NCBI GenBank assembly: GCA_902798615.1 | Contig: CADBXL010000029.1 | Coordinates: 3,722 to 67,721, forward strand | Length of the DNA: 64,000 nucleotides | From: an uncultured Bacteroidales bacterium | Lineage (GTDB): Bacteria; Bacteroidota; Bacteroidia; Bacteroidales; Bacteroidaceae | Reading direction: 5' to 3' | Part shown: positions 1-64,000 of the stretch, piece by piece | Numbering within the stretch: position 1 is the stretch's first letter | How the letters are laid out: every line of letters starts with the position of its first letter | The notes under the pieces: model-generated | Database searches by the model: none | What the model was told of the DNA's origin: nothing | What the model saw: the letters and a program-made list of their open reading frames with translations, nothing else | Position numbers and translations under genes: made by a program

Positions 1-147
1 GGAGGAATGTTTGCTGACCACTAACACCTGTCACCTAACACCCAACACCCATTTGCGAGTGCAAAGTTAATAAAAATAGGTGGAAAATTTGTCAATTTCG
101 GATTTTTTCCATACTTTTGCACTAATAATTCCATTACATGGAGGCAA

Positions 148-1398
148 ATGCCGTATTTTTCAATGAACTACAATACTTTTACATTAGATAATGGACTCAG
201 AATAATCCACCTTCCCTACCAAGGAGAGGTGGTTTATTGCGGTTATGCAGTAGCTGCCGGAACAAGCGATGAACTTGAAGGCGAAGAGGGATTGGCTCAT
301 TTTTGTGAACACATGACTTTCAAGGGAACCGACCACCTTACTTCTATTCAAGTCATCAATACTCTGGAGAGGGTAGGAGGCGAACTTAATGCCTTCACTA
401 CTAAGGAGGAGACTTTCTACTATGCAGCTATCCTTCGTCAGCATTTTGGCAAAGCCGTAAAGCTTCTTACGGATATTGTATTCCACAGCACCTATCCTCA
501 ACATGAGATTGACAAGGAAATGGAAGTGGTATGCGATGAAATAGAGAGCTATCGTGATTCTCCGGCAGAACTAATCTATGACGAGTTCGAGAACCGTATC
601 TTCAACGGTCATCCTCTCGGTCATAACGTATTGGGCGACAAGGATACTGTGAGAGGATTTAAGTCAGAGGATTGCAAACGCTTCACGCAAAGGCTCTATC
701 GTCCTGACAATGCTGTTTTCTATGTCTATGGCGATATAGATTTCAAGCTGTTGGTAAAGAAACTTGAGACGCTTTCTGGTGACAAACCGAATGGTGATAT
801 AATCCGTTGTGACAAGAGATTTGAAAAGCTCAAGGAAACTCTTGTTGGCAATAGGGAGAATGACGACGAGCAGCAAACGCATCAGGCTCATGTGATGATA
901 GGCACAGCCTTTGGAAAGGATATTGAGAAATGGCGTATTCCTCTTTATCTTACCAACAATATCCTTGGAGGTCCAAGTATGAACTCGCGCCTTAATCTTG
1001 AGCTTCGCGAAAAGAGAGGCCTTGTATATACGGTGGAAAGCATTATGACAAGCTATAAGGACTCAATACTCTGGACGGTTTATTTCGGATGTGATCCGCA
1101 TGATGTGAATCGCTGTATCAGACTTGTGAAGAGCCAGTTATCAAAGCTAAGTAATGCCCCTCTTTCGTCAGTTGCCCTTACAAATGCCAAACGGCAGATA
1201 AAAGGCCAGATAGCCCTTGCTTTGGAGAACAGGGAAAACTATGCCATCTCTATGGCAAAGCAATACCTGCATAGAGGAACTCTAAAGGACAGAGATAAGC
1301 TATACAAGAAAATTGATGACATAAAAGTGGAAGATATCTATCAGTTGGCAAACGATATACTTAATCCCGACAGATTATTTACCCTTGTTTTCAATTAA
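148..1398 (+). CDS. M16 family (pitrilysin-like) zinc peptidase
   Basis: Inverted zinc motif AHFCEHMTFKGT (HXXEH), NAFT motif and LGG..SRL..ELREKRGLVY C-domain. The start may be ATG 163. Confidence 0.93.
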   Translation: MPYFSMNYNTFTLDNGLRIIHLPYQGEVVYCGYAVAAGTSDELEGEEGLAHFCEHMTFKGTDHLTSIQVINTLERVGGELNAFTTKEETFYYAAILRQHFGKAVKLLTDIVFHSTYPQHEIDKEMEVVCDEIESYRDSPAELIYDEFENRIFNGHPLGHNVLGDKDTVRGFKSEDCKRFTQRLYRPDNAVFYVYGDIDFKLLVKKLETLSGDKPNGDIIRCDKRFEKLKETLVGNRENDDEQQTHQAHVMIGTAFGKDIEKWRIPLYLTNNILGGPSMNSRLNLELREKRGLVYTVESIMTSYKDSILWTVYFGCDPHDVNRCIRLVKSQLSKLSNAPLSSVALTNAKRQIKGQIALALENRENYAISMAKQYLHRGTLKDRDKLYKKIDDIKVEDIYQLANDILNPDRLFTLVFN

Positions 1399-1481
1399 AT
1401 GTAGAACATTTTGGGTGGTATCGCTAAATAATTGAAGAAAAAAGAGTTTTTTTCAGAATTTATTGTTAATTTTGCATTCAA

Positions 1482-2318
1482 ATGGCCGTAGTAACTGAAC
1501 ATACAATAGATATCGAGAAAATCCTTGCCTCAAAAGTAGGCGATAAGATGAAGTTTATCCCTAAGAGCCTTGTGAATTGGCTTATAAGGACAACTCATCA
1601 GGAGGAGTTGAACGAATTCATCTGGAGAAGTAGGGATCATGAAGGTGCCGACTGGCTTGAGGATTGTGTTAAGTTCCTTGATATGGATCTCAAAGTCGAG
1701 GGGTTTGAAAACCTTCCTGAGAAGGACAGCCAGAAACGCTATACCTTTGTCAGCAATCATCCTCTCGGTGGTGGAGATGGCGTTGCCCTTGGTGCTATCC
1801 TTAGCAGGAAATACGGCAATGACATTAGACTGATAGTCAACGATATCCTTATGTATCTTCCGGGGCTTGCCCCTCTCTGCATCCCAGTGAACACCACCAC
1901 GAAAAAGAGGGAAAGAGGATATACAACTATGGTAGAGGATGGATTCGCAGGCGAAAATAACCTGCTGCTTTTCCCGGCTGGATTATGTTCACGAAAGATT
2001 GACGGCAAGATTCAGGACTTGGAATGGAAGAAGACATTCATTACAAAGAGCGTCGAATCTCAACGTGACATCGTACCTATCCATTTTGAAGGAAAGAACT
2101 CGGACAAATTCTACCGCATAGCAAATATCTGCAAGATGCTCAAGCTGAAAGTGAACGTGGCAATGCTCTATCTCCCTGATGAGATGATAAAGAACAGGCA
2201 TAATACGTTCACCGTGAAGATCGGAAAGCCTATCCCTTGGCAGACATTCGACAAGAGTCGGAAGCCAAAGGAGTGGGCGCAATGGGTAAGAAAGCAGGTA
2301 TATGAACTTGGGAAATAG
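1482..2318 (+). CDS. Phospholipid/glycerol acyltransferase family protein (GlsA/ChoB-like O-acyltransferase candidate)
   Basis: NHPLGGGDG (HX4D) and FPAG motifs. Adjacent to a GNAT-fold acyltransferase, as in the Bacteroidales glycine-lipid pair. Confidence 0.8.
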   Translation: MAVVTEHTIDIEKILASKVGDKMKFIPKSLVNWLIRTTHQEELNEFIWRSRDHEGADWLEDCVKFLDMDLKVEGFENLPEKDSQKRYTFVSNHPLGGGDGVALGAILSRKYGNDIRLIVNDILMYLPGLAPLCIPVNTTTKKRERGYTTMVEDGFAGENNLLLFPAGLCSRKIDGKIQDLEWKKTFITKSVESQRDIVPIHFEGKNSDKFYRIANICKMLKLKVNVAMLYLPDEMIKNRHNTFTVKIGKPIPWQTFDKSRKPKEWAQWVRKQVYELGK

Positions 2319-2324
2319 AAACGC

Positions 2325-2471
2325 GGCCTCTCCCCCCGCCCTCCCCCGTAGGGAGGGAGCCGGAGTGCTTGTGGAGGCTTATAACTAAAGAATAATGATT
2401 TGATTAATTTATAATTGAAATCCTTTCGCCTTCCGGCTCCCTCTCTACGGGAGAGGGCGGGGGGAGAGGCC
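2325..2471. repeat. REP doublet: two inverted ~39-bp GC-rich palindromic units around a ~70-bp AT-rich spacer (family A)
   Basis: GGCCTCTCCCCCCGCCCTCCCCCGTAGGGAGGGAGCCGG at 2325-2363 and its near reverse complement at 2433-2471. Confidence 0.9.
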
Positions 2472-2479
2472 TTTTTATT

Positions 2480-3478
2480 ATGAAGGAAGAAGAAATAATA
2501 CAGCCAATTCCAAAAGAGTTACTTCTCAGCGAACTTACTCCTGAGAAGCAGCTCCGTATGACCAATAAGAGCAATAACCAGATTTTTATCGTTACTGCTC
2601 ACGACTCTCCGAATGTGATGCAGGAGATAGGTCGTCTCAGAGAAATCGCTTTCCGTACTGCCGGTGGCGGTACTGGCAAGAGCGTCGATATTGATGAGTT
2701 CGACACTTGCGAGAACTGCTATAAGCAGCTCATCGTGTGGAATCCTGACAATCAGGAAATCATTGGCGGTTACAGATACCTCATGGGGGATCAATGGCAG
2801 TATGACGAGAAGGGACAGCCTATCCTCGCCACAAGCCACATGTTCCATTTCTCTGAGAAATTCATCAAGGAATATGCCCCAAAGACCATTGAGCTTGGTC
2901 GCTCATGGGTAACGGTTGAATACCAAAGCTCAAAGATGGGTGCAAAGAGTCTCTTTGCCCTCGACAACCTCTGGGATGGTCTTGGCGCACTCACAGTCAT
3001 CAACCCAAACATGAAATACTACTTTGGCAAGATGACGATGTACCCTAACTACATCCGCTTTGGTCGTGACCTTATATTATACTTCCTTAAGAAGCATTTC
3101 GACGATAAGGAAGGACTCATCACTCCTATCAAGCCTCTCGAACTCGACACGCCTATAGAGGAACTATCACAGGTGTTCTGCGGACGAGATTTCAAGGAGG
3201 ACTACCGAATCCTTAACGGAGGAATCCGTGCCCTTGGTTTCAACATTCCGCCATTGGTGAATGCCTATATGAACCTGAGCCCAACGATGAAGCTATTCGG
3301 AACAGCTATCAACTACGGCTTTGGTGATGTAGAGGAAACAGGCATCCTTATTGCGGTTGATGAGATATTGGAAAGCAAGCGCGTTCGCCACATAGAATCT
3401 TTTGTAAAGGAACATCCAGAGGCTATGTGGATAACAAGTGGAGCGAGCAAAGTAGTATATAAGGACAAGACCTGTTAG
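2480..3478 (+). CDS. GNAT-fold N-acyltransferase, 'hemolysin' family (GlsB/ChoA/OlsB-like candidate)
   Basis: EIGRLREIAFR..GGGTG..DIDEFD, IIGGYR, IELGRS and IPPLVNAYMNLSP motifs typical of this family. Confidence 0.8.
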   Translation: MKEEEIIQPIPKELLLSELTPEKQLRMTNKSNNQIFIVTAHDSPNVMQEIGRLREIAFRTAGGGTGKSVDIDEFDTCENCYKQLIVWNPDNQEIIGGYRYLMGDQWQYDEKGQPILATSHMFHFSEKFIKEYAPKTIELGRSWVTVEYQSSKMGAKSLFALDNLWDGLGALTVINPNMKYYFGKMTMYPNYIRFGRDLILYFLKKHFDDKEGLITPIKPLELDTPIEELSQVFCGRDFKEDYRILNGGIRALGFNIPPLVNAYMNLSPTMKLFGTAINYGFGDVEETGILIAVDEILESKRVRHIESFVKEHPEAMWITSGASKVVYKDKTC

Positions 3479-3527
3479 GTTTTGTCCTTTTTTCTTAATA
3501 TGACACATCTATGAAAATGCAAAACGA

Positions 3528-4290
3528 TTAATCCCAGAAAACGTGTTGATAACAAGTAACGGGTAACAATAAGAAAAATAGTGTAATATGCTGCCTATAT
3601 TTATTATTTCTATATATAATAAGGTATATAAACTCCTTAGAAAGATTTAGTAAAATTTGGGCATGCACTAAAATCCTTATTGTTACCCGTTACTGGCCGA
3701 GATTATCTTGCTTGTCGAGCGAGACTCATATTCAGATTGTAACCGTCTAAGTTGAAGATAATGAGATTGTTATGTATAATTATATGGCAGGGTATAGGCT
3801 GCTGACAGTCTCGATAACATAACAATAAGCATTAATTTCTGGCTGATTCACCTTATTCTGTATGCATGAAAAACGCGAAAAAATGCTCTGGTAACAATAA
3901 TTCCGTTAGTAAAGTTTCGGAAGTGCGGAAGTGCCTGGAAGGCAATTCTGAACATCCGAAACTTGGATTCGTAAATTTCAATAGCAATCACAAAATGCAC
4001 ATTATCCTTAAAAAGAACGTGAAAACCATTCCAAAGCCATCACCCAAACTAAATACTGGCTTCAATGAGATTTGCGAGAACTATCAACTCCCTCCGATTC
4101 AGATCCGTTCCAGGTCCGTTGTAAATCCGTTGTAAGTCCGTTGATGCTCCATCGATGGGAGCGAACCTGAAGCGAAGGCAGAACGAAGGCAGAGCGAAGG
4201 CACATAAGCATTTCTACCCTTGCAGTAACAGGTAACGGGTAACAATAAGGAATTTAGTGTTAGCGTACCTCATTTCAGGCATAGTACCCC
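3528..4290. mobile_element. Dispersed ~0.7-kb non-coding element, long copy 1
   Basis: Colinear with 19183-19846. Carries 28-bp sites at 3556 (+), 3666 (-) and 4232 (+), and 11-bp arrays at 4093-4200. Mobility is inferred from dispersal only. Confidence 0.7.
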
Positions 4291-4324
4291 TAAATTTATT
4301 TAATCAAAAGAACACCAATAAAAA

Positions 4325-4370
4325 CAATATATCTCCAATTCCTGATTAGTTTGGGATTGGAGATATATTG
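4325..4370 (-). terminator. Intrinsic terminator after the tandem paralog pair
   Basis: CAATATATCTCCAATTCC / GGGATTGGAGATATATTG stem with a T-run downstream on the minus strand. Confidence 0.7.
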
Positions 4371-4372
4371 TA

Positions 4373-5161
4373 TTATTTTGGAAGAGGTACCTCTACAGGA
4401 ACCATCATGAAGACATCTTCCTCAGTTTCCTTCTGGTTAATCTTCTTTTTCCCCGATTTTTGTTTCTGGGTACGCACAGGACGGACACTTAGTCCGTAAT
4501 ACCGTGGAGTGTGACTATCAAAGAACCATTTATCCTTATAGAATTCTAAGGTGACTGCATCGTCGTCCATACCCATATAGAGAGTACGAGACCAATAATT
4601 TCCACTAGACCCTGCAGTAATAATAATGTTTGCGGCTGGCAAAAAAATCCAATTGTCATTTTTCCTGCTGGTTATCTTTCTACCAGTTACGCCATTCAAT
4701 GTTGTCCATTCTGTTGTCGTATAGGTAGAATCGCATAGTTCCTTTATCTGTTCCAATGATGGCATCTGCCATTTACGCCCCCAGTTAACTGTTGCTGCAT
4801 CATCTTCAGGGTCGAGCACTTTCTTGTAGTCAGCTATGCCGCTCCAACTAATGCAATATTTCAGCAATACAGGAACCGTACAGTCGCAATCCCACCACTT
4901 GTTGTTTTCCTTTATAAACTGATGTTCATCAGATGCGTCACTTGTATAGCCTTTGGTCTCTCCCCACGCGAAATACAATCCAAATTCCTCTGGCTTGCTT
5001 GCACCTATGTTACAGGTAGCCCATAGTGTTTTGCTTGGAAGGCCAAGGTCAACGTATTCACGAGTGTCTTTAACCGTGCCCTTCTTGTCTTTCTGCGAAA
5101 AAGCAACAAGAGGAAAAACAGCCGTAATAATTACGGCTGATATTATTTTCCTGAATGTCAT
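4373..5161 (-). CDS. Secreted protein with YVDLGLPS/WATCNIGA domain (DUF1566/lectin-like), paralog 1
   Basis: Signal peptide, then EYVDLGLPSKTLWATCNIGASKPEE.GLYFAWGET and YWS...YGLSVRPV. Confidence 0.75.
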   Translation of the reverse strand: MTFRKIISAVIITAVFPLVAFSQKDKKGTVKDTREYVDLGLPSKTLWATCNIGASKPEEFGLYFAWGETKGYTSDASDEHQFIKENNKWWDCDCTVPVLLKYCISWSGIADYKKVLDPEDDAATVNWGRKWQMPSLEQIKELCDSTYTTTEWTTLNGVTGRKITSRKNDNWIFLPAANIIITAGSSGNYWSRTLYMGMDDDAVTLEFYKDKWFFDSHTPRYYGLSVRPVRTQKQKSGKKKINQKETEEDVFMMVPVEVPLPK

Positions 5162-5230
5162 AAGTATATTTTTGTTGATTTATAAGTTTTTAATGACTAT
5201 ATCAACGTGAGTTCGACAAAATATCATTCT

Positions 5231-6028
5231 TTATTTTTCATCGGGTTCACTTTGTATTATTATCAATTGGTCATCTTCTATAGGCATTACCGTTGCACCG
5301 TCGTCCGTTATTTCCGGCTTGGCTTCCTTTCTGTTTTTCTGTGAACGTACAGGACGGATATTTAGTCCATAATACCGTGGAATGTAATCATCGTGAAAAT
5401 AATCATTCTCTAAGAATGACAGGCTGATTGCTTTGCTATCGTCATCTCTAGAGAGAGAACAAGACCAATAGTCTCCTCTAGAGCCCGGAAGAACGCCTGC
5501 GGCTGGCAGAAAAATTGAATGGCCATTTTTCTTACTGGTTATCTTCCTGCCATTAACACCATTCAATGTTGTCCACTCTTTTGTTGTATAGGCAGAATCG
5601 CATAGTTCCTTTATCTGTTCGGATGATGGCATCTGCCATTTACGTCCCCAGTTGACAATTGCCGCATCATCTTCAGGATCGAGTTCTTCTTTGTTGTCAA
5701 TTATGGCGCTCCAACTACAGCGATATTTCATCAATTCAGGGTACTTGCTGTTGCAATCATACCATTTGTAGCTTTTCTTTTCCCACTGATGAACATCATC
5801 TGAGTCTTGTTTATAGCCTTCTGTCTCTCCCCATGCGAAATATAATCCGCATTCTTCTGGCTTGCTTGCACCAATGTTACAGGTAGCCCAAAGCGTTTTG
5901 CTTGGAAGGCCAAGGTCAACGTATTCACGAGTGTCCTTAATCGTGATTTTCTTGTCTTTTTGAGAGTAAGAAGCAAGAGGCAATAATGCCATAATAATTA
6001 CGAGTGAAAGTATTTTTCTGAATGTCAT
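5231..6028 (-). CDS. Secreted protein with YVDLGLPS/WATCNIGA domain, paralog 2
   Basis: Clear tandem paralog of 4373-5161 with long identical stretches. Confidence 0.75.
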   Translation of the reverse strand: MTFRKILSLVIIMALLPLASYSQKDKKITIKDTREYVDLGLPSKTLWATCNIGASKPEECGLYFAWGETEGYKQDSDDVHQWEKKSYKWYDCNSKYPELMKYRCSWSAIIDNKEELDPEDDAAIVNWGRKWQMPSSEQIKELCDSAYTTKEWTTLNGVNGRKITSKKNGHSIFLPAAGVLPGSRGDYWSCSLSRDDDSKAISLSFLENDYFHDDYIPRYYGLNIRPVRSQKNRKEAKPEITDDGATVMPIEDDQLIIIQSEPDEK

Positions 6029-6059
6029 AAAAATGTATTATGTTTATATGTCAGATGCA

Positions 6060-6226
6060 AGTCCGCATAAGTCCGTTTTCAGGTCCGTTCCTCTATTAGG
6101 CTTAAAAGCGAGGGTAGAGCGAAGGCATAACGAATGCATTTCGAGGGCACAACAGCGCTTCTAACCATGCAGTAACGGGTAACAGGTAACAATAAGGAAT
6201 TTAGTGTTAGCGTACCTCATTTCAGG
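6060..6226. repeat. Right-hand part of the dispersed element
   Basis: GTCCG and CGAA arrays, then GTAACAGGTAACAATAAGGAATTTAGTGTTAGCGTACCTCATTTCAGG, matching about 4115-4279. Confidence 0.85.
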
Positions 6227-7161
6227 TCTTCAAGGATATCCTCTCTGAGGAATGGCTTGAGCTCTTCCCAAGTAAGCACGAATGAAGGCATACCAACGGC
6301 ATAGCAAGCAATCTCGTATTGCTGATAGGTGAATACAAGTCCTTTGCCTTTCTCGTCAGGAGAAGGTGTCCATGCAGGAAGCGGGATTAAACCTTTGCTT
6401 TCATCAGGGAGCATGAGTTGTTCCATGAGTTGCTGATCGGTTGCGATTTTCTCATCAGCATTCTCGTTGAAATACTCTTTGAGGCCTTTCTTGAGCAATG
6501 GTTGCATGTCCTTGACGGCATTATCCTTTAGGAAATCCTTTACTATGCTACCGTCAGAGAAACGGAAAGTAATGCCTCCAAAGCCAAACACACCGCCGTG
6601 AGCACCACCTATATACGAATATTCAGAATCGTAGAAAACTACGAATGTAGAGTCCTCTGAGGTCTTGGTAACTTCCATTGAATAATCCCAAGGAGCTACG
6701 CTCTCCTTGTATTCCTTTCGCTGTTCTTCGGTGATGGTAGTGTCCTCTTCCCAGTATTTCACTTTTTCGTCATAGTCCTCCTTGGCCTGAGAATTTAACA
6801 TTTTGCTGACTTCCTTGCTATAATAGTCGAAAACACTCTTCGCGTCTTTTTCATCACCATTATATTTTGCAATAAGAGGTTTGGTGTCCTCCATTTGCGA
6901 GCCTTGATAGCTGCGGATGCTGTTGCCGATAATATTGACAAGGGAATCGCGAATAACTTGTGAAACACTATCCTTGGCTACAGGTAATGCAACCTTGATG
7001 CTGATGTTGGCATACCTGCTTGAATCGGAGAAGGTGTAGTTTTCAATCTCAAGGGGATAGGTAAATGGATTTTCTAATTCTGCTGTTTCTGCAGTCTTGT
7101 TGGTGCAAGAAACAAAGACAAGTGAAACTACCGTCAAAAGGGAAAAAAATCTTGTTTTCAT
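6217..7161 (-). CDS. Lipoprotein with DUF4163/DUF3298 (RsiV/PdaC-like) domains
   Basis: Lipobox VFVSC, GGAHG motif and FTYQQYEIACYAVG C-terminus. Confidence 0.75.
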   Translation of the reverse strand: MKTRFFSLLTVVSLVFVSCTNKTAETAELENPFTYPLEIENYTFSDSSRYANISIKVALPVAKDSVSQVIRDSLVNIIGNSIRSYQGSQMEDTKPLIAKYNGDEKDAKSVFDYYSKEVSKMLNSQAKEDYDEKVKYWEEDTTITEEQRKEYKESVAPWDYSMEVTKTSEDSTFVVFYDSEYSYIGGAHGGVFGFGGITFRFSDGSIVKDFLKDNAVKDMQPLLKKGLKEYFNENADEKIATDQQLMEQLMLPDESKGLIPLPAWTPSPDEKGKGLVFTYQQYEIACYAVGMPSFVLTWEELKPFLREDILEDLK

Positions 7162-7190
7162 ATTACTTTCTACTTTACTCTTTCTTCTTT

Positions 7191-8558
7191 TTACTTTACT
7201 CTTTTATTCCCCATCATCATTTTACAGAGTCGGTCTTGGAACATTCTTGCCTCTGCTACTGGAGAATCCTGGTGTATGATGGAAAATATATACCAATGAC
7301 CGTCATAGCCCTGAAGGTAGCCTGATAGTGACGAGCCGCCCTTTGTGACCAGAGTGCCGGTCTTGACGAAAATTCTGTCCCTATATTCTGCTCTAGCCAT
7401 TCTTGTCAGTAGTGAGCCGCATCTTGGACTTGCAGGAGAGGCGAGAGCCTCGTTGATGAAATAGTCTTTCAGCTTTTCATCGTAGTAGGCATATCGTAGC
7501 ATGTCAACAAGAGTGTTGGCGGTGAGGAGGTTGTCCGGAGAAAGACCAGAGCCGTCCTTATAGGCAAGCTGAGGCTTGGCAGGACGTGGGAACTGGCATT
7601 TCGTAGTATCCTCAGGAGAGAGAATTTCATTCCAGAATGTTTCGGTATAGTGCATCTTGTCCCATACCATTTCCCTTTTGGGTAGAATGCCTTTTTTCCA
7701 GTCGAGATGATAGAATAGGGCATCAGCCTTGACATTACTGCTATGGATGAGCATAGGAGTGACAATTTCCTTTATATCATGGGAAATCCTTGCCACATAG
7801 TGGTATTTCCCGTTACCCAGTTTTCCTTTTGCCTTGGCTGAGTTTACGCTATTGTCTTTTATGAAGGAAATTCCGTTGGCAGAAAGAGAAGCCATGAACT
7901 GCCTTGTGATACGTTCTCTGCCCTTCATGAGGAGTGGAGCCTTGTGGTAGGGAATATCCCATGTCTTGCCTGAAGGATGCGCTTTCAATGTGTCTTCTCT
8001 TGCAAGGTTGAGGATTACGTTACCCCTGAAGTTCCTGAAGCCCTTGTCCTTCATCTGTTTGATGAGTGGGGTGAAGTCGTCGAAAAGAGGGTCGTCGTCA
8101 GCTATAAGGAGAAGCGTACCAACGACAGTATCGCGTTTCATCTCTCCTCTTATTAGGAGTGACACGTTATAGCGATAGTTCATTCCAAGAGTCTTGAGGG
8201 CTGCAACTGCGGTTGCCACCTTCATGCAGGATGCAGGAGGCATACTTCTGTCCGCATGATATTCATATACCTGTGACTCTGTTGTCGCGTCATATACGCT
8301 GATAGCAATGAGAGAGGTGTCGAGTCGCATGGGGATATTTATGAGACTGTCCAGTTTCCTTGCCATAATCGTGTCGCAAGCCCTCATCTCGGGAGTTATA
8401 ATCGCCTTGGGTTCTCTTACTTCATCCTTATCCCCCCATGAAGTGTAAATCCAGTTGAATAGCCAACTGATACCCAAATATAAGATTATGATGATAGCCG
8501 CGAGCACACCAAGTGCTGCGGCTATACGTCCATATCTAAGTTTATATTTCTTTGCCAA
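7191..8558 (-). CDS. dacB: D-alanyl-D-alanine carboxypeptidase/endopeptidase (peptidase S13)
   Basis: PASCMK (SxxK), SSN (SxN), DGSGLS and KTG motifs, with an N-terminal membrane anchor. Confidence 0.88.
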   Translation of the reverse strand: MAKKYKLRYGRIAAALGVLAAIIIILYLGISWLFNWIYTSWGDKDEVREPKAIITPEMRACDTIMARKLDSLINIPMRLDTSLIAISVYDATTESQVYEYHADRSMPPASCMKVATAVAALKTLGMNYRYNVSLLIRGEMKRDTVVGTLLLIADDDPLFDDFTPLIKQMKDKGFRNFRGNVILNLAREDTLKAHPSGKTWDIPYHKAPLLMKGRERITRQFMASLSANGISFIKDNSVNSAKAKGKLGNGKYHYVARISHDIKEIVTPMLIHSSNVKADALFYHLDWKKGILPKREMVWDKMHYTETFWNEILSPEDTTKCQFPRPAKPQLAYKDGSGLSPDNLLTANTLVDMLRYAYYDEKLKDYFINEALASPASPRCGSLLTRMARAEYRDRIFVKTGTLVTKGGSSLSGYLQGYDGHWYIFSIIHQDSPVAEARMFQDRLCKMMMGNKRVK

Positions 8559-8563
8559 TGTTC

Positions 8564-10066
8564 TTAGTTATAGTTCTCTACAAATGTGAAAAGTCTGTTC
8601 CATCTGATTCCACCGAAACCTCTGCGGTCTGGGTCGCTTGACCACCAGATGAATATTGGCTTGCCCACGATATGGTCTTCTGGTACGAAGCCCCAATAAC
8701 GTGAGTCGGCTGAGTTATGGCGGTTATCACCCTGCATCCAATAGTAGTCCAGTTTGAATGTATAGGATGTAGCCACCTTACCATTGATAAGAATCTCTCC
8801 CTTATCGTTCACCTGAAGGTCGTTGCCCTCATATACCTTGATAGGGCGCTCGTAGATTGGGAGGTTCTTGAGAGTTAGCTTCACGCTCTCACCCTTCTTC
8901 GGAATCCAGATAGGACCATAGTTGTCGCGTGTCCAGCCATAGTGACCATTGAGAGGGTATAGGAAATCCCTTTCGTCCTCCGTGTATGGAGCTATTGATG
9001 CAACAATATCCTTTCGGCTCTTCAGCACCTCGTATGCACGCTTTGTAAGTGGCATATAGCCTAACCTGCTAAGCTGCGCGAGATCCTCGTTGCTTATACC
9101 GAGTTCCTTGAGGAGTTCCTCTGGAATCATACTGACGTTCAGTTTTATCACATATGAGTACTGAACGTTCTCAGGCTCTTTGTTTGCCTTGCCATCAAGA
9201 TAGATGATATGGTTCTTTATCTGAAGTGTCTGACCAGGGAGACCGACACATCTCTTTACATAGTTCTCACGACGGTCGGTAGGGCGGGAGTCTATCCTGC
9301 CAAATTGATTGACCTTTGATGCAATATAGCTGCGTCCGTTCTGGTAGATTTCAGAATACAGTTTGTAGCGTTGGAGGTCGGATATGGAATCAAGTTTCGC
9401 CGATTTCTCAAAAGTGCTATAGAAATCAGGGAGATAGATCATCATGTCAGGGTCTGTGATGTTATAACCCTTAGTGGCAAGATATGTCAAAGCTCCATAC
9501 TTGTAGCAGAACTCGTAGTAGTTGGTCTGGTACGCCTCTTCGCTCATGATAGAGTCACCTGCTGGATAGTTGAATACCACGATATCGTTCAGTTCCACAT
9601 TACCGAGTCCCGGTGCCCTGCGATAGTCCCATTGAGGCCACTCTATGTATGACTTACAGCCAAGCACAGGCATAGTGTGCTGTGTGAGAGGCAATGTGAG
9701 TGGTGTTTGTGGAATGCGAGGACCATAGCTTGCCTTGCTCACAAATAGGTAGTCACCAGTAAGCAATGACTTCTCAAGTGAACTTGAGGGAATTACATAG
9801 TTCTGGAAGAAGAAGAGATTGATGAAATATACTGCTACGAGAGCAAATACGAGAGCATCAACCCACGACATGATGAATCTTACAGGAGACTCTGCATCCT
9901 TCCACCATTGCCAGTTTATTTTCTTTGATATATAGGCATCATAGATGAGCGGAATGACTATCAGTCCGAGCCAGCTCTTGAGCCATAGTAGAAAGAGGAG
10001 ATAAAGCACCAGCACGATAATGAACTTTATCCACTGGAGCTTCATATTTTCTTGTTTCTTTTTCAT
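8564..10066 (-). CDS. lepB: Signal peptidase I
   Basis: IPSSSLEKSL, YVKRCVGLPG and GDNRHNSADSRYWGFVP boxes. Confidence 0.95.
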   Translation of the reverse strand: MKKKQENMKLQWIKFIIVLVLYLLFLLWLKSWLGLIVIPLIYDAYISKKINWQWWKDAESPVRFIMSWVDALVFALVAVYFINLFFFQNYVIPSSSLEKSLLTGDYLFVSKASYGPRIPQTPLTLPLTQHTMPVLGCKSYIEWPQWDYRRAPGLGNVELNDIVVFNYPAGDSIMSEEAYQTNYYEFCYKYGALTYLATKGYNITDPDMMIYLPDFYSTFEKSAKLDSISDLQRYKLYSEIYQNGRSYIASKVNQFGRIDSRPTDRRENYVKRCVGLPGQTLQIKNHIIYLDGKANKEPENVQYSYVIKLNVSMIPEELLKELGISNEDLAQLSRLGYMPLTKRAYEVLKSRKDIVASIAPYTEDERDFLYPLNGHYGWTRDNYGPIWIPKKGESVKLTLKNLPIYERPIKVYEGNDLQVNDKGEILINGKVATSYTFKLDYYWMQGDNRHNSADSRYWGFVPEDHIVGKPIFIWWSSDPDRRGFGGIRWNRLFTFVENYN

Positions 10067-10114
10067 TTTATTCTCTAGATTTTCTAGATTATCTAGACAT
10101 TCTAGTATTTCTAG

Positions 10115-10831
10115 TTAGAACTTGAACATATCATCGATAGTCAGCAAACCCTGATGCTTTGCTGTGTACTCGGCAGCAAGAACAGCACCGAGAGCAAAGC
10201 CCTGACGGGAGTGTGCATCGTGCGTGATGGTGATGACATCAGCAGGAGAGTCGTAGCTGATGCTGTGGATTCCCGGAACCTCACCACGACGGATATCGTC
10301 TATGCGGAGTACGTCTGGTGCTGTCTCGTGGAGAGCCCATTTGTTCTTACGGTCAATACGCTCAACAATCTGTTCTGCGAGTGTGATAGCTGTACCGCTT
10401 GGTGCATCGAGCTTATGAATGTGATGTGTCTCCACCATGTTTACGTCATACTGTGGAAAGTCGTTCATAATCTTTGCAAGATACTTGTTCACAGCAGAGA
10501 AAATGGCAACACCTACGCTGAAGTTTGATGCCCAGAAAAGGGTCTTGCCTTCCTCTGAACAAGCCTTGCGCACATCGTCGCCATGATTCTTGAGCCATGC
10601 AGTAGTACCGCTGACAACCTTAACACCAGCTTTCCATGCCTTGAGGTAGTTGTCGTATGCAACTGCAGGGTTTGTAAACTCGATGGCAACATCAGCAGAA
10701 GCGAAAGCAGAACTTTCGAAATCCTGTAGGTTGTCAATATCAATAATGCTTACTATCTCGTGACCACGGCTGAGGGCAATCTGCTCAATCATCTTACCCA
10801 TCTTGCCGTATCCTATCAATGCTATTTTCAT
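10115..10831 (-). CDS. dapB: 4-hydroxy-tetrahydrodipicolinate reductase
   Basis: GYGKMG, VSGTT, ETHHIHKLDAPSGTA and RQGFALGA motifs. Confidence 0.96.
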   Translation of the reverse strand: MKIALIGYGKMGKMIEQIALSRGHEIVSIIDIDNLQDFESSAFASADVAIEFTNPAVAYDNYLKAWKAGVKVVSGTTAWLKNHGDDVRKACSEEGKTLFWASNFSVGVAIFSAVNKYLAKIMNDFPQYDVNMVETHHIHKLDAPSGTAITLAEQIVERIDRKNKWALHETAPDVLRIDDIRRGEVPGIHSISYDSPADVITITHDAHSRQGFALGAVLAAEYTAKHQGLLTIDDMFKF

Positions 10832-10834
10832 AAC

Positions 10835-11917
10835 TTAATTCTCGTTTTGCTCTATAACGTTGTTTTCCTCATACGCTTCCGCTTCCGCAGCAGCAATGAT
10901 ATCCTCTCGGCTCATCTCCTTGGGCTCTGCCGTAACATCGGACAGATCCATTTCCTCGTCGATTGTAGCTTCGAGTTGTTCTATCTGTTCATTTGACGAT
11001 TCCTGTGATTCATTAATTACAATGAAATCGTCCTTCTTCTCCTCTGTGTCAGGCACATTGAGCACAGGCTCCTCTTCCATCTTGGTACGCTCTGTCTTTG
11101 CTGCAAAGATACTGTCAAGATAGGCGGAGTCTTTTTTCAGTCTTTTCAGCGTTTCCTCGCAGGCATGCTGCTGGCTTTCCTTCTTACTGAATCCTATACC
11201 TGTTGAGCCGTCGATTGTCTCAAGCACCACTGTGTATTTGAAGGTAGGAGATCCGTTCTGATCCTTTGACTGGTCTTCGAGGCGGAACGTCATCTGGATG
11301 CGGTTCTTCTGCGTCCATTCAATGAGTTTCGACTTGAAGTTTACTTCCTTGTATGCCATTTTGTCGATATTTATATATCGGCCGAGGATGCGTTCCTGCA
11401 TGAACTTCATGCATGCATCGTAGCCACGGTCGAGATACATGGCTCCTACAAGGGCTTCGAAAGCATTGCCACCCATATAGCTGTTATGACTGGCAGAGCG
11501 TCCGGATGAGAGGATGAGACGGCTTAGACCTACTTCCTGTGCAAGTTTGCCGAGAGTCTCGCGCTGAACAAGCTTGGAACGTGTATTTGTAAGGAATCCT
11601 TCAGGCTTACCTGGGAAATGAGTATAGACGATATCTCCGACTACAGCATCGAGAATTGCGTCACCTAGGAATTCGAGTCGCTCGTTATTCAGTTTCTTGC
11701 CTTTTGGCTGGTCGCCTTTGCCTTTCTTGCCCTTGCTCTTCTTAGAGTCCTTTACAGGCTCGATAGGACCGCGGTGTCCAATGCTCTTGTGCATGAGAGC
11801 GAGCTTGTAATAGGCAATGTTGTGTGGCAGGAAACCGATAATCTCTTCTAAAGCAAGATAAAGCTCCTTATCCTTGCGGAATGGGAGCTTTATCCTGTCA
11901 ATTATATTATTCAGCAT
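10835..11917 (-). CDS. rnc: Ribonuclease III with acidic C-terminal tail
   Basis: NERLEFLGDAIL signature and dsRBD. The start is placed at MLNNIIDR (11917), overlapping the fabF end. Confidence 0.95.
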   Translation of the reverse strand: MLNNIIDRIKLPFRKDKELYLALEEIIGFLPHNIAYYKLALMHKSIGHRGPIEPVKDSKKSKGKKGKGDQPKGKKLNNERLEFLGDAILDAVVGDIVYTHFPGKPEGFLTNTRSKLVQRETLGKLAQEVGLSRLILSSGRSASHNSYMGGNAFEALVGAMYLDRGYDACMKFMQERILGRYINIDKMAYKEVNFKSKLIEWTQKNRIQMTFRLEDQSKDQNGSPTFKYTVVLETIDGSTGIGFSKKESQQHACEETLKRLKKDSAYLDSIFAAKTERTKMEEEPVLNVPDTEEKKDDFIVINESQESSNEQIEQLEATIDEEMDLSDVTAEPKEMSREDIIAAAEAEAYEENNVIEQNEN

Positions 11918-13166
11918 ACTTCTTGAATATAACGCAAGCGTTGTGACCTCCGAATCCGAATGTGTTGCTAAGTGCAGCACGTACCTCACGCTTCTGTGCC
12001 TTGTTGAAGGTGAAGTTCATCTTGTAGTCTATCTCTGGATCCTCGTCGCCATCCTCGTGGTTGATTGTTGGAGGAATGATGTCTTCCTGTACAGACTTAA
12101 CGCATACCATAGCCTCCAAAGCGCCTGCAGCACCAAGAAGGTGACCTGTCATTGACTTAGTAGAAGAAATGTTAAGCTTGTAAGCCCAGTCTCCGAAGAG
12201 ATCCTTGATAGCCTTTGCCTCAGAGATGTCACCTACTGGAGTAGATGTACCGTGAACGTTGATGTAGTCGATATCCTCTGGCTTCAGCTCTGCGTCAGCA
12301 AGAGCCTCTGACATTACGATCTTTGCACCGAGACCTTCTGGGTGAGAAGCTGTGATGTGATAAGCATCAGCAGACATACCAGCACCAACCATCTCGCAGT
12401 AGATCTTTGCGCCACGAGCCTTAGCGTGCTCAAGTTCCTCAAGGATGAGACAAGCAGAACCCTCACCCATTACGAAACCGTCACGGCTTGCAGAGAATGG
12501 ACGGCTTGCCTTCTGTGGCTCATCATTACGTGTTGAGAGAGCGTGCATAGATGTGAAACCACCAAGACCTGGGTCTGTGATTACTGCCTCTGCACCACCG
12601 CTAACGATGATGTTTGCCTTACCGAGACGAATGAGGTTGAAAGCATCTGCAAGAGCGTTGCTTGAAGAAGCACATGCAGATGTTGTTGCATAGTTAGGAC
12701 CGTGGAAACCGTACTTGATAGAGATGTGACCAGGAGCGATATCACCAATCATCTTAGGGATGAAGAAAGGACCGAACTTAGGTGCATCTTTGTGCTCTGA
12801 GAAGTATTCGAGCTCTTCCTGCATAGTTCTGAGTCCACCAATACCAACACCATATACCACACCGACACGGTTCTTGTCGATAGTTTCAAGATCCATCTGT
12901 GAGTCCTCGATAGCCATTGTTGCGGCTGCAAGGGCAAACTGACAGAATTTATCCATTTTACGGGCTTCCTTGCGGTCAATCCACTTTGATGCGTCAAAGT
13001 CCTTTACCTCGCAAGCGAAGTTGGTCTTATAGCGAGAAGCGTCAAACTGCTTGATTGTGTCAGCACCGCTAACACCGGCAAGCAGATTCTTCCAAGTCTC
13101 CTCTGCTGAAAGTCCAAGTGGTGTAACGGCGCCAAGGCCAGTTACTACTACTCTTTTCAATTCCAT
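11907..13166 (-). CDS. fabF: Beta-ketoacyl-ACP synthase II
   Basis: TSACASS, HGTST, KSMTGHLLGAAG and SNTFGFGG motifs. Confidence 0.97.
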   Translation of the reverse strand: MELKRVVVTGLGAVTPLGLSAEETWKNLLAGVSGADTIKQFDASRYKTNFACEVKDFDASKWIDRKEARKMDKFCQFALAAATMAIEDSQMDLETIDKNRVGVVYGVGIGGLRTMQEELEYFSEHKDAPKFGPFFIPKMIGDIAPGHISIKYGFHGPNYATTSACASSSNALADAFNLIRLGKANIIVSGGAEAVITDPGLGGFTSMHALSTRNDEPQKASRPFSASRDGFVMGEGSACLILEELEHAKARGAKIYCEMVGAGMSADAYHITASHPEGLGAKIVMSEALADAELKPEDIDYINVHGTSTPVGDISEAKAIKDLFGDWAYKLNISSTKSMTGHLLGAAGALEAMVCVKSVQEDIIPPTINHEDGDEDPEIDYKMNFTFNKAQKREVRAALSNTFGFGGHNACVIFKKYAE

Positions 13167-13180
13167 ATAAAATCAATTAT

Positions 13181-13337
13181 GGCCTCTCCCCCCGCCCTCT
13201 CCCCGTAGAGAGGGAGCCGGAAGTAGAAAGGGATTTCTATTATTCTTTATTAGCCTGTCGGTTCTCCAGCTCCCTCTCTACGGTGAGAAGTTCGATGTTG
13301 ATAACATCGGAGTATGTGCAAAGCGGGGGGAGAGGCC
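13181..13337. repeat. REP doublet (family A) with a hairpin micro-insert in the second unit
   Basis: Unit 13181-13220, inverted unit 13266-13337 interrupted at about 13287-13322. The spacer resembles the reverse complement of the 2364-2432 spacer. Confidence 0.88.
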
Positions 13338-13345
13338 GTAGCCTT

Positions 13346-13398
13346 AAAAAAAAGAATGATGATTGGGCGATAAGAGTTTTATCGACCAACCATCACCC
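13346..13398 (-). terminator. Terminator-like hairpin after acpP
   Basis: TGATGATTGGGCGATAA / TTATCGACCAACCATCA stem followed by a T-run on the minus strand. Confidence 0.6.
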
Positions 13399-13441
13399 GT
13401 TGTTCTATCATGCAATCTTGAACAAAGATAGTAATCCGTGA

Positions 13442-13678
13442 TTACTTACTAGCGTTCTCGATGTATGCGATAGCGTCGCCTACAGTCTGAATCTTCTCAG
13501 CGTCTGAATCAGGAATAGTTACACCGAACTCCTTCTCCAGCTCCATGATGAGCTCTACTGTATCGAGAGAATCTGCACCGAGGTCATTTGTGAATGATGC
13601 CTCGTCCTTAACTTCTGCTGCATCTACACCAAGCTTATCAACGATGATGGCAACAACCTTTTCTTTAATTTCTGACAT
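13442..13678 (-). CDS. acpP: Acyl carrier protein
   Basis: [14 protein letters not shown] phosphopantetheine motif. Confidence 0.97.
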
Positions 13679-13903
13679 AATTGTAAAAATGTTTGTTAAT
13701 TAATTGTTCTATTTTAATGTATATTTCTTACTATTTTTGAGCGCAAAAATAAATTTGCGAGTGCAAAGTAACAAACTTTTCTGCACATAAGCAAATATTT
13801 TTGAAAAAAAAGTATTTTTTGTTGCTCAAATACCTATATTGTGTGCATTTTTTTGCACAAAAATGTACTTTTTTTATTTTTTTCTGTCCGATACAAAGCT
13901 TTT

Positions 13904-15541
13904 TTATTTTGCTTTGTCACTTTCCAAAACTTCCAAAGCTTTCTTTATTATATCGCTGTTCTCGTTCCATACTCGGAAGTATTCCGTGAGATCCCATAGG
14001 TCTCTTGCTATAAGCGATTTGAGTTGCGGACGGAGGTACAAGAGTGTCTTGTTCTTTTCTTCCTCGTTCTTTGGCTCTACCTTCTTCTTCTTTCCTTCTT
14101 CAAAGATGCTTTCTATGTAGCTGTCTGGAATCTGGTAGTTTGCATTGAAGTCTTCGAACGTCTTATACTGCTTCTTCAGTTTTGAACGGTTCTTGTCCAT
14201 ATACTTCAGGTTCGCATTTACGATAACCTGTTTGGCAGCAAGCTGTCTATGGAAATCCGTATAGCGTGTAGTGTCAAGAGGCACGAAGTAATCAGGCATG
14301 ATTCCTCCACCGCCATATACTGTACGCTTCTTCTTCAGAGTCTCGAACTTCAGGGAGTCGGCAAAATGTATGCTGTCGGCATTGGTGAACTCGCCATGCT
14401 TGAAGCGGTTGTCGAGGTCATGGGCATACGCTTCCTTTTCACCTTTTTTATATGGCTTCTGAATACAGCGTCCTGACGGGGTGTAGTAATGTGCCACGGT
14501 CAGGCGTATCATGCTGCCGTCTGTTAATTCAACAGGCTTCTGTACAAGACCTTTACCAAATGTCCTGCGACCGACGATGATACCTCTGTCCTGATCTTGA
14601 ATGGCACCGCTTACAATCTCGGCTGCCGATGCTGTGAACTCGTTGGTAAGGATTACCACTCTGCCATCCTGCATTATTCCGTTACCCTTTGCCCTGAACT
14701 CCTGTCTGCGAATAACCCTGCCCTGAGTATATACTATAAGCTCATCTTTGGCTAAGAACTCGTTAGCAATATCAACGGCTGCCTGCAGATAGCCGCCACC
14801 ATTGTCTTCAAGGTCGATGATGATATCGCGCATACCATTCTTCTTGAGTTCCCTCATTCCCTCAACAAACTCTTCGTAGGTTGTCGCGCCGAAGTTACCG
14901 ATACGGATATAGCCTATCTGCGGACGTATCATATATACCGCGTCAATTGACTTGACAGGAATCTTGTCTCTTGTCACAACGAAATACTGCAAGTCCTTGA
15001 TGCCGCTTCTCAATATTCCGAGTTTGACTTTTGTGCCCTTAGGACCGCGAAGACGTTTCATGACCTCCTCCTTCGACATCTTCACACCGGCAATAGTGGT
15101 GTCGTTGACCGTTATGATACGGTCGCCTGCAATAATGCCCACCTTTTCTGAAGGGCCTTTGATTACTGGCTGTATGACAATAAGAGTGTCCTCAAGGATG
15201 TTGAATTGCACACCAATACCATCGAATTCTCCCTGTAATGGTTCGTTGAAAGCCTGTACCTCCTTTGGAGTAGCGTATGTGGAATGAGGGTCAAGCTTCT
15301 CAAGCATGCCTTTCAAGCCTGCCTCTGTCATTTTCTGAGTATCCACGGAATCAACATACAGGTTTTCGATGTATGCCATTGCCGTGATATATTTCAGTAT
15401 GGCTTCCTTGTCCTTGATGCCTTGAAGGAACTGAAAGAATTGAATCATGTTCGCCTTGTTTGCATCAGGATTCTGCCGTATCTGGGCGTTCAGATTCAAT
15501 ACTGACAATATTATTGTTAAAATTATTGCTATTCTCTTCAT
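13904..15541 (-). CDS. S41 family C-terminal processing peptidase
   Basis: Signal peptide, PDZ domain, DLEDNGGG, TASAAEIVSGAIQD and RTFGKGLVQ. Confidence 0.92.
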   Translation of the reverse strand: MKRIAIILTIILSVLNLNAQIRQNPDANKANMIQFFQFLQGIKDKEAILKYITAMAYIENLYVDSVDTQKMTEAGLKGMLEKLDPHSTYATPKEVQAFNEPLQGEFDGIGVQFNILEDTLIVIQPVIKGPSEKVGIIAGDRIITVNDTTIAGVKMSKEEVMKRLRGPKGTKVKLGILRSGIKDLQYFVVTRDKIPVKSIDAVYMIRPQIGYIRIGNFGATTYEEFVEGMRELKKNGMRDIIIDLEDNGGGYLQAAVDIANEFLAKDELIVYTQGRVIRRQEFRAKGNGIMQDGRVVILTNEFTASAAEIVSGAIQDQDRGIIVGRRTFGKGLVQKPVELTDGSMIRLTVAHYYTPSGRCIQKPYKKGEKEAYAHDLDNRFKHGEFTNADSIHFADSLKFETLKKKRTVYGGGGIMPDYFVPLDTTRYTDFHRQLAAKQVIVNANLKYMDKNRSKLKKQYKTFEDFNANYQIPDSYIESIFEEGKKKKVEPKNEEEKNKTLLYLRPQLKSLIARDLWDLTEYFRVWNENSDIIKKALEVLESDKAK

Positions 15542-15547
15542 AATGAA

Positions 15548-15737
15548 AGCCCCTAACTAACTTCTCCGAGGGGGAAAGTTTATATATAGCTTTATCGCTA
15601 TGTGGGGTGTCGATTATAAATTATCACTTGCCTTAGCTTGTTGAGCTTTAGCGAAAAATTATCAATTGGCTCTCCCTCTCCCCCTCGGGGGAAGTTCGAT
15701 GTTGATAACATCGGAGTATGTGCCAAAGAGGGGGGCC
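15548..15737. repeat. Degenerate REP doublet with hairpin micro-insert and a CTTGC..AGCTTG.TGAGC motif
   Basis: CCCCTAACTAACTTCTCCGAGGGGG near 15550, CCCCCTCGGGGGAAG[insert]GAGGGGGGCC at 15680-15737, and CACTTGCCTTAGCTTGTTGAGCTTTAGCGAAAAA near 15625. Confidence 0.7.
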
Positions 15738-17708
15738 TTAATCATACACTTCTTCTTCCTCCGGAACGTCTTCTTCTATGATAAGGTTGTCGATGATGAA
15801 GTTCTGACGCTCCATCGTGTTCTTGCCCATGTAGTATGCAAGGAGTTTCTCCACCTCGTCGCCCTTGTGCAGAGTTACCTGCTCAAGACGTATGTCCGGA
15901 CCTATGAAACCCGCAAACTCGTCAGGAGATATCTCGCCAAGTCCCTTGAATCGTGTAATCTCAGGGTCTGGTCCCAACTCTTGTATAGCCTGTATTCTTT
16001 CCTCTTCGCTATAGCAATAGCGGGTGATATAGTCCTTCTGCTTCTCGCCTCTTGCCTTGAGCTTCTCGTCCTCAGCGGAAATCACCTTCTTGTTCTTTAT
16101 CTTCGCACGCTTGTTGCGTACACGAAACAGAGGCGTCTGCAATACATATACGTGTCCTTTTTTAATAAGGTCGGGGAAGAATTGCAGGAAGAACGTTATA
16201 ATAAGGAGTCGGATGTGCATACCGTCCACATCGGCATCGGTAGCCACTATCACCTTATTATATCTGAGTCCGTCGAGACCGTCCTCTATGTCGAGAGCTG
16301 CCTGAAGAAGATTGAACTCCTCATTCTCATATACCACCTTCTTTGTAAGTCCATAGCAGTTGAGCGGCTTACCGCGAAGAGAGAACACAGCCTGTGTGTT
16401 CACGTCACGGCTCTTTGTGATACTTCCGCTCGCAGAGTCACCCTCTGTGATGAATATGCTCGACTCTTCCTTACGGTCGTTCTTCACGTCGGAATAGTGG
16501 ATACGGCAGTCGCGCAGCTTACGGTTATGCAGATTAGCCTTCTTCGCACGTTCACGTGCGAGCTTGGTAACTCCTGCCATAGCCTTGCGCTCCTTCTCAC
16601 TCTCGGTAATCTTCTGTATGATGATTTCCGCAATATCAGGATTACGATGCAGATAGTTGTCCACCTCCTGCTTGATGAAATCACCTACATATTTATTCAC
16701 GGAAACACCGTCAGGCGACATGTTCAGCGAACCGAGCTTGATCTTTGTCTGTGACTCGAACATAGGCTCCTCCACGTTCACGGCAATGGCAGCCACAAGA
16801 CCTGTACGGATGTCGCCATACTCAAAGTTCTTGTTTGAGAACTCCTTGATAGTCTTGGCTATATGCTCCTTGAAAGCACTCTGGTGAGTACCTCCCTGTG
16901 TGGTATGCTGTCCGTTTACGAATGAATGGTACTCCTCACCATACTGGTTGGTGTGGGTAAACGCAATCTCTATGTCCTCGCCCTTGATGTGAATGATAGG
17001 GTAGAGGGCATCGCTTGTCATATTGTCTTTCAGAAGGTCCTCAAGTCCGTTGCGTGAGATAATCCTCCTGCCGTTATACATAATCGTGAGACCCGTGTTC
17101 AGATACGTATAGTTCCTGAGCATGGTCTCTATGATGTCATTATGGAAGCTGTAGTTGTGGAACAGAGTGTCGTCCGGCTCAAAGTATATATATGTGCCGT
17201 TCTCGTCCTCTGTAGGAACGGTAGTGTCGTCAACGAGCTTACCCCTCTCGAACTTTGCCGTCCTCACCATTCCGTCACGATATGAGCGAACCTCGAAGTG
17301 GGTACTGAGGAAGTTGACTGCCTTTATACCCACGCCGTTCATGCCGACCGACTTCTTGAAAGCCTTTGAGTCGTACTTACCACCAGTATTCAACTGGCTC
17401 ACAGCCTCAATCATCTTACCCTGCGGGATGCCACGGCCATAGTCGCGCAAGCTCACGCATTTGTTATCGGTGATATCCACCTCGATGCGCTTGCCCGCAT
17501 TCATACGGAACTCGTCAATGGAGTTGTCGATAGCCTCCTTGAGAAGAACGTAGATACCATCCTCTGTGTGAGAACCGTCACCGAGACGTCCGATATACAT
17601 ACCCGGACGGGTACGGATATGGTCAACGTCACTCAGGTGGGTGATGTTATCGTCGTTGTACTGTACAGTCTCCTCTATCTGTTCTTTATCTATGATTTCT
17701 TCGCTCAT
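15738..17708 (-). CDS. parE: DNA topoisomerase IV subunit B
   Basis: [44 protein letters not shown] and RFKGLGE, in the Bacteroidetes ParE type. Confidence 0.93.
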
Positions 17709-17761
17709 TTCTTTCCTCTATCTACTTTCCACTTTACTCTTTACACTATACACTATACCCT

Positions 17762-18907
17762 TTACACTTTAGAAGTGTAACTTCTAAGTCTCATAACCTC
17801 TCTTGAGTCGAGGTACTGCCATTGTCCGAGCACACCCTCGTTTGTCTCCATCATCGGCAGGGCGAGAGCCTTCTCGAAACCATACTTCTGATACCATTGT
17901 ATGAGGTCCTTGAAGATGAGGGCATTGGCACCCTTTGCCCTGTATTCCGGAAGCACGCCGCAAAGCAGGAGGTCAACGGTCTTCGTGTCGTGGAACTTCA
18001 GAGCCTTCAGCAGATGATACCAGCCGAAAGGCAGCAGCTTGCCGTTCTTCGTCTTCTTCAATGCCTCAGAGAAAGAAGGGAAGCTAACGCCGAATCCCAC
18101 CATCTCACCATCCCTGTTGTCATCAACCACTATGGTTATGAGGTTCAGGTCGGCAAGGGAAATATAGTTCTTTATAAGGTCATCAACCTGTGCATCGTCA
18201 AGACGAGAATAGTTGTATAGGTTGCTGTAGCATGTGTTCAGAATGTCGAAGAACTTCTTGCCCATACCACCGCTAACAAGCTCCTTCTTCGTCATCTTAC
18301 GCGCACGGAGGTTATAGCGTTTCTCAATCATGGCTGCCACCTTGGCGAATTTCTCAGGAACCTCATCAGGCACCTTAATCTCCAGCTGCACCCAGTCGTT
18401 CTCCTTCGTGAACCCGCCCATCTTCTCCATGTGCTCCTGATAGTATGCGAAGTTATGGTTTGAGTGCATAGAAGCCATATAGTCAAATCCGCTAACCTGA
18501 AGTCCCTCACGGTCCATATCGGTAAAGCCGAGCGGACCGATTATATTCTCCAATCCGCGAGCCCTGCCATACTCCTTCACCTTGTTGATGAGGGCAGTAG
18601 AAACCTCAATGTCGTCAATGAAGTCAAACCATCCAAAGCGTACAGACTTCAGATTCCATGTCTCGTTAGCACGCTTATTGATTATGGCAGCAATACGTCC
18701 CACAGGCTTCCCGTCACGATAAGCGATATAATACTCAGCCTCGCAGAAAGCGAAAGCAGGGTTCTTGTCGCTTCTCAACGTGTCAATCTCACCCATTTCG
18801 AGATATGGGATATCGGTTGGAGAATCCTTGTAAAGTTCGGTATGGAATCTGATGAACTCCTTGAGTTCTTTGTTATTGCTAACAGTTTTAATTACAATAT
18901 TCGACAT
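17762..18907 (-). CDS. GNAT-fold protein (YghO-like)
   Basis: VGRIAAIIN, VRFGWFDFIDD, GPLGFTDMD and GVLPEYRAKG motifs. Confidence 0.75.
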   Translation of the reverse strand: MSNIVIKTVSNNKELKEFIRFHTELYKDSPTDIPYLEMGEIDTLRSDKNPAFAFCEAEYYIAYRDGKPVGRIAAIINKRANETWNLKSVRFGWFDFIDDIEVSTALINKVKEYGRARGLENIIGPLGFTDMDREGLQVSGFDYMASMHSNHNFAYYQEHMEKMGGFTKENDWVQLEIKVPDEVPEKFAKVAAMIEKRYNLRARKMTKKELVSGGMGKKFFDILNTCYSNLYNYSRLDDAQVDDLIKNYISLADLNLITIVVDDNRDGEMVGFGVSFPSFSEALKKTKNGKLLPFGWYHLLKALKFHDTKTVDLLLCGVLPEYRAKGANALIFKDLIQWYQKYGFEKALALPMMETNEGVLGQWQYLDSREVMRLRSYTSKV

Positions 18908-18945
18908 TGTTATATAGGCAGATTTTTGACTTTTTAATTATATAT

Positions 18946-19035
18946 TGTGCAAAGAATCTTCGCATAAAAGCGAAAGTGCGTGTCAGTCTTAATGAAGACT
19001 GGCGCACGGTCTTTGATTCGCTGAGTGCAAAATTA
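18946..19035 (-). promoter_or_regulatory. TAATTTTG promoter plus conserved two-hairpin leader (copy C)
   Basis: GACCGTGCGCCAGTCTTCATTAAGACTGACACGCAC downstream of the -7 box. Homologous copies at 26646-26733 and 39314-39400. Confidence 0.75.
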
Positions 19036-19182
19036 GTAAAAAACTCCCATTTAGCCAAATTTATGAGCAAAAAAGCGGAATTTCCCCCGAAATTAATTTA
19101 TTGCAAGAATGTTCTCAAAAAGCGGATAGATTAGTTTCTCCTTTGCCAAATAGAATCAAAAAACAATCTGTTGTGCTAACAT

Positions 19183-19846
19183 AATCCCAGAAAACGTGTC
19201 GATAACAGGTAACGGGTAACAATAAGAAAAATAGTGTAAACTGCTCCCCATATTTATTATTTCTATATATAATAAGGTATATAAACTCCTTAGAAAGATT
19301 TAGTAAAATTTGGCCATACACTAAAATCCTTATTGTTACCCGTTACCCGTTACTGATCGGGATTTTGCTTGCTTATTGAGCGTGCCATTGATCTTTATAA
19401 AATAAAGATAATTAGGCTGTTATACGAAATTAGAGAGCAAAATATGGGCAGCTGATAGTCTCAATAACATAACAATAAGCATAAATTTCTGGCTGATTCG
19501 CCTTATTCAGTATGCTTGAAAAGCAATGTAAAAATGTGAAAAACATTCCAAAGCCATCCCCAAAACTAAATACAGGCTTCAACGAGATTCTGCGTGAGCT
19601 TTCAACTCCCTCCGATGTAGTTCCGTTGTAAGTCCGTTCCAGGTCCGTTTCAGGTCCGTTTCAAGTCCGTTCATCAATTAACCCTAAAAGCGAAGGCAGA
19701 GCGAAGGCATAGCGAAGGCAGAACGAAAGTACAACGGCATTTCTACCCCTACAGTAACGGGTAACGGGTAACAATAAGGATTTTAGTGTTAGCGTATCTC
19801 ATTTCAGACATAGTACCCCCATCTGGATATGCTCTGTTGGGTGGGA
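19183..19846. mobile_element. Dispersed ~0.7-kb non-coding element, long copy 2
   Basis: Colinear with 3528-4290, with 28-bp sites at 19209 (+), 19319 (-) and 19761 (+). Confidence 0.7.
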
Positions 19847-20272
19847 CTATTAATTATTCTGGTTAGCCTTTGAAAATGGAAGAGAAAAAGTCATGTGAAA
19901 ATTTGGATTTATCAGGAATTATTACTGCCCGTAAATCAATATAACTTACTTTCCATCGAAAATTAGAATATTGGTAAGCTATAAATAAGACAAAAACAAT
20001 AAATCCGCTAGCGTTAAGGTTGTGATTGACTTTTTTCTGTATCTTGAGATTGAGGCTCTTCATTGTGAAGCGAGAGCCTTTTCGGTACAATGGTACAATA
20101 GTACAATAATTTTTACACACACCCTCGTAGGGAGATTAAGATAGTAATTTAATTGCAAGAGGGTTCTTAAATAGCGGATGGATTAGTTTCTCTTTAGCCA
20201 AATGACAAGTTTGGGGTGTTTCTTTTGGTGGAATAGCTTTTTTTGTTTACTTTTGCCGTAAAAAAAAAGAAA

Positions 20273-20782
20273 ATGATAAAACTGTTCCGCTATATAATGG
20301 CTGTCGGATTGCTTGGCGTAATCGCGTCATGCGATCCTGTTAGGTATTTCCCGTTGAATGTGGATAAACTGGATACGAATATTATTGAATTGCCGATAGA
20401 TACAGATAGTGCTCGTATGGAAATCACATATAATAATCTTGGCTGGAGGTGTTGTGTCTATTTGCATTTACCAGATGGTTGTGAGGTTAATGAGGATTCA
20501 TTAGCCGTTTCGTTTAGTGTGCCCAATTTTAGTTGCGGAAGGGTTGAAAAAGATGTGATTGATAAGCGTAACAAACCTATTCCTCTCAGATGTAGCAAGA
20601 TAGATCCATCACATCGTCTCAGTTTTGCACTTTACAAAACTGGAAATGCTGACATTGTCTATAATGTCCCTGCTCAGATGTATTTGAAAATGTCAGGTGT
20701 AATTATTAAGGACGGAAAATCGTTGGTGAATGATACGGTCACGGTTATTCCAATGGGAGTGCCAACATCGAAGCGAGATTAA
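20273..20782 (+). CDS. Hypothetical lipoprotein
   Basis: Lipobox LLGVIASC. The start is reassigned to MIKLFRY, downstream of a TACTTTTG promoter box. Confidence 0.65.
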   Translation: MIKLFRYIMAVGLLGVIASCDPVRYFPLNVDKLDTNIIELPIDTDSARMEITYNNLGWRCCVYLHLPDGCEVNEDSLAVSFSVPNFSCGRVEKDVIDKRNKPIPLRCSKIDPSHRLSFALYKTGNADIVYNVPAQMYLKMSGVIIKDGKSLVNDTVTVIPMGVPTSKRD

Positions 20783-20790
20783 ATCAGTTT

Positions 20791-22458
20791 TTATTCCGCT
20801 TTCTCAAGAATAGCCTTCCACTCCTCAAAGCTATGCACATCGAATTTGCTCCATGTGGCAGCAAACTGATAGGTGTAATGCTGTCCGGGATTAAGGGTGG
20901 CGATAGCAAGGAGATGGTCCTGCTCATGCTTGAACTTTGTTGCCTCAGGACATCTTGCTCCTATGTAGATAACGCCATCTGAACCGTCTTTTTTCACCAT
21001 AGTAGGGTCTTGGTAGTCCTCGTAGGCTATGTAGTGGTATTTCTTGTCGGCATAGACTTTGGGGTTCTCCTTATGAACCACGATGCCCACGGCAATCTGC
21101 ATCTTGCGGTCGAGACCTTCATACCATACCTCGCACGTATTGAATCGCTTGCCTTTTTCCACTGATATTATCCTATGCTCGGTGTAGTGAATGGAATCGC
21201 CATTCTGAAGCCTGTAGTCAACAGGCTTTAGGGTGACGTGCATCTTCAATCGCTCTGGTGTCTGCTCCAAGAACTCGCATTTCTCCCAGCTCCAAGGGAA
21301 GATAATCTTTCCGTCGGTATCAAGCAAGGCAGGTGTGCAACAGCCAAGACTTGCACCTACGGCATAGCAATCCATACCGTTGCCCCAATCCTCGTGGAAA
21401 GACTTCATCTTCACGCCCTTAGGTGGCATGTGAAGACGGTAGCGGAGGTCAACGATAGTATCGTGTGTGTTCTTTACCCAGATATCATATCCGAACAGTT
21501 TCTGTCCTGTCTTCTGAACAGCAGGACCATACATGCGATAGGCGCACCACTCGTTTTCCCATGTGAGGTCATCCATTCGGTTATGGTATATCTTGCCAAA
21601 GACAGAAGCCTTCTTAGGAGCATCGAAAACGGGAAGAGTAAGCAACTGCTGCATCAAGGTCTTTGCCATTCGCTCATGACCGAGGTCGTTAGGGTGAAGA
21701 CGGTCGGTTTCGGCATCCTTGAAGAACTTGGCATATTCGTCAGCCATAGGGTAGAGGCCGCAGAGGGCATTCATATCTATGACAGGCACAGCCCAGATGT
21801 TTGAAGCCTCCTTGACGGCATCAACATATTCCTTGAGATAGATGCCGCATTGGTTGGTATAGTCCTCGGAGCATTGCCAGTTCTTGTCGTTGGCATGGAA
21901 ATTCTGACGGTGGATAGGGGTGAGGAGCACAATCTGCTTGTCGGGGTACATGCGCTTCACCTTGTCGAGAGCGATATTGATACGTCCGCGATACGTGTCC
22001 TTGTCCATGCACATATACTGGCGCTTACGCTTGGTCATCGTCTTTGGCTGTCCATGACCGTACATCACCTCCTCCTCTTTCTCCGTGTACCATTCGCCTA
22101 TCTTCACGCCGTTGTTATAGTCGTTAGTGCCCATGAAGATAAGGATTGCATCCACGGAATCGCCATGCTCTTTCATGCACTCCTCTGCCTGACGCGGAAT
22201 ATCATCCCACATACGTCCGCTCTTGGCATATACATACGGCGTTATGCCGAGCCATTCCTGAAGGAAGGTCCAGTATTTCTTCTTGGCGGCCTTATTGCGT
22301 GGGTCGGTGATTGAGTCGCCGAAATAGGCTACGCGCTTGCCTTGCCAGGGGTGAAGACCCACCCCCTGCCCCTCCCATAAAGGGAGGGGAGTAGAATGTA
22401 TTGCCGATAATGGGCATACTGCCAATATTGTGAGTATTATGAATAGTTTCTTATACAT
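20791..22458 (-). CDS. SGNH/GDSL esterase fused to a DUF4861-like domain
   Basis: GDSIT, FMGTNDY and DRLHP catalytic blocks, then NRMDDLTWENEWCAYRMYGP..GYDIWVK. The start is reassigned to MYKKLF. Confidence 0.8.
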   Translation of the reverse strand: MYKKLFIILTILAVCPLSAIHSTPLPLWEGQGVGLHPWQGKRVAYFGDSITDPRNKAAKKKYWTFLQEWLGITPYVYAKSGRMWDDIPRQAEECMKEHGDSVDAILIFMGTNDYNNGVKIGEWYTEKEEEVMYGHGQPKTMTKRKRQYMCMDKDTYRGRINIALDKVKRMYPDKQIVLLTPIHRQNFHANDKNWQCSEDYTNQCGIYLKEYVDAVKEASNIWAVPVIDMNALCGLYPMADEYAKFFKDAETDRLHPNDLGHERMAKTLMQQLLTLPVFDAPKKASVFGKIYHNRMDDLTWENEWCAYRMYGPAVQKTGQKLFGYDIWVKNTHDTIVDLRYRLHMPPKGVKMKSFHEDWGNGMDCYAVGASLGCCTPALLDTDGKIIFPWSWEKCEFLEQTPERLKMHVTLKPVDYRLQNGDSIHYTEHRIISVEKGKRFNTCEVWYEGLDRKMQIAVGIVVHKENPKVYADKKYHYIAYEDYQDPTMVKKDGSDGVIYIGARCPEATKFKHEQDHLLAIATLNPGQHYTYQFAATWSKFDVHSFEEWKAILEKAE

Positions 22459-22500
22459 AGTCAGTTTTAGTTTAATCAATGTGGTGATAGGTTTCCGAAA

Positions 22501-22708
22501 AAGCCTTGTAAAGGCGAAATAACATAGGCGTGGGTGCAACCCACGTTACATTAACCACCATTTTCCAATAGCGCCGTAGGTGCGATATAATTTCATATTA
22601 TATTGAGAAACATGGAATTATGTCGCCCTTACAGGGCTTTTACTATCAATCCACAACAATAGATAGGGTTACACCCTATCCTATGATATGCCGTCCTTAC
22701 AGGACTTA
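22501..22708. repeat. Long inverted-repeat REP cluster (AGCCCTGTAAGGGCG / GGGTGCAACCC type)
   Basis: The left arm (AGCCTTGTAAAGGCG..CATAGGCGTGGGTGCAACCCACG..AGCGCCGTAGGTGCG) mirrors the right arm, with compensatory changes in the small hairpins. Confidence 0.75.
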
Positions 22709-22891
22709 CAAGATGCTTTTCGGGAATTTCTCGCCACATTGAATTAGTTTATGCTTGCAAAGATACACAATATTCATGAGACCTCCAAGGAAATTCGGGA
22801 AATAGTGAAAAAGTTCTTTCGTCTAATATGTACAGACACAATTCATCCCGAAAGTTTTTGATACTTCCGGGATGAATTGATTATTGACAGA

Positions 22892-25159
22892 TTATTCTTC
22901 CTTGCGCAGGATAGCGGCTGCAGCTACAAGATTCTTGAGGCTATCTACCGTCTCTTGCTCTCCACGAGTCTTCAATCCGCAGTCAGGGTTCACCCATACG
23001 TTAGCTGATGGTATTTTTGCCACAATCTTATGCAAAGTATCAACAATCTCGTTGACTGATGGCACACGTGGCGAGTGGATGTCATACACACCTGGACCTA
23101 CTTGTGTCTCGAAGTTGGCGGCATTGAGTGCGTCAAGCAATTTGAGGTCTGAACGGCTTGCCTCGAATGTGATGACATCAGCATCCATGTTGTCAATGTC
23201 CTTGACTATGTCGCTGAATTCGCTATAACACATGTGGGTGTGTATCTGCGTTTCGGGCTTTACGCCTGAGTGAACAAGCCTGAATGCTGGTATTGCCCAG
23301 TCAAGGTATTCGCTGTGCCATGCACTTTTGCGCAACGGCAGTTTTTCGCGTAATGCGGCCTCGTCAACCTGTATTATCTTTATTCCGCCACGCTCAAGGT
23401 CGAGTACCTCGTCCCTGATGGCGAGGGCAATCTGTAGAGCCTGCTCCTTGAGCGACACGTCCTCGCGTGGGAACGACCAATTGAGTATGGTGACCGGACC
23501 TGTGAGCATTCCTTTCACAGGCTTGTCTGTTAGGCTCTGAGCATATACAGACCACTCTACGGTGATTGGTGACTTGCGGCTCACGTCGCTCCATACTACT
23601 GGTGGCTTTACGCAACGTGTACCGTAGCTCTGAACCCAAGCGTTCTGCGTGAATACATATCCATCCAGTTTTGAGCCGAAATACTCCACCATGTCGTTGC
23701 GCTCAAACTCTCCATGCACCAGCACGTCAAAGCCCAATTGCTCTTGCAACCTTATACATTCAGCAATCTTCTTTTGGTTGTATTCTACATACTCTTCACG
23801 TGTGATTGTACCCTTCTTCAGAGCGGCACGCTTTGCCCTGACTTCTGCGGTCTGTGGGAAAGAGCCGATAGTGGTCGTTGGGAAGGCTGGCAGGTTGAGT
23901 ATTCCCTCCTGTATCTTGCGGCGCTCACTACGGCTTGGTCGGCGCTCGAAGTCTGCGGTCGAAAGTTGGTTGACATTCTGGCGTACCTCGCTATTGCCCT
24001 CGGTACGCGGTTTTGCAAATAGCGCCTTGTTCTCCTGAAGACCATTGCCATTGGCAATATCAGAAAGTTCCGTGAGTTTCTCCTCGGCAAAAGCGAAGTG
24101 GCGTAGTATTTCTTCTGATAGTTTCTCTTCAGAGCCTACTGTATATGGCACATGTAATAGCGAGCATGATGTGCCGATGACGATATTGTCTGCTGGCACG
24201 ACCTTCTCTATCTCCTTAAGCAACTCAAGCTTGTTTGTATAGTTGGCACGCCAGATGTTCTTGCCGTTCACGATGCCAGCAAAGAGCAATACATCCTTTG
24301 GGAAGCCGCTTTGTGTCAGTTCTAGTGTCTTGCGTCCCTCGATGAAATCAAGTCCTATGCCGTCAAAGCCAAGTTCTATAACGTCAGCATAGGCCTCGCG
24401 GATATCGCCAAAGTAGGTCTGTAGCAAAATTCTCAGTCCGCTTTCTTTTCTTATACGGCTAATGAGGTCTGAATAAATTGCCTTGAAGAGGTTGCGCTGC
24501 TCTTTATTTAGTTCGAGTACCAGAGACGGTTCTGCAAAGCTTACCCACTCAGCTCCAGCCTCGGCCAATTTGAGTGCTACTTGTGCGTATGCCTCGGCTG
24601 CCTGAATTGCAAAATCCTTGGCACGCTTACTGCCTGTGTATCTTGCAAGAGATAGGAAAGTAAATGAACCTGTCAGTACGGGGACAGTCTGATAGCCAGC
24701 CGCCTTTGCCTCGTTGTATTCCTCCACAGGCTTTATGTAGTCATTAACCGTGAATACCGTGTTGTCGTCAATCTCTGGCTCAATATAGTGATAGTTGGTA
24801 TTGAACCATTTTTTCATAGGTAGTGCCTTCACGTCGCCTTTCTCCCCCTGATAGCCATGTGAGGCTGCGAAATATGTCTCAATGCGACCAAGTCCCAGAT
24901 TGCGGTAGCGTGCTGGTACCACACCGAAGATAAATGCCGTATCAAGTACGTTGTCGTAGAACGAGAAGTCGTTTGATGGGATGAAGGTAATTCCTGCATC
25001 TTTCTGTTTCTTCCAGCCATAGTAGCGTAAATCCTTTGCGATCTGACGCAATTCCCCCTCGGTAATATCGCCTTTAAAGAATGATTCACTCGCGAACTTA
25101 AGTTCGCGTTTTTTTCCAATACGTGGAAAACCGATTACTGATGTCTTTCTTTTTGTCAT
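22892..25159 (-). CDS. metE: Cobalamin-independent methionine synthase
   Basis: [43 protein letters not shown] and [11 protein letters not shown]. The start is reassigned to MTKRKT. Confidence 0.96.
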
Positions 25160-25342
25160 ACGTTCCTGTTTTTTTATTGTATTCTTGTTATTTTCATGGT
25201 GCAAAGGTATGAAAAGAATTATTTCGTTGCAAAATAATTCTGTAACTTTAGGAAAATATGCTTTGTTTGTACTAGGATCTATAACGAGTGCAGAATATTA
25301 TCCTGCGCAATCGTGAAAGAAACAGGAAAGATAAAAGAAAAA

Positions 25343-25379
25343 TCCCACACTATCAAGGAAAATTCTTGATGGTGTGGGA
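25343..25379 (-). terminator. Intrinsic terminator after fprA
   Basis: TCCCACACTATCAAG / CTTGATGGTGTGGGA stem with a T-run on the minus strand. Confidence 0.75.
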
Positions 25380-25428
25380 ATAGTTATGTTAATAACAGCG
25401 GAGTATGTGTCAGGTTTAATGGATGGCC

Positions 25429-26589
25429 TTATACCATAGCATCCACAAGTGCCTGAAGCTGAGGGATGTCAGACTCCTTCATGCGGCTCCAGATAGTAAC
25501 GGTAGGCTCTACAATCTCGATGTCCTTGCAACCTTCAAGGAGTTTCTTCATAGTCTTGGCTGCCGTTGGAGCCCAAGAGCCGTTCTCGATGATGCCAACC
25601 TTACGCTTCTGGTAAGCCTTCATCTCAAGATGATGGATGAAATCGTACATTGGAGGGAATACGCTTGCATCGTAGCTTGAAGCGGCAAGTACAAGACGGT
25701 TCATTCGGAAAGCATCCTCGATAGCCTCTGCCATATCGTCGCGGCAAAGGTCGGTTATTGCCACCTTACCAATGTTCTTCTCACGGAACATCTCTGCCAC
25801 CTTCTCTGCCACTACCTTTGTACCTCCGTGGATAGAAGCATACGCAATGAGAACGCCCTCTGTCTCAACACCATACTTTGACCATGTGTCGTAGAGACCG
25901 ATGTAATATCCGAGGTTCTCCTTGAGGATAGGACCGTGGAGAGGACAGATAATCTGTATGTCGAGAGCAGATGCAGCCTTCAGGAGTTTCTGTACCTGCA
26001 TGCCATATTTTCCGCAGATATTGAAGTAATAGCGACGAGCCTCACAAGCCCAGTCCTCGTCGGCATTAAGAGCACCGAACTTGCCAAAGCCGTCGGCAGA
26101 GAACAGCACTTTGTCCTTTGAATCATAGCTCACCATTACCTCTGGCCAATGCACCATAGGAGCAGCAACAAAGCTGAGGGTATGCTCGCCAAGCTCAAGT
26201 GTATCGCCGTTCTTTATCTCAAGGCAGTTGGCTTTAAGGTCTTTCGTTGGGAAGAAATTGCCAAGCATGGTGATAGCCTTGCCAGAAGTGACGATTTTCA
26301 CCTCCGGATATTTCTCAACCACCTCTGCAATGAGAGAGGCATGGTCAGGCTCCATGTGGTGAGCCACGAGATATGCAGGCTTACGTCCTGCAAGAGCCTC
26401 TTCAAGGTTAGCCCACCATTCCTTGCCCTTGCGGGCATCGGCAGTATCCATGATTGCTATCTTCTCATCCTCGATGAGGTAGGAGTTATATGCCATTCCG
26501 TTTGGCACTTCGTACTGGCTTTCGAAGAGATCGATGTCAAGGTCATCAACGCCAATATACTTGATTGTAGGGGTGATATTATTTACCAT
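25429..26589 (-). CDS. fprA: Flavodiiron protein (FprA, MBL fold plus flavodoxin)
   Basis: YNSYLI, HHMEPDH, MVHWPE, FSADGFG and PLHG, followed by a flavodoxin domain. Confidence 0.92.
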   Translation of the reverse strand: MVNNITPTIKYIGVDDLDIDLFESQYEVPNGMAYNSYLIEDEKIAIMDTADARKGKEWWANLEEALAGRKPAYLVAHHMEPDHASLIAEVVEKYPEVKIVTSGKAITMLGNFFPTKDLKANCLEIKNGDTLELGEHTLSFVAAPMVHWPEVMVSYDSKDKVLFSADGFGKFGALNADEDWACEARRYYFNICGKYGMQVQKLLKAASALDIQIICPLHGPILKENLGYYIGLYDTWSKYGVETEGVLIAYASIHGGTKVVAEKVAEMFREKNIGKVAITDLCRDDMAEAIEDAFRMNRLVLAASSYDASVFPPMYDFIHHLEMKAYQKRKVGIIENGSWAPTAAKTMKKLLEGCKDIEIVEPTVTIWSRMKESDIPQLQALVDAMV

Positions 26590-26645
26590 TTACCATTTAC
26601 CATTTACTATTTAACTATTTACTAATTACTATTTACAAAAATCAC

Positions 26646-26733
26646 GTGCAAAGTCTATCTTCGCACGAAGAAGAAAGTGCGTGTCAGCCCTAAAGGCTGG
26701 CGCACGGTCTTTGATTCTGCGAGTGCAAAGATA
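26646..26733 (-). promoter_or_regulatory. TATCTTTG promoter plus conserved two-hairpin leader (copy B)
   Basis: GACCGTGCGCCAGCCTTTAGGGCTGACACGCAC, then GTGCGAAG/CTTTGCAC. Confidence 0.75.
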
Positions 26734-26835
26734 CAAATAAGTTTTCAATTCTCAAAAAAACAAAGAATAAAGTTTTTATCGAAATTGAAATTATTACAAA
26801 TTGGTGTTCTTTTAAAAAACAAAAAACATAAAAAA

Positions 26836-27380
26836 GCTAATCAATTAATAATTAACAATTAACAATTAACACTTGCGAAGCTTGATGAGCTTGCGAAGAA
26901 CTGCGAAGCTAGTGAACTTGCGAACAATTAACATGCGGTTCTTATTGTTTTTGTCTTATTATAACGTCAGTTCGACCAAATTGCTGAAACAGCCTGCAAG
27001 GCTAACAAGCTAATAGCCTAGGGCATCGCCCTAGATACATTGAAGTTTGTCAATTTCGCCCTGTAGGGGCAAAAGCATCTTTATGTTAGGGCTTTTGCCC
27101 TTTCAGGGCGTAGTCTATCTATTGAACCAATACCGGCGCAAGCCGACAAAACAATTTTTCGCTAGACTCAACAAGCTAAAGCAAGTGTTAATTGATTAGC
27201 TTTTTCCTGTTTTTTACCTTAATGTCTTGCCGTAGGCCTGATATGTGGATTTGTTTTTATCGGGAAGCCCTAAGGCTTACCAGGAAAAATAAATACGCAT
27301 AGCAGCAAGAGGCGAGGAACGAGACTCTAAGACATTAAGGGGTTCTTATTGTTTTTGTTTTATTTATAACTCAAATTCCT
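26836..27380. repeat. Stack of several small non-autonomous repeat elements
   Basis: Inverted ends near 26836-26900 and 27155-27200, REP hairpins at 26995-27115, 12-bp inverted repeats at 27217 and 27329, and a direct repeat GTTCTTATTGTTTTTGT near 26938 and 27342. Confidence 0.65.
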
Positions 27381-27433
27381 GATGAACGGTAAGTTGCATT
27401 GGTTAGCGGATAGTAATAAAATGGGATAGCATT

Positions 27434-27466
27434 AAAAAGGCAACCTCAGAAATGAGATTGCCTTTT
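27434..27466 (-). terminator. Terminator after ferredoxin (possibly bidirectional)
   Basis: AAAAAGGCAACCTCA / TGAGATTGCCTTTT. Confidence 0.75.
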
Positions 27467-27493
27467 AGTTCTAAACGCTATGCGTGCGGAGTC

Positions 27494-27661
27494 TTAAGGA
27501 AGGCTGATAGCCTCGTTAGGACAAACGTCAGCACATGTGCCACACTCTGTGCAGAGATCTGGGTTGATTGAATAGATATCGCCCTCAGAGATAGCCTCAG
27601 ATGGACACTCGCTAATACATGTACCGCATGCAATGCAGTCGTCGCTAATTACGTAAGCCAT
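27494..27661 (-). CDS. 2x[4Fe-4S] ferredoxin, 55 aa (absent from the ORF track)
   Basis: Hand translation: MAYVISDDCIACGTCISECPSEAISEGDIYSINPDLCTECGTCADVCPNEAISLP, with two CxxCxxCxxxCP motifs. Confidence 0.95.
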   Translation of the reverse strand: MAYVISDDCIACGTCISECPSEAISEGDIYSINPDLCTECGTCADVCPNEAISLP

Positions 27662-27828
27662 AATGTTTTTGTTTTATTATTAATACTATTTTTGTTTCAA
27701 TTAACGATGCAAAGATAGTATTTTCTTTTGGAAATACCTAAAAATAATGAGGAAAATTTCAAAAAAAGTTCATTTTTCCTCTTTGTCAAGGGGACAAATA
27801 CCTTTTTGTAGGTATTGAACAATGTTCG

Positions 27829-28572
27829 TTATTCAAAATAGAACGTAAGTGCTATGATACTGCTTCGCGCAGAACTGACGGAAGATGCGAAGGGGAGTTT
27901 GTTCTTATCCCTTAGTGTCTTTGCATGATTTGTATTAAGACAGTTGCCAAGAGAGTACATGAACTTCAGTTCCGGTCGTAGCTTGAAGAAAGGCAGATAC
28001 ATATCGCATCCTGCGCCTACCTCGAAGAACACGTCGTTTTTCTTCAGCTGGATATAGTCGTTTGCCTTTGTTGACAGGTTGAGTGCAGGCGAAAGGCCGG
28101 CCATGATATATGGTCGGTGGTTGTTGAATCGCTGTGCAGCATAGATAAGGTCGAGCGAACAAGTTACATACACGCTCTTCATATCCTGTCGTGCCTGTGT
28201 ATAATTGCCTTTTGTGTCAAGACTCCTATGGTCGGCAAATGCGATGTGTCGGTTGGCGAAATACATTACGGGTGCTACGCGAAAGGCGAGGTAGTCGTTA
28301 AGGCGCATCTCACCAAGCACACCGACGTGGAAACCGCCATCCCATGTATTCTGGTCGCAGGTAACAAGCGACTCTGCCTGATTGCCGTCAGCATCGGTGT
28401 AGGTTACTGGGCCGACGTTCTCAAATTCAAGGTCTTGGAAATGCGTTCCCACGATAACTCCGAAGTGCATAGGGCGCAAGTCGCAATAAGGGCGGTTCTC
28501 AACCGTCCTTTCCTGTGCACTTGCCACCAATGATGTGAGGAGTGCTATTATATATAAGGTGAAAAAACGCAT
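27829..28572 (-). CDS. porT: PorT family outer-membrane beta-barrel (type IX secretion)
   Basis: NRPYCD..HFG....H.QDL, GCDMYLPFFKLRPEL and terminal LTFYFE match the PorT pattern. Confidence 0.82.
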   Translation of the reverse strand: MRFFTLYIIALLTSLVASAQERTVENRPYCDLRPMHFGVIVGTHFQDLEFENVGPVTYTDADGNQAESLVTCDQNTWDGGFHVGVLGEMRLNDYLAFRVAPVMYFANRHIAFADHRSLDTKGNYTQARQDMKSVYVTCSLDLIYAAQRFNNHRPYIMAGLSPALNLSTKANDYIQLKKNDVFFEVGAGCDMYLPFFKLRPELKFMYSLGNCLNTNHAKTLRDKNKLPFASSVSSARSSIIALTFYFE

Positions 28573-28597
28573 ATTTAATTAACCGCCCATCACAAAC

Positions 28598-28766
28598 GGC
28601 CCCTCACCTGCCCTGCGGGCATCCTCTCCCCAAGGGGCGAGGAAGGAGTTACCTTTGTACGCTATTTATCTGATTTTATTTCCATGACTTGCCCCATTGG
28701 TTAGAAATACTAACTTTTTTCCTCGCCCCCTTGGGGAGAGGATGCCCGAAGGGCAGGTGAGGGGCC
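28598..28766. repeat. REP doublet (GGCCCCTCACCTGCCC..CGGGCATCCTCTCCCCAAGGGGCGAGG family)
   Basis: Unit 28598-28642, inverted unit 28721-28766, and a third unit at 30379-30423. Confidence 0.88.
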
Positions 28767-28774
28767 GTTGTCTT

Positions 28775-29554
28775 TTATTTTATTTCCAATTCCACCGGAC
28801 AATGATCCGAACCATAGACATTGGTATGGATAGCCGCAGTCTTGATGCTGTCCTTCAGTCTCTCGGAAGTGACGAAATAGTCGATACGCCATCCCGTGTT
28901 CTTCTTTCGAGCCTGAAAGCGATATGACCACCATGAATAGGTTATTTCGTCAGGATGCAATGTGCGGAAGGTATCAATAAAGCCTTCGTTAAGAAGCATA
29001 GTGAACTTCTCGCGCTCCTCGTCGGTGAAGCCGGCATTCATGCGGTTGGTCTTCGGATTCTTCAGGTCAATCTCCTCATGAGCTACGTTCATATCACCAC
29101 ATACGATGACAGGTTTCTTGGCATCAAGCGCCTTGAGATATGCACGGAAGTCATCCTCCCATTTCATGCGGTAGTCAAGTCGGCGAAGACCATCCTGAGA
29201 GTTCGGGGTATAGACGGTGACGAGATAGAACTTCTCATACTCAAGCGTAATCACACGTCCTTCGTGGTCGTGTTCGTCTATTCCTATACCATAACTAACG
29301 CTCAATGGAGTGTGTTTAGTATATATGGCAGTGCCGGAATAGCCTTTTTTCTCGGCATAGTTCCAATAAGACTGATATCCGGGGATAGCAAGGTCGAGCT
29401 GACCTTCCTGCATCTTCGTTTCCTGAAGACAGAAGAAATCAGCATCAAACTCGGCAAAGGCTGTTTGGAAACCCATTATGCCGTTTTCTACTTTCTCGCC
29501 GTCCTTACCGGCACAGGCACGAAGACCGTTCACATTCCATGAAATAAAGCGCAT
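28775..29554 (-). CDS. xth: Exodeoxyribonuclease III
   Basis: [33 protein letters not shown] and SDHCP motifs. Confidence 0.95.
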
Positions 29555-29562
29555 ATACTAAG

Positions 29563-29761
29563 CCTAACCAAGCCTTCCCAAAGGGAAGGATGTTTTAATG
29601 AATTAATCCCCCAAGGGGAGGATATGTTGTTAATTATAATTATTTTGCCCCCATGATTTGAAATACTAACCACTCCCCCTTGAGGGGGTGAGGGGGTGGA
29701 TCCCTGACACATACTCGGAGATACTCAATCTCCGACTTCCCTTGGGGAGGGACTGGGTGGG
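29563..29761. repeat. REP cluster with a hairpin micro-insert
   Basis: Several CCCC..GGGG units. The spacer TTGCCCCCATGATTTGAAATACTAAC resembles the 28689-28714 spacer. Insert at about 29704-29738. Confidence 0.7.
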
Positions 29762-30361
29762 CTACTTATTAATCAGGTTCATAAATTCCTGACGTGTCGT
29801 TGCGTTGCTGAAGATTCCAGCAAAAGCAGAGGTCGTGGTGACAGAATTCTGCTTTTCCACTCCACGCATCTGCATGCACATGTGGACAGCCTCTACAACA
29901 ACCATAACGCCCTGTGGTTTCAGGGTTTCCTGAATAACCTCCATGATCTGATGTGTCATGCGTTCCTGTACCTGCAAGCGACGGGCAAAGACCTCTACTA
30001 CTCGGGCAATCTTTGAAAGACCTGTGATAGTGCCGTTAGGGATATATGCCACATGAGCCTTGCCATAGAAAGGAAGCATGTGATGCTCGCACATGGAGTA
30101 GAAGTTGATATCCTTCACTATGATCATGTGGTTGTATGTCTCGTGGAAAAGAGCTTTTTCAAGAATAGCCTTTGGATCCTCACGATAGCCCTTGGTGAGA
30201 AACTGCATTGCCTTAGCCACACGAAGAGGTGTCTTTAGCAATCCCTCACGCTCTGTGTCTTCTCCAAGGAGTCTGAGAACTTCCTTATAATGACCAGCAA
30301 GCTCATCAAGAGTTTCTGGAACTACATAAGGCTCTGTTGATTCTATATTACTATCAAGCAT
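29762..30361 (-). CDS. folE: GTP cyclohydrolase I
   Basis: [27 protein letters not shown] and HMCMQMRGV. The start is reassigned to MLDSN because the longer ORF begins inside a REP. Confidence 0.96.
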
Positions 30362-30378
30362 TTTATATAAAAAAAAAC

Positions 30379-30423
30379 GGCCCCTCACCTGCCTTTCGGG
30401 CATCCTCTCCCCAAGGGGCGAGG
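30379..30423. repeat. Single REP unit upstream of folE
   Basis: Near-identical to 28598-28642. Confidence 0.85.
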
Positions 30424-30464
30424 GGGAAATTACATTTATTGTTTTGAGGAAATCACTTGAGGGG

Positions 30465-31076
30465 CTAATACTGCACGCTTATCGTGCCTTTTACAAGACA
30501 AGCCTGCGGGTAATACTTCTTTACCTGTGCAAGTACGGCGCGAGCCTCTTCCTGTGTACGGTAGTTGCCCATACGGCATTTCCATGAAGGAGAATAGAAG
30601 TGAACATACACAGGCTCGGAAGGGAAGTAGCGCTTCATGTCCGTACCGGCTTTCTCAGCCTTTTGGCGGTCGGTGCGGGAATTGCCACCTGAGAATACCT
30701 GAATACGGAAGCCTGTTGTCTTGTAGCTGTTGCGCATCACCTTCTTACGGGTATCTACGGCAGCATCTTCTCCTGGGGTTTCGCTGTTGTTGTTCGCGAT
30801 ATCTGTGCCGGTATGCTGTGTGGCATCCGGTCTGTTGTTTTCTTGTGGAATGGATGTTATGGTATGTGGGACGGCAGGTGTTGGATTGGTAACACCATTA
30901 TTCGCAGACGGCTGCGGATTGCCATTAACCAATACGTCGATAGCCGGACTTTGTGTCACGGTTACTGTGCCCTTGCCGGTTTCGTTAGCGCGAAGTCCGT
31001 CAAGGAATTTCTGATTCTGAGCCTGTATGCCCAGACTGCAGATTAATGTGAGAATAAATGTAATTAGTCTATTCAT
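30465..31076 (-). CDS. SPOR domain-containing protein
   Basis: Signal peptide MNRLITF and C-terminal GFRIQVFSG...[14 protein letters not shown] domain. Confidence 0.85.
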
Positions 31077-31163
31077 TTTTTTAGTAAGGAAATGAAAAGT
31101 GAAAATGGGGAAAAAGAATTTCTCATTGTTCACTTTTCATTTTTCATTTATTGTCTTGGAAGA

Positions 31164-31916
31164 TTAGTTCCAAGCGTCGATGATACCCTTGAAGTCAGCA
31201 GCCTTCAGAGAAGCGCCACCGATAAGGCCACCGTCGATGTCAGGCTTAGCGAAGAGCTCAGGAGCGTTAGAAGCCTTGCAAGAACCACCGTAGAGGATAG
31301 TTGTGTTGTCAGCAGCCTCTGCACCGTAAACCTCAGCTACGCAAGAACGGATGAAAGCGTGGATTTCCTCTGCCTGCTCAGCAGTAGCGGTCTTACCTGT
31401 ACCGATAGCCCAGATTGGCTCGTAAGCGATAACGATGTTCTTCCACTCCTCAGCAGAAAGGTGGAATACAGAACCAGCGAGCTCAGCCTTACATACAGCC
31501 TCCTGCTTGTTAGCCTCACGCTCAGCGAGAGACTCACCGATACAGAAGATAACCTTCAAACCGTTAGCGAGAGCGAGGTTAACCTTCTCCTTGAGAATCT
31601 CTGGAGTCTCGTGATAGTACTCACGACGCTCAGAGTGACCGAGGATAACGTACTCAGCACCTGTTGACTTAACCATCTCAGCAGAAACCTCACCTGTATA
31701 AGCACCAGAAGCCTTGTCTGCGCAGTTCTCAGCAGAGAGCTTGATGCAGCTGCCCTTGATAACGTCAGCAACGCTTGCGAGGTGGATGAATGGAGTACCG
31801 ATGATAACATCACAGTTAGGGTTCTTTACTACCTCTGTAAGTTCCTTTGCGAGAGCAACGCCCTCCTGCAGGTTCTTGTTCATTTTCCAGTTACCTGCTA
31901 CGATTTTCTTTCTCAT
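31164..31916 (-). CDS. tpiA: Triosephosphate isomerase domain (possible independent internal start)
   Basis: [30 protein letters not shown] and LIGGASL. The ATG at 31916 is preceded by an A-rich tract. Confidence 0.95.
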
Positions 31917-33227
31917 TTTTTGTTTTGTTTTTAATAATTTATATATCCTGTCGGATTTTTCTAATTCTTTTTTCGATAGCCATCTTGACCACATCCAAAG
32001 TCTGTCGGCAATGGTGAGCAAGGCAAGAGGCAATACAAACCCGAGCAGTATCAGGGCTATTCTTCTGGCTAAGCCATCCTCAGGCAAATGCCCGAACTCA
32101 GACTTGCTCAACGGCTGCTTTATCATCTCGTCGGCTGGCAGGAGGTTATGGCTCCACTTGCCGATTACAGTACCGTCTTTCAACAGAAGGAGTCCCGGAT
32201 TGCTTCTGACGATTGTCTTCAGCGTTATCTCGTCCGTGTTATAGAACGGATATTCTGCTCCTGTCATATCCTTCCAGCGTGCAATGGCTGAATCGCCACT
32301 CGCCGTAAGGCAATAGAACTTATAGTGGTTCTCTGCGGCATATTCATAGATCATGTCTATGTTACCGAAGTTCGTGTCGTCGGCCTGTTCCAGATGCGGA
32401 GAGACAAGAAGGAAAACATATCCCTTGTTGATAGTCTCGGTCAGGTCATCGCCTGTCTGCATATCCGTGATGGAGAAATCATGGATAGGTGGAACATAGC
32501 CCTCGCTTATCTGTTTTGACTTGGAGTCTATGAAAGTCCAGGTAGAGTCAGGGTATTCCTCCAACGTGAATTCCTTTTGAACCCCGTCCTTCTCCAATAT
32601 GAAGGTGGTCTCAAACTCAGGTGCCTTTGCTCCTTCGGGTATTTCCATTCCCTCAGGAATATTAGCACCTATGTGGTATGGTCGGAAGTCGAAGACAGGC
32701 AGGTCGTACAAACTCCATACTGATGTGCCGAGGATGAAGAGAATGGTATAGTGGAATACAATCCATTGGTTACTGAGATTCACGAACCTTGGCATCTTCA
32801 ATGGCCATCTCGCTATCACAAATGCAAGTGCAAGGAGGATGATGTTCTTCAGAAGCGTTTCGCCATTGCTCAGACGTATCGCGTCGCCGAAGCATCCGCA
32901 GTCGCTTACCGGGTCTGACGCCCACACCCATACAGTTACCAGAGTCATCACGACCATGAAGACGAGCATCACGTTGGCTACTATTTTCCTCAGTATGGCG
33001 AAGAGAAGGAAAACACCAAGCGAGAACTCCAAAGCCGACAACGCCACAGATGTGGAGAGAGTCAGCCAGTCAGGCACATACTGCAACAGCCCCAGCGCCT
33101 CCGCATAGTCCTGCAGCTTATACTGCGTTCCTATTGGGTCAACCGCCTTAACATATCCTGAGAAGATGAATGTTATGGAGAGTATGACTCGGGCAATGTT
33201 AATCAGTATTGTTTGAAGCCTCTTCAC
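31164..33227 (-). CDS. DoxX/MauE-like membrane protein (BT_3928 family) in-frame with triosephosphate isomerase
   Basis: One stop-free ORF: [10 protein letters not shown] and DCGCFGDA N-terminal part, thioredoxin-like middle (RSNPG) and a full TIM domain. Confidence 0.8.
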
Positions 33228-33763
33228 TTTTCTTCCTTGGTCTTAATGAGTCCGAATACAGCGTAGTTTATGATGTCCATATAGTTTGAATCAATACCTT
33301 CTGACACGCTAACCTTACCCTGATGATCCTCAATCTCCTTTATCCTGTTTATCTTTGTGAGGATGAAATCAGTATAGCTTGTAACCCGCATTCCGCGCCA
33401 AGCCTCGGCATAGTCATGGTTCTTGCGAATCATTAACTGCAAGGTCTCTTCCGCAAAGTGGTCGTAAAGTTCAATGGCACGCTTCTTGTCAATGTCGGGC
33501 TCGTCAACGTAGCCTTCCTGCAACTGTATCAGCCCTATGATGCCATAGTTGACCAACGCCATTATCTCGGGACGGATCCCCTCTTCAACCATAGCCACCT
33601 CGCCAGTCTCAAGCTGACGAATGCGCTTTGCCTTTATGAAGAGCTGGTCGGTAAGAGAAGATGGACGGAGAATACGCCAGGAGGCACTATAGTCTCCCAG
33701 CTTTGCGGTAAAGATATCTCGGCACTCTTTTAGTGCGCTTCTGAATTCTTCCTCAGTTGTCAT
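33224..33763 (-). CDS. DUF1599 domain protein
   Basis: Two internal repeats: K..DY..SWR/AWR..R..S.TD, and D..NYA.FGLI. Confidence 0.8.
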
Positions 33764-33781
33764 AGTCTTAATCTTTTATGA

Positions 33782-33897
33782 GTCAAAGGTCGAAGGTCAA
33801 AGGTTGAAGGTCGAAGGTCAAAGGTCGAAAGCCTTAGTCCTTAGTCTTTAGACCTTAGACATTAGTCTTTAGTCTTTCGACTTTAGTCCTTAGACTA
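33782..33897. repeat. Heptamer tandem repeats (AGGTCRA, then TTAGTCY)
   Basis: 7-bp period. A shorter inverted counterpart lies at about 49104-49152. Confidence 0.8.
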
Positions 33898-33972
33898 CAT
33901 TATGAGTGCAAAGTTACTCATTTTTAGCGATATTTCAAAGAAAAAGCCTCTGAAAATGCCAATTCATATAGG

Positions 33973-34449
33973 TCATTTATCTTTTGTCAACTCTTTTTGA
34001 CGTTTGTGAATGTATTTTATCTTTGCACATTCCAGATTGAAAACGCCCTGAAGGGAGTCACGATATGCTCTCAATTCGTTGAACTTCTGGAGTTCTTCCT
34101 GGGTAGCCGTACATGCTTTGCGATGTGCCTCTACCTGTGGTTTCATCTCGTCAAACTGCCTTATTGCTGACTGAAGGGCGGAATCCACCTCAGCAAGATT
34201 TGCCTGTGCCATTTTCAGAGATGCCTCCTGATGGAACTTCAAGGCTTCCCTGCGCTCTTCTACAGCCTCGGGATAATAATGACGCATAGAGTCTATGGAA
34301 TAAATCACACGCTGATAGTTGCCGGCCTCATAGTCAGCCTGTATTTCCTTGAGCAACTGCTTGGCTTCAGGGTTTTTCTCGCAACCTGTGAGGAGAACCG
34401 TACTGAAAGTTACACAAATAGCCAATCTGAGTACTTGTAACGATGTCAT
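33973..34449 (-). CDS. Hypothetical coiled-coil lipoprotein
   Basis: Lipobox LLTGC. The start is uncertain (34473 or 34449). Confidence 0.65.
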   Translation of the reverse strand: MTSLQVLRLAICVTFSTVLLTGCEKNPEAKQLLKEIQADYEAGNYQRVIYSIDSMRHYYPEAVEERREALKFHQEASLKMAQANLAEVDSALQSAIRQFDEMKPQVEAHRKACTATQEELQKFNELRAYRDSLQGVFNLECAKIKYIHKRQKELTKDK

Positions 34450-34543
34450 TGCTATGTTTTTACGTAAATTCATGGTGCAAAAGTACTAAAAAAATCAGAA
34501 ACACCCGAATATGTCATTCTTTTTTTGTAATTTTGCAGGCGAA

Positions 34544-36145
34544 ATGAAGGATTATACTGACGCCGAACTGGCGGAATTACTTGATAAAGATATTTTTCAC
34601 ATGATTTCAGAGGCTGCCGACAGCCTCGGTCTTGAATGTTATGTGGTAGGGGGATATGTCCGTGATATATTCCTCGAAAAACCATCTGATGATATTGACT
34701 GCGTGGTGGTGGCTCCTAACGGAATGCCATCCCCTGGAATTGCTGTTGCCAAGAGTCTGAAGAAGAGACTTGGCAAGAAAGCCTCTCTTTCTGTATTCAA
34801 GAACTTTGGAACAGCACAAGTGAAGGTATATGGAAGGGATATAAACGAATCGGCTTCCTCTCTACGGGAGAGGGCGGGGGAAGAGGCTGTTGAGGAGTCT
34901 TCTATAGAAATAGAATTCGTCGGCGCTCGCAAGGAAAGCTACCAGCGTGATTCCCGCAAGCCTATCGTTGAAGACGGCACTCTTGAGGATGACCAGAACC
35001 GTCGTGATTTTACCATCAACGCTATGGCTATCTGTTTGAACAAGAGTCGCTTTGGTGAACTCGTTGACCCGTTTGGAGGTGTTGATGACCTGTATGATGG
35101 AATAATCCGCACACCTCTTGATCCAGACATCACTTTCTCCGATGACCCTTTGCGAATGCTCCGTTGCATCCGCTTTGCTACACGCTTCAACTTCCTTATC
35201 GAAGACGAGACTTTCGAGGCTCTTGAACGTAATGCCGAGCGTATCAAAATCATTAGTGGAGAGCGCATAGCAGAAGAGTTGAACAAGATTCTTATGACCA
35301 AGCATCCAAGTCGTGGCTTCGTGGATTTGCAACGCTCTGGTCTCCTTGCAATTATCTTCCCTGAACTCTCGCAGATGGATATGGTCGAGACTAAGAATGG
35401 TCGTGCCCATAAGAATAATTTCTACCATACTTTGGAGGTGTTGGAAAATCTTATTTCGCAAACCACCAACACCCAACCTGCTCCGACAGGCACAAATGAA
35501 ACCTCCGTCGGTTCTCCGGCTCCCTCTCTACGGGAGAGGGCGGGGGGAGAGGCTCCTCTCTGGCTCCGTTGGGCAGCAGTTCTCCACGACATCGGCAAAC
35601 CGAAGAGCAAGCGCTGGGATCCTGTTCAGGGTTGGACATTCCATGCCCACAACATTATAGGCGCAAAGATGATTCCCGGTATCTTCCGCAGAATGAAACT
35701 ACCTATGGATGCCAAGATGAAATTCGTACAGAAGATGGTGGAACTTCACATGCGTCCTATCGCTATTGCCGATGATATTGTTACCGATTCTGCCGTTCGT
35801 CGTATGGTGAATGATGCTGGTGATGATATTGATGCTCTCATGGCTCTCTGCGAGGCTGATATAACGAGCAAGAACCAACAACGAAAGCAAAAGTTCCTTG
35901 ACAACTATCAGCTTGTGCGCCAGAAGATTGAAGACTTAAAGGAAAAGGATTTCAAGCGACTTCTCCAACCTGTTATTGACGGTAACGAGATTATGGAGAT
36001 GTATAATCTCAAACCATCACGAGAAGTCGGAATCCTAAAGCAATATCTCAAGGATGCTGTTCTCGATAATAAGGTTGAGAACGAGCGCGAACCTCTCCTT
36101 GCCTTGCTCAACGAGAAAGCAAAGGAATTAGGTTTAGTGAAGTGA
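34544..36145 (+). CDS. cca: CCA tRNA nucleotidyltransferase with HD domain, carrying two in-frame REP insertions
   Basis: VGGYVRD, DIDC, RRDFTINA, DDPLRMLR and LHDIGK. The start is reassigned to MKDYT (34544). Confidence 0.92.
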   Translation: MKDYTDAELAELLDKDIFHMISEAADSLGLECYVVGGYVRDIFLEKPSDDIDCVVVAPNGMPSPGIAVAKSLKKRLGKKASLSVFKNFGTAQVKVYGRDINESASSLRERAGEEAVEESSIEIEFVGARKESYQRDSRKPIVEDGTLEDDQNRRDFTINAMAICLNKSRFGELVDPFGGVDDLYDGIIRTPLDPDITFSDDPLRMLRCIRFATRFNFLIEDETFEALERNAERIKIISGERIAEELNKILMTKHPSRGFVDLQRSGLLAIIFPELSQMDMVETKNGRAHKNNFYHTLEVLENLISQTTNTQPAPTGTNETSVGSPAPSLRERAGGEAPLWLRWAAVLHDIGKPKSKRWDPVQGWTFHAHNIIGAKMIPGIFRRMKLPMDAKMKFVQKMVELHMRPIAIADDIVTDSAVRRMVNDAGDDIDALMALCEADITSKNQQRKQKFLDNYQLVRQKIEDLKEKDFKRLLQPVIDGNEIMEMYNLKPSREVGILKQYLKDAVLDNKVENEREPLLALLNEKAKELGLVK

Positions 36146-36266
36146 AGAGTGAAAAGTGAAGAGTGAAAAGTGAAGAGTGAAGAATTTAAGTTACCATTTA
36201 TTGCGAAAGGTTGATAGACTGCCTTAAACTGCAATACAAACTTAAATTCTTCACTCTTCACTTTTC
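36137..36266. repeat. Heptamer-armed inverted-repeat element (AGTGAAG arrays, GAATTTAAGTT..AACTTAAATTC)
   Basis: A related copy in the opposite orientation lies at 56304-56428. Confidence 0.8.
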
Positions 36267-36303
36267 GTTTTTTACTCCTCCTTACAACCACCTTTCCTTT
36301 TAT

Positions 36304-36400
36304 GATCCTCCATCGATAGTCCATCAGTCCTCCATCGATCCTCCATCGAAACGATGGACTTGCGATGGAGTAACGATGGAGTAACGATGGAGTATCTACG
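36304..36400. repeat. Inverted arrays of 11-bp units (CTCCATCG x4, CGATGGAG x4)
   Basis: Units start at 36308, 36319, 36330, 36341 and 36352, 36363, 36374, 36385. Confidence 0.85.
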
Positions 36401-36522
36401 GTATTTCTGCGGCAAATCAAGGGAAAATCTACGAAATAAAAAAGCTTATGCCCGAAATGGACATAAGCTTTCCGTTACCATACAACCTGTAATTTCACCA
36501 AAACCAAATTTCTCTAAATCCT

Positions 36523-37626
36523 CTATTTTTTTTCTTCCTTTACATCTTTTCTCTTGCCTTTTATAAAGCTACTGAGAATCGAATTTTCCATAGGAGCGAT
36601 TCGAATACTATTATACTCTGTTGGTGGTATTGTGAAGAAATATCCATCTTCCGTTATGCTAAAGTCCAAACCCCTTTTCCATCCATTTTGAGATAATCCC
36701 TTCAGAATTGGCCTAAACAATGCAGATTCAGGACGTTTTGTTCTCAGCTTCTTCTTAGCTTCTTCATATGCTTTGTAGTTATAATCGTAGATTTGATTTC
36801 CGTTATGGGCAAGGTAGTCCTTTGTGACTTTATTGACCTCATCCATTATCTTCTTAGCCAACACTTCATCCTTTTGCGGAATGAAGAATGTTTTGCCGTT
36901 ACGAACTTGGGATGATTTCTTCCCTCCAGTTCCTTTTCCCGTAAGGATGTGTTCCTTATCGTAATTTTGCGAATTGTAATCCCATGATTTCACGCCTTCC
37001 CGATTAAAAACAGGAAGTATGACATTCCTATATGCTTCGAAATCAAAGTATTCCTCTTTAGCATAATCCGCATATTCTATTCTTTTGTGTAAAATATGGA
37101 AATAAATAAGTTTTCCAATCTCGGTTTCTTTTGAACGCATACTAAATGTGAGAGTTTCCGTTGTATCTGGAAATTCCCAATCGTCCTTGCTTTTTTTTCT
37201 GCTTTTGTTTGATTCAAGGCATATAGAATAATTTACTGTGTCGATATCTCGATTGTGATTTTCAAAATGATATGATTCTTCAGATGTTTCCATTAGCGAA
37301 TCTAACATTTGACGGACACGGGCACAAGTTTCCTTATAGATTTTTTCTTCATTATCTATCCTGGACTTCAAAGAGTCTGCATCTGGGGCTTCCTCGCCCC
37401 TGGCTAATTTGGAATTAATAAAATCAGTTATTCCCTTCATGTTGCGGAATGAACGCTTTAAATTAAGGGTATGTTGAAATATAACGTATGTTCCCTTATC
37501 GTGGACTTTGCGTTTCCAGTCATACCCGCCAATAGACCTGGTAATTTCGTCAAGTCCTAACTCCCTCTGTGCCAACGTATTCATAGCCAGCACCAAGGAA
37601 AATATTATCGTGATAATTCTTTTCAT
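36523..37626 (-). CDS. Secreted hypothetical protein (DUF5024-like), third gene of ECF module 1
   Basis: Signal peptide. Shares ESY...D, F...AY and IP motifs with 45986-47068. The family name is from recollection. Confidence 0.6.
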   Translation of the reverse strand: MKRIITIIFSLVLAMNTLAQRELGLDEITRSIGGYDWKRKVHDKGTYVIFQHTLNLKRSFRNMKGITDFINSKLARGEEAPDADSLKSRIDNEEKIYKETCARVRQMLDSLMETSEESYHFENHNRDIDTVNYSICLESNKSRKKSKDDWEFPDTTETLTFSMRSKETEIGKLIYFHILHKRIEYADYAKEEYFDFEAYRNVILPVFNREGVKSWDYNSQNYDKEHILTGKGTGGKKSSQVRNGKTFFIPQKDEVLAKKIMDEVNKVTKDYLAHNGNQIYDYNYKAYEEAKKKLRTKRPESALFRPILKGLSQNGWKRGLDFSITEDGYFFTIPPTEYNSIRIAPMENSILSSFIKGKRKDVKEEKK

Positions 37627-37641
37627 AAATTCTTTGCTTTA

Positions 37642-38304
37642 TTAATTAATCGCACTTCTTGCGTTGAGGGCTGCCACTCTTCGTACTACCAACTCGCCTC
37701 TTTCACGAATGTTTCTTGTAAACTCTATGAAAAGTTTCTTGGATTCTCGTATATCAGGCTCTTCGACTTGTGCTATATCATTTATATCATCCATACCACC
37801 CATAGGCTCAGCAATAGGTTCTGCCTCTTGTCTTGTGATGCTCTCCTGTTGCTCTTCTTCAGCTCTTCTTGATACGCGAGACTTGTGCTTTGTCTTGTGC
37901 GTGGGCAGAGGCTTTGTGGAGATTTCACTTTTGACTAATTCTTTTGTCTCAACAGTCTTTGGTTCTGTTTCGACATCTTTCTTAGGCTCAACCTTTGCTA
38001 TTTGAGGCTTGCTGACGGTCTCTTCTCTTGGAGGACCGAGGAAGACGATGAGCAAGGCGGCAACACAGGCAGCTGCAACCCAAGCCCATAGCCTGATGAA
38101 GCGAGGCTTCTGCTTGCGCTCAGCCATTATTTGGTCGAATAGTGCCTCGTCGATGGTCAGTTCGCCAAGCATCTCGGCTATGACCTTCCAGTCATCGGGT
38201 GCATCCTTTCGGGAAACTTCAAGAGCAAGAAGTCTCTCCTCCTCGGCAGTTGTCTCGCCGTTGAGATATTTCTGGATTAATATTTCAATCTCGTTATATG
38301 TCAT
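37642..38304 (-). CDS. Anti-sigma-like single-TM protein
   Basis: LIQKYLNGETTAEEE N-terminus and one TM helix, downstream of an ECF sigma. Confidence 0.75.
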   Translation of the reverse strand: MTYNEIEILIQKYLNGETTAEEERLLALEVSRKDAPDDWKVIAEMLGELTIDEALFDQIMAERKQKPRFIRLWAWVAAACVAALLIVFLGPPREETVSKPQIAKVEPKKDVETEPKTVETKELVKSEISTKPLPTHKTKHKSRVSRRAEEEQQESITRQEAEPIAEPMGGMDDINDIAQVEEPDIRESKKLFIEFTRNIRERGELVVRRVAALNARSAIN

Positions 38305-38511
38305 GTTGTTAATACTTTTACTGTTAAATCAAATCGGGCTTGCGCCCTGTGGCGGAAAGTAAATTAGAAGTAAATTAATTCAGTAAAATATATTCAGTAA
38401 ATTATTATTTTTCAGCATTTCCAAGCGACGGATGTCGCTCCTGTAATTTACTGATTTAATTTTCTCCTAATTTACTTTCTAAAAGGAGCATTTACTTCCC
38501 GAAAGAAGAAT

Positions 38512-39030
38512 TTACTTTCTAAGTCTTTCTTTAATTTCCTCGAAGACTTTCTTTCTTGCTGCCGAGACAATACTCTTTATCGAAGGTTTCGCGATGTTTG
38601 TCCGTTTTGCTATGTCGTCAAGCTCAAGACCTTCTATCTGCCTCATTTCAAACAGGCGTCGCTCACTCGGTTTAAGATGCTGAACGGCTTTGTCAACAGC
38701 CTCATGAAGTTCCTTTGCCTCCAGAGTCTCGTGAGGCGACGCCCCCACATCCTTTCCTGGTGGTGCTATCTCCTCATTCGATCTGCATAACACAAAAGGG
38801 CTGGATTTCCTTTTCCTCGCTATATCCAGACAACAATGTTTTGCCACCCTGATGGCAAGGGCATCATGCCGGGCACCAGACTCCATTCTGTCGATGAACT
38901 TTAGAAGAGCTACCAATCCCTCCTGTGCAACGTCCTCGGCATCATCATCATTGCCGAAGAAACTGCGGCCTACCGAGAGCATCAACTCTCGGAGCGCTGG
39001 GGCTATATGTTCAAACTCTTCTTGGGTCAT
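38512..39030 (-). CDS. ECF-type RNA polymerase sigma factor
   Basis: Region 2 (DAEDVAQE) and region 4 (LFEMRQIEGLELDDIA) only. Confidence 0.85.
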   Translation of the reverse strand: MTQEEFEHIAPALRELMLSVGRSFFGNDDDAEDVAQEGLVALLKFIDRMESGARHDALAIRVAKHCCLDIARKRKSSPFVLCRSNEEIAPPGKDVGASPHETLEAKELHEAVDKAVQHLKPSERRLFEMRQIEGLELDDIAKRTNIAKPSIKSIVSAARKKVFEEIKERLRK

Positions 39031-39313
39031 TCTACAATATAAGCGTATGTCAATGTGAAAAGTTAAGTTGGAAAATCATTTTTTTTTTACTATAATATTT
39101 TAAACGCAAAGACGATGCGTTTATTTTTGAACATGGAACTAACGAAAACTCCGTTTCTTTAGTGTTTTTTGTTTAGGAATAAAACTTTGCGTCTCTGCGT
39201 CTTTGCGTTTAATATACCATTGCAAAGATATGCATTTGTTTTTTATCATGCAATAGTTTCTGCATGGAAAAACATTTTTGATGGATTTATTTGGTAGATC
39301 GTTTGATATTTAT

Positions 39314-39400
39314 TAACTTTGCACTCACAAAATCGAAGACCGTGCGCCAGCCTTTGGGTTGACACGCACTTTTTGCATCATGCGAAGAAGCACTCGCAAA
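39314..39400 (+). promoter_or_regulatory. TAACTTTG promoter plus conserved two-hairpin leader (copy A)
   Basis: GACCGTGCGCCAGCCTTTGGGTTGACACGCACTTTTT, then TGCGA/TCGCA. Confidence 0.75.
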
Positions 39401-39459
39401 AGACGAAGATGGATAGCAGATAATTGTGATTCAGCATAAAATTTATTTACTACATTAAT

Positions 39460-39864
39460 ATGAAAAGGATTTTTAAGTATGCGCTAATGCTCGTGGTGGC
39501 TATTACGGGTGTTATGGCTGTATCATCATGCAGTAAGGATGATGATGAGAAAACTGAGGTTGTTGAACTGCGTGCAAAACTCGATGGCTCGTGGACTCTT
39601 ATGAAATATGATGGGGGCGATATCACCTGGGGTGAGTATATGGAGATTAAGGGTGATTCCATGATATGGAACAGCAGACTGCAAGGCGTGGATTCCAAGT
39701 ATAAGCTCACCTTCGATTCTGGCACTTCTTTCTCAGCAAAATGTGTTTGGGTAAGTGATGGGAGTGATGCGTATGACTGGGAGTTCAAAGTCATAAAGTG
39801 CACTTCAGATTCATTGGAGACAATCGACTCTTATGAGAAAACTCGCGTTTTCGTCAGAAAATAG
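39460..39864 (+). CDS. Lipocalin-like lipoprotein
   Basis: Lipobox AVSSC followed by KDDD, an L.GSW motif and beta-rich sequence. Confidence 0.7.
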   Translation: MKRIFKYALMLVVAITGVMAVSSCSKDDDEKTEVVELRAKLDGSWTLMKYDGGDITWGEYMEIKGDSMIWNSRLQGVDSKYKLTFDSGTSFSAKCVWVSDGSDAYDWEFKVIKCTSDSLETIDSYEKTRVFVRK

Positions 39865-39889
39865 AAACATGTTCTTGTAATAACAATAA

Positions 39890-39933
39890 CCCCTTGAAAT
39901 ACCTTCAGCGTTGGTATCTCAAGGGGCTTTTTC
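39890..39933 (+). terminator. Intrinsic terminator
   Basis: CCCCTTGAAATACC / GGTATCTCAAGGGG followed by CTTTTT. Confidence 0.8.
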
Positions 39934-39954
39934 GTTTATAACTGAGACTTGCTC

Positions 39955-41265
39955 TTATTCCTCAACTGTGAATCCCAGAGCCTCTATGGCAGAACGGATT
40001 TCATTGATATCGGCATTTCCGTCAATCTGTGCCTTGCCTGAAGCAAGGTCAACGCTTGCTGATGTCACACCATTGCAACCGAGAATAGCCTTCTCCGCAT
40101 TTGCGCGACAATGGTTGCAGTTCATTCCTTTGATTGTTATTTCCATATCGTGATTTTTTGTAGTTATATCGCATGATTCCTCGTCGTGGCAATGACAATG
40201 GTGATGACCGCCGTGATAGTGATGCCAAGCCGCATTGATAAGCAGAAGCATGAGCACTCCTGTGCAAATCCATGAGAAGAGAGAGGTCTCTTCGTGGCAA
40301 CATTCTGCTGATGGGGCTATTGTCGGTATGAACCATTCGCGTGGCAGAAGATGGTCTATTGTGAGTCCGAAACCTACAGCTCCTGCAATGATACTTGCCA
40401 GATACGTGATGAGGGTCTTCCTGCCCATAACCTTATTAATAACGAGTATGCTTGCCATATTACATGCAGGACCTGCCATAAGCAACACCAGAGCCGAACC
40501 TGGTGTTAATCCCTTCAGCATCAGGGCTACTGCGATAGGAATACTTCCCGTAGCGCACAGATACATTGGTATGGCAAAGGCGAGCACAAGTAGCATACTT
40601 GCCAACGAGTTATCCTTGAATACCTCGAAGAATGAGTCAGGCACAAGCACGGTTATCAGTCCTGCCACTATCAGTCCTATCATCAGCCATTTGCCTATAT
40701 CCTCCATCATTTCAAGGAAAGCGTAGGATAAGGCTTCCTTTATCTTCCCAATAAAAGAATGTTCGTGCTCGTGTGAATGTTCGTGGTTGTGACCGCATCC
40801 ACACTCACAATGAGCCTCTACAGGTTTATTATGCTGACTTTCCTCTCCCTCCCTCGGGAGGGCTGGGGAGGGGTCTTTGTCCGCCATATTCACCATCTGC
40901 CCTCCGAACAATGCTGTCACGAATGCTATGATTGGGCGAGCTATGGCGAATGGAAGTCCCATGAGCGAATAGGTGGCTATGATTGAGTCCACGCCTGTCT
41001 GTGGTGTTGCTATGAGGAATGAGGCTACTGCCCCCTTGCTTGCTCCTTCCTTACGGAGCGACATAGCCGTTGGGATTACTCCGCATGAGCAGAGTGGGAG
41101 AGGGATGCCAAAAAGGGCAGAGTAAAGCACGCTACTGAATGTTGGCTTGGCAAGATATCGGCTGTATATCTGCCCTGGGATGAATGCGTGCATAAGTCCT
41201 GCAAGGAGGAATCCTAATAATAGGAAAGGAGACATTTCGTTGATGAGATGTAGTATTTGTTCCAT
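39955..41265 (-). CDS. SO_0444-family metal permease with His-rich linker and C-terminal HMA domain
   Basis: PLPLCSCGVIP, PMYLCATGSIP, HNHEHSHEHEH and GMNCNHC. Confidence 0.88.
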   Translation of the reverse strand: MEQILHLINEMSPFLLLGFLLAGLMHAFIPGQIYSRYLAKPTFSSVLYSALFGIPLPLCSCGVIPTAMSLRKEGASKGAVASFLIATPQTGVDSIIATYSLMGLPFAIARPIIAFVTALFGGQMVNMADKDPSPALPREGEESQHNKPVEAHCECGCGHNHEHSHEHEHSFIGKIKEALSYAFLEMMEDIGKWLMIGLIVAGLITVLVPDSFFEVFKDNSLASMLLVLAFAIPMYLCATGSIPIAVALMLKGLTPGSALVLLMAGPACNMASILVINKVMGRKTLITYLASIIAGAVGFGLTIDHLLPREWFIPTIAPSAECCHEETSLFSWICTGVLMLLLINAAWHHYHGGHHHCHCHDEESCDITTKNHDMEITIKGMNCNHCRANAEKAILGCNGVTSASVDLASGKAQIDGNADINEIRSAIEALGFTVEE

Positions 41266-41471
41266 ATTTTCCTTTGTTTTTTATTTCTGGGTACAAAGGT
41301 ATATAAATGTCGGTGCAACGCTGTTGCAAATACTGCTTTTCTGTCAGAATGACATAAAAAATACTGCCATAACGCCATAATGACATAGCGGGTGTGCTTG
41401 GCAAATATGTTGTATTTGAAAAACTGAAATACTGAAAACTGAAATAATATAAAATATAAAAGGAGGTAAAT

Positions 41472-44072
41472 ATGAATTTCGAAAAGTTTACAATCAAGGC
41501 ACAACAAACGGTTCAAGAAGCCGTCAACGGTGCACAACGCAGTGGTCAACAAACCATTGAGCCAGTTCACATTCTCCGTGCTATCTTGACGAAAGCACAG
41601 GATGTAGCAGGTTTCCTGTTCCAGAAGCAGGGCGTTAATCCACAACATATATCACAGGTGGTGGAGAGTGAGATTAATCATTTGCCAAAGGTATCTGGTG
41701 GCAATGGTCAGCCTTATCTTTCAAACGAAAGCAATCAGGTGTTTACCCGTGCAGAGGCTCTTGCTCAGGAGATGGGCGATGAGTTCGTTAGCGTGGAGAC
41801 ATTGTTCCTTGCTCTCGTTGAGGTGAATAGTACGGCAAGCAGGATTCTGAAGGATGCAGGTCTTAACAAGCAGAACGTGTTGTCGGCCATCAAGGAACTG
41901 CGTCAGGGTAAGAACGTGAAGTCGCAGTCGGCTGATGATAACTACCGTTCACTTGAGAAATATGCCAAGAACCTTGTGGCTGATGCCCGAGCTGGAAAAC
42001 TCGACCCTGTCATCGGTCGTGATGATGAGATTCGTCGTGTGCTCCAGATTCTTTCTCGCCGTACCAAGAACAACCCTATATTAATAGGTGAGCCTGGTAC
42101 TGGTAAGACTGCCATCGTGGAGGGTTTGGCACAGCGTATAGTTCGTGGTGACGTGCCTGAGAACCTGAAGGATAAGATGCTCTATTCACTCGATATGGGT
42201 GCTCTTGTGGCAGGTGCGAAGTATAAGGGCGAGTTCGAGGAACGACTGAAGAGTGTTATTTCTGAGGTTACTGGAGCCGACGGTCGTATCATCCTCTTCA
42301 TCGATGAGATTCACACCCTTGTGGGTGCTGGTGGTGGTGAGGGGGCTATGGATGCTGCCAATATCCTGAAGCCTGCACTTGCCCGTGGCGAACTGCGTGC
42401 CATAGGTGCAACAACGCTCAATGAGTATCAGAAATACTTCGAGAAGGATAAGGCTCTGGAACGCCGATTCCAAACCGTCATGGTTGATGAGCCTGATGAG
42501 ATGAGTGCAATATCAATCCTCCGTGGATTGAAGGAGCGCTATGAGAATCATCATCGTGTACGTATTCAGGATGATGCCTGCATAGCTGCCGTGAAGCTCT
42601 CAGAGCGTTATATCTCCGACCGATTCCTGCCTGATAAGGCTATCGACCTTATGGACGAGGCTGCCGCAAAACTTCGTATGGAGCGCGACTCTCTTCCAGA
42701 GGAATTGGACGAGAAGACACGTCGTCTTGCCCAACTCGAAATAGAGCGTGAGGCTATCAAGCGTGAGAATGACGAGGATAAACTCGCACAGCTCAACAAG
42801 GAAATTGCCGACCTTCAGGAGGAGGTGAGCCAGTATAAATCCAAGTGGCAGAGTGAGAAGGAACTCGTAAATAAGATTCAGCAGAACAAACAGCAGATTG
42901 AGCAGTTGAAGTTCGAGGCTGAACGTGCCGAGCGTGAAGGCAACTACGGTAAGGTGGCTGAGATTCGCTATGGCAAACTGAAGGCTCTTGAGGATGAAAT
43001 CCAAAGCATACAGTCACAGCTCCATTCAGCTCAGGGTGCTGAGGCTATGGTAAAGGAGGAGGTTACTGAGGATGACATAGCCGAGGTTGTAAGCCGCTGG
43101 ACGGGTATTCCTGTCTCTCGTATGCTCCAAAGTGAGCGTGAGAAATTGCTTCATCTGGAGGAGGAACTGCATCATCGTGTTATCGGTCAGGACGAGGCTA
43201 TCACAGCCGTCAGCGATGCTGTTCGCCGTTCTCGTGCAGGACTTCAAGACCCAAAGCGACCTATCGCAAGTTTCATCTTCCTCGGAACAACTGGTGTGGG
43301 TAAGACTGAGCTTGCAAAGGCTCTTGCCGACTATCTCTTCAACGATGAGACCATGATGACTCGTATTGACATGAGTGAGTATCAGGAGAAGTTCAGCGTG
43401 ACAAGACTGATCGGTGCGCCTCCGGGATATGTGGGCTATGATGAGGGTGGTCAGCTTACCGAGGCTGTCCGTAGAAAGCCATACTCTGTGGTGCTCTTCG
43501 ATGAGATAGAGAAAGCGCATCCTGATGTTTTCAACATCCTTCTTCAGGTGCTTGATGATGGTCGTTTGACCGACTCTAAAGGTCGTACCGTCAATTTCCG
43601 TAACACTATCATCATCATGACAAGTAACCTCGGCAGTCACCTCATTCAGGAGGAGATAAACAAGAACGGTGGTGCTCTCAATGCCAGTCAGTCAGAGGCT
43701 CTATTCGGTCGTATCTCAGCCTTGCTGAAGCAGACCATCCGTCCTGAGTTCCTCAACCGTATTGACGAAACGATAATGTTTACTCCGTTGAACAAGGATG
43801 AGATTGCAGGTGTTGTTCGCTTGCAGATGAATGCCGTTAGCAAGATGCTGGAGCAACAAGGCTTCAACCTCCGTGTAACCGACAAGGCTGTGGAATATCT
43901 TGCTCAGGCAGGATTCGATCCAGAGTTTGGTGCTCGTCCTGTTAAGCGTGCCATCCAGCGCGATGTGCTCAACGCTCTCAGTAAGTCCCTTCTTGCAGGT
44001 GAGGTTACTCGCGAGCACGAGATAGTGATTGACGCAAACGACAGCGGCATCACGTTCAGGTCAGGAAAATAG
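41472..44072 (+). CDS. clpB: ATP-dependent chaperone ClpB
   Basis: Two AAA modules ([16 protein letters not shown]) with a coiled-coil middle domain. Confidence 0.97.
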
Positions 44073-44112
44073 TTTGTTTATATTAGGTTTGTCAGTTTTA
44101 ATCAAAACACCG

Positions 44113-44149
44113 AGCCACCGTAGGAGTGATTCCTGCGGTGGCTTTTTTT
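44113..44149 (+). terminator. clpB terminator
   Basis: AGCCACCGTAGGA / TCCTGCGGTGGCT followed by TTTTTT. Confidence 0.85.
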
Positions 44150-44548
44150 GCATGTAGTAAGATTTAACGTAGATTCTTCTTTCTTCCTCCGAAGTAAATC
44201 CGATATAAATACATATAAAATCCAATTATATTACCATAATAATACAATAGTTAATGGTATTATTATGGTATTATAATGGTAATATAATGGTATTATAATG
44301 GTATTATCATAGGAGGAATAGAGGAGGAAAGAGGGAGAATAGTGGAAGAATGGGATGAGTTAAGAATTGCAAAAACACAATTTCTTGCTGATTTAGAATA
44401 AATATTATTACCTTTGCACAATATAGACTAAAAAGTTTTTTTTTGAAAAAAATGTAGATGATTTAAATCTATTTTTCTGAAATTGCGTCTTTATAAGTAT
44501 AAATGGTTGATAAAACAGTAAAAATAATTTATAACAAAAACAAACTCT

Positions 44549-45757
44549 ATGAAGAAATCGATTATTACTTCCATGCTCATGCTATGTGCTATGAGCGGTT
44601 GGGCACAGGGAACTAAGCCCCCTGTCAATGATTCTATTTGTGTATTTGACGGAACTGTGACAAATGTTCCTGATGGTACAGTTGTTTATTTGGCTCTTCC
44701 AATTCGCGAACATCCCGGAGCATATAAACCTGATACTATAACTACTGTCAAAGGAGGAAAATTCCACTTTGAGAAAGCTATTCCTGCTGGAGACGACTGT
44801 TATGTACGAGTTAGCAAATATGGTTCTATGCTGAATGTCAAATTAAATCCAGGCATGAAGACTGTGATAACAGGTAATGGAATGGAGCCAGAAGAATGGA
44901 CAGCAGAAAATGACCATCCCGACCAGAAAGAAGCCAATATATATAAAAAATACAAGAAGGAGAAACTGGCTGATTACCTTGCATTAAATGCTCAGATAAA
45001 TGCAGCAAACGCAAAGATGTATGAGGCTCAGTTTGATGCAAAGGACGAAAAGAAGGCAAAAGCAGCATCTGATGAAGCCAATAGAATAGCAAAGCAGCTA
45101 AGGCCATTGAGACTCAAATATTTTAATGTCATGTCAGAATTCATCAAGAACAGGGACTTTAGCGCAAGTTATGAGTCGGAACTTGCAATGATTTCACAGG
45201 ATGCGTATTATTCTGATGATGAGGAGAAAATGAATATTTGCCGTGAACTCTTTGCAAAGGTTCCAAAGGATTACATGAGTGAGAGTATTTACTTTGTTAA
45301 GAAATATCTCTACCCTGAAATCAAACCTCTAAAAGCTGGTGATCAGGTAAAGGATTTTACTCTCAACGACCACGACGGAAAACCACATAGCATAATGGAA
45401 TATGCGGGAAAAGGCAAATATCTGTTGCTTGAGAGTGCTCGTAAGGCTTGTACGGGTGAAGTATTGGATAGACCGAAGGAATACTTAAAGGAACTTCACA
45501 AGAAATATGCCGATAAGTTTGATGTCGTTACCCTTGCAATCAGTCCAAAGGAAATGTTTGATGATAAGGAATTCCCACGTGAAGATTGGTTGGAGCTCGG
45601 TTTGAATGAGACTTCTCCATTCGAGGAAATCATGAGCACATATTTCCCAAAGGAAGAACGTTTTGTCTTCATTTCTCCAGAAGGAAAGATTTTGGCTAAA
45701 TGCCGTCCAGACAAACTGAACGAAGAAATCAAGAAGTGTTTTCCATTCGTTGAGTAA
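44549..45757 (+). CDS. DUF4369-like / thioredoxin-fold (TlpA-like) secreted protein lacking CXXC
   Basis: Signal peptide, FTLNDHDGKPHS..EYAGKGKYLLL and FVFISPEGKILA. Confidence 0.7.
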   Translation: MKKSIITSMLMLCAMSGWAQGTKPPVNDSICVFDGTVTNVPDGTVVYLALPIREHPGAYKPDTITTVKGGKFHFEKAIPAGDDCYVRVSKYGSMLNVKLNPGMKTVITGNGMEPEEWTAENDHPDQKEANIYKKYKKEKLADYLALNAQINAANAKMYEAQFDAKDEKKAKAASDEANRIAKQLRPLRLKYFNVMSEFIKNRDFSASYESELAMISQDAYYSDDEEKMNICRELFAKVPKDYMSESIYFVKKYLYPEIKPLKAGDQVKDFTLNDHDGKPHSIMEYAGKGKYLLLESARKACTGEVLDRPKEYLKELHKKYADKFDVVTLAISPKEMFDDKEFPREDWLELGLNETSPFEEIMSTYFPKEERFVFISPEGKILAKCRPDKLNEEIKKCFPFVE

Positions 45758-45786
45758 TGGGAAGTGTTTTTATGATAGATAACTAC

Positions 45787-45819
45787 AAAAAGACGGTGAA
45801 CATTTCGTTCACCGTCTTT
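45787..45819. terminator. Bidirectional terminator
   Basis: AAAAAGACGGTGAAC / GTTCACCGTCTTT between convergent genes. Confidence 0.8.
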
Positions 45820-45832
45820 GTTTCGTATTGGG

Positions 45833-45900
45833 TTATTCTATACCGGTAATCGTGAGGGAATTGCCGTTGACCTTGAATTTTACGTTGCATTCCATACCTT
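45833..45900 (-). pseudogene. Fragment duplicating the 3' end of tsaA
   Basis: Encodes VKFKVNGNSLTITGIE* versus VKFKVNGNILTVHNIF* in tsaA. 25/28 nt match between 45856-45883 and 48404-48431. Confidence 0.7.
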
Positions 45901-45985
45901 CAAGTATTCCGCAACACCTCGTTGACATCATCCCCACCCAACAGAGCATATCCAGACGAGGGTACTATGTCTGAAATGTGGTACG

Positions 45986-47068
45986 TTAATATTCTTTCTT
46001 CTTGTCATCGTTGATGGTCTTGTATTTCCAATACTCTTTTAGGAAATCGATTCTCATCCTACCATAGCTTTCAGTCATTATAATAGCAAATCGTCCGTCA
46101 TGCATCTTGTCAATCCATACTCTGAAAAGTGGATGGCTACTATCAGTTCCTTGCTCAACAGGATTCTTGGGAAATGTTCTGCCATTCTGTAATGTTAAAT
46201 TCCTGTCGTAATAGGAGTTGATATCATTGAAAATATACGATTCGTCTTGATGACTGTCAAGATAGGTGTGTGTAAGTGCTTTGAAATCCTTTATAAACTG
46301 CATTGCCATGTCCTTGGGGATGATATGAACATCGCCGTGAGCTGCACAGAGATCAGGGATTTTCATGCCTTTATAAGCTGTATATAGTTCAGGATGTTCT
46401 TGCAAATAGTTCTTTGAGTATCGATAATCAAATGTCTTGTTTTCTATGCCCTTCTTCTTAAATGCAGACTCAACGAATTTCTTGTAAGCCTGAATGTTGA
46501 AAGGCTTTGTTCCGGTAATGACGGAGTCTATAGTTTGCGTAAAACTAAACATGACAAGACATCGTGGAACTTGCGGATTGTCCGAATTGTCATGGTCCAT
46601 CTTTGTAACTTGAATAAAGTCGGCTCCGGACATCTTTGGCATGTTCTTGAAATTAGAGCCGATGGTTACTCTATTGTCCTTTCGAGGATTCCAGGACATG
46701 GAAATCATCAGACTGTCACAATCGTTCTTCTCCCACCAGTATGACTCGTAGGCACTTTTACGAAGTTGTTGTAGCCCTTGCAATAATGTTTCGTATTTTT
46801 TTTGGAGTTGTTCCGCAACCCCTCCCGTTGCTGCATTCGTTGTGGAATCTCCTACTGATGAATTTGTCGTTGCATCGGGAGATTTCAAGAGGGGGATTTG
46901 AATTATCAAGTCCTTTCTGTTATGGTATGAACTGGTTTCACTTTTAGTGAGGAGGATACCATATTCCCCCAAAGGTTTGACTATTGTTTCTTCCACTCTG
47001 TCAGAGAGAGTCTGTGCAGAAGCATTAATGCTTAGGAGCGCGAATAACGCAATAATTAACTGTTTCAT
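45986..47068 (-). CDS. Secreted hypothetical protein (DUF5024-like), third gene of ECF module 2
   Basis: Signal peptide. Distant paralog of 36523-37626. Confidence 0.6.
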   Translation of the reverse strand: MKQLIIALFALLSINASAQTLSDRVEETIVKPLGEYGILLTKSETSSYHNRKDLIIQIPLLKSPDATTNSSVGDSTTNAATGGVAEQLQKKYETLLQGLQQLRKSAYESYWWEKNDCDSLMISMSWNPRKDNRVTIGSNFKNMPKMSGADFIQVTKMDHDNSDNPQVPRCLVMFSFTQTIDSVITGTKPFNIQAYKKFVESAFKKKGIENKTFDYRYSKNYLQEHPELYTAYKGMKIPDLCAAHGDVHIIPKDMAMQFIKDFKALTHTYLDSHQDESYIFNDINSYYDRNLTLQNGRTFPKNPVEQGTDSSHPLFRVWIDKMHDGRFAIIMTESYGRMRIDFLKEYWKYKTINDDKKKEY

Positions 47069-47748
47069 AATTCTTGGTTTTTAATTGCTTTATATGCCCT
47101 TGCTGAGAGTTCCATGCCTTTCGCGCGAATTTTAGACTGAAACTCTATAGGGTCGTTGAAAATATTATTGTCAAAATTTTGCATGTTTGCGGCAATCATA
47201 GCCTTCACATATTCCTCTGCTGTCATTCCTGATATTGTTAGGGTATCAGTTTCTTTCAAAGGATTTTCTGGTTGTACCATTGGTCGTGACTTTCTTGCAA
47301 CCGCCTTTCTCGCCTTTGGCTTAGATGGCGTGGCGGGTTGTTCGCAAGTGGTCTTTTCTTCTGTGATGGTGACTTTTTCCTGAACAACAGGAATCGTCTT
47401 TGTTTCTACCTTGTTGTTGTCAGCCACGATGGTATCGGCTGATTTTCGTGGGTAAAGCGTGAAGACTAAGATTAAACATGCAGCTATGCCAGCTATTGAA
47501 AGCCAAGGCCATATAGCGCGTTTCTTGGCTGGTTCAGCCACAAACATAGCGTCCACTTCTTCCTGAGTGAAGTCGTAGGCATCAGTATCAAAACTGCTGA
47601 ACAGATCCTTGTAGGCTTCCCATTCTTCTGGAATATGCTCGCTGTGAGAGAAGTAGTCTTTCAACATCTCCTCTTCCGCTTCTGTTGTCTGCCCTTCCGT
47701 GAAGCGCAGCAGCAGTTCCTTTATGTTATCTTCGTTGTATTTCAGCAT
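47065..47748 (-). CDS. Anti-sigma-like single-TM protein
   Basis: LLLRFTEGQTTEAEEE N-terminus and one TM helix. Overlaps the sigma gene end. Confidence 0.75.
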   Translation of the reverse strand: MLKYNEDNIKELLLRFTEGQTTEAEEEMLKDYFSHSEHIPEEWEAYKDLFSSFDTDAYDFTQEEVDAMFVAEPAKKRAIWPWLSIAGIAACLILVFTLYPRKSADTIVADNNKVETKTIPVVQEKVTITEEKTTCEQPATPSKPKARKAVARKSRPMVQPENPLKETDTLTISGMTAEEYVKAMIAANMQNFDNNIFNDPIEFQSKIRAKGMELSARAYKAIKNQEL

Positions 47749-48236
47749 ATTGACTTTTGCATTTTATTGATTAATGCGGCTCTTGCCTTGCAAATCATAG
47801 CTCTTACCGATGATTCTGACGTGCCAAGCATTTTGGCAATCTCTGCGTATGACAGGTTTTCTACGTTTCTCATTCTTATCAATGCCCGTTGCTTGTCGGT
47901 TAGCGAGGTAATGGCATCTTGTAGCCTTTGATGGTTTTCCTTATCTTCAAGCTGTTTGTGGGCATCATAGTGGTTCGTCATCAATGTGCAGTTGTCAATG
48001 TCGGTGGTGAATCTCCTGTCGCGAACCATATTGAGCGAGATATTCCTCACCACAATACTTGCGAGATTACGCATCTTTGCGAAATCATCTATGTCTTTAC
48101 GCTTAAGCCATAATTTGATGAAAGCCTCTTGCACGACATCGTCAGAATCTTCGGAACTTCCAAGATAGTGCATGGCTTGCTGATGCATATGCATCCGCAA
48201 TTTCTGCGCATTTTCTGTGAACTCTTGTAATTCCAT
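47742..48236 (-). CDS. ECF-type RNA polymerase sigma factor
   Basis: DSDDVVQEAFIKLW and LSYAEIAKMLGTSESSVRAMICKAR. Confidence 0.9.
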   Translation of the reverse strand: MELQEFTENAQKLRMHMHQQAMHYLGSSEDSDDVVQEAFIKLWLKRKDIDDFAKMRNLASIVVRNISLNMVRDRRFTTDIDNCTLMTNHYDAHKQLEDKENHQRLQDAITSLTDKQRALIRMRNVENLSYAEIAKMLGTSESSVRAMICKARAALINKMQKSIC

Positions 48237-48380
48237 TTTCTTGCTTGTTTGCTATAATAACACGAAATGGACGATTTCGCTACCAGAAAAAAGGATTTTT
48301 TTTTAGTTCATAGTGCATAATTCATAATTCATAGTTGGAGGGCGTATGCTAACTATGCACTATGAATTATGAACTATGAA

Positions 48381-49088
48381 CTAAAAAATATTATGAACTG
48401 TTAGGATATTGCCATTGACCTTGAATTTTACATCCCGACCAGCGAATGGCATTCCGTAGATGCGGTTAGGGTCATTATGGTATTGCGGACGTGGGTCTTG
48501 CGAAAGAACGCCTCGGAGTGAGGAAAGTTCAGTTGCTGTGAATGTCTTGGCTATTTCCTCTGGGATTATTACTTCGAGAGGTTGCCAGTCATTGTTGTCG
48601 GTGAACCCTCCACGGGCATCGGGATGGGCATCGGCATAGGGAATGTAAGGCTTGATATCGTAGATAGGAGTGCCGTCCATAAGGTCTGCGCCAAGGACGA
48701 GAAGAACGGCCTCTCCCCCCTCCCTCCCCCGTAGGGAGGGAGCCGATTCGATAATGGCTCTATCGTTTTGTGATACTAATTTCACGCAAGAAAGGCCTAT
48801 CGGGTTGGGACGAAATGGGGAGCGTGTAGCGAAAACTCCCAGGCGCTCATTACCTCCAAGGCGTGGAGGACGAACGGTGAGACCTCTCTGCTCATGTTTG
48901 TTGGCTGAGAATCCCCAGATAAGCCAGATATAGTCGAAGCCTTCAAGGCCTCGTATGGCATCTGGTGAAGAGAATTCCTTCTCGAATACAATCTCACCAA
49001 CAAGATCCTTTACCACACCACTCTGGCGCGGAATACCGAACTTGCTCGTCAATGGCGAACGGAAATATGCTATGGGTTTGATGTTCAT
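48381..49088 (-). CDS. tsaA: tRNA (t6A37) N6-methyltransferase TrmO/TsaA, with an in-frame REP insertion
   Basis: KFGIPRQSG, GVFATRSPFRPNPIGLS and GADLMDGTPIYDIKPY. Confidence 0.93.
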   Translation of the reverse strand: MNIKPIAYFRSPLTSKFGIPRQSGVVKDLVGEIVFEKEFSSPDAIRGLEGFDYIWLIWGFSANKHEQRGLTVRPPRLGGNERLGVFATRSPFRPNPIGLSCVKLVSQNDRAIIESAPSLRGREGGEAVLLVLGADLMDGTPIYDIKPYIPYADAHPDARGGFTDNNDWQPLEVIIPEEIAKTFTATELSSLRGVLSQDPRPQYHNDPNRIYGMPFAGRDVKFKVNGNILTVHNIF

Positions 49089-49345
49089 TTTTTTTGAAAA
49101 AAAAGTCTAAGGACTAAGGTCTAAGGCTTTTGACTTTTGACCTTTGACATTTTGCTATTGCAAAGGTACACAAAAAAACACTCACGGCAAAATCATTCCT
49201 CAGAATTATTTGTCGTGAGTGTATAATTTATCTCAAATACATGGTATTAGTAAATACAGACTATCTCCATTCCGTTTCGTGTATTATCCATTCCCTTTTT
49301 ATTGAGATGAGTCTAAAAAACTGTCAAATATGTATTCCTTTTAAC

Positions 49346-51067
49346 TTAATATGCTTTTTCGTGAACACCTGCTACGGCTCTGCCAGAAGGGTCGTTCATG
49401 TTCTTCCAAGCCTCGTCCCATTCCAAAGCCTTGGCTGTTGAGCAGGCAACGCTTGCCTCATGAGGAACTGCCTTTGCTGCACTCTCTGATGGGAAGTGCT
49501 CTTCAAAGATTGAGCGATAGTAGTATTCCTCCTTGCAGAGAGGTGTGTTGATAGGGAAACGCTCTGCTGCATGAGCCATCTGTTCGTCGGTGACAGCCTT
49601 AGAGGTGATTTCCTTCAGGGTGTCAATCCAAGAATAGCCTACACCATCAGAGAACTGCTCTTTCTGTCGCCAAGCCACGGATTCTGGAAGCATATCGGCA
49701 AAGGCTTCGCGGACAACCTTCTTCTCCATTGTAGAGCCTGGGCATAACTTGTATTCCGGATTGAGCGACATTGCAACATCAAGGAACTCCTTGTCAAGGA
49801 AAGGCACACGACCTTCAACGCCCCATGCTGACAAAGACTTGTTTGCGCGAAGACAATCATAGAGGTGGAGCTTTCCGAGCTTACGGACAGTCTCTTCATG
49901 GAACTCCTTGGCATTAGGAGCTTTGTGGAAATACAGATAGCCACCGAACACCTCATCAGCACCCTCGCCTGAAAGTACCATCTTGATACCCATAGACTTG
50001 ATGACACGGGCAAGGAGATACATTGGGGTAGAGGCACGGACGGTTGTAACGTCGTAAGTCTCTATGTAATAGATCACATCGCGGATAGCATCAAGACCTT
50101 CCTGAATGGTGTAGTTGATTTCGTGGTGAACAGTTCCGATATAATCAGCAACCACCTTCGCCTTTGCCAAATCTGGTGCACCCTTCAAGCCAACAGCAAA
50201 TGAGTGAAGTCGAGGCCACCAAGCCTTCTCGTCACCTTCAGCCTCAATACGGTGGGCTGAGAATTTCTTTGCTATGGCAGAGGTAACAGAAGAGTCAAGA
50301 CCGCCAGAGAGCAGTACGCCATAAGGCACATCGCACATAAGCTGGCGCTTAACGGCAGCCTCAAGAGAATCGTGGATAGCCTCTACGCTCTGCTTGTAAG
50401 TGAGACTTGCGGTTTCCTTGATTTCCTCACTGGAGCAGTCGGTTGGCATCTTTTCCATCCACTCGCGAGTGTACCATTTCTTCAGGCTCTTACTATCGCT
50501 TGTGTAGTAGTGGCCAGGAAGGAATGGCTCGTACTCGTCGCAGAAACCTTCGAGAGCCTTGAGCTCAGAGGCGCAGTATGTCTTACCGTCCTTGTCGTGG
50601 CCTATATACAAAGGGATAACGCCTATTGGGTCACGGCCTATGAGGTACTTGTCTGTTTCCTCGTCATAAAGACAGAAAGCAAAGATACCGTTGAGCTTCT
50701 CGAAAATCCAAGAAGGATCCTCAATGCCCATGCGTTTCCAGTCACGATAGAGCGCAAGGATTACCTCACAGTCAGAGCCTGTCTGGAACTCATAGCGACC
50801 TGCGTACCATTTGCGAATATCACGGTGATTGTATATCTCGCCGTTGACAGCAAGCACCATTTTCTTATCTGGAGAAAATAGTGGCTGCTGACCTGATTCC
50901 GGGTCAACGATACTAAGACGCTCATGCGCCAAAATTGCGGATCCACCTTCGTAGATACCGCTCCAGTCAGGTCCGCGATGACGGATCTTCTGCGACATTT
51001 TCAATGCCTTCTTTCTGAGCTCAGGAGTCTGCTCCTGAATGTCAAGGATACATGCAATTCCACACAT
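49346..51067 (-). CDS. asnB: Asparagine synthase B (glutamine-hydrolysing)
   Basis: N-terminal MCGI, RHRGPD, NGEIYNH, LSGGLDSS and SGEGADE. Confidence 0.97.
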   Translation of the reverse strand: MCGIACILDIQEQTPELRKKALKMSQKIRHRGPDWSGIYEGGSAILAHERLSIVDPESGQQPLFSPDKKMVLAVNGEIYNHRDIRKWYAGRYEFQTGSDCEVILALYRDWKRMGIEDPSWIFEKLNGIFAFCLYDEETDKYLIGRDPIGVIPLYIGHDKDGKTYCASELKALEGFCDEYEPFLPGHYYTSDSKSLKKWYTREWMEKMPTDCSSEEIKETASLTYKQSVEAIHDSLEAAVKRQLMCDVPYGVLLSGGLDSSVTSAIAKKFSAHRIEAEGDEKAWWPRLHSFAVGLKGAPDLAKAKVVADYIGTVHHEINYTIQEGLDAIRDVIYYIETYDVTTVRASTPMYLLARVIKSMGIKMVLSGEGADEVFGGYLYFHKAPNAKEFHEETVRKLGKLHLYDCLRANKSLSAWGVEGRVPFLDKEFLDVAMSLNPEYKLCPGSTMEKKVVREAFADMLPESVAWRQKEQFSDGVGYSWIDTLKEITSKAVTDEQMAHAAERFPINTPLCKEEYYYRSIFEEHFPSESAAKAVPHEASVACSTAKALEWDEAWKNMNDPSGRAVAGVHEKAY

Positions 51068-51236
51068 GGTTTTCTAATTGTTTCTTTAGTTGATATTAAG
51101 TTTGCTGTTTAATACCCTCTAAATCCCCCTTAAAGGAGGATCTGAAGGCGATTGTAACCCTCTCCCCTTTCGGAGGGTAGGGAGAGGGCGTTTTATTTTT
51201 ACAATTGTCAATTTTCAATTAGCATTAGCATAATGC

Positions 51237-52493
51237 TTAGTTGTAGCAAGCCTCACCATGCTCATAGATATCGAGACCTTCTTCCTCAATGATTCTATCG
51301 CAACGGAGACCGTGAGTGTATTTGATACCAAGGAATATAATCATACCTGCTACGAATGCGAATGCTGCAACTGTAACTGCACCGAGAGTCTGAACACCTA
51401 CCGTACATTCTGTACCGTTGATAGAAGAGTCGCAGAACACACCTGTCAGGATTGTGCCGAGGATACCACCTACACCGTGAACAGATACTGCACCAACAGG
51501 ATCGTCGATCTTGCAGACCTTATCAATGAATGCAACTGAGAGACACATTACCACGCTGACTACACCACCGATGATGGCACTTGAACCGATACTTACGCAG
51601 TCGCAACCAGCCGTGATGCCTACGAGACCAGCAAGAACACCGTTACATACCATTGAGAGTGATGGCTTACCATCTACAATCCAAGTATATGCGAGAGCTG
51701 CGAGACCACCTACTGCTGCTGCCATGTTGGTTGTAACGAATACGTGTGACATGCTAACTGCATTGTCAAAACCTGTTGCAGCAACCGTAGAACACGGGTT
51801 GAAGCCGAACCATCCTACCCAGAGACAGAACACACCAAGAGCACAGAGTGCGAGGTTGTGACCTGGAATAGCGCGAGACTTACCGTTTTTGTCATACTTG
51901 CCGATACGTGGACCGAGAACGATAGCACCTGCAAGGGCGAGAACACCACCGCAAAGGTGAACTACTGTTGAGCCTGCGAAATCGTGGAAGCCCATCTCAG
52001 AGAGCCAGCCGCCGCCCCATGACCAGTGTCCCTCGATAGGGTAAACGATGGCAGAGATAAGCATTGAGTATATGAAGTACATGGAGAACTTTGTACGCTC
52101 AGCCATAGCACCAGAAACGATTGTTGCTGCTGTAGCACAGAACACCGTCTGGAAGATGAAAGTACATTCTGCAGGTACGTTAGAGTCAGAACCAATAGCA
52201 AAGAAACCATCCCAGCCGATGAATGAGTTTCCGCTTCCGTACATTATAGAGAAACCAAGAATCCAGAACAGAACAGATCCGCACATAAAATCGCAGAAAT
52301 TCTTCATCAGGATGTTGGCTGTATTCTTTGATCGTGTCATGCCTGCCTCAACGAGAGCGAAACCAGGCTGCATCCAGAACACGAGCATTGCGCCAAGTAA
52401 TACCCAGAGGGTGTCAAGACCGTTTACATAGTCTTTAGCTTCCTCCGCAACTGCGGCGAGAGGCATTATTGTGGAAAGTGTTGTTGTTATCAT
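51237..52493 (-). CDS. amt: Ammonium transporter
   Basis: MQPGFALVEAG, DFAGSTVVH, LWVGWFGFN and DDPVGAVSVHG. Confidence 0.96.
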   Translation of the reverse strand: MITTTLSTIMPLAAVAEEAKDYVNGLDTLWVLLGAMLVFWMQPGFALVEAGMTRSKNTANILMKNFCDFMCGSVLFWILGFSIMYGSGNSFIGWDGFFAIGSDSNVPAECTFIFQTVFCATAATIVSGAMAERTKFSMYFIYSMLISAIVYPIEGHWSWGGGWLSEMGFHDFAGSTVVHLCGGVLALAGAIVLGPRIGKYDKNGKSRAIPGHNLALCALGVFCLWVGWFGFNPCSTVAATGFDNAVSMSHVFVTTNMAAAVGGLAALAYTWIVDGKPSLSMVCNGVLAGLVGITAGCDCVSIGSSAIIGGVVSVVMCLSVAFIDKVCKIDDPVGAVSVHGVGGILGTILTGVFCDSSINGTECTVGVQTLGAVTVAAFAFVAGMIIFLGIKYTHGLRCDRIIEEEGLDIYEHGEACYN

Positions 52494-52599
52494 ATCGTTT
52501 CCCGTCCATTTTACTCTTGACGGGTTAAGAGCTCTAAATTGATTGTGTTGTGTTTGTCTGTGTGTGTTTGCGTTGTTGGGAGTTTTTACTCCTTACTCT

Positions 52600-52947
52600 T
52601 TATTTCTTGTCTGCGAGTACCGTGTCTCCGCTATCTCCTGTGCGGATAGAGTAACAATCAATTACATCGCTAAGGAAGATACGACCGTCACCAACCTTGC
52701 CTGTGTGTGCTACTGTCATTATTACCTTAATAGTAGGCTCAACGAACTGCTCTCGGCAGACGATTGTGATCTTCACGCGCTCAATCACATCAGTAGAGTA
52801 CTGTACACCTCTGTAAATGCGCTCCTGACGACTCTGGCCAATTCCGTGTACATCGTGGTACTCAAACCAGTCAATGTCTGAATTAAGGAGAGCCTCCTTG
52901 ACATCCTCGAACTTTGTCTTACGGATGATTGCTTCAATCTTCTTCAT
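52600..52947 (-). CDS. glnK: P-II nitrogen regulatory protein (GlnK-type by linkage to amt)
   Basis: MKKIEAIIR, GIGQ..ERIYRG and TGKVGDGRIF. Confidence 0.9.
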   Translation of the reverse strand: MKKIEAIIRKTKFEDVKEALLNSDIDWFEYHDVHGIGQSRQERIYRGVQYSTDVIERVKITIVCREQFVEPTIKVIMTVAHTGKVGDGRIFLSDVIDCYSIRTGDSGDTVLADKK

Positions 52948-53071
52948 ACCTTAAACTAATTAAAATGTGAATATTTGTGTCACTTTGTAACTTTCTGAGT
53001 GCAAAATTACTACTTTTTGTTAATATTTCAAAGGTTTCACTATCATATTGAATAATAAAAAATGGTTGGTG

Positions 53072-53148
53072 TTACTAATTGTAAAAACATCTTTTGGAAT
53101 ATATTACAAATTGAAAGCATTATACCTTAAAAATATTACAAATTGTAA
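53072..53148. promoter_or_regulatory. Three phased palindromes TTACAAATTGTAA between divergent promoters
   Basis: Copies start at 53072, 53104 and 53136. TAATTTTG boxes lie on both sides (about 53001-53008 minus, 53210-53217 plus). Confidence 0.6.
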
Positions 53149-53245
53149 GTTACGGGAAATTTTTATGCAGTAATGTCACTATTTGTGCTTGTTTTCCGAC
53201 AAAAAGTAGTAATTTTGCACTCAGAAACAAACAAATAGCAATCGA

Positions 53246-54139
53246 ATGGAGAAATCGACTATACAATTTACCAAAATGCATGGCGCGGGTAATGATTATA
53301 TATATGTTAATACATTAATATATAATATAAAGGATCCAGCCAAGGCATCAATCGAATGGAGCAAGCCTCATTTCGGAATTGGTAGTGACGGGTTGATTCT
53401 CATAGGAGAGGCTACAGAGCCAGACGCAGACTTCTCGATGCGGATATTCAACAACGACGGCTCGGAAGCAATGATGTGCGGAAATGGAACGCGATGTGTT
53501 GCAAAGTTCCTTCACGACAAAGGGTTGACCGACAAGAATCCTATCCGCCTTCAGACTCTCTCAGGCATCAAGGTTCTCAACCTCCATCTCAATGCCGATG
53601 ACAAAGTAGAAACAGTCACGGTAGATATGGGAGAGCCTATTCTCAAGCAACCGGCACAGTTCGGGGTTCACGGAGGAAAAGCAACAAACTGGGAACTAAC
53701 AGCCGATGGTCATCAGTTCATCGGAACATTCGTTTCAATGGGAAATCCACATTTCGTGATCTTCCTCGATGACAAATATGAATTGGATGCAAATCCGGAT
53801 AGTGACAAGGAACTCTTTCCTCTCGATCACTTTGGTCCAATCCTTGAACATCACGATGTCTTTCCTCAGCGATGCAACATAGAGTTCGCGCAGATACTTC
53901 CTGACGGCACAATCCGAATGCGAGTATGGGAAAGAGGAAGCGGAATAACGCTTGCCTGTGGCACAGGAGCTTGTGCAACGGCAGTAGCTGCAAAGCTCAC
54001 AGGTCGTCGATCAAACGAAAGCAACATCCAAATGGATGGCGGAACCCTTAACATCAAATGGGATGAAACCACCAATCATATCCTTATGACAGGCCCAGCG
54101 GCTATCTCATTCGAAGGAGAGATTGCTCTCCCGGAATAA
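53246..54139 (+). CDS. dapF: Diaminopimelate epimerase
   Basis: [19 protein letters not shown] and [14 protein letters not shown]. Confidence 0.96.
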
Positions 54140-54249
54140 AGGATAAAGATTAAAGGGTAAAGTTGAAAGAAGAAAAAAGCAAACTTACAACCACGAGGTT
54201 ATGAAAAACCATCCTTGGTTTTTCTCTACTTCAAAAAGAATATAAGAAC

Positions 54250-55482
54250 ATGGCATTAATAAACGAACACTATCTCAAGCTCTCGAACAACTACCTGTTC
54301 GCTGATATTGCGAAGAAGGTGAACGCCTACAAGGCCACACATCCAAAGGCAAGAGTGATAAGCCTCGGTATCGGAGACGTAACTCGTCCACTCGTACCAG
54401 CAGTAATAGAGGCTATGCACAAGGCTGTTGACGAGATGGCGGTAAAGGCAACATTCCGTGGATATGGCCCGGAAAGAGGATATGAATTCCTCCGTGAGGC
54501 AATCATCAAAAATGACTTCCTTCCACGTGGCATACACCTCGATCCTAATGAGATTTTTATCAACGATGGTGCAAAAAGCGATACTGGTAATATCGGAGAC
54601 ATAGTTCGTTGGGATAACTCCATAGGCATGACTGACCCTATCTATCCTGTTTATATCGACTCTAACGTGATGTGCGGACGAGCAGGAGTATTCGAGAACG
54701 GATCATGGAGCAACGTAAACTATATGCCATGCACGGCAGAGAACGGATTCACGCCACAGATTCCTGATCATCGCGTAGATATGATTTATCTCTGCTATCC
54801 AAACAACCCTACGGGCACAGTACTTCCAAAGGAAGAGCTTCGCAAATGGGTTAACTACGCGCTCCATAATGATACTCTCATCCTCTTCGATGCAGCCTAC
54901 GAGGCTTACATCCAGGATGATGACATCCCACACTCAATATATGAGATCAAGGGAGCACGTAAGGTGGCAATCGAATTCCACTCCTACTCAAAGACGGCAG
55001 GATTTACTGGTGTGAGATGTGGATACACAGTCATTCCAAAGGAACTCTCAGCGGCCACTCTCGACGGTACACGAATAGAGCTTAATCACCTCTGGGATCG
55101 TCGTCAGTCAACAAAGTTCAATGGCACCAGCTATATCTCTCAGCGAGCAGCAGAGGCTATCTACACTCCAGAGGGTAAGCAGCAAGTAAAAGAGGTCATT
55201 GGCTACTATATGACCAATGCGGCAATAATGCATCGCGCACTCACCAATATGGGACTTGAGGTCTTCGGCGGAAGAAACGCACCATATCTTTGGGTAAAGA
55301 CGCCTAATGGCATGGAGTCATGGAAGTTCTTTGAGCAACTTCTCTACGGAGCAAGCATCGTCTGTACTCCAGGTGTAGGCTTCGGACCATCAGGCGAGGG
55401 ATATGTCCGCCTAACGGCATTCGGTAATCGTGAGGATTGCGAAGAGGCTATGCGCCGCATGGCTGAGTGGATGGCTAAGTAA
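54250..55482 (+). CDS. dapL: LL-diaminopimelate aminotransferase
   Basis: LGIGDVT, DGAKSD, CYPNNPTG, SYSKTAGFTGVRCG and PGVGFGPSGEGY. Confidence 0.94.
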   Translation: MALINEHYLKLSNNYLFADIAKKVNAYKATHPKARVISLGIGDVTRPLVPAVIEAMHKAVDEMAVKATFRGYGPERGYEFLREAIIKNDFLPRGIHLDPNEIFINDGAKSDTGNIGDIVRWDNSIGMTDPIYPVYIDSNVMCGRAGVFENGSWSNVNYMPCTAENGFTPQIPDHRVDMIYLCYPNNPTGTVLPKEELRKWVNYALHNDTLILFDAAYEAYIQDDDIPHSIYEIKGARKVAIEFHSYSKTAGFTGVRCGYTVIPKELSAATLDGTRIELNHLWDRRQSTKFNGTSYISQRAAEAIYTPEGKQQVKEVIGYYMTNAAIMHRALTNMGLEVFGGRNAPYLWVKTPNGMESWKFFEQLLYGASIVCTPGVGFGPSGEGYVRLTAFGNREDCEEAMRRMAEWMAK

Positions 55483-55585
55483 TCTTGACAATTCAACAAC
55501 ATACACACACATAAACAACAACGGTTCCCGTCGGGCAACCGGCGGGAACATAATACAAACACAAACAAAAGAAAGGAAAAAGATT

Positions 55586-56299
55586 ATGAGAACATTCAAG
55601 GTATTGGCTTTGACACTCGTTGGAGTGCTGAGCGCAAGCGTAGCAAACGCACAGGATGAAGTAGAGGTTAGTGTAGGGGCTGATGTAGTAACCAATTATC
55701 TCTGGCGTGGTCAAAAGCTCGGAGAAGGAAGCATACAGCCAACTCTTGGTATTAGCTATAATGGTCTTAGCGTAGGTGCATGGGGCAGCTATGGCATCAC
55801 AAATCCTGATGATACCAAGGAGTTCGACCTTACTGTTGCCTATACCACAGGTGGATTCAACATCGGAATAACCGACTACTTCTTTACCAACCAGTACGAT
55901 GAAGTTAAGTACTTCAAATATGATGCCCACGAAACAGCCCATGTATTTGAGTTCAACGTAGGTTATGACTTCGGACCTCTCTCAGTTCAGTGGTTCACAA
56001 ACTTCGCTGGAGCTGATGGGTATAACAAGGACGGAGAGCGTGCATACTCTTCATATGTGGAGCTTGCAGCACCATTCAAGCTTGGAGGTCTCGACTGGAG
56101 CGCATCATTAGGCGTAGTGCCATTCGCAACAAGTTTCTATTCTGATGCAGATGGTTTTGCGGTAACCAACCTTTCCGTAAAGACAACCAAGGACATAAAG
56201 GTAACTGATTCCTTCAGCATCCCGGTATTCGGTCAGATCACAGCCAACCCAAGCAATGGCAAGGCATACTTCGCACTTGGATTCACACTCCAGCCATAG
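55586..56299 (+). CDS. Outer-membrane beta-barrel (TorF-like) of the nitrogen cluster
   Basis: Signal peptide from MRTFKV, VVTNYLWRG..L....QP motif and alternating beta-strands. Confidence 0.7.
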   Translation: MRTFKVLALTLVGVLSASVANAQDEVEVSVGADVVTNYLWRGQKLGEGSIQPTLGISYNGLSVGAWGSYGITNPDDTKEFDLTVAYTTGGFNIGITDYFFTNQYDEVKYFKYDAHETAHVFEFNVGYDFGPLSVQWFTNFAGADGYNKDGERAYSSYVELAAPFKLGGLDWSASLGVVPFATSFYSDADGFAVTNLSVKTTKDIKVTDSFSIPVFGQITANPSNGKAYFALGFTLQP

Positions 56300-56303
56300 G
56301 AGA

Positions 56304-56428
56304 AAGTGAAAAGAGAATAGTGAAGAGTGAATAATTTGAGTTTGTTTTATAACTTAAAAGCATTCAGGAACCCTTTCTTATGAAATGTAACTTAAATTCT
56401 TCACTGTTCACTCTTAACTCTTCACTCT
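56304..56428. repeat. Heptamer-armed inverted-repeat element
   Basis: Reverse-complement relative of 36137-36266. Confidence 0.75.
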
Positions 56429-56585
56429 CAAAATTTGGTAAACTCATAAAAAATCACTAATTTTGCACCCGCAAACTTAGACCAAAAGTTATTTAGGAAA
56501 AAAATCAACAAATTTTATAACTTTGCCCCTCAAAGTCTCTCCCGTTTGGGAGAGGTGGCAAGAGGCTCAATAAAAGATTAAGACA

Positions 56586-58772
56586 ATGGCAAATTTAAGA
56601 TTTCAGGTAGTCGCTGAGGCTTTCAAGAAGAAGCCAATCGAAATCCCAGCACCGGCAGAGCGTCCATCAGAGTTCTTCGGCAAGTACGTATTCAACAAGC
56701 AGAAGATGTTCAAGTATCTTCCTAAGAAGGTTTACGACAAGATGCTTGATGTCATCGACAACGGCGCACCACTTGACCGTGCAACTGCCGACAAGGTAGC
56801 TGAAGGCATGAAGAAGTGGGCTATGGAGCTTGGCGTAACACATTGTACTCACTGGTTCCAGCCTCTTACCGACACCACTGCCGAGAAGCACGATGCATTC
56901 GTTGAGCACGACTGGAAGGGTGGCATGATTGAGGAGTTCGAGGGTAAGTCTCTCGTACAGCAGGAGCCTGACGCTTCTTCTTTCCCATCAGGCGGTATCC
57001 GTTCTACTTTCGAGGCTCGTGGCTATTCTGCCTGGGATCCTACATCACCAGTATTCGTCATCGGCGATACTCTGATGATTCCTACTGTCTTCATCTCATA
57101 CACAGGTGAGGCTCTTGACTACAAGACACCTCTTCTCAAGGCTCTCCATGCTGTTGACAAGGCTGCAACCGACGTTGTTAAGTACTTCAACCCAGATGTT
57201 AAGAAGGTACAGTCAAACCTCGGTTGGGAGCAGGAGTACTTCCTCGTTGACGAGGGCCTTTATTCTGCACGTCCTGACCTTCTCCTTACTGGCCGTACCC
57301 TCATGGGACACTCTTCTGCTAAGGATCAGCAGATGGACGACCACTACTTCGGCTCTATTCCAGAGCGTGTAAGTGCTTTCATGCGCGACCTTGAGATTCA
57401 GGCTCTCGAGCTTGGTATTCCTTGTAAGACACGCCACAATGAGGTGGCTCCTAACCAGTTCGAGCTTGCTCCTATCTTCGAGGAGACAAACCTCGCTGTT
57501 GACCACAACATGCTCATCATGTCACTCATGAAGAAGGTGGCTCGTCATCACGGTTTCCGCTGCCTCCTCCACGAAAAGCCATTCGACGGCGTTAACGGTT
57601 CTGGTAAGCACAACAACTGGTCACTCTCTACCGATACAGGCATTCTCCTCCACGCTCCTGCAAAGGATGAGGTTGGCAACCTCCGCTTCGTTACATTCAT
57701 CGTTGAGACTCTCATGGGTGTATATAAGCACAATGGTCTGCTCAAGGCTTCTATCATGTCAGCTACCAACGCTCACCGTCTTGGCGCTAACGAGGCACCT
57801 CCAGCAATCGTTTCTTCATTCCTTGGCAAGCAGCTCACAGAGGTCCTTGATCATCTTGAGAACTCAAAGGATGATACAATCGCTATTTCTGGTAAGGCAG
57901 GTCTCAAGCTCGACATCCCTTCAATCCCAGAGCTTCTCATTGACAACACCGACCGTAACCGCACATCTCCATTCGCATTCACAGGTAACCGTTTCGAGTT
58001 CCGTGCAGTAGGTTCTGAGGCTAACTGTGCATCTGCCATGATTGCCCTCAACTCTGCTGTTGCTGAGGCTCTCGTAAACTTCAAGAAGCGTGTTGATGCT
58101 CTTGTAGCAGGTGGTAAGGATCTCCATGCAGCTATCATTGCTATTCTCCGTGAGGATATCAAGACATGTAAGGCAATCCGCTTCGACGGCAACGGCTATT
58201 CTGATGAGTGGGTAGTAGAGGCTACAAAGCGCGGTCTTGACGTAGAGAAGTCTTGTCCGCTGATCTTCGACCGTTACCTCGACAAGGAGTCAATCGAGAT
58301 GTTTGAGTCTCTTAACGTGATGAACGCCAAGGAACTTGAGGCTCGTAACGAGATTAAGTGGGAGACCTACACAAAGAAGATTCAGATTGAGGCACGTATC
58401 TTCGGCGACCTCTCTATCAACCATATCATCCCACAGGTTGTAGCTTACCAGACAAAGCTCGCTCAGAACGTGGCAGCCCTCAAGGCTATCCTCAGCGACG
58501 ACGAGTTCAAGGTACTTGCAGCAAGCAACCTCGCTCTTATCTCTGAGATCTCAGAGCGTGTTAAGGCAATCGAAGAAGGTTGCGAGGCACTCACAGAGTC
58601 ACGTCGCGTAGCCAACAAGATTGAGTCTGAGCGTGAGAAGGCAATCGCTTACCACGACACTGTTGAGCCACTTATGGATCAGATCCGTTACCACATCGAC
58701 AAGCTCGAGGCTAAGGTTGATGATGAGGTTTGGACACTTCCTAAGTATCGCGAGATGCTCTTCATCCGCTAA
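56586..58772 (+). CDS. glnA: Glutamine synthetase type III
   Basis: HWFQPLT, EPDASSFP, HNEVAPNQFE, HEKPFDGVNGSGKH and DRNRTSPFAFTGNRFEFR. Confidence 0.96.
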   Translation: MANLRFQVVAEAFKKKPIEIPAPAERPSEFFGKYVFNKQKMFKYLPKKVYDKMLDVIDNGAPLDRATADKVAEGMKKWAMELGVTHCTHWFQPLTDTTAEKHDAFVEHDWKGGMIEEFEGKSLVQQEPDASSFPSGGIRSTFEARGYSAWDPTSPVFVIGDTLMIPTVFISYTGEALDYKTPLLKALHAVDKAATDVVKYFNPDVKKVQSNLGWEQEYFLVDEGLYSARPDLLLTGRTLMGHSSAKDQQMDDHYFGSIPERVSAFMRDLEIQALELGIPCKTRHNEVAPNQFELAPIFEETNLAVDHNMLIMSLMKKVARHHGFRCLLHEKPFDGVNGSGKHNNWSLSTDTGILLHAPAKDEVGNLRFVTFIVETLMGVYKHNGLLKASIMSATNAHRLGANEAPPAIVSSFLGKQLTEVLDHLENSKDDTIAISGKAGLKLDIPSIPELLIDNTDRNRTSPFAFTGNRFEFRAVGSEANCASAMIALNSAVAEALVNFKKRVDALVAGGKDLHAAIIAILREDIKTCKAIRFDGNGYSDEWVVEATKRGLDVEKSCPLIFDRYLDKESIEMFESLNVMNAKELEARNEIKWETYTKKIQIEARIFGDLSINHIIPQVVAYQTKLAQNVAALKAILSDDEFKVLAASNLALISEISERVKAIEEGCEALTESRRVANKIESEREKAIAYHDTVEPLMDQIRYHIDKLEAKVDDEVWTLPKYREMLFIR

Positions 58773-58782
58773 TAGGATTAAG

Positions 58783-58950
58783 ACCCCTACCCCCGGCCCT
58801 TCCCCCGTGATGGGGAAGGGAGGAGAGCCGAAAGGTTTGCGAAAGGTCATTCTGCGCCAGCCTCTTGCCCCTTACGGGGAATGTCGAAGAGATCGACGGC
58901 TCGAAGAGGAAAGTCAAAGGGTGTCCGTAAGACAGGAAGGGGTCTCTTCA
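58783..58950. repeat. REP cluster after glnA
   Basis: GACCCCTACCCCCGGCCCTTCCCCCGTGATGGGGAAGGG and a CCCCTTACGGGG...GGAAGGGGTC inverted partner. Confidence 0.7.
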
Positions 58951-59195
58951 CTAAAAGATACAATAAACAATCTATTTCTTTTATTGGTTGTTTAAGTTTG
59001 CTGAGCCGTACAGCCGTGAGGTTGTATGGCTCTTTTATGTTGTCATGACATTGAAAATCATAAAATTCAGATAAATCCGTTTCCCTTTTCTTTTGACCAC
59101 GGAAGACACGAAAAACACAGATATGCTCGCTGGCGCTCGTTTTGCTTTCCACATTAATGTCCGTTAATGTCACATTAATTCCTCATTAATTTTCC

Positions 59196-59367
59196 GTAAC
59201 TACTCAGCCCCCACTCGTAGGGTGTTATTTCTTTTACGCGAATTTCCGTAAATTAACCGCAAATTATCCGAAAATTATTGTTGTTTACATATGAATAAAA
59301 GAATTTACGATTAAATTCACGGATAATTCATCGCCGAAGGCAAAAAATAGGGGTGCTGAGTAGTTAC
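59196..59367. mobile_element. MITE-like element with GTAACTACTCAGC / GCTGAGTAGTTAC inverted ends, copy 1
   Basis: 13-bp perfect inverted ends. Near-identical direct copy at 63233-63379. Confidence 0.75.
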
Positions 59368-59436
59368 ATTTTTTCACGCATGGATAGTTCAGAAAAATCT
59401 TTGCGTCTTTGCGTTTTGTAACCAACCCACATAAAA

Positions 59437-59471
59437 ATAACCTGCGTTCCCAAAATGGGAATGCAGGTTAT
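59437..59471 (-). terminator. Terminator after the micropeptide genes
   Basis: ATAACCTGCGTTCCCA / TGGGAATGCAGGTTAT followed by TTTT on the minus strand. Confidence 0.8.
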
Positions 59472-59492
59472 GGTATTAATGATATTGCGTGA

Positions 59493-59657
59493 TTATATCA
59501 CATCATCCTCATCGATAGTATCATCATCTCCCGGGTATATCGGGATATGAGAACTGTTATGCTGATCGTAAGGATCATTATTACTGCCAACGAGCAGAGG
59601 GATGCTATTCATCTGCCTTTCTACGCTAATGCCCGGCTTTGTATATTCTCTTTTCAT
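59493..59657 (-). CDS. 54-aa acidic micropeptide (absent from the ORF track)
   Basis: Hand translation: MKREYTKPGISVERQMNSIPLLVGSNNDPYDQHNSSHIPIYPGDDDTIDEDDVI. Homologous to the adjacent ORF. Confidence 0.75.
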   Translation of the reverse strand: MKREYTKPGISVERQMNSIPLLVGSNNDPYDQHNSSHIPIYPGDDDTIDEDDVI

Positions 59658-59714
59658 CAACTTCACAAGTATGTGTGCAAAATTATTTTTATTATGATTG
59701 TATTGATTATTTAA

Positions 59715-59882
59715 TTATATCACATCACCATCATCGACAATCTCATCATCATCATCATCGAATGTGCCGAATGGCTTATCGCTCAGCTGATAGATATTTG
59801 GTTTTGCGCTACTTTGTAGGAGATGATATTTATGTTTTAAATTTGCCAAGCGCATCGTTGGCTCAATATATTCCTTTTTCAT
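59715..59882 (-). CDS. 55-aa acidic micropeptide (58 aa if starting at 59891; absent from the ORF track)
   Basis: Hand translation: MKKEYIEPTMRLANLKHKYHLLQSSAKPNIYQLSDKPFGTFDDDDDEIVDDGDVI. Confidence 0.75.
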   Translation of the reverse strand: MKKEYIEPTMRLANLKHKYHLLQSSAKPNIYQLSDKPFGTFDDDDDEIVDDGDVI

Positions 59883-60023
59883 TTTCTTCATGTTTAAAGA
59901 GTGAATAGTGAATAACGAATAGTGAATAATACTTAATACTGCTATCGCCGAATGGAAACACTTCGAAATCTCATACTGGTGTCCACCAGTATTAAGTATT
60001 ATTCGTTATTCTCTATTCACTTT

Positions 60024-62951
60024 TCACTTAACTACAATCTTCTTTCCATTCTTAACGTAAATTCCAGGCTTGAGGTTATTGCCGTTAACCGCACGACCAT
60101 TCAAGTCATAGTAAAAAGATGATTCTGCATTAGCCTTGCGTAACTGACGAATGGCAGTCGTCTCATCCTCAAACACCATGCTGAACGGACGGGCATTAGC
60201 CGAAGACGAAATGGTGAAGTATGCCTTGCGAGCAGGAACATTAGTAGCCCCGAAGCTATGGAAACCGAACTTGTTGTTCTTGTTGCTAAGCATATAGAGA
60301 GTCTTGGCATCGTTAGAGGTGAGGGAAGTGCGAAGCGTAGGCTCATCCACACCGCGAAGGTCGTTCTTAACGCTATACTCAGCAGCAGAAACATCATCGC
60401 GAGTCATGCTGATGTCGTTATTCTCACTTACAATGATAACGGCAGTACCCTTTGGAATCACCTTGCCAAGCAAGTGCAAAGTAATCACGTCATCACCTAC
60501 AGTAGCGGTATAGGCACAGGCATTCTCTTCCTCATTAATACGATAGCCTGCATCGCCACAATAGAAAGAAGTCCAGTTGATATCCTCTATCAGACTGCCT
60601 TTAAGGCTGATCTCCTTCATAGGCTCCCATACAGCCGTAACGCTCACGTTCTTCTGTGGCATTTCGAACCAGTTATCCTTGATAGTAACTTCCTCGCTTT
60701 TGTAATTTACCAAATCATATCCCGCACGATTTGCTTCAAGCTTTATTCTCTCGTGCAGCTCACCCATAGTGTAGTTACTGATAGTAATGGCTTTGGTTGA
60801 TGTTATGCCATAGCCGAGATTCAGATGAAGGAGAGGCCTGTTTTCGGCGAGTATTGCATCAATAAATGGGAAATCATCCACGTCCTCACCGTAAATATCC
60901 AGTCCCGTGCTGATATCGAAGTCGCATCTTCCGGGGATTCTGCCACCACCGGTGACGCAACCTATAAATGAACCTGTGCCACTGATAGATGGATCAATAA
61001 CGGTACAATTAGTAATACTACCATTGTTATTGCCTGCAATGCCACCAAGATACGAATCGCCACTTATAGATGGAGCAATAACGCTACAATTAGTAATACT
61101 ACCACCATTGTTATTGCCTGCAATGCCGCCAATACTATTGGTGCCGCTAAAGCTTGGGGCGATAAGGGTTACGTTCTTGACAATCGAATACTTACCGATA
61201 CTGCTGAATAGTCCTACATTTCCTTCACCGCTGAATTTGAGTCCCTTTATGGTATGTCCCTGCCCATCGAATGAGAATTTTATCGAAGATAAATAAATAT
61301 CGATTGGCATGAAGTTTCCTCTTTGATTTGAAGTAATCTCACAGTCTAACGGCATATTTGTGAAGTCAAGGTCTGCCGCAAGTTTTACCTTCTGGCCATT
61401 GAGCCTTAAACTCTGTAATTCTTTGGCCAATTTAGCACCAAGATCAATTAATCCTTGCTTTTGCGAGATGACGTAGGTTGTATCATTTTCGTCAAATGAT
61501 ATGGCAATGTCATTGAAGGAAACGCGTGTGAAATCGAGTCTCTTACTGCTATTAGCTTTAATACTAAGACTAGACTTGATATTCGCCCCAATGTATTTTG
61601 TGTCTGGGTTAACTGACTTATATTTGTCGTTGACATAGAGAACGCAGTTCTTGAAGGCAGCAAAGACTTTAATCGCTGATTTTGCACCTTTAAATGCATC
61701 CTTCTCGATTATTGATAGGCTGACTGGTAGCCTGAGGGTGCCAGCCAGGTATCCTTCAAATGTACTCTTATGGATAATAGTCAGGCTTGTGCATTCACGC
61801 AAATCTATATCACCCTTGAAGCCATTGAATGCATTGGCTTTGGGAAACTTGAATTTGCTTCCTTGGGCAATGGTCAAAGTGCAGCCTTTACTGAGTTTAC
61901 TTCCCACGTTCTTAAAAGCATAGGATTCGAATCTTACTACACTGGCAGGAATGCTTATCTCTTTCAGATAAAAAGCATCGGAGAATGTGTATTGAGCGAT
62001 AGTGGCCAGGCTTGTGCATTCATGCAAATCTATGGCGCCCTTGAAGGCCTTGAATGCATTGCTTCCGATAGAAGAGAGTTTACTTCCTTGGGCAACGGTC
62101 AAAGTGCAGCCATTATCGAGTTTGCTTCCCACGTTCTCAAAAGCATTCTCTGCGATTGTCTCTACACTGGCAGGAATGGTTATCTTTTCCAAATTAACAG
62201 CACCAGAGAATGCGTATTGACCGATAGTGGTCAGGCTTGTGCATTCAAGCCAATCTATGTCGCCCTTGAATCTCTTGAATGCATAGTTTCCGATAGAAGA
62301 GAGTTTGCTTCCTTGGGCAAAGGTCAAAGTGCAGCCATTATCGAGTTCGCTTCCCACGTCCTGAAAAGCATAATCATCGATTATTTCTACACTTGCCGGA
62401 ATGGTTATCTCTTTCAGAAAATAGCCACTGGTGAATACGTATTTACCGATAGTGGTCAGGTTTGTGCATTCATGCAAATCTACGTTGCCCTTGAAGGACT
62501 TGAATGCCTCATTTTCGATAGAAGAGAGTTTGCTTCCCTGGGCAAAGGTCAAAGTGCAGCCATTATCGAGTCCTACGTACGTAAAAGCATATTTATTGAT
62601 TTGTGTGACACTTGCTGGAATGGTTAGCTCTTTCAGATTAACAGCATTGTAGAATGCCCAACTACCGATTTTACTCAAGCCTTCAGGCAATATGATTTTA
62701 TTTATTTTGGATATATAATGATGCCATGGATCTTCTCCAGGATCATAGTCATCCATATCGCCTGTACCACTAATGGTGAGCGTACTGTCGCTCGACGTGA
62801 ATTCCCATTTCAGGTTGTCACCACACGAGCCACTATCATCCGCCCATGCAGTAGCGGAGGAGAATAGCATGACGAGCAGCACGATAGCTGCACTCTTTAC
62901 TTTGCCGAGCCATGAGGCAGCCGGCATCAATGATTTAGGGGTTCTTTTCAT
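60024..62951 (-). CDS. BspA-type leucine-rich-repeat surface protein with GLUG-like repeats and a T9SS-type C-terminal domain
   Basis: Signal peptide, LxxIxIPASVxxIxxxAF repeats in four 75-aa super-repeats, GGIAGNN motifs and terminal YDLNGR...KPGIYVKNGKKIVVK. Confidence 0.88.
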   Translation of the reverse strand: MKRTPKSLMPAASWLGKVKSAAIVLLVMLFSSATAWADDSGSCGDNLKWEFTSSDSTLTISGTGDMDDYDPGEDPWHHYISKINKIILPEGLSKIGSWAFYNAVNLKELTIPASVTQINKYAFTYVGLDNGCTLTFAQGSKLSSIENEAFKSFKGNVDLHECTNLTTIGKYVFTSGYFLKEITIPASVEIIDDYAFQDVGSELDNGCTLTFAQGSKLSSIGNYAFKRFKGDIDWLECTSLTTIGQYAFSGAVNLEKITIPASVETIAENAFENVGSKLDNGCTLTVAQGSKLSSIGSNAFKAFKGAIDLHECTSLATIAQYTFSDAFYLKEISIPASVVRFESYAFKNVGSKLSKGCTLTIAQGSKFKFPKANAFNGFKGDIDLRECTSLTIIHKSTFEGYLAGTLRLPVSLSIIEKDAFKGAKSAIKVFAAFKNCVLYVNDKYKSVNPDTKYIGANIKSSLSIKANSSKRLDFTRVSFNDIAISFDENDTTYVISQKQGLIDLGAKLAKELQSLRLNGQKVKLAADLDFTNMPLDCEITSNQRGNFMPIDIYLSSIKFSFDGQGHTIKGLKFSGEGNVGLFSSIGKYSIVKNVTLIAPSFSGTNSIGGIAGNNNGGSITNCSVIAPSISGDSYLGGIAGNNNGSITNCTVIDPSISGTGSFIGCVTGGGRIPGRCDFDISTGLDIYGEDVDDFPFIDAILAENRPLLHLNLGYGITSTKAITISNYTMGELHERIKLEANRAGYDLVNYKSEEVTIKDNWFEMPQKNVSVTAVWEPMKEISLKGSLIEDINWTSFYCGDAGYRINEEENACAYTATVGDDVITLHLLGKVIPKGTAVIIVSENNDISMTRDDVSAAEYSVKNDLRGVDEPTLRTSLTSNDAKTLYMLSNKNNKFGFHSFGATNVPARKAYFTISSSANARPFSMVFEDETTAIRQLRKANAESSFYYDLNGRAVNGNNLKPGIYVKNGKKIVVK

Positions 62952-63232
62952 CTTCTTGTTATAATATAATTTTTTATAGTAATACCTTTATTATTTTTGA
63001 TAAAGTCTTCGTGTAATGGAAATTACATGGTGCAAAGTTACAAAAAAATCATAATATTCTATCATTTTATTTCAAAAAATCACAAAAAAAACTAAAAAAT
63101 GATGCGATATTAATGTGTTATTAATGCGGTATTATATGTCTCACTCCGTGAGGAAACATTAATTATTCGCTGAAGCTCATCAAGCTAAAGCAAGTTCTCA
63201 CGAATTTCACGTTAATGTCGCATTAATTTTTC

Positions 63233-63379
63233 GTAACTACTCAGCCCCCACTCGTAGGGTATTATTTTTTTACGCGAATTTCCGTAAATTAACCGCAAAT
63301 TATCCGAAAATTATTGTTGTTTACATATGAATAAAAGAATTTACGATTAAATTCACGGATAATTCAGCTGAGTAGTTAC
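63233..63379. mobile_element. MITE-like element, copy 2
   Basis: Direct copy of 59196-59367 lacking a ~25-bp internal segment. Confidence 0.75.
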
Positions 63380-63479
63380 AATTTTTCACGCATGGACATT
63401 TCCGTTTCTTCCGTGGTCAGAAACAAAAAAGCCCACTCATAATGAGCGGGCCATGAAATACGCCAAAACATAGAGCTTT

Positions 63480-63743
63480 TTATTCCGTGTGTACGACCAA
63501 TTCCATATTATCATCCAGAGGAATCCATGCAAGTTCACGAATAGTCTCTGCCATATATTCCCGGTCCAGAATTTCGAGGATCATGTTAATCCTATTAGTC
63601 ATTGACTCCAGATTCAGGAACTGCTTCCATGTATCGTAATCCATTTCTATGATATCACACGAAGGGGTGGCAGACATACGGTATATGAATCTAACCACCA
63701 ATCTCTTTTTGAAGTCTTTTTTGTTAGTATCAGTTTTTTCCAT
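63480..63743 (-). CDS. Hypothetical 87-aa protein
   Basis: ATG start, followed by a terminator-like hairpin at about 63427-63451. No recognisable motif. Confidence 0.5.
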   Translation of the reverse strand: MEKTDTNKKDFKKRLVVRFIYRMSATPSCDIIEMDYDTWKQFLNLESMTNRINMILEILDREYMAETIRELAWIPLDDNMELVVHTE

Positions 63744-63949
63744 AATTGTATAAGTATTTTAGTCATTCATTGGCAAATGTAGTAAAAAAATACCAATCCT
63801 CCAAAAAAAATGCTCAAAAAAAGCTTTCGGGGGTGTATTTTTTATGTAGAAGTATATTTGTGATGTTGTAAAAGATGACATAGAATATCCAAGTATTGGC
63901 ATCATTCCGCTTTGGCATTTTGGATTAATGTACTAGTTCCAGTATAAAG

Positions 63950-64000
63950 TAAGTCCGTTGTAATACCGTTCCAGGTCCGTTGTAAGTCCGTTCCAAATCC
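63950..64000. repeat. Start of another TCCGTT 11-bp array (cut by the window end)
   Basis: AAGTCCGTTGTAATACCGTTCCAGGTCCGTTGTAAGTCCGTTCCAAATCC matches the arrays at 4093-4140 and about 19610-19675. Confidence 0.75.

Follow-up and report, generated by a model that had tools for sequence, protein, structure and literature searches.

A dispersed non-coding mosaic repeat of rumen Prevotella with a sharply edged ~36-nt site that bounds gene cassettes

Results

Layout of the element in the window

Within the window, a stretch of 64,000 nucleotides from an uncultured Bacteroidales bacterium, a non-coding repeat is present as two full copies (about 3530-4291, and 19183-19846 or beyond), as a first-pass annotation of the sequence had indicated (Table 1). 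Their overall likeness is 75-86%. The order of the three sites in a copy (plus, minus, plus), a separate right-hand part (6033-6226) and about 110-125 extra base pairs in copy 1 were likewise confirmed, and the inverted tail at 45932-45988 was found to be 91% complementary to 19789-19845. The AT-rich core, described earlier as nearly invariant, contains a 32-nt stretch with 0-3 mismatches in 19 of 19 genome copies and at 128 other loci. The true perfect inverted pair is that of sites 2 and 3 (38 of 38 positions in copy 2), and site 1 is a variant (GAAAAATAGTG versus GGATTTTAGTG).

Other details of the first-pass annotation had to be revised. What had been taken for another copy at 63950 has no core nearby and belongs to the roughly 150 free-standing 11-bp arrays of TCCGTT type in this genome, and the site, taken to be 28 bp long, in fact extends over about 36 nt with sharp edges and three GTAAC heptads. 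A terminal GTAC-N15-GTAC motif is present in copy 1 only, most copies having GTAT...GTAC instead, and the 11-bp arrays do face each other but are not complementary within the element. Phased 11-bp arrays occur at about 150 loci genome-wide, mostly past gene ends. The right end of the element is variable, with the tail cut at differing points and at least two extension variants; in copy 2 it probably lies at about 19930. The minus-strand gene 6217-7161 has its stop codon within the tail of the right-hand part, and the solo tail shares its first bases with the stop codon of gene 45986-47068.

Table 1. Coordinates of the element copies, their parts and related features in the window.
Feature	Position	Strand	Remarks
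Copy 1, left-end block	3530..3547	+	AATCCCAGAAAACGTGTT; kept in most copies (alignments)
Copy 1, site 1	3548..3583	+	Heptads GATAACA AGTAACG GGTAACA, then ATAAG AAAAAT AGTG; variant with GAAAAATAGTG
Copy 1, AT-rich core	3584..3665	+	Invariant stretch TATATATAATAAGGTATATAAACTCCTTAGAA (alignments)
Copy 1, site 2	3666..3693	-	Inverted; two heptads only in copy 1
Copy 1, spacer B	3694..4092	+	Degenerate fourth site (CATAACAATAAGCAT) and conserved ATGCTTGAAAAACG block
Copy 1, own extra segment in spacer B	~3866-3990		~110-125 bp; further GGTAACAATAAT half-site within
Copy 1, 11-bp arrays	4093..4204	+	TCCGTTnnnnn x5, central short palindrome (GCTCCATCGATGGGAGC), GCGAAGGCAnA x3
Copy 1, site 3	4225..4259	+
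Copy 1, short tail	4260..4291	+	TTAGCGTACCTCATTTCAGGCATAGTACCCC
Cargo, two paralogous genes	4292..6032	-	Genes 4373-5161 and 5231-6028 (262 and 265 aa); from copy 1 to second right-hand part
Second right-hand part	6033..6226	+	Arrays, site (6172-6206), tail cut at CATTTCAG
Copy 2, left-end block	19183..19200	+
Copy 2, site 1	19201..19236	+
Copy 2, AT-rich core	19237..19318	+
Copy 2, site 2	19319..19353	-	38-nt perfect complement to site 3 (23039-23076 vs 570-607, 100%)
Copy 2, spacer B	19354..19610	+	With degenerate site block
Copy 2, 11-bp arrays	19611..19735	+	TCCGTT x6; GCGAAGGCA x3-4
Copy 2, site 3	19754..19788	+
Copy 2, tail and extension variant	19789..19930	+	Extension common to copy C3:70839 (GACTATnAATnATTCTGG...AAATTTGGATTTATCAG)
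Solo long-variant tail	45884..45988	-	Without own site; closes the ECF-sigma islet
Free-standing TCCGTT 11-bp array	63943..64000	+	No element copy

Copy number, range and constraint

The 0.7-kb mosaic repeat is present in about 20 copies per genome in a small clade of uncultured rumen Prevotella. We counted 19 cores and 114 BLAST pieces of the family in this genome, far above chance expectation, together with 59 loci in just seven other species-representative genomes, all of them rumen Prevotellaceae/Bacteroidales MAGs, and 69 further loci in rumen metagenomes. None of 200 genomes of the same family and none of 60 relatives sampled from the order carried the element. The origin-like role suggested for it gained no support, as the plasmid, phage and viral collections PLSDB, INPHARED and IMG/VR gave no match and the 11-bp "iterons" belong to a genome-wide array family. 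A single segmental duplication does not account for the copies, nor do they match the end of any known IS or ICE. Other repeat families crowd this genome.

As had been proposed, no ORF is conserved: homology among 78 copies is limited to about -200 to +650 of the core, and no longer copy with an ORF was found among 148 loci. The copies are intergenic, in many cases flanked by convergent genes, and fall together with synteny breaks and accessory genes; the placement of the terminal part at accessory-gene boundaries was borne out, and is extended by the site-bounded gene cassettes described below. In orthologous pairs, identity amounts to 96-99% for the sites, 93% for the core, 88% for the spacer and 84.5% for the arrays, a pattern that suggests purifying selection on sites and core. 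Many insertions are common to several species by orthology. The copies within the genome are old (75-86% identity), so that present-day mobility goes beyond these data.

A discrete ~36-nt site

The site is made up of three GTAAC heptads, AATAAG, N6 and AGTG, followed by a pyrimidine. We found 475 sites, in which the 12-nt centre is essentially invariant, and at least 25 unrelated sequences begin at the same base past AGTG. Its edges are sharp, and it stands as a unit of its own. Dyad symmetry and self-complementarity are absent from the 36 nt, the heptads being direct, and the bottom strand contains TTAC three times. Since the heptads place TAA in all three frames, a gene reading into the site would be terminated; 25 sites terminate open frames of at least 100 codons. 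Because the site is near-invariant in 475 copies while the adjoining spacer diverges by 12-30%, it is presumably recognised by a trans-acting protein.

Site-to-site segments differ between relatives

Coding or non-coding segments start directly 3' of one site and finish in another direct copy of it; at C6:24049-25663, for instance, direct sites enclose two genes. It is precisely in such site-to-site segments, both coding and non-coding, that close relatives differ, one having a segment that the other lacks. In G263, a 371-aa gene together with a site is inserted exactly behind a site that is single in G261 and in this genome, and the gained gene is flanked by an exact 40-bp site duplication. 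The segment carrying the Y1 gene (see below) is missing from G267, again from site to site. G263 and G261 have the same lipoprotein gene (82% identical) behind the element, each at a different locus, and the copy 1 cargo (two genes and the second right-hand part) is absent from the orthologous locus of G261, the closest relative. Some cargo junctions are placed behind the tail, not behind the site.

The state of orthologous loci varies between empty, solo and full. At the C14 locus a full copy is present in this genome and only left end, one site and tail in G262; because the relative has just these parts, the element interior behaves as a cassette too. Solo forms occur at C46 as well. The minimal form consists of left-end block, one site and tail (~80-150 bp). 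In the full element it is joined by a single, very abundant non-coding segment, which comprises the AT-rich core, the inverted site 2, the spacer, the 11-bp arrays and site 3. Between orthologues otherwise 98-100% identical, a break was located exactly at the site/tail junction. Module A (site 1, core and site 2) has TIRs of ~30 nt and is found solo, and a short TSD was not seen at its solo copies. For the whole element, neither a clean target-site duplication nor a precise empty site was found: at the nearest empty site (the C20 copy compared with G263 and G265) about 40 bp are replaced by about 900 bp, with no short TSD. Three copies have flanking direct repeats of 37-56 bp.

A candidate enzyme

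No recombinase or transposase gene consistently adjoins the copies, and none of the six tyrosine recombinases (Phage_integrase family) of the genome is near any copy or site cluster. The one candidate seen is a protein in which a Y1 HuH (IS200-type) transposase domain is fused to a DprA-like, ssDNA-binding domain. Its gene is a site-bounded cassette adjoining an element module in three genomes (this one, G261 and G263). Homologues in G262, G264 and G266 (58-67% identical) have no flanking sites, and the gene was not found in G265 and G267, both still element carriers. The HuH motif (EHFH) and the YIRSQ motif are invariant in 45 homologues. In Foldseek comparisons of the AlphaFold model (pLDDT 87.8), the N-terminal half resembled transposases (ISDra2, IS608 and RAYT), and DprA and ShosA were the matches of the C-terminal half; sequence matches to ISDra2 TnpA, IS200 TnpA and the RAYT family were weak, and the NCBIfam RAYT model gave 13 bits against a cut-off of 80. 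YIRSQ corresponds to the class-1 tyrosine motif Y-x3-Q, the RAYT type being YIxxNP (PMC6006769). The orientation of the copies agreed with the sign of the local GC skew in 8 of 19 cases, that is, without bias in this crude test on a fragmented MAG; an IS200-type single-strand mechanism would predict a bias, and the result counts against it. The link between the Y1-DprA protein, as candidate enzyme, and the site is weak.

Discussion

Comparison with known systems

The closest counterparts are BrickBuilt, REP/BIME repeats and integron cassettes. BrickBuilt is a MITE of Porphyromonas gingivalis with 19 copies per genome and a leader, an internal tandem array (a 23-nt minisatellite) and a tail; it is always intergenic, occurs in few species, includes many leader-only or tail-only partials and few copies with both terminal inverted repeats, and has short IS5-type TIRs matching resident ISPg elements (Klein et al., 2015; PMC4596501). 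The present element is like it in its Bacteroidales host, non-coding nature, leader-array-tail plan, intergenic location, narrow species range, partial forms, scarcity of copies with both terminal inverted repeats and similar copy number. However, the two have no sequence similarity, and the present element has 11-nt arrays common to ~150 other loci, three or four 36-nt heptad sites, an invariant AT-rich core, site-bounded gene cassettes and no matching IS.

With the REP/BIME and REPIN-RAYT systems it shares a short conserved motif dispersed both alone and as inverted pairs, module A being similar to a REPIN doublet, and the character of a mosaic, intergenic, vertically inherited and clade-specific repeat. 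In three genomes a single-copy Y1 HuH gene is likewise placed between repeats, but the homologues in G262, G264 and G266 are not. The REP unit, however, is an imperfect palindrome of 20-40 nt, whereas the present site is not palindromic and lacks a GTAG or CGTC tag; its inverted sites are 82-400 bp apart, those flanking the Y1 gene are direct rather than inverted, and the bounding of gene cassettes is not known for REPs. The Y1 protein also differs from RAYTs by its class-1 tyrosine motif and its DprA-like domain (PMC6006769).

Integrons (including CALINs) have in common with the present loci a gene-site-gene-site order in direct orientation, ORFs ending at or in the site, and non-coding cassettes, as well as cassettes of an ORF with its site that vary between close relatives and recur in different places, seen here as site-to-site gain or loss and as one lipoprotein gene at two loci. 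Nevertheless, there is no IntI, attI or Pc platform at the element and no nearby tyrosine recombinase, the site lacks the R''/L''/L'/R' imperfect palindrome, and its GTTACCC misfits the GTTRRRY of attC (RYYYAAC ... GTTRRRY). The arrays are moreover very short (1-2 cassettes), spread over ~20 loci instead of one, and carried by a Bacteroidota host. The pdif (XerC/D) modules of Acinetobacter plasmids, whose sites alternate in orientation and have a 6-bp spacer between inverted arms of 11 bp each, are similar in that short conserved sites of comparable length bound recurring accessory modules with no adjoining dedicated recombinase, but the present site is chromosomal and consists of three direct heptads with no dyad. 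As to IS200/IS605 elements and PATEs, the candidate enzyme has the TnpA Y1 HuH fold and the element shows no TIR-plus-TSD signature; TTAC, the tetranucleotide repeated in the bottom strand of the site, is the target of IS608. Subterminal end hairpins, tnpB and a GC-skew orientation bias are absent, and internal inverted sites are found instead.

Alternative explanations

If the element were an old, decaying MITE/REP-like selfish family, now without dedicated recombination, the cassette patterns would have arisen incidentally among dispersed copies, through homologous recombination, gene conversion and illegitimate recombination facilitated by homology. The age of the copies (75-86% alike, many insertions orthologous across species), the ragged right end, the mosaic modules and a genome full of other repeat families all agree with this explanation, as does the lack of a linked partner enzyme, and BrickBuilt is a precedent for a leader-minisatellite-tail MITE in 19 copies (PMC4596501). 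Terminal inverted repeats of ~105 bp (inverted tails) are present on some copies (C19, C13, L053 and L056), a minority, most copies having site and tail at the right end alone. The tail motif was found in the same genomes only and never bracketing a transposase, and no IS with matching ends turned up in any collection. Passive decay would also predict something other than sites and core evolving more slowly than the spacer around an essentially invariant 12-nt centre, although gene conversion could mimic it, and the gain of a new gene together with a 40-bp site duplicated exactly calls for a dedicated mechanism or an intermediate in circular form. On balance, we consider passive decay rather unlikely. 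A service to the host is more doubtful still: the element would be intergenic punctuation, a platform for nucleoid or topology proteins with a three-frame stop and a hairpin terminator or insulator, as proposed for REP/BIME. The usual location in convergent-gene intervals, the three-frame TAA with 25 sites closing long open frames (at least 100 codons), the phased arrays at ~150 loci, mostly after genes, and the apparent purifying selection on sites and core fit such a role. The element is nonetheless limited to ~8 species, close relatives managing without it, its state at orthologous loci ranges from empty to full, and the gain of genes together with a site copy is left unexplained.

Equally doubtful is a multi-copy gene for a large structured ncRNA, or a 3' UTR RNA element, whose transcription would start in the AT-rich core or arrive by read-through and whose fold would include the 38-bp site2:site3 stem. 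Rumen metatranscriptome contigs do span the element, with the upstream stretch 19056-19139 at zero depth in most runs, and the heptads of that stem show compensatory replacement of UA by CG (in 4 of 23 and 2 of 23 sequences) and several one-sided changes that preserve G-U pairs on the plus strand. The fold z-score of -7.5, however, has its match in the other strand (-8.2), the inverted repeat driving the fold, and compensatory changes occur in no other helix (covariation term -0.94). There was no Rfam match (window at gathering score; 19100-19950 at E<=1), and the core shows no canonical TAnnTTTG promoter on inspection. In three runs the conserved part had 1-5x the RNA depth of its flanks, versus 30-40x in DNA runs; the latter ratio is due to the collapse of the copies, so that RNA per copy is below flank level. 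Locus-specific contigs in X25 and X27 are as deep as the neighbouring gene. Solo modules and cassettes are also unexplained by an RNA gene, and the large ncRNA considered in the first-pass annotation is a weak alternative. Lastly, a recombinase might flip a promoter-bearing core, or the 400-bp spacer, between inverted sites. The AT-rich core does lie between inverted repeats of 28-38 bp and, at 82 bp, has the usual size of Bacteroidales invertons such as the B. fragilis capsule promoters, and site2:site3 is kept perfectly complementary. Yet none of 148 copies has a core flipped with respect to the arrays and block B (where the block is present), four DNA runs contained no strand-changing joints, and both neighbours usually converge on the element, hence there is no gene to switch. 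Such an inverton is largely refuted and extremely improbable.

A possible scattered landing pad for gene cassettes

We favour, with about even confidence, a non-coding, non-autonomous recombinational mosaic repeat in which the ~36-nt site is the working part and which would serve as a scattered landing pad for gene cassettes. Of the mobile unit with attachment-like and origin-like sites proposed initially, this keeps the former, in view of the dispersed and clade-restricted distribution, the presence or absence at loci, the solo versus full forms and the site-bounded cassettes, and drops the origin-like part. The dataset fits site-specific and homologous recombination alike, as RecA-dependent or slippage events between 36-40-nt repeats could yield site-to-site indels and sharp edges.

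Under the landing-pad reading, a trans-acting protein that recognises the site would recombine site-bearing molecules, probably via circular intermediates that integrate at another site, and the element would thereby act as a passenger and, at the same time, as a scattered landing pad for gene cassettes. A more specific version, which we regard as quite unlikely, is that the heptad site is the recombination site of an undescribed dispersed cassette system of rumen Prevotella that dispenses with an integron integrase. The Y1 HuH-DprA protein would cut and rejoin single strands at AGTG|Y, and site-terminated segments would leave in circular form and insert behind any other site. The abundant non-coding core segment would then be the selfish passenger of the system itself, and the ~20 platforms per genome would act as pads for accessory genes.

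Organization, copy number and host range

Copies of the element were 75-86% identical overall, with an almost invariant core and sites, and homology among 78 copies was limited to about -200 to +650 of the core. The site proved to be about 36 nt long, with three GTAAC heptads, instead of the 28 bp proposed in the first-pass annotation, and the perfect inverted pair consists of sites 2 and 3 (38 of 38 positions in copy 2 by BLAST). The element has a ragged right end, at which the tail can be extended in at least two ways, and the GTAC-N15-GTAC motif that was thought to terminate the element is not conserved. Right-hand parts were also found alone. Most of the first-pass description stood, including where both long copies, the right-hand part and the inverted terminal piece lie; apart from site length, inverted pair and GTAC motif, it had to be corrected at 63950, where the supposed further copy is just a TCCGTT 11-bp array, one of about 150 in the genome that lie mostly outside the element. 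The arrays within the element do not make a single long hairpin, since their TCCGTT units do not complement the GCGAAGG units.

Parts of the element, its copies and associated features (window, the stretch under study, C29:3722-67721; C, contigs of the source genome G000; L, related loci; G261-G267, related carrier genomes)
Feature	Location	Strand	Description
Inverted site and tail	left of left-end block		minority of copies; ~105-bp terminal inverted repeats in C19, C13, L053, L056
Left-end block	ahead of site 1		AATCCCAGAAAACGTG
Site 1	between left-end block and core	+	
Core	between sites 1 and 2		82 nt, AT-rich
Site 2	right of core	-	
Spacer	right of site 2		degenerate fourth site (CATAACAATAAGCAT) and conserved ATGCTTGAAAAACGATGTAAAA block
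Arrays			11-bp TCCGTTnnnnn x4-6, short variable palindrome, GCGAAGGCAnA x3-4
Site 3	right of arrays	+	followed by tail
Copy 1	window 3530-4291		
Copy 2	window 19183-19846		tail probably to ~19930
Right-hand part	window 6033-6226		arrays, site, tail
Inverted tail piece	window 45932-45988		
Solo module A			site 1, core, site 2; ~155 bp
Solo left end, one site and tail	C46:5546; C46:20373		~80 bp
Solo tail without site	window 45884-45988		
55-bp direct repeat	window 19097-19151; 20149-20203		85% identity
Two genes between direct sites	C6:24049-25663		
Promoter module	C6:20410-20470; C6:24077-24125	-; +	GAAGAAATTTTGTGGGGTGCAGGAnTATTnCTATCTTTGCAG; TTTG to TATCTTTG = 19 nt
Lipoprotein cargo genes	L113:1359-2372 (G263); L119:3453-4424 (G261)		323-337 aa, predicted; no Pfam family
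ECF sigma islet	window 45884-48431		ECF sigma, anti-sigma, secreted protein
Y1 gene	C6:19186-20367		398-400 aa; cassette C6:19169-20471
Further Y1 family member	L071:2510-3706	-	
Free-standing arrays (examples)	window 63943-64000; C2:77992; C37:18588	;; -	TCCGTTnnnnn x3-8
MITE	C23:43374-43636		~260 bp; ends ACGTGAGTTCGACGAA
Repeated leader	window 18995-19059; 26693-26757; 39309-39358		AAGACyGGCGCACGGTCTTTGATT ... GAGTGCAAA
GC-rich palindromic REP-like hairpins	window 2317-2471; 13173-13231; 28594-28778; 30367-30437; 35499-35591; 48671-48745		at least two families

In the source MAG (3.46 Mb, 55 contigs), copy 2 matched 114 pieces by BLAST and a 32-nt core stretch, TATATATAATAAGGTATATAAACTCCTTAGAA, occurred 19 times with up to 3 mismatches. 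Thirteen copies are full-length and six to seven lie at contig ends, which indicates that the assembly was broken by the element. Outside this genome, the exact core was detected at 59 loci in only seven other GTDB species representatives, all of them rumen Prevotellaceae/Bacteroidales MAGs (RUG14644, RUG12487, RUG14682, RUG12352, UBA1710 and two SRR1208 bins), and in 69 metagenome contigs; neither 200 genomes taken from across the family nor 60 "relatives" contained it. The DNA and RNA runs containing the element were bovine and sheep gut samples.

Several other repeats were observed in the same genome. Free-standing arrays, mostly located just 3' of genes, form a separate and much larger family than the element; in most of them, either a facing, nearly complementary array (GGGAnTTACAn) or GCGAAGGCAnA units come next, and where the arrays are complementary (TCCGTT/GGGAnTTACA), they would fold into long hairpins mismatched once per 11 nt. 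The MITE of contig C23, inserted within one heptad site with an apparent 8-bp duplication (TAACAATA), has ends resembling the IS5-type ends of P. gingivalis MITE239. Upstream of copy 2, and close to it, the repeated leader adjoins promoter boxes of the TAACTTTG type. None of the REP-like hairpin families belongs to the element.

Sites are junctions at which segments are gained and lost

A scan of the source genome and 128 related loci yielded 475 sites. What lies after AGTG differs by site: at site 1 it is the core, at site 2 the reverse core and at site 3 the tail, and elsewhere at least 25 unrelated sequences occupy this position. All these sequences start at one and the same base, always a pyrimidine, and the other edge, upstream at the first heptad, is as sharp. 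Orthologues that are 98-100% identical through site 3 lose similarity exactly after TAGTGT.

Comparison of related carriers showed that the site is a discrete junction and that segments come and go together with one site copy. In genome G263, the gene for a 371-aa membrane protein, whose stop codon lies within the heptads, is inserted with a 40-bp site copy directly 3' of a site that is single in G261 and the source genome, and in G267 the neighbouring 1.3-kb segment with the Y1 gene is missing exactly from site to site. On contig C6, two genes are enclosed between direct sites. Copy 1 is followed by a pair of paralogous genes and then another arrays-site-tail unit; at the same locus of G261, the element abuts the next gene directly. 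One lipoprotein gene (82% identity), in each case followed by a second right-hand part, was found behind the element in G263 and in G261, at loci that differ. The orthologue of the full copy on contig C14 consists in G262 of left end, one site and tail only, so the element interior, from core to site 3, itself behaves like a non-coding cassette in a minimal platform.

The heptads provide TAA in all three frames, and 25 sites end open frames of at least 100 codons. Orthologous pairs are 96-99% identical in the sites, 93% in the core, 88% in the spacer and 84.5% in the arrays; on this sequence comparison, the slower change of sites and core indicates constraint or gene conversion.

Two further arrangements were noted at these places. 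A 45-bp TTTG...TATCTTTG promoter module, with 12 copies in the data set, stands after a site in front of two unrelated cassettes, namely the two C6 genes and the Y1 gene. The ECF sigma islet, whose sigma factor was confirmed by PF08281 and PF04542, terminates in the long tail variant of the element, and the stop codon of its 360-aa gene overlaps the first tail bases (TTAACG).

Movement of the element and alternative readings

Evidence that the whole element moves is indirect. Orthologous loci were found empty, solo or full, and duplicated stretches of the local terminator, 37-56 bp long, flank three copies. At the sole close empty site, that of the C20 copy, about 40 bp were replaced, which is not a simple insertion, and at the C40 site the intergenic DNA is hypervariable in the distant carriers G262, G264 and G267, so that exact element ends are unreadable there. 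Four rumen DNA runs contained no population-level empty-site joints for copy 2. The flanking duplication of copy 2 is the 55-bp direct repeat at window 19097-19151 and 20149-20203, which encloses a further 300 bp or so. In G263 (L100), a different 2.65-kb segment lies between the same two repeats, and the repeat may mark another exchangeable slot. The element has no replication-strand bias, its orientation not following GC skew.

A protein would recognise the site and recombine site-bearing DNA, the simplest route being circles that would integrate at another site. Recombination driven by the 36-40 nt of homology alone predicts the same junctions as dedicated site recombination. We give about even chances to the element being a non-autonomous recombinational repeat; the non-autonomous mobile unit with attachment-like sites was the best-supported part of the first-pass interpretation. 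Neither an all-against-all flank profile nor ORF clustering round 148 copies revealed a longer copy or a common ORF, a tail motif scan of 185,579 species genomes returned no autonomous copy, and no tyrosine recombinase was found as a neighbour. Recurrent small plus-strand ORFs near copies were antisense artefacts within large orthologous genes.

An inverton was rejected, as none of 148 copies has an inverted core, spacer block and arrays always lie on the same side in the same orientation, the four DNA runs contained no strand-switch joints, and the genes beside the element mostly converge on it. The element is probably not an RNA gene either, contrary to the proposed large ncRNA. Rfam gave no match at gathering score and none at E<=1, the inverted repeat makes the two strands fold equally well, and among 23 diverse copies compensatory change was present in the site 2:site 3 stem alone and in none of the other predicted helices. 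Read depth was taken from eight RNA and four DNA runs as Logan contigs, which carry no strand information: the conserved part reached 1-5 times the flank depth in RNA, versus 30-40 times in DNA, where copies collapse into shared contigs. Per-copy RNA was thus not above that of the neighbours in these eight unstranded contig-level runs, a result compatible with a low-level transcript. The origin-like role also put forward lost its basis, since the core has no match in IMG/VR, INPHARED phages or PLSDB plasmids and the "iterons" belong to the genome-wide array family.

A candidate enzyme beside the element

In the source genome, G261 and G263, the Y1 gene directly follows a short element (module A, arrays, site). 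A Pfam search of its protein gave no match and the NCBIfam RAYT model a faint one; nearly all of its 727 homologues are unnamed Prevotella proteins, one being recorded with PF01797. H98 and H100 (EHFH) and Y186 (YIRSQ) are invariant across 45 homologues, and the Y-x3-Q motif is that of class 1 of the TnpA-Y1 superfamily, not of RAYTs (PMC6006769). The best PDB matches of the profile were the ISDra2 and Sulfolobus IS200 transposases (E about 0.1). AlphaFold reached a pLDDT of 87.8 on the alignment of the 45 homologues, compared to 29.6 from the single sequence. In this model, the N-terminal half resembles IS200/IS605 TnpA and E. coli RAYT (TM to target 0.5-0.65) and the C-terminal half DprA and ShosA, which predicts an IS200-type Y1 HuH domain fused to a DprA/ShosA-like domain. 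We found no description of such a fusion in the literature searched.

Homologues in G262, G264 and G266 (58-67% identity) lack flanking sites, G265 and G267 have none, and the family is patchy, sometimes multi-copy, in non-carrier Prevotella. Nor does element orientation track GC skew. The link of the Y1-DprA gene to the element is thus weak, and the gene may simply be cargo. Hairpin ends of the C23 MITE type were seen on both sides of the G266 homologue (L213).

Relation to known systems and significance

The nearest architecture is that of BrickBuilt of P. gingivalis, with leader, 23-nt minisatellite and tail in 19 intergenic copies and many partial forms (PMC4596501); among Prevotella repeats, PINSR of P. 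intermedia is likewise clade-specific and lacks TIRs (PMC4755523). In the way they behave, the sites are reminiscent of integron attC sites or pdif modules, but IntI and palindromic attC are both absent, and the single-copy Y1 gene, flanked by repeats in three genomes, recalls REP/REPIN-RAYT systems, whose palindromic unit and RAYT motifs are lacking here. Given the BrickBuilt-like architecture and the absence of the defining features of the cassette families, we filed the element among mosaic non-coding intergenic repeats; what is visible may also be one part of a new cassette system.

In livestock guts, rumen Prevotella belong to the most abundant bacteria; they are mostly uncultured, and their accessory-gene exchange is poorly known. 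Each genome has about 20 places marked by the element; there synteny is interrupted, and genes come or go with base-pair precision beside a conserved 36-nt site, among them genes for lipoproteins, an ankyrin-like membrane protein, the ECF sigma islet and the Y1 HuH-DprA fusion. With six to seven copies at contig ends, it explains contig breaks in carrier MAGs, and it is usable as a clade-specific marker. If no dedicated enzyme is involved, the family would remain a clearly delimited Bacteroidales equivalent of the BIME and BrickBuilt mosaic repeats. Should such an enzyme act at the site, the element would represent a novel type of cassette system that falls outside the integron paradigm, and IS200-type HuH enzymes might have an activity new to them.

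What the first reader, a model, noticed from the sequence alone, without database searches (positions are those of the whole stretch)
18946..39400. Covarying two-hairpin leader directly after three unrelated promoters
Seen: three copies (18946-19035 minus, 26646-26733 minus, 39314-39400 plus). Each starts at a TAnnTTTG box, followed by CACTC...AATC.AAGACCGTGCGCCAG-var-YTGACACGCAC-TTT and a second hairpin beginning TGCGA. In P1 the outer GTGCG/CGCAC stem and C/ACA internal loop are invariant. The inner stem varies compensatorily (CAGCC/GGCTG, CAGTCTT/AAGACTG, CAGCC/GGTTG). P2 also covaries (TGCGAAG/CTTTGCA versus TGCGA/TCGCA). Downstream genes are a YghO-like GNAT protein, flavodiiron FprA and a lipocalin-like lipoprotein. 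Inference: a cis-regulatory RNA (attenuator, riboswitch or protein-binding leader; P1 is followed by 3-5 U), a short sRNA, or a portable promoter-leader unit. I do not recognise it as a known family.
Basis: partly seen in the sequence, partly recalled or inferred. Interest (0 to 1): 0.75.

Follow-up and report, generated by a model that had tools for sequence, protein, structure and literature searches.

The report
Promoter-abutting structured leader repeat family
The three look-alike leaders are copies of an apparently undescribed ~80-base folded repeat that a small group of cattle-rumen Prevotella carries about 80 times per genome, always directly behind a gene's core promoter box and often in tandem, so it is a portable leader cassette and not a switch dedicated to particular genes.

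Summary
The three window copies belong to a family of 79 units in 61 arrays in this 3.46-Mb rumen Prevotella genome: 46 single, 12 double and 3 triple. Sixty of the 61 arrays begin exactly at a TAnnTTTG -7 box. Each unit folds as P0 (variable outer helix), P1 (two stems around an almost invariant C/ACA internal loop) and P2. Covariation is strong in this genome and in 134 units from other genomes. No Rfam family matches. Downstream genes are functionally unrelated: enolase, LuxS, PadR, CysD, rubredoxin, FprA, GNAT and others. The family occurs in a narrow clade of rumen Prevotellaceae. Close species differ in unit number or presence at orthologous promoters, with clean filled and empty sites next to the -7 box. 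A more distant carrier has the units at mostly different genes and has a second stem type that keeps the C/ACA loop. Best reading: a clade-specific repeat cassette that sits next to promoters and is transcribed as a leader. It is not a gene-specific riboswitch or attenuator. How it spreads and what the RNA does are inferred only. The likely options are a 5'-end hairpin, partial termination or a protein-binding site.

The parts
19028..19035 (-). -7 promoter box TAATTTTG of copy 1. A TTTG (-33 type) lies upstream at the usual spacing.
   Evidence: 60 of 61 arrays start at TAnnTTTG, and the spacing to an upstream TTTG peaks at 20 nt.
18946..19027 (-). Unit copy 1 (leader of the GNAT gene 17762-18907). 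P0 19022-19017 with 18974-18969. P1 19007-18976 (GTGCG-C-CAGTCTT / AAGACTG-ACA-CGCAC). P2 18964-18948.
   Evidence: P1 is in the minimum-free-energy fold, z = -4.4; 83.8 bits.
26726..26733 (-). -7 promoter box TATCTTTG of copy 2.
26646..26725 (-). Unit copy 2 (leader of the FprA-type gene 25429-26589). P1 26705-26677. P2 26666-26646.
   Evidence: z = -4.1; 89.1 bits; a 1326-nt contig from an RNA run covers the CDS and runs into the unit as far as 26703.
39314..39321 (+). -7 promoter box TAACTTTG of copy 3.
39322..39400 (+). Unit copy 3 (leader of the 134-aa secreted or lipoprotein-like gene 39460-39864). P1 39342-39369. P2 39381-39398.
   Evidence: 71.3 bits; present in all 10 strain contigs that encode the identical protein.
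13739..13767 (-). Remnant. The promoter-proximal GCACTC and both P0 arms (GCAAAT / ATTTTTGC) are present, but P1 and P2 are missing. The orthologous promoter of a close species carries three full units.
   Evidence: (L046 versus G000 C29:17399).

Best explanation
The three leaders are members of a clade-specific, multi-copy repeat cassette of about 75-85 nt. It lies immediately downstream of the sigma-A -7 box (TAnnTTTG) of many unrelated genes, between the box and the gene's native leader, singly or in tandem arrays of 2-3 units in this genome (up to 5 in G003).

Shown: the copy number and placement, the fold, the turnover between species, and the absence from Rfam. The fold is P0, then P1 with an invariant C/ACA internal loop, then P2.

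Inferred, step 1: each unit ends in (T/G)TTGCAC, the same word that ends the -7 box region of ordinary promoters in this genome. Units are therefore probably gained, lost and multiplied by recombination, template switching or slippage at this short repeat. No transposase appears to be dedicated to them.

Inferred, step 2: the array is transcribed as the 5' end of the mRNA, with P0 starting about 1-2 nt after the expected start site. Its RNA hairpins would then act generically on expression. The most likely effects are a 5'-terminal stem-loop that changes mRNA stability, and/or a leaky terminator formed by P1 plus the U-run.

Inferred, step 3: the invariant CC/GACA loop suggests that some factor recognises it. 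The element is not a sensor dedicated to the functions of the downstream genes.
For: Copy number and placement. nhmmer finds 79 units in 61 arrays and the covariance model finds 76. Sixty of 61 arrays start at TAnnTTTG, with a -33 TTTG peak at 20-nt spacing. Arrays are 46 single, 12 double and 3 triple, with a median of 58 nt to the ATG.

Fold. In 45 units of this genome, 85% of cells are paired against 77% in shuffles, with 95 double-change cells against 30, and all 6 P0 pairs covary. In 134 units from other genomes, 90.9% are paired against 77.4%, 24 of 25 pairs show double changes, and the covariation score is 0.377 against 0.149 in shuffles and at most 0.088 when the partners are slid. The nucleotides of the C/ACA loop, its closing C-G pair and the bases flanking P1 are 96-100% invariant, while the stems vary. 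G003 has a unit type with different stem sequences (ACGAG-C-CTGC/GCAG-ACA-CTCGT) and the same loop. P2 holds many G.U pairs, which fits folding of the sense strand.

Not gene-specific. Downstream genes include enolase, LuxS, PadR, CysD, rhodanese, a RelA/SpoT-domain protein, rubredoxin, GNAT and FprA.

Turnover. Seven of 13 orthologous arrays in close species differ in unit number. Clean filled and empty sites lie next to the -7 box, and cores are replaced within a conserved scaffold. G003 lacks the unit at FprA, and only about 1 of 10 of its element-bearing genes shares it with G000.

Distribution. Hits occur in G000, G003 and one hit in G016 among 31 relatives. Several rumen Prevotellaceae MAGs carry multiple copies. 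In an even sample of the family, 1 of 300 other genomes matched.

No known family or vehicle. There is no Rfam match. Y1 transposase genes are flanked by a different repeat and do not track the element. There are no phage copies.

Transcription. A contig from an RNA run joins the FprA CDS to the unit, and summed RNA contig depth falls more than 10-fold in three of four runs (about 3-fold in X25) just upstream of 26725.
Against: No transcription start or 3' end was mapped. At the third copy, a contig from an RNA run also covers DNA upstream of the promoter, so DNA carry-over or read-through cannot be excluded.

No mobilising enzyme or mechanism was identified. The short-repeat model rests on two clean indels plus the array variation. 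There is no consistent target-site duplication.

In P0 and outer P1, G.U pairs are no more common than A.C mismatches, so folding of DNA instead of RNA is not excluded for those helices.

The near-invariance of the internal loop argues for a specific partner, and none was found. The effect on expression is wholly inferred.

The alignment was fitted to the model, which favours the structure.
Confidence: 0.62

Rival explanations
1. The units form a global cis-regulatory regulon. A clade-specific RNA-binding protein or sRNA recognises the invariant CC/GACA internal loop of P1 and switches P1 plus the U-run between termination and read-through (or controls decay). About 60 operons would then be co-regulated, and tandem units would sharpen the response.
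For: The loop, its closing pair and the flanking bases are 96-100% invariant while the stems covary. The loop also survives complete replacement of the stem sequence in type B units. P1 is followed by UUU(U) or UAUUU in nearly all units. Some strong arrays precede redox or sulfur genes: rubredoxin, FprA, rhodanese, CysD and LuxS. Between orthologous sites the unit is about as conserved as the promoter and more conserved than the downstream leader (84% against 74%).
Against: The gene set has no functional coherence. Close species gain, lose or change the number of units at the same promoter. The distant carrier G003 has the units at mostly different genes. No partner was identified. P1 with its internal loop fails a simple terminator scan. 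The possible alternative P1/P2 pairing is absent in type B units.
Confidence: 0.2
2. The unit is purely selfish or neutral DNA. It would be a hairpin-forming mini-element that an unidentified enzyme inserts at the exposed -7 box/TTTGCAC site. The hairpins would matter only as folded DNA during movement, and transcription into mRNA leaders would be incidental.
For: High copy number in a narrow, patchy set of genomes. Filled and empty sites exist, one flanked by a 7-bp direct repeat AACTTTG. Copy number is labile. There is no G.U excess over A.C in P0 and outer P1. A second micro-element nests inside some units.
Against: There are no terminal inverted repeats and no consistent target duplication. 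The Y1 transposase genes are linked to another repeat and do not co-occur with the element. Every copy is in sense orientation behind a promoter, none lies in a 3' region or between convergent genes, and P2 is rich in G.U pairs that would be mismatches on the other strand.
Confidence: 0.13
3. The units are independent small-RNA genes. They would be short transcripts ending after P1 or P2 that act in trans, and they merely happen to lie upstream of genes.
For: P1 plus a U-run could end a transcript of about 55 nt. Three of the 61 arrays have no evident ORF nearby; two others are followed only by short ORFs.
Against: 56 of 61 arrays are followed by a co-directional ORF of 60 aa or more, at a median of 58 nt and with no second promoter. 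Only 4 arrays have any extra TAnnTTTG. A contig from an RNA run joins a unit to its CDS. No conserved seed region exists outside the structural core.
Confidence: 0.03
4. The unit is a double-stranded DNA operator. The imperfect palindrome CGTGCG...CGCACG would bind a global repressor downstream of the start site.
For: Palindromic CGTGCG/CGCACG words occur twice per unit at a fixed distance from the promoter.
Against: The P0 and P1 stems change sequence while keeping complementarity. This is expected for a folded strand, not for a protein-DNA site. The asymmetric C/ACA loop breaks the palindrome. Tandem 75-85-bp arrays are not operator-like.
Confidence: 0.02

Closest known systems
BOX elements of Streptococcus pneumoniae (boxA-boxB(n)-boxC)
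   Same: Short, modular, non-coding repeats with many copies per genome. They lie in intergenic DNA close to gene starts, carry a variable number of tandem internal modules, are predicted to fold into stable RNA hairpins, and are reported to alter expression of neighbouring genes. This comparison is from my own knowledge, not tested here.
   Different: BOX elements are not tied to one exact position relative to the promoter and occur in either orientation. Here 60 of 61 arrays start at the -7 box, in sense orientation. No sequence relationship was tested.
Correia (CREE) elements of Neisseria and ERIC/IRU elements of enterobacteria
   Same: Small dispersed repeats that are co-transcribed with neighbouring genes, fold as RNA hairpins and can change mRNA processing or stability. 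Correia ends can also supply promoter boxes. This comparison is from my own knowledge.
   Different: Those elements have terminal inverted repeats, and Correia elements have a TA target duplication. The present unit has neither. Its ends are a direct repeat of TTGCAC, shared with the promoter.
REP/BIME elements mobilised by RAYT (Y1) transposases
   Same: Hairpin repeats in high copy number and clustered arrays. This genome does encode two Y1 transposase homologues.
   Different: The Y1 genes are flanked by a different palindrome (GGGCAGTCCGATAGGGCTG), not by this unit. G003 has 34 units and no Y1 gene, while many genomes without the unit have one. REPs lie mostly at 3' ends, not at promoters.
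5'-terminal stabiliser stem-loops (for example the E. coli ompA 5' UTR)
   Same: A stable hairpin starts within a few nucleotides of the mRNA 5' end. P0 begins 6 nt after the TTTG of the -7 box, about +1 or +2 of the expected transcript.
   Different: Those are single-gene features, not a dispersed repeat family. No stability effect has been measured here.
Earlier scan note e1-5202177 (66-bp palindromic mini-element beside Prevotella promoters, another genome)
   Same: A repeat lying just after the -7 box, in tandem arrays with variable copy number, seen in Prevotella-group bacteria and not described in the literature.
   Different: The unit length differs (66 bp against 75-85 bp). No shared sequence words were found. 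That note is itself an unchecked AI reading.

Membership tests
Any Rfam 15 family | Covariance-model score at or above the family's gathering threshold | tested here: not met
   There were 0 hits at gathering level in the 64-kb window. In E-value mode on copy 1 and on five array loci, including type B arrays, only weak unrelated hits far below threshold appeared.
Riboswitch or gene-specific attenuator | Association with a functionally coherent set of downstream genes | tested here: not met
   Downstream genes span glycolysis, sulfur assimilation, quorum sensing, transcription factors, redox proteins, transporters and kinases.
Riboswitch or gene-specific attenuator | Conservation at orthologous genes across species | tested here: not met
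   G003 lacks the unit at FprA. About 1 of 10 element-bearing genes of G003 share it with G000. Close species show presence/absence and copy-number differences.
Riboswitch or gene-specific attenuator | Mutually exclusive terminator and antiterminator pairings | tested here: inconclusive
   In type A units the 3' arm of P1 (CGCAC) could pair with the 5' arm of P2 (GTGCG). Type B units lose this possibility. P1 is followed by a U-run but fails a simple terminator scan.
MITE (miniature inverted-repeat transposable element) | Terminal inverted repeats | tested here: not met
   The unit ends are GCACTC... and ...TTGCAC, a direct repeat and not an inverted one.
MITE (miniature inverted-repeat transposable element) | Target-site duplication of fixed length that matches the local target | tested here: inconclusive
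   One filled site is flanked by AACTTTG on both sides. Another shares only TTG. The window copies do not repeat the local 'nn' of TAnnTTTG at their 3' end.
REP/BIME with RAYT | A cognate Y1 transposase gene flanked by the repeat and co-occurring with it | tested here: not met
Intrinsic terminator | An uninterrupted G+C-rich stem directly followed by a run of 5 or more U | tested here: not met
   P1 is interrupted by a 1x3 internal loop and is followed by 3-5 T. The scan did not call it.
Structured RNA (general) | Compensatory base changes that keep the helices, above shuffle and slide controls | tested here: met
   R-scape itself was not available.
Bacteroidota sigma-A promoter (-33 TTTG / -7 TAnnTTTG) | A TAnnTTTG box with an upstream TTTG at about 19-21 nt spacing | tested here: met
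   60 of 61 arrays have the box. 24 of those 60 have a TTTG 15-23 nt upstream, with a sharp peak (16 cases) at 20 nt. Promoter activity itself was not tested.

The most novel reading that the evidence does not exclude
The unit is a new kind of promoter-directed 'leader cassette'. An unknown machinery would place it precisely between the -7 box and the transcription start, perhaps using the melted promoter DNA or the TTTGCAC word as its target. Its RNA would carry an invariant CC/GACA internal-loop motif read by a clade-specific protein. A self-spreading element would thereby have wired about 60 unrelated operons into one post-transcriptional circuit.
Probability: 0.15. Interest if true: 0.85.

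Novelty: new variant of a known kind. Interest (0 to 1): 0.6.

Why it matters
Dispersed hairpin repeats such as BOX, Correia, ERIC and REP are known. I know of none that is locked to one exact position at the core promoter and in sense orientation, and I found none in Rfam or in two literature searches.

If the cassette alters mRNA fate, it is a natural, transferable 5'-UTR part for Prevotella, a dominant rumen and gut genus with few genetic tools. It would also be an example of a repeat reshaping the leaders of dozens of genes within the time of species divergence.

There is also a practical consequence. Comparative searches for riboswitches in Bacteroidota will keep recovering this family as a false 'regulon' unless it is catalogued.

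Tried and rejected
- **Rfam**, in gathering and E-value modes: nothing relevant.
- **Link to a Y1/RAYT transposase**: the genes exist, but they flank another repeat and do not co-occur with the element.
- **Phage origin**: the only viral hit is a chance match in G+C-rich coding DNA.
- **Empty-site alleles within the species**: metagenome contigs gave only short, low-confidence joints across the TTTGCAC repeat at copy 1. All strain contigs encoding identical GNAT, FprA or 134-aa proteins carry the unit.
- **Start-site mapping from metatranscriptome contigs**: suggestive at FprA but contradicted at copy 3, where a contig runs through the promoter. These runs are held only as assembled contigs, and the assemblies break at the repeat.
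- **Spare-promoter idea**: only 4 of 61 arrays contain a second TAnnTTTG.
- **Leader peptide**: the ATG in 'TTCATGCGA' is present in only a minority of units.
- **Pseudoknot between the AAAG bulge and the YUUUR loop**: one array (both C1:143559 units) has a CAAAGA loop with no compensating change, so I did not pursue it.
- **G.U against A.C strand bias**: uninformative for P0 and outer P1.
- **Literature**: two full-text searches found no description.
Full report
**1. The observation**

Their alignment shows a conserved block that begins at the TTTG of a TAnnTTTG box and runs for about 85 nt. The core pattern occurs three times in the window and never in shuffles. No Rfam family matches. There were 0 hits at gathering level in the window. 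Only weak unrelated hits appeared in permissive scans of copy 1 and of five array loci.

**2. Scale**

The window lies in a 3.46-Mb, 43% G+C assembly from cattle rumen. A profile built from strict matches finds 79 units in 61 arrays, and the covariance model finds 76.

- Forty-six arrays are single, 12 double and 3 triple, with a period of about 70-85 nt.
- The median distance from the array to the first ATG-started ORF is 58 nt.
- Sixty of 61 arrays begin at TAnnTTTG.
- The distance to an upstream TTTG peaks sharply at 20 nt, which is the Bacteroidota -33/-7 layout.

Ordinary promoters of this genome also read TAnnTTTGCAC(C/T)C. The unit's first bases therefore resemble the generic start region. 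Every unit also ends in (T/G)TTGCAC, so units are bracketed by a direct repeat shared with the promoter.

**3. Anatomy**

A unit reads: GCACTC, then P0 5' arm (RNNAAA), then an A-rich bulge (UCAAAGAC or CAGAGAC), then C, then P1 outer stem (GUGCG), then unpaired C, then P1 inner stem (CAGCC), then a variable loop, then GGCUG, then ACA, then CGCAC, then U, then P0 3' arm (UUUNNY), then UUC, then P2 (GUGCGAGG...CUUCGCAC or GUGCGA...UUGCAC).

- RNAalifold recovers P0 and P1 by itself.
- On 45 units of this genome, 85% of cells pair against 77% in shuffles, with 95 double-change cells against 30. All six P0 pairs covary.
- On 134 units from other genomes, 90.9% pair against 77.4% and 24 of 25 pairs show double changes. 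The covariation score is 0.377, against 0.149 in shuffles and at most 0.088 with slid partners. That alignment was fitted to the model.
- The most invariant bases are not in the stems. They are the C before P1, the unpaired C, the closing C-G pair, the A-C-A bulge and the U after P1, all at 96-100%.
- G003 carries a second unit type with an extra small hairpin and entirely different P1 stems (ACGAG-C-CTGC / GCAG-ACA-CTCGT). It keeps the C/ACA loop, P0 and P2, and it alternates with type A units in arrays. A third stem variant (GGGC.../...GCCC) occurs in this genome.
- P2 contains many G.U pairs that would be C.A on the other strand. P0 and outer P1 show no such bias.
- Single-sequence folds keep P1 in all three window copies, with z-scores of -4.4, -4.1 and -1.5.

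**4. What it is not**

The downstream genes share no function. They include amidophosphoribosyltransferase, an ion antiporter, an aldo-keto reductase, enolase, ATP synthase beta, pyruvate kinase, LuxS, CysD, XerD and PadR, MerR and TetR regulators. Also present are a TonB-dependent receptor, rhodanese, a RelA/SpoT-domain protein, rubredoxin, FprA and GNAT (Pfam on ten of them). A riboswitch or a dedicated attenuator is therefore not supported.

An operator for a DNA-binding protein does not fit helices that change sequence while keeping complementarity.

A stand-alone sRNA does not fit at least 58 of 61 arrays, which are followed closely by a co-directional ORF without a second promoter. Fifty-six have an ORF of 60 aa or more, and two have shorter ORFs (rubredoxin and a small membrane peptide).

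**5. Distribution and turnover**

Among 31 relatives, only G000 (76 hits), G003 (34) and G016 (1) have the unit. An exact-pattern scan of one genome per species finds multi-copy carriers among rumen and other animal-gut Prevotellaceae MAGs, including RUG12487, RUG12352, RUG14682, RUG14644, UBA1710 and Ca. Prevotella equi. The hits outside Bacteroidota are scattered single matches that I take to be chance (only the viral hit was inspected). A scaffold pattern matched in 1 of 300 other genomes drawn evenly from the family.

- In strains encoding the identical 134-aa protein, the unit is always present. It differs between strains more than its flanks do.
- In close species (95-99% protein identity), many positions are shared, but 7 of 13 orthologous arrays differ in unit number.
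- Where the number is the same, the unit is 84% identical. That is like the promoter region (85%), above the downstream leader (74%) and below the coding sequence (95%).
- Many orthologous promoters carry a unit in the relative but not in G000. Alignments give two clean indels directly behind the -7 box. One is a 76-nt unit between two copies of AACTTTG.
- In several loci the 5' GCACTC and the 3' P2 are kept while the core is different.
- One locus, in the window at 13739-13767, keeps only the two P0 arms where the relative has three units.
- G003 lacks the unit at FprA and shares about 1 of 10 positions with G000.
- At enolase, a species with 98% protein identity has a wholly different upstream region without the unit.

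**6. How it may move**

There are no terminal inverted repeats and no consistent target duplication. The two Y1 transposase homologues of this genome are flanked by a different palindrome. Y1 genes do not co-occur with the unit among relatives. No phage carries the unit.

The only constant junction feature is the TTTGCAC or TTGCAC direct repeat. I therefore infer gain, loss and amplification by recombination, template switching or slippage at this word. This is an inference, not a demonstration.

**7. Transcription**

In rumen metatranscriptome assemblies, a 1326-nt contig covers the FprA coding sequence and enters the unit as far as 26703. Summed RNA contig depth drops more than 10-fold in three of four runs (about 3-fold in X25) just upstream of 26725, the expected start. 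At copy 3, however, a contig from an RNA run also covers the promoter and upstream DNA. DNA carry-over or read-through therefore cannot be excluded, and assemblies break at the repeat. Co-transcription is likely but not proven.

**8. Likely action**

P0 starts 6 nt after the TTTG, so the P0-P1 hairpin would sit at the extreme 5' end of the mRNA. That is the position at which stem-loops are known to protect bacterial mRNAs (established knowledge, for example the ompA leader).

P1 is followed by UUU(U) or UAUUU and could act as a leaky terminator. Simple scans do not call it a terminator because of the internal loop.

The invariant CC/GACA loop suggests recognition by a factor, and none was identified. 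I rank the readings as follows:
- a generic leader cassette with a modest structural effect: 0.62
- a true regulon with a trans-acting factor: 0.20
- purely DNA-level selfish repeat: 0.13
- sRNA: 0.03
- operator: 0.02

**9. Comparison and novelty**

The element works most like the pneumococcal BOX elements and like Correia and ERIC elements: dispersed, modular, co-transcribed hairpin repeats. It fails the defining tests for MITEs and for RAYT-linked REPs, and it matches no Rfam family.

Its strict placement at the -7 box, in sense orientation, sets it apart. An earlier AI note from this scan (e1-5202177) describes a similar promoter-adjacent element in another Prevotella genome. It shares no sequence words with this one. 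I treat it as a lead that my independent results agree with.

Verdict: a real, apparently undescribed repeat family, best classed as a new variant of a known kind and of moderate to high interest. The function of its RNA is open.

Noticed in passing
window 26870-26900 (-) and 63150-63210 (+); genome C33:10697-10786, C2:120430-120486: There is a second micro-element, ATTCGC-N3-5-GCTCATCAAGC-N3-5-GCAAGT. Its core word GCTCATCAAGC occurs 84 times in the genome, often after (T)ATTCG. It is nested inside some leader units, between UUC and the P2 arm.
   Followed up: partly
window 26590-26645 (-): A run of 7-nt units (TAAATAG/TAAATGG) fills the space between unit copy 2 and the FprA start codon, and the ATG lies inside the repeat. 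Other units, especially the GTCAAA subfamily, are followed by (GGTGAT/GGTGTT)n and their complements.
   Followed up: no
genome C47:8150-8960 and C17:43250-43830: Two Y1 (RAYT-like) transposase homologues are present. One has an in-frame TGA. Both are preceded by the same roughly 250-nt region holding the palindromes GGGCAGTCCGATAGGGCTG and AGCGCTGAAAAGCGCG, which looks like a separate REP system.
   Followed up: partly
whole genome: The ordinary promoter consensus extends beyond the box to TAnnTTTGCAC(C/T)C(G)NAAA, including at tRNA promoters. All twelve commonest 4-mers after TAnnTTTG start with CA.
   Followed up: partly
G219:C27:2561-2629: A single good copy of the unit occurs in a genome of a different GTDB genus of the same family. 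It could be a transfer, a relic or a binning error.
   Followed up: no
genome C12:39520-40065 (-): Two separate unit-bearing promoters lie 400 nt apart upstream of cysD. The first is followed by a 300-nt non-coding stretch that ends in a terminator-like hairpin. This could be an sRNA or an unrecognised riboswitch.
   Followed up: no

Follow-up and report, generated by a model that had tools for sequence, protein, structure and literature searches.

In-frame triplex-motif repeats in housekeeping proteins of a rumen Prevotella and their pairing with candidate DUF559 mobilizing nucleases

Here, we describe five palindromic repeat units that lie in frame within four protein-coding genes on a 64,000-nucleotide stretch (the window) of a rumen Prevotella genome. 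These segments are repeat copies that are probably tolerated in coding loops and linkers and that were probably spread by a cognate DUF559 nuclease. Selfish palindromes that colonize housekeeping proteins in frame have been regarded as characteristic of Rickettsia, apart from scattered intragenic REPs in other organisms.

Results

Repeat units within four genes of the window

Re-reading of the sequence placed all five segments within intact ORFs where an earlier, sequence-only reading had located them, and the insert peptides translate exactly as quoted in that reading (Table 1). The segments are members of three dispersed repeat families, designated A, B, and C. A 26-nt core, with at most three mismatches allowed, gave five matches in the window versus none in 100 shuffles.

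In the CCA protein, which has 544 residues compared with mostly 475–496 in its orthologs, the whole insert at site 1 (approximately 34838–34909) is positioned in a β-hairpin between GTAQVKVYG and IEIEFVGARK, and the insert at site 2 (approximately 35449–35556) in a linker before the HD motif. Alignment of TrmO to PDB entry 1xqb showed about 13 extra residues within one β-hairpin turn; the retained interior SQNDRAIIES suggests that this unit was once the right half of a doublet. In the SGNH gene, whose true start is likely MYKKLF... and whose SGNH part stops at around residue 305 in congeners, CAG replaces the TAA of the family B consensus, and the frame is therefore open. The permease unit is positioned in a cytoplasmic loop before a His/Cys-rich linker. 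Alignments to 1xqb and 3wfo place inserts in a β-hairpin turn or in linkers; an AlphaFold (AF2) model with a pLDDT of 41 was too poor for placing them.

Table 1. Repeat units, host genes, and other repeat elements in the window
Feature	Position	Strand	Peptide or Pfam domains
Family A unit, CCA site 1	34852..34888	+	ESASSLRERAGEEA
Family A unit, CCA site 2	35518..35554	+	SPAPSLRERAGGEA
Family A unit in TrmO	48708..48744	-	ESAPSLRGREGGEA
Family B unit in SGNH gene, directly after signal peptide	22355..22392	-	TPLPLWEGQGVG
Family C unit in permease, opposite to gene	40845..40875	+	DPSPALPREGEES
tRNA nucleotidyltransferase/poly(A) polymerase-family protein (CCA) with HD domain, 544 aa, two family A units	34511..36145	+	PolyA_pol, PolyA_pol_RNAbd, HD
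TrmO (tsaA), 235 aa	48381..49088	-	TrmO_N/C
GDSL/SGNH hydrolase fused to DUF4861, 582 aa from TTG	20791..22539	-	Lipase_GDSL(+DUF4861)
ArsP_1 permease with C-terminal HMA domain (SO_0444-type Cu/Zn efflux), 436 aa	39955..41265	-	ArsP_1+HMA
Intergenic family A inverted doublet, 147 bp, MITE/REPIN-like form	2325..2471	.	
Intergenic family A doublet, right unit split by nested 35-bp hairpin N (core 13293-13317)	13181..13337	.	
Family F unit, intergenic	28620..28645	-	
Family F unit	30401-30426		
Family I unit	29571-29592		
Unit bearing element N	around 15697-15721		

Empty, filled, and altered sites in relatives

The inserts had been suspected to be missing from orthologs in relatives, and close relatives, with proteins that are 85–97% identical, indeed have empty sites. 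A check for orthologs that carry the same peptides in the absence of the repeat DNA found no such case at the CCA, TrmO, permease, and SGNH sites. Both CCA peptides are absent from 19 congeners and from dozens of metagenomic relatives at 85–97% identity. Site 1 is empty in P0023/33/40/42 and P0026/27/47, holds a family A doublet in P0009/21, and holds different repeat families in further relatives, while site 2 is empty in most relatives (QTANTQHPSPNTQLWLRW), with a nested 10-residue variant in P0010 and a deletion remnant in P0011/31. The TrmO site is empty in P0192/193/196/238 and carries a full doublet in P0157/171/172/185. The permease unit is common to the clade at 92% identity or above and is absent from P0290/296/302/305 and from relatives at 86–89% identity; the 12-residue SGNH segment is absent in seven congeners. 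The exact same loop is thus found empty, with a full inverted doublet, with a different family, or with a deletion remnant in various relatives, and this differential filling across lineages indicates recurrent gain and loss.

The inserts are transcribed, since metatranscriptome RNA contigs, a type of data that may include DNA, cover the host–unit junctions (34557–34875 and 34862–34947 at CCA site 1; 35405–35521 at CCA site 2). Among the RNA contigs crossing junctions, no clean excision joint was seen at the units. The intact frames in essential genes suggest that the inserts are also translated. The empty sites, the other fillings at the same loops, and the RNA junctions support the interpretation, first made from the window, that these in-frame inserts resemble Rickettsia palindromic elements (RPEs).

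Genome-wide distribution and design of the units

The genome contains nine families with 488 units in total, including 183–191 copies of family A, 49–60 of family B, and 7–10 of family C; reversed-pattern controls for these three families gave no matches genome-wide. Family A has 0–2 copies in each of 60 other genomes, as compared with 170 here in that comparison. Sixty-one units, about 12% of the total, lie deep inside ORFs of at least 250 residues, nearly all of them Pfam-validated (e.g., MutS, UvrD, DnaG, IspG, and RsmF, the latter with five units), and in-frame units occupy about 45 real genes. The observation that four of the five units share orientation and an equivalent frame holds in the window but does not extend to the genome, where family A uses five frames (counts of 15/13/1/5/3); hence, the frame is not fixed. 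Family A singletons are nevertheless biased to the same orientation (24 versus 4, p = 0.006).

Units occur singly or as inverted doublets of 120–220 bp with an AT-rich interior; there are 48–52 doublets in family A, and others were seen in families B, F, G, and I. Inspection of 52 doublets revealed no target-site duplication; the flanks there only lengthen the palindrome by 1–2 bp. A MITE of a DDE insertion sequence was rejected on this ground, even though terminal inverted repeats are present. A further element, the 35-bp hairpin N, is present in 47 copies and always sits at one junction inside a unit, whichever the family of that unit.

Each unit (approximately 25–50 bp) consists of three runs: a pyrimidine run, a complementary purine run that forms a hairpin of 7–10 bp with it, and a G/A(T) run that is a mirror image of the purine run. 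Family A, for example, reads CCCTCCC-TACGG-GGGAGGG-CGG-GGGGAGAGG. The three-run mirror design fits nine of nine families, with mirror scores from 6/6 to 10/10 (10/10 for D and F, 8/8 for A2), and the hairpin stem shows covariation (C..G 137, T..A 40, discordant 6). Hairpin energies are −5 to −12 kcal/mol with DNA parameters, and the triplex is predicted from the sequence design. The design agrees with the TMECO consensus of Escherichia coli, CCCTCNCCC-N3-6-GGGNGAGGG-N3-GGGNGAGGG (Holder et al. 2015, PMC4666352). By sequence, the units fit the design of intrastrand triplex motifs (TM/PIT/BoxC) rather than that of GTAG/CGTC REPs, and the label “REP” initially given to them, in its RAYT sense, names the wrong family.

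DUF559 cassettes bracketed by the repeats

For every one of the nine families, there is one cassette of approximately 0.55 kb that has units of that family as its terminal inverted repeats and encodes a DUF559 nuclease (Vsr-fold, PD-(D/E)xK) of about 125 residues. All nine DUF559 genes have inverted units on both sides, from a different family in each case; the nine families are dispersed in 7–183 copies each, and the bracketing copies agree with the dispersed consensus of their own family (zero mismatches for A). A PF04480 search of the genome gave ten matches with E-values down to 1e-36. Eight paralogs are intact and 40–61% identical, with D59, E70, D72, and H76 (D/ExD/H residues) invariant, and the paralogs match PDB entry 3hrl at 3.5e-20 and the NCBIfam YcjD-type model. 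The window itself has no candidate gene, as had been presumed when the enzyme was sought outside it; the nine cassettes lie elsewhere in the genome. Two enzyme types had been suggested: DUF559-like nucleases stand as a candidate, with one cassette per family, whereas the Y1/RAYT genes are degraded and without units.

The repeat-bracketed arrangement recurs in approximately 27 of 30 full-length DUF559 loci of the genus and, across Bacteroidota, at 43/76 DUF559 loci versus 6/76 shuffled-pair controls. Two prospective tests, both passed, showed that a repeat family occurs almost only where the genome holds its cassette. Family F has 76 copies here, 62 in genome G063, and none in 59 others, and an F-type cassette is present in exactly those two genomes; the repeat of the G043 cassette has 13 copies in G043, one in G033, and none in 59 others. 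Rather than function, common ancestry or joint horizontal transfer could account for this co-occurrence.

The spacer between map and tsaD is 15–184 bp in 13 of 13 congeners and at least 444 bp here, where it is occupied by the A cassette; judging from these lengths, the A cassette is an insertion between the two genes. It sits at one same place on seven of seven contigs encoding an identical protein, and movement of the cassette is therefore visible only at between-species depth.

Discussion

We infer that DUF559 is the mobilizing enzyme, including its nuclease activity, its specificity, and the mechanism of copying. In this scheme, the DUF559 cassette would be autonomous; doublets would be derivatives of it that lack the gene, and single units would be half-elements that remained after partial deletion. 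Each nuclease would recognize and cut the structured ends of its own family, and cutting would drive copying to new sites without target duplication. We know of no strand-transfer chemistry for a 125-residue Vsr-fold nuclease by itself. A unit within a gene is transcribed with the host mRNA and would then be translated as a surface segment of 10–48 residues rich in G/P/S/A/E/R. In-gene copies probably survived because they are stop-free, in frame, and in loops or linkers. In family I, all six frames are open, but none of its 69 units lies within a gene; hence, being stop-free is an incomplete explanation of tolerance.

It seems quite improbable that the units are classical REPs or REPINs moved by a RAYT, a Y1/HUH tyrosine transposase, whose gene lies in another part of the genome. 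Although the genome has two PF01797 matches, both Y1 copies are degraded, one having an internal TGA and the other lacking the C-terminal catalytic region, and neither has a unit or a GC hairpin within 1.5 kb. The doublets are REPIN-like, and the absence of target duplication is what Y1 enzymes would predict. Several congener RAYT genes are flanked by hairpins, but these are of a different, GTAG-footed type; the GTAG/CGTC tag (PMC3733652) is absent from families B–J, and family A has its GTAG in the loop and not at the palindrome foot. An intact gene may be missing from an assembly that is approximately 95% complete. Y1 genes are also present in genomes without family A units.

Alternatively, structure-prone three-run DNA may be spread and lost by replication slippage, template switching, recombination, and gene conversion, with no dedicated enzyme and with DUF559 genes as neighbors in unstable intergenic spots, passengers, or domesticated guardians. 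E. coli TM sites are hotspots of local variability with no mobility genes near (Holder et al., PMC4666352), loops are refilled by different families, partial deletions are seen, and the cassette has not moved among near-identical strains, all in keeping with this idea. We nevertheless judge it unlikely: nine cassettes pair with nine distinct families, with bracketing copies matching the dispersed consensus, both co-occurrence tests were passed, and approximately 180 near-identical family A copies at unrelated loci, versus 0–2 in 60 other genomes, call for active copying. It is extremely unlikely that the inserts result from chimeric assembly or binning at repeats, or that they are ancestral low-complexity linkers with a mere resemblance to the repeat. 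The assembly is of metagenome type with 55 contigs, and the sites are loops of variable length in many species, but the same filled alleles recur in independent ENA, NCBI, and Logan assemblies and in RNA contigs, and host sequence is colinear on either side of the units. Peptide-level convergence cannot explain a 35–50 nt consensus matched with 0–5 mismatches in several frames.

The preferred reading, in-frame repeat copies paired with DUF559 cassettes, can be set beside several known systems. For RPEs, 44 in-frame insertions are given for R. conorii (Ogata et al. 2000, 2002, via PMC10969869). As far as that account describes RPEs, both systems have dispersed palindromes in frame in many unrelated housekeeping genes (here approximately 60 units in about 45 genes), inserts missing from orthologs, several families side by side, and sites that appear compatible with folding. 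Set against the same account, the host here is a free-living rumen commensal of the Bacteroidota and not an obligate intracellular parasite, the units are shorter (12–16 residues singly, about 45 as doublets), the presence of an insertion differs visibly between closely related lineages, and the units, presumably unrelated to RPEs in sequence, combine a three-run triplex design with a candidate partner gene, DUF559, which RPEs lack. Because of the rumen Prevotella host and the different design, we regard the units as working like RPEs without being members of that class.

The TM/PIT/BoxC elements (PMC4666352) share the order of pyrimidine run, loop, complementary purine run, short loop, and mirror purine run, as well as conserved runs with variable loops, palindromic pairs, and raised local variability. 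TMECO has 23 copies, reported as always intergenic, with no mobility gene nearby (PMC4666352), whereas this genome has nine families with 488 units, of which about 12% are deep in genes, and a DUF559 gene is bracketed by each family. Strict intergenic location is a reported property of one species, E. coli, and not a defining feature of triplex motifs. Likeness to the REP/REPIN–RAYT system extends to short GC-rich palindromes, inverted doublets, and the “REPtron” logic of one enzyme gene, present in single copy, with its own repeats on both sides (Di Nocera et al. 2013, PMC3733652). Intragenic REPs are enriched in DNA replication and repair genes (PMC3733652), and a similar enrichment holds here, with units in MutS, two UvrD-type helicases, Mfd, LigA, DnaG, PIF1, and RadC. 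Unlike in that system, the enzyme gene between the repeats codes for a Vsr-fold DUF559 nuclease instead of an HUH Y1 transposase, and the units have a third mirror run. Vsr-like (EDxHD) homing endonucleases such as I-Bth0305I have the same fold and clan (DUF559/Vsr) and selfish-element contexts, but, in the descriptions drawn on from PMC9403480 and PMC3424549, they reside in introns or inteins, from which each copies itself into a single cognate allele. The gene described here is free-standing between structured inverted repeats, and gene-less repeats multiply at hundreds of unrelated sites.

On a broader view, which we hold tentatively and rate as somewhat short of probable, short DUF559 (YcjD-type, Vsr-fold) nucleases may be the missing partners of triplex-motif repeats, each paralog multiplying gene-less copies of its own family. 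A burst of family A would have rewritten surface loops of approximately 30 housekeeping proteins here, N would be a hyperparasite targeting DNA structure, and together they would form a nuclease-driven, non-transposase class of mobile elements that makes protein-coding novelty. To our knowledge, the spread of the orphan “triplex motif” class has so far been without explanation, and the nine-for-nine DUF559 pairing makes it biochemically testable, concretely and cheaply. Units break assemblies, lengthen ORF calls upstream, and mimic gene fusions, and annotators of Bacteroidota MAGs should therefore be aware of them. In-frame colonization at a scale comparable to that in Rickettsia is seen here in an abundant, free-living rumen Prevotella, and because empty, filled, replaced, and half-deleted alleles still segregate among near relatives, metagenomes give direct access to how new peptide loops arise and decay.

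In-frame repeat units in four genes of the window

The sequence-only reading placed five GC-rich segments in frame inside intact ORFs. All five were recovered at their positions, and the ORFs are intact and recognized by Pfam (see the table below). The segments are units of families A, B, and C, which belong to a set of nine dispersed GC-rich hairpin repeat families (A–D and F–J; an inverted pair of units is referred to as a doublet). A search with the 26-nt core, allowing up to three mismatches, gave five matches in the window and none in 100 shuffles, and an Rfam scan of the window returned no family at gathering score. The predicted peptide across the insert junction is DINESASSLR/AGEEAVEESSIEIEFVGAR in the tRNA nucleotidyltransferase-family protein (CCA), and the junction in TrmO would read IIESAPSLR. 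Families F and I are also represented in the window, by intergenic units that the earlier reading had not listed.

The source genome comprises 3.46 Mb in 55 contigs with 43% GC, and the window corresponds to C29:3722-67721; its DNA is present in bovine and sheep gut metagenomes. In the source genome only, the SGNH hydrolase is joined to DUF4861 in a single 582-aa ORF. The SGNH genes of congeners stop at about residue 305, and a DUF4861 homologue lies on a separate contig in G003, G013, G015, and G017; no repeat unit was found at the SGNH–DUF4861 junction.

Locations of repeat units, host genes, and transcripts (window positions unless a contig, C, or an extracted locus, L, is named; G000 is the source genome)
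Feature	Location	Description
CCA site 1	34852-34888	Family A unit in PolyA_pol/HD tRNA nucleotidyltransferase-family protein (Pfam)
CCA site 2	35518-35554	Family A unit in the same protein
TrmO (tsaA)		One family A unit (Pfam)
GDSL/SGNH hydrolase		One family B unit (Pfam)
ArsP_1 permease with HMA domain		One family C unit (Pfam)
Intergenic units	28620-28645, 29571-29592, 30401-30426	Families F and I
SGNH–DUF4861 ORF	20791-22539 (-)	582 aa
Nested hairpin N	13293-13317, 15697-15721	Copies in window
Metatranscriptome contigs	34557-34875, 34862-34947	Host CDS into unit, both sides of CCA site 1
Metatranscriptome contig	35405-35521	Host CDS into CCA site 2
RsmF methyltransferase	G000 C4:81002-82585 (L054)	Five in-frame A units: two complete 144-bp doublets and a singleton
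604-aa ORF	G000 C11:112303-114117 (L026)	Complete beta-ketoacyl synthase (2-356) and Ketoacyl-synt_2 (455-598), A unit at residue 400
tsaD call	L240 1862-3001	Extended upstream through stop-free units

Empty and filled sites in relatives

When orthologues without the repeat DNA were inspected for the same peptides, the inserts were found to be absent from relatives at all five sites. The CCA protein has 475 to 496 residues in most congeners, and alignments break precisely at both insert sites. Among metagenomic relatives that are 85 to 97% identical outside the inserts, site 1 occurs in five forms, being empty (VKVYG-EEGLEI) or occupied by a single A unit, an A doublet, or doublets of two other families. 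In the A doublet allele, two other frames are read (GGPLPPPSPVEREP...HSGSLPTGEGGGRG). Site 2 is found in four states: without an insert, filled, filled and carrying an extra nested piece of 10 aa, or reduced to the remnant EPADSTRGEAT. Element boundaries are directly visible in a DNA alignment of five CCA alleles.

A comparable series was seen at the TrmO site (empty, single unit, full doublet, nested, and other family). Since the single unit of the window retains doublet interior, it is probably a half-deleted doublet. The permease unit is common to a clade at ≥92% identity and absent at 86 to 89% identity, and the 12-residue segment behind the signal peptide of the SGNH protein is absent in seven congeners.

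Alignment to solved structures put the TrmO insert in a β-hairpin turn and CCA site 2 in a variable linker. For the CCA protein, AlphaFold2 modeling from a 31-sequence alignment reached a pLDDT of only 41, which is too poor for placing inserts; hence, loop placement rests on the alignments to PDB chains. At the RNA level, metatranscriptome contigs run from host CDS into the units at both CCA sites, and alternative CCA alleles are likewise represented among the RNA contigs. These contigs showed no clean excision joint, and the inserts are presumably translated.

Architecture of the units

Family copy numbers were 183 for A (183–191 genome-wide), 49 for B (approximately 50), 7 for C (7–10), 8 for D, 118 for F, 32 for G, 7 for H, 69 for I, and 15 for J, whereas reversed-pattern controls for each of the nine families gave no matches. 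The family A unit (40-bp consensus, TCCGGCTCCCTCCCTACGGGGGAGGGCGGGGGGAGAGGCC) has a sharp outer end (...GGAGAGGCC) and a graded inner end, and its 7-bp stem covaries, with C..G in 137 copies, T..A in 40, and discordant bases in 6. About half of the A units are paired in 52 inverted doublets of 121 to 224 bp (mode, approximately 143 bp; one outlier of 366 bp) with an AT-rich, variable interior, and the remainder are singletons. No target-site duplication was found at the 52 doublets. With up to two mismatches, family A has 170 copies in the source genome and 0 to 2 in each of 60 further genomes of the genus and order, which indicates a lineage-specific burst.

All nine families share a three-run design, in which a pyrimidine run and its Watson–Crick purine run are joined by a G/A(T) mirror of the latter as the third run (mirror-compatible scores, 6/6 to 10/10). 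The same design is found in the Escherichia coli triplex-motif repeat TMECO, which is reported to be always intergenic, to be a hotspot of local variability, and to have no mobility gene nearby (PMC4666352). Based on their sequences, the units thus appear to belong structurally to the triplex-motif class; an identity as GTAG/CGTC REPs was rejected on comparison with the published REP description (PMC3733652).

Some units carry a further hairpin of about 35 bp, N (core, ACATACTCCGATGTTATCAACATCG; 47 copies genome-wide), which always lies within a three-run unit. The units concerned belong to several families, but the position of N in them is constant, at the junction of mirror run and hairpin. 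The CCA protein and TrmO of relatives also contain N in frame, as DTYSDVINIG and KSDVDNIGVC, respectively. N resembles a repeat parasite that aims at structure, not sequence.

Units inside genes across the genome

A census combined with Pfam scans showed that 61 of 488 units lie deep inside long ORFs, that is, at least 40 residues from the N-terminal end and at least 25 from the C-terminal end of an ORF of at least 250 residues. Units less than about 30 residues from an ORF start were left out of this count, since the real start codon of such an ORF probably lies further along. The window is, therefore, a mere sample of the in-gene units of this genome. Hosts include MutS, UvrD (two units), a UvrD/RNase T helicase, Mfd, PIF1, an SF1 helicase, and DnaG, as well as a P-type ATPase, an amylase, GH77, CobQ, CbiD, CbiG, MurB, IspG, an aminotransferase, a subtilase, a radical SAM enzyme, and a TonB receptor. 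DNA replication and repair genes make up about one-quarter of the host genes, echoing the bias described for intragenic REPs by Di Nocera et al. (PMC3733652), although gene length may contribute. The A units lengthen RsmF by approximately 110 residues, which separate and flank its three Pfam domains. The A unit in the 604-aa ketoacyl synthase ORF may have fused two neighboring genes.

The proposal that the inserts share orientation and frame held for orientation (24 in-gene A singletons oriented with their gene versus 4 against it, p = 0.006). Genome-wide, the frame is not fixed: family A is read in all frames except the one closed by a TAG, albeit unevenly (15/13/1/5/3 over the five open frames, p = 3e-4), with the two G/S/P/A/E-rich readings favored. 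Twenty percent of family A units are genic, and among A singletons the share deep in genes is 34%, versus 9% for A doublet units. Stop-free frames explain only partly which families are found in genes: under the strict criterion, no unit of family I (69 copies, open in six frames) lies deep in a long gene, and the same applies to family B, which is open in four frames. Divergence was not significantly higher for A copies in CDS than for intergenic ones (p = 0.10), and we therefore claim no age difference.

DUF559 genes are bracketed by inverted units

The earlier reading suggested mobilization in trans, with repeat-flanked Y1/RAYT or DUF559-like genes as the ones to look for. A RAYT is an unlikely mobilizer because the two Y1/RAYT-like genes of the source genome are both degraded and lack adjacent units. 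In congeners, RAYT genes have hairpins alongside, but these are of a different, GTAG-footed type; at L069, L070, L075, L076, and L077, such hairpins flank the Y1/RAYT gene on both sides (e.g., CGTAGGGGCTTGCCCCTACG and CCCAGGGCAACACCCTGGG). Thus, classical REP–RAYT systems coexist in the genus with DUF559-associated repeats.

A search for genes between inverted units returned two small ORFs, flanked by A units in one case and by B units in the other, and both encode DUF559. The source genome has nine DUF559 genes, which is the highest count in a set of 61 genomes from the genus. All nine lie in cassettes of about 0.55 kb between inverted units, one for each of the nine families. Eight paralogues are intact (119–135 residues, 40–61% identical, with invariant acidic and His residues) and resemble PDB 3hrl and a YcjD-type model. 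Of 30 full-length DUF559 loci in the genus, about 27 show the bracketed arrangement, which also recurs in 43 of 76 Bacteroidota loci versus 6 of 76 shuffled-pair controls. Two predictions made beforehand were borne out: family F has 76 and 62 copies in the two genomes with an F-type cassette and none in the other 59, and the repeat of the G043 cassette has 13 copies in that genome, one in G033, and none elsewhere. The A cassette has itself been inserted, as the map–tsaD spacer measures 15 to 184 bp in 13 of 13 congeners; in strains encoding an identical A-cassette protein, the cassette has not moved.

In the literature that was searched, no paper connected DUF559 with REPs or MITEs. DUF559 genes do appear in one published table as overrepresented among predicted inversion targets (PMC9881135), which agrees with the inverted repeats that flank them. 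We infer the nuclease activity of DUF559, its specificity, and its copying chemistry, and regard DUF559 as a candidate partner enzyme of the units that lies outside all known transposase families.

Open frames around congener DUF559 genes reach 1311 residues and superficially resemble in-frame cassettes within genes; those at L108, L110, L116, L121, and L123 include the frames of 817, 1161, and 1311 residues. At the four loci read in the correct frame (L111, L113, L122, and L129), the ORFs are upstream extensions that join the following gene (argB, gmk) by way of stop-free units. Gene callers carry tsaD (L240), argB, and gmk (L111, L113, and L122) upstream across stop-free units as far as the DUF559 cassette or into it. 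Such calls create false N-terminal extensions and apparent fusions.

Relation to known palindromic elements

The proposal of an element resembling Rickettsia palindromic elements is supported, and greatly extended, by the empty sites in relatives and the in-frame units across the genome. The elements described here work like Rickettsia palindromic elements and like intragenic REPs. Their three-run design is that of the triplex-motif class.

Follow-up and report, generated by a model that had tools for sequence, protein, structure and literature searches.

The window analysed in this work, a stretch of 64,000 nucleotides, carries on its minus strand a gene encoding a large leucine-rich-repeat (LRR) protein, followed by two small open reading frames, here named p1 and p2. 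The features of this region, in the order of transcription, are:

60024..62951, minus strand: LRR gene, whose product is a secreted surface protein of 975 aa with BspA-type leucine-rich repeats.
60027..60164, minus strand: short C-terminal T9SS sorting signal of about 46 aa, ETTAIRQLRKANAESSFYYDLNGRAVNGNNLKPGIYVKNGKKIVVK, assigned by motif fit.
59892..60026, minus strand: palindromic repeat element, about 135 nt long, which occupies the spacer from the LRR stop codon to p1.
59715..59891, minus strand: p1, precursor-like peptide gene of 58 aa (or 55 aa if translation starts at the ATG at 59882), with leader MKKEYIEPTMRLANLKHKYHLLQSS and an acidic core ending in DDGDVI.
59658..59714, minus strand: AT-rich p1-p2 spacer, holding TAATTTTG.
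59493..59657, minus strand: p2, paralogous precursor-like peptide gene of 54 aa from the ATG, with leader MKREYTKPGISVERQMNSIPLLVGS and an acidic core ending in DEDDVI.
59437..59471, minus strand: intrinsic terminator, closing the LRR-p1-p2 unit.

The LRR protein is arranged as a signal peptide (to judge from the resemblance of its N-terminus), LRR_5 repeats, a GLUG motif, a Flg_new_2 domain and a short T9SS CTD. Pfam matches were obtained for LRR_5 (E=4.1e-44), GLUG and Flg_new_2, together with a partial NCBIfam match to HupY/LrrG, and the orthologues found in rumen Prevotellaceae MAGs measure 752-850 aa. By inspection, its tail (ETTAI...YYDLNGR...GIYV.NGKKIVVK) fits the published short-CTD motifs, namely the cleavage-site, B (Y..G[RK]), D (GxY+I) and E (K..K) motifs; together with the LRR_5 repeats, this fit supports the T9SS-type LRR protein proposed in a preliminary description of this DNA. 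In Prevotella intermedia, short CTDs of 40-51 aa located at the extreme C-terminus and displaying cleavage-site, B, D and E motifs constitute a validated T9SS signal, which is cleaved and glycosylated (Ye et al., 2025, Open Biol, PMC11969387). Similarly, the LRR protein and the other proteins encoded upstream of the peptides have a C-terminal signal of some 40-50 residues bearing these motifs, including a D motif that reads GxY or GxN plus Ile, and LRR proteins are a frequent cargo class in that study; conversely, downstream small genes go unmentioned in it, and the tails described here come from rumen Prevotella (PMC11969387). Neither TIGR04183 nor PF18962 (Por_Secre_tail) matched the LRR protein, nor did they match five further tails, and one relative's tail alone gets 21.6 bits from generic CTD models, as expected since short CTDs required their own HMM in the published study. 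A home-made tail HMM, which includes the LRR tail among its seeds and is not the one of the authors of PMC11969387, found 55 short-CTD ORFs in the genome, every match lying at the C-terminus. The presence of T9SS machinery was judged by SprA/Sov (TIGR04189, C13:15092-22465, 2569 bits).

The palindromic element at 59892-60026 has a folding energy of -47.9 kcal/mol (z=-8.3), and at 59900-59971 the depth of metatranscriptome contigs rises 10- to 50-fold and the contigs break, which is expected for a dispersed repeat. At the other end of the unit, the hairpin at 59437-59471 (-21.4 kcal/mol for the centroid, z=-3.84) is followed by UUUUUAU, and one RNA contig terminates near it, at 59429. Rumen metatranscriptome contigs, which have no strand information and possibly contain DNA, span p1 and p2; as an RNA contig crosses the spacer between them, both genes are co-transcribed, at least in part. 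The TAATTTTG box noted earlier was found in place at 59678-59685 on the minus strand and matches the -7 promoter box of Bacteroidetes. Most orthologous loci lack the 55-bp spacer in which it lies, and p2 begins there 2 nt past the p1 stop (spacer absent in L039, L040, L043 and L044, about 10 nt in L046, present in L045); one metatranscriptome contig is without it as well. Judging from these alignments, a separate promoter for p2 would fall in a non-conserved spacer.

Both ORFs of less than 60 aa described 3' of the LRR gene, on its strand and up to the terminator, are present. p1 starts with MKKMKKEYIEP, and its second ATG (59882) yields the family-typical MKKEY; p2 has an alternative GTG start at 59666, giving 57 aa, and its ATG at 59657 (MKREYTKP) fits the family. 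The traits said to be common to both (MKxEYxxP, LLxxS, a variable middle and an acidic end) hold by sequence, taking the form of MK(K/R)EYxxP, then LL(Q/V)(S/G)S, whose Ser falls 20 residues past the Tyr, a variable middle and a ...D(D/G)DVI end, the acidic C-termini being DDDDDEIVDDGDVI and GDDDTIDEDDVI. The BLASTP alignment of p1 with p2 does not extend beyond 28 N-terminal residues (E=5e-4, 36% identity), and family profiles link them strongly (family HMM, E=5.9e-18 for p1 and 2.5e-13 for p2). Close homologues number 48 for p1 and 18 for p2, synteny is kept in 10 related loci, and the pooled pN/pS ratio, the test of purifying selection suggested at the outset, is lowest of the six frames in the called frame of either gene (0.24 for p1 and 0.36 for p2, vs 0.49-2.5 in the remaining five), so that purifying selection is confined to that frame. 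Both p1 and p2 are real genes, small and transcribed.

Furthermore, p1 and p2 belong to a large family, as yet unnamed, whose peptides measure about 50 residues and come from Prevotella and its relatives within the Bacteroidaceae. Matching clusters number 204 when built at 50% identity and at least 1049 when built at 90%, all of 40-90 aa and all unnamed; neither Pfam nor NCBIfam gave a match for the family. These peptides have two parts: a conserved N-terminal leader of 25 residues with the pattern MKKxY-x-x-P-x-(M/I/V)-x-V-V-x-L-x-H-x-x-x-L-L-A-G-S (consensus MKKxYxKPxMxVVxLxHxxxLLAGS), and a variable, usually acidic core or tail of about 29 residues. A Y..P match falls within the first 30 residues in 272 of 282 family sequences; among these 272, position Y+5 is hydrophobic (M/I/V/L/F) in 95% and position Y+20 is Ser in 90%, and the cores contain 28% D/E vs 6% K/R; the tail of the member found in G056, a genome of a related genus, is not acidic. 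The peptides have no signal peptide. The RRE-binding motif [Y/W]xxPx[L/V/I/F/A], accompanied by a hypervariable C-terminus, is present across the family and reads YIEPTM in p1 and YTKPGI in p2, a good fit to the initial view of YxxP as a leader motif read by RRE domains.

A conserved leader ended by a G-S or A-G pair and followed by a variable core would also suit bacteriocin-like or signalling peptides, independent of the enzyme trio described below, whose leader would be cut after AG or GS, in the double-glycine manner, by a peptidase-containing ABC transporter (PCAT) that also exports them; Bacteroidales RiPPs and bacteroidetocins often use GG leaders and PCATs (PMC10352776). We regard this as very improbable, given that the spacing of hydrophobic residues departs, by inspection, from the GG-leader pattern, that no PCAT or immunity gene lies near any inspected locus, and that YxxP is a hallmark of RRE-read leaders.

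The genome contains 14 detectable peptide genes, 12 of them directly behind one of the 55 short-CTD genes (chance expectation of about 0.3) and the remaining two in front of lipoprotein genes. Other genera contributed 28 loci, of which 19 display this cargo-peptide pairing, and it recurs on metagenome contigs with unrelated flanks and in tandem cargo-peptide-cargo-peptide arrays. These counts bear out the idea of a cargo-plus-peptide module that recurs by surface-protein genes; the association with secreted-protein genes is an enrichment behind short-CTD genes and is not exclusive, since some family members precede lipoprotein genes and some occur in genomes without SprA.

One reading of this arrangement is that the peptides are RRE-dependent RiPP precursors and that the cargo is functionally indifferent to their position behind its gene: the small genes would profit from the strong expression of surface-protein genes, or move with them as recombining cassettes. 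The cores are hypervariable and unrelated to the type of cargo (LRR, GLUG or unknown domains), the module is surrounded by repeat elements and indels, the same family precedes lipoprotein genes, and the clusters for linear polyphosphorylated peptides (LPPs) and for paeninodin likewise lie in surface-polysaccharide loci with no known link, all of which would agree with such hitch-hiking. However, the enrichment is extreme (12/14 peptides behind about 2% of genes), the pairing persists across genera with unrelated flanks, and chance hitch-hiking would not favour one secretion-signal class; we consider this reading unlikely.

The earlier statement that no maturation enzymes are encoded is correct within the window and does not extend to the genome, which encodes outside the window, on contig C14 (92559-94408), a conserved trio comprising an HprK-like kinase, an archaeal-type signal-peptidase-like (SpI-like) protease and a discrete lasso-type RRE:

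C14:92559-93464: HprK-like kinase, adjoining the RRE, with P-loop KSGTGKST and a weak match to TIGR04352 (E=4.6e-4).
C14:93537-93995: SpI-like peptidase, matching TIGR02228 (E=3.4e-5).
C14:94139-94408: discrete PqqD-type RRE of 89 aa, matching PF05402 (66 bits) and lasso_PqqD (8.6e-11).

The AF2 model of the first protein (pLDDT 91.8) retrieved PEPCK and HprK/P folds in Foldseek with probability 1.0, including 1knx (E=7.5e-6) as well as 1jb1 and 1kkl (TM-scores of about 0.5); as its sequence evidence is weak and its top fold matches are PEPCK, we refer to it as a putative kinase. In the peptidase, the motifs GxSMxP (S28), HRI (H67) and GDGN (D82) are invariant in 10 homologues, and the predicted triad S28/H67/D82 corresponds to the catalytic residues S29/H68/D93 of LppS. 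The RRE is the one strong discrete RRE in the genome, and its PDB matches are TfuB1, 9x8z and TbiB1. The trio is syntenic across genera. No peptide genes were found near it on C14, the precursors being tens of kb or whole contigs distant, and the five PF14907 (NTP_transf_5) genes of this genome are all located in polysaccharide loci, none adjoining peptides. Regarding other genomes, G056 carries on one strand a cargo gene, a peptide gene, an NTP_transf_5 gene (PF14907 E=3e-43), an SpI-like peptidase gene and an RRE gene; G025 displays the same order without an intact RRE; and G015 harbors a full cluster of RRE, NTP-transferase, ABC exporter, kinase and SpI. An orthologue of this cluster-borne exporter (MsbA-like) was not found in the genome studied here, and in other genera, kinase-centred clusters within capsule loci contain no detectable peptide of this family. 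In a survey of 151 genomes, which are related and not independent, peptides were detected in 59 of 98 genomes with both SprA and the kinase, 2 of 8 with SprA only, 5 of 24 with the kinase only and none of the 21 with neither; the kinase is far commoner (122/151) than detectable peptides (66/151), and the co-occurrence is thus partly phylogenetic.

The absence of enzymes near most loci, the tight pairing with cargo genes, which is translationally close and spans genera, the acidic cores set against basic CTD tails (...NGKKIVVK) and the lack of a signal peptide could alternatively point to unmodified small acidic cytoplasmic proteins acting directly on the neighbouring cargo, for example as a dedicated holdase or escort that, ahead of Sec export, engages the lysine-rich short CTD or the shared C-terminal region. 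In that case the conserved N-terminus would serve as an interface with another protein and not as a leader read by an RRE. Members are nevertheless also found ahead of lipoprotein genes and in SprA-less genomes, it is the N-terminus that is conserved while the tail supposed to bind the cargo is hypervariable and, as G056 shows, need not be acidic, one member is embedded in a cluster with NTP-transferase, SpI and RRE genes, and no peptides were detected in the 21 genomes devoid of both kinase and SprA. With this balance, direct action of an unmodified protein appears quite unlikely.

The most likely reading is that these peptides are ribosomal precursors of an LPP-like or lasso-type tailoring pathway acting in trans. 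On sequence grounds, p1 and p2 are moderately likely to be RRE-recognised precursors that are cleaved near LLxGS and probably phosphorylated. The RRE would bind the leader motif YxxPx-hydrophobic; the kinase would then phosphorylate a serine, the near-invariant Ser at Y+20 being the prime candidate, which would be core residue 3 if cleavage occurs after LL (cf. S3 of LppA); the SpI-like peptidase would cut the leader off around LL|AGS or AGS|; and NTP_transf_5 enzymes from the polysaccharide loci may add further decoration. The cleavage near LLxxS put forward initially is plausible by analogy with LPP precursors.

LPP clusters (lppA-K-B-S-D-N) were described in Paenibacillus alginolyticus and other Bacillota, to which LPPs were termed restricted, and they involve a precursor with a YxxPxV...S leader and a variable C-terminus, a kinase acting on core S3, and RRE-dependent cleavage by an SpI peptidase (Popov et al., 2026, Nat Commun, PMC13381572). 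The likeness lies in a conserved leader with YxxPx-hydrophobic and a conserved Ser 15-17 residues past the Pro, a highly variable C-terminus, a discrete PqqD-type RRE with an HprK-like kinase, a signal-peptidase-I-like leader peptidase of archaeal type whose Ser/His/Asp triad occupies nearly the same positions, a candidate NTP_transf_5-type nucleotidyltransferase, and the association with cell-surface (polysaccharide) loci. Conversely, the full LPP leader consensus YxxPxVLxHQxIxFETxxS is not matched by the family (YxKPxMxVVxLxHxxxLLAGS), whose Ser lies 17 residues past the Pro vs 15 in LPP; at least 14 dispersed precursors occur here, each joined to the gene of a T9SS cargo or of a lipoprotein; the precursor lies outside the enzyme cluster in this genome, and inside it in G056 and G025; and the phylum is another, with no dedicated exporter found here and a putative modification. 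An LPP-type pathway, so far described in Bacillota only, probably has its core enzymes in this Prevotella genome.

Paeninodin/pseudomycoidin-type lasso clusters, which consist of a precursor A, an RRE B1, a protease B2, a cyclase C, an HprK-like kinase and a nucleotidyltransferase, share with the pathway proposed here a [Y/W]xxPx[L/V/I/F/A] leader read by a discrete RRE and the tailoring by kinase and NTP-transferase; moreover, the closest solved relatives of the RRE of this genome are the lasso B1 proteins TfuB1 and TbiB1. They differ in that the cores here are long, acidic and probably linear, and no macrolactam cyclase or B2 cysteine protease flanks the C14 RRE, which has the SpI-like serine peptidase instead. 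Lasso cores begin with Gly, Ala, Ser or Cys and carry Asp or Glu at positions 7-9. A single enzyme set serving many scattered precursors that combine a conserved leader with hypervariable cores would resemble the prochlorosins, in which a single trans-acting maturase, ProcM, serves many dispersed precursors with a shared leader; lanthionine chemistry, another leader family and the lack of a known coupling to secreted-protein genes set the prochlorosins apart. With respect to that coupling, Flavobacterium johnsoniae SprB-SprF offers a parallel: directly downstream of the gene for the type B CTD cargo lies its cognate PorP/SprF-like gene, likewise a small dedicated partner gene behind a T9SS cargo gene, many times per genome. 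PorP/SprF proteins are outer-membrane beta-barrels with signal peptides, whereas the peptides described here have about 50 residues, no signal peptide and a RiPP-type leader.

The peptide may also be exported, and the mature acidic product may be functionally tied to the adjacent surface protein, for instance as the partner, chaperone, inhibitor or signal proposed earlier. Specifically, each precursor may become an acidic phospho- or glyco-peptide that is exported and acts as physical partner of its own short-CTD cargo or of the glycan anchoring it, a speculative reading that we hold to be unlikely. RiPP chemistry would then be built into type IX surface display in Prevotella-type Bacteroidales, with a precursor for each short-CTD cargo gene and with the trans-acting RRE, kinase and SpI-like peptidase, plus the NTP-transferases of the polysaccharide loci, as its makers. 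If so, every surface protein would gain a co-evolving, hypervariable peptide companion, and surface lipoproteins would be served by the same system in species without T9SS.

The window corresponds to C29:3722-67721 in a 3.46-Mb genome of a rumen Prevotella. Its minus strand carries three consecutive genes, in which a gene for an LRR protein is followed by two small open reading frames, named here p1 and p2:

60024-62951, minus strand: LRR gene, 975-aa protein
59715-59891, minus strand: p1, 58 aa
59493-59666, minus strand: p2, 57 aa (GTG start) or 54 aa (ATG start at 59657)

The N-terminus of the 975-aa protein resembles a signal peptide, and the protein contains BspA-type LRR_5 repeats (E=4e-44) together with a GLUG motif and a Flg_new_2 domain. 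As claimed in the preliminary description, p1 and p2 have several motifs in common: both start with MK(K/R)EYxxP, continue to LL(Q/V)(S/G)S with the Ser at position Tyr+20, and have a variable middle, ending in DDDDDEIVDDGDVI and GDDDTIDEDDVI; in a pairwise BLASTP comparison the alignment was confined to the first 28 residues (E=5e-4), and neither peptide matched Pfam or NCBIfam. The hairpin at 59437-59471 that had been proposed to close the unit folds at -21.4 kcal/mol (z=-3.8), has a U-run behind it, and is indeed a good intrinsic terminator. Regarding the suggestion that p2 has its own promoter, the TAATTTTG box exists at 59678-59685, but most orthologous loci lack the 55-bp spacer that holds it, p2 beginning 2 nt past the p1 stop codon in these, and one metatranscriptome contig lacks the spacer as well; thus, such a promoter is not a conserved feature, and a separate promoter for p2 is possible in this genome.

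Several lines of evidence indicate that p1 and p2 are genes. A search of 5.8 billion proteins retrieved 48 close homologues of p1 and 18 of p2, all of 46-81 aa, the few named ones being "hypothetical protein", and gene order is conserved at 10 syntenic loci from rumen Prevotellaceae MAGs and metagenomes (LRR gene, p1, (p2); glnA encoded on the opposite strand). Pairwise pN/pS values were mostly 0.1-0.35 for p1 and 0.05-0.55 for p2; when all pairs were pooled, the called frame gave the lowest value of the six (0.24 for p1 and 0.36 for p2, the other frames ranging from 0.49 to 2.5), so that purifying selection among the homologues acts in the called frame. Furthermore, both reading frames are covered by contigs of four rumen metatranscriptomes from sheep and cattle, including a 457-nt contig that spans from 59429, just past the terminator, to the start of p1 (59885). 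This shows that p1 and p2 are transcribed, at the level of transcript and not of translation, in contigs of a kind that can contain DNA.

Profile searches recovered further paralogues in the same genome, and a profile of eight paralogues matched 204 clusters at 50% identity (among 1.84 billion representatives), all of 34-103 aa, while a 62-sequence profile matched at least 1049 clusters at 90% identity. None of the clusters retrieved has a Pfam domain or a name besides "hypothetical protein". The family consensus reads M-K-K-x-Y-x-K-P-x-M-x-V-V-x-L-x-H-x-x-x-L-L-A-G-S; the core behind it is variable, its median length being 29 residues. A Y..P match lies within the first 30 residues of 272/282 family sequences; in these 272, Y+5 is hydrophobic in 95%, position Y+20 is Ser in 90%, and the core is acidic (D/E 28% vs K/R 6%). 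Sub-families are distinguished by their core endings (...DVI/DVW, ...PPNEIPDYDDWL, ...GFWGR and ...IPGxGxxxxHLA). The family profile matched 66/151 genomes and 23/35 genera within the GTDB family, and 3/200 genomes of other families of the order. Two other readings of the leader were weighed: a Sec or Tat signal peptide was ruled out, the leader being charged and not hydrophobic, and a double-glycine/PCAT leader was judged a poor fit by the spacing of hydrophobic residues on inspection.

Among all 28,576 small ORFs of this genome, the peptide HMM detected 14 members, of which 12 lie within about 260 bp downstream of a gene with a particular C-terminal tail, on the same strand, when about 0.3 would be expected at random. 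All the large proteins upstream of peptides in this genome end in a tail of the type ...YDLNGRxVxxxxLKPGIYIKNGKKVIIK, which escapes the generic CTD models (TIGR04183 and PF18962); their assignment to type IX secretion (T9SS) rests instead on published motifs of the Prevotella "short CTD", a C-terminal sorting signal. In P. intermedia, 48 short CTDs of 40-51 residues have been described, with cleavage sites determined experimentally for five; they are characterized by a cleavage motif surrounding a conserved Ile, motif B (Y..G, then a basic residue), motif D (GxY/GxN, then Ile) and motif E (one or two basic residues) (Ye et al. 2025, PMC11969387). The tails found here show all four, the GxN variant included (GFNIINGKKVIVL), and the genome encodes SprA/Sov. 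An HMM of 19 such tails matched 55 ORFs; 11 of the 12 upstream genes are among them, and the twelfth, on contig C18, has a variant tail below threshold. About one quarter of the short-CTD cargo genes in this genome have a family peptide behind them.

The remaining 2/14 members are located immediately upstream of paralogous lipoprotein genes that belong to no Pfam family. In these pairs (C19:81914-83757 and C1:60877-62021, on two other contigs of the genome) the genes overlap or are 3 bp apart, and the lipoproteins have blocks in common such as FY.VVLP..INGFTL.LED. Both arrangements recur elsewhere: at loci in other genera, cargo is followed by peptide in 19/28, and peptide is followed by lipoprotein in three or four of the same 28, genomes without SprA included. 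The cargo-peptide unit was also found on metagenome contigs with unrelated flanking genes, and one metagenome contig carries it twice in tandem (cargo, peptide, cargo, peptide). The cargo-plus-peptide module proposed previously is therefore real and general, recurring across this genome, other genera and metagenome contigs, and the neighbourhood enrichment suggested as a check was found for short-CTD genes; the module is not strictly T9SS-bound. In our literature searches, neither the peptide family nor its association with T9SS cargo was found described, and no report linked T9SS cargo to small downstream peptides; the family is without mention in the searchable T9SS and RiPP papers, and Ye et al. 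2025 (PMC11969387) do not mention small genes downstream of short-CTD cargo. Two variants were observed: at one locus (L054:1-6852) a tandem cargo-peptide array is followed by a 125-aa protein consisting of little beyond a signal peptide and a short-CTD-like tail, and in one genome (L012:1-1671) the peptide lies behind a 279-aa protein with terminal dockerin-like repeats (GDANGDGVVNVTDAV...) and no short CTD.

The preliminary description stated that no maturation enzymes are encoded in the window; candidate enzymes do exist elsewhere in the genome, in trans on contig C14. The genome contains a single strong PqqD-type RRE (C14:94139-94408; PF05402, 66 bits; lasso PqqD model, 8.6e-11), its nearest solved relatives being the lasso B1 proteins TfuB1 and TbiB1. 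Directly upstream on the same strand are genes for a 301-aa P-loop protein and a 152-aa protein. The former has a weak HprK-related kinase A match (E=4.6e-4), and its AlphaFold model (pLDDT 91.8) resembles structures of PEPCK and HPr kinase/phosphatase (1knx, E=7.5e-6; 1jb1 and 1kkl, TM-scores of about 0.5). The latter matches archaeal-type signal peptidase I (TIGR02228, E=3.4e-5), with GxSMxP, HRI and GDGN invariant in ten homologues, corresponding to S28, H67 and D82. This kinase-peptidase-RRE trio is conserved in many genera (loci L066-L076), and genes for an rpoD-like sigma factor and for a conserved secreted protein of about 150-200 aa (KVxxTxVYMFGFSASF...) always lie upstream of it (C14:91436-94408 in this genome).

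By mechanism, the closest system is the linear polyphosphorylated peptide (LPP) pathway of Bacillota, followed by paeninodin-type lasso tailoring. In the LPP pathway, the precursor LppA has a conserved leader, YxxPxVLxHQxIxFETxxS, and a variable C-terminus; the HprK-like kinase LppK polyphosphorylates core S3; the discrete RRE LppB presents the leader to LppS, an SpI-like peptidase (catalytic S29/H68/D93) that cuts after T-1; LppD is the exporter and LppN an NTP transferase; and the lpp clusters are located in capsule loci, the family being described as Bacillota-restricted (Popov et al. 2026, PMC13381572). The trio on C14 corresponds to the core of this pathway, and the features in common are the RRE, the kinase fold and the SpI triad. 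As possible counterparts of the NTP transferase, five NTP_transf_5 genes are present in the genome, all within polysaccharide loci and none near a peptide gene. Unlike in the LPP pathway, the full leader consensus is absent from the peptide family, and the precursors are dispersed in this genome rather than clustered with the enzymes. Were the leader cut after LL, the nearly invariant Ser would become core residue 3 (A-G-S), as in LppA (A-Q-S). Alternatively, cleavage may occur after A-G-S, a site that would agree with the -3/-1 rule usual for signal peptidases.

Across genomes, the peptides tended to co-occur with the kinase and with SprA.

Peptide-positive genomes among the 151 genomes of the family, by presence of SprA and kinase
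SprA present, kinase present: 59/98
SprA present, kinase absent: 2/8
SprA absent, kinase present: 5/24
SprA absent, kinase absent: 0/21

Fisher tests, which ignore phylogeny and build on an insensitive peptide detection, gave p=5e-6 for kinase vs peptide and p=8e-8 for SprA vs peptide. A physical link is provided by another genome, G056, in which the following genes are arranged in this order on a single strand, a few kb from sprA:

gene 1: short-CTD cargo, 338 aa
gene 2: family peptide (MSKKGYNKPNMRIVKLQHEAHLLSGS...), HMM E=1e-12
gene 3: NTP_transf_5, PF14907, E=3e-43
gene 4: SpI-like peptidase, E=2e-25 to the copy of the window's genome
gene 5: RRE, 88 aa, E=1e-16

Genome G025 has the same gene order with a decayed RRE, as well as a second peptide, located immediately in front of a lipoprotein gene, and genome G015 carries a complete row of RRE, NTP-transferase, ABC exporter, kinase and SpI (L090, G015:C34); no orthologue of this exporter was found in the genome of the window. 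Second-copy kinase clusters in 14 other genomes are inside capsule loci, and no family peptide was detectable there. These clusters (L077-L089) comprise glycosyltransferase, sugar transferase, RRE, NTP_transf_5, HprK-like kinase, Wza and Wzc.

Prevotella is dominant in the rumen and abundant in the human gut and mouth, and among its T9SS cargo are adhesins and virulence-associated BspA-type proteins. Taken together, we consider it reasonably probable that p1, p2 and their relatives are RRE-dependent precursors. If they are LPP-like, a RiPP class published in 2026 as Bacillota-restricted would reach Bacteroidota, the widespread orphan trio next to rpoD would gain candidate substrates, and a testable link between a modified peptide and the cell surface might inform the biological role of LPPs and paeninodins. 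A real functional tie between peptide and cargo appears unlikely; were it functional, it would represent an unrecognized accessory layer of type IX secretion. For the mature acidic peptide, candidate roles towards the neighbouring surface protein are partner, decoration of the anchoring glycan, signal, or nothing.

Two further observations concern the window itself. Between the LRR stop codon and p1 (59892-60026), the spacer is taken up by a palindromic element about 135 nt long (-47.9 kcal/mol, z=-8.3); the depth of metatranscriptome contigs rises 10- to 50-fold at 59900-59971, where contigs also break, which argues for a dispersed repeat of rumen Prevotella, apparently highly transcribed. 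Finally, the length of the LRR cargo differs among close relatives, with 975 aa here (60024-62951), 752 aa in two MAGs (L039:1406-3664 and L040:2068-4326) and 850 aa in a third, apparently because repeat blocks of about 75 aa have been gained or lost.
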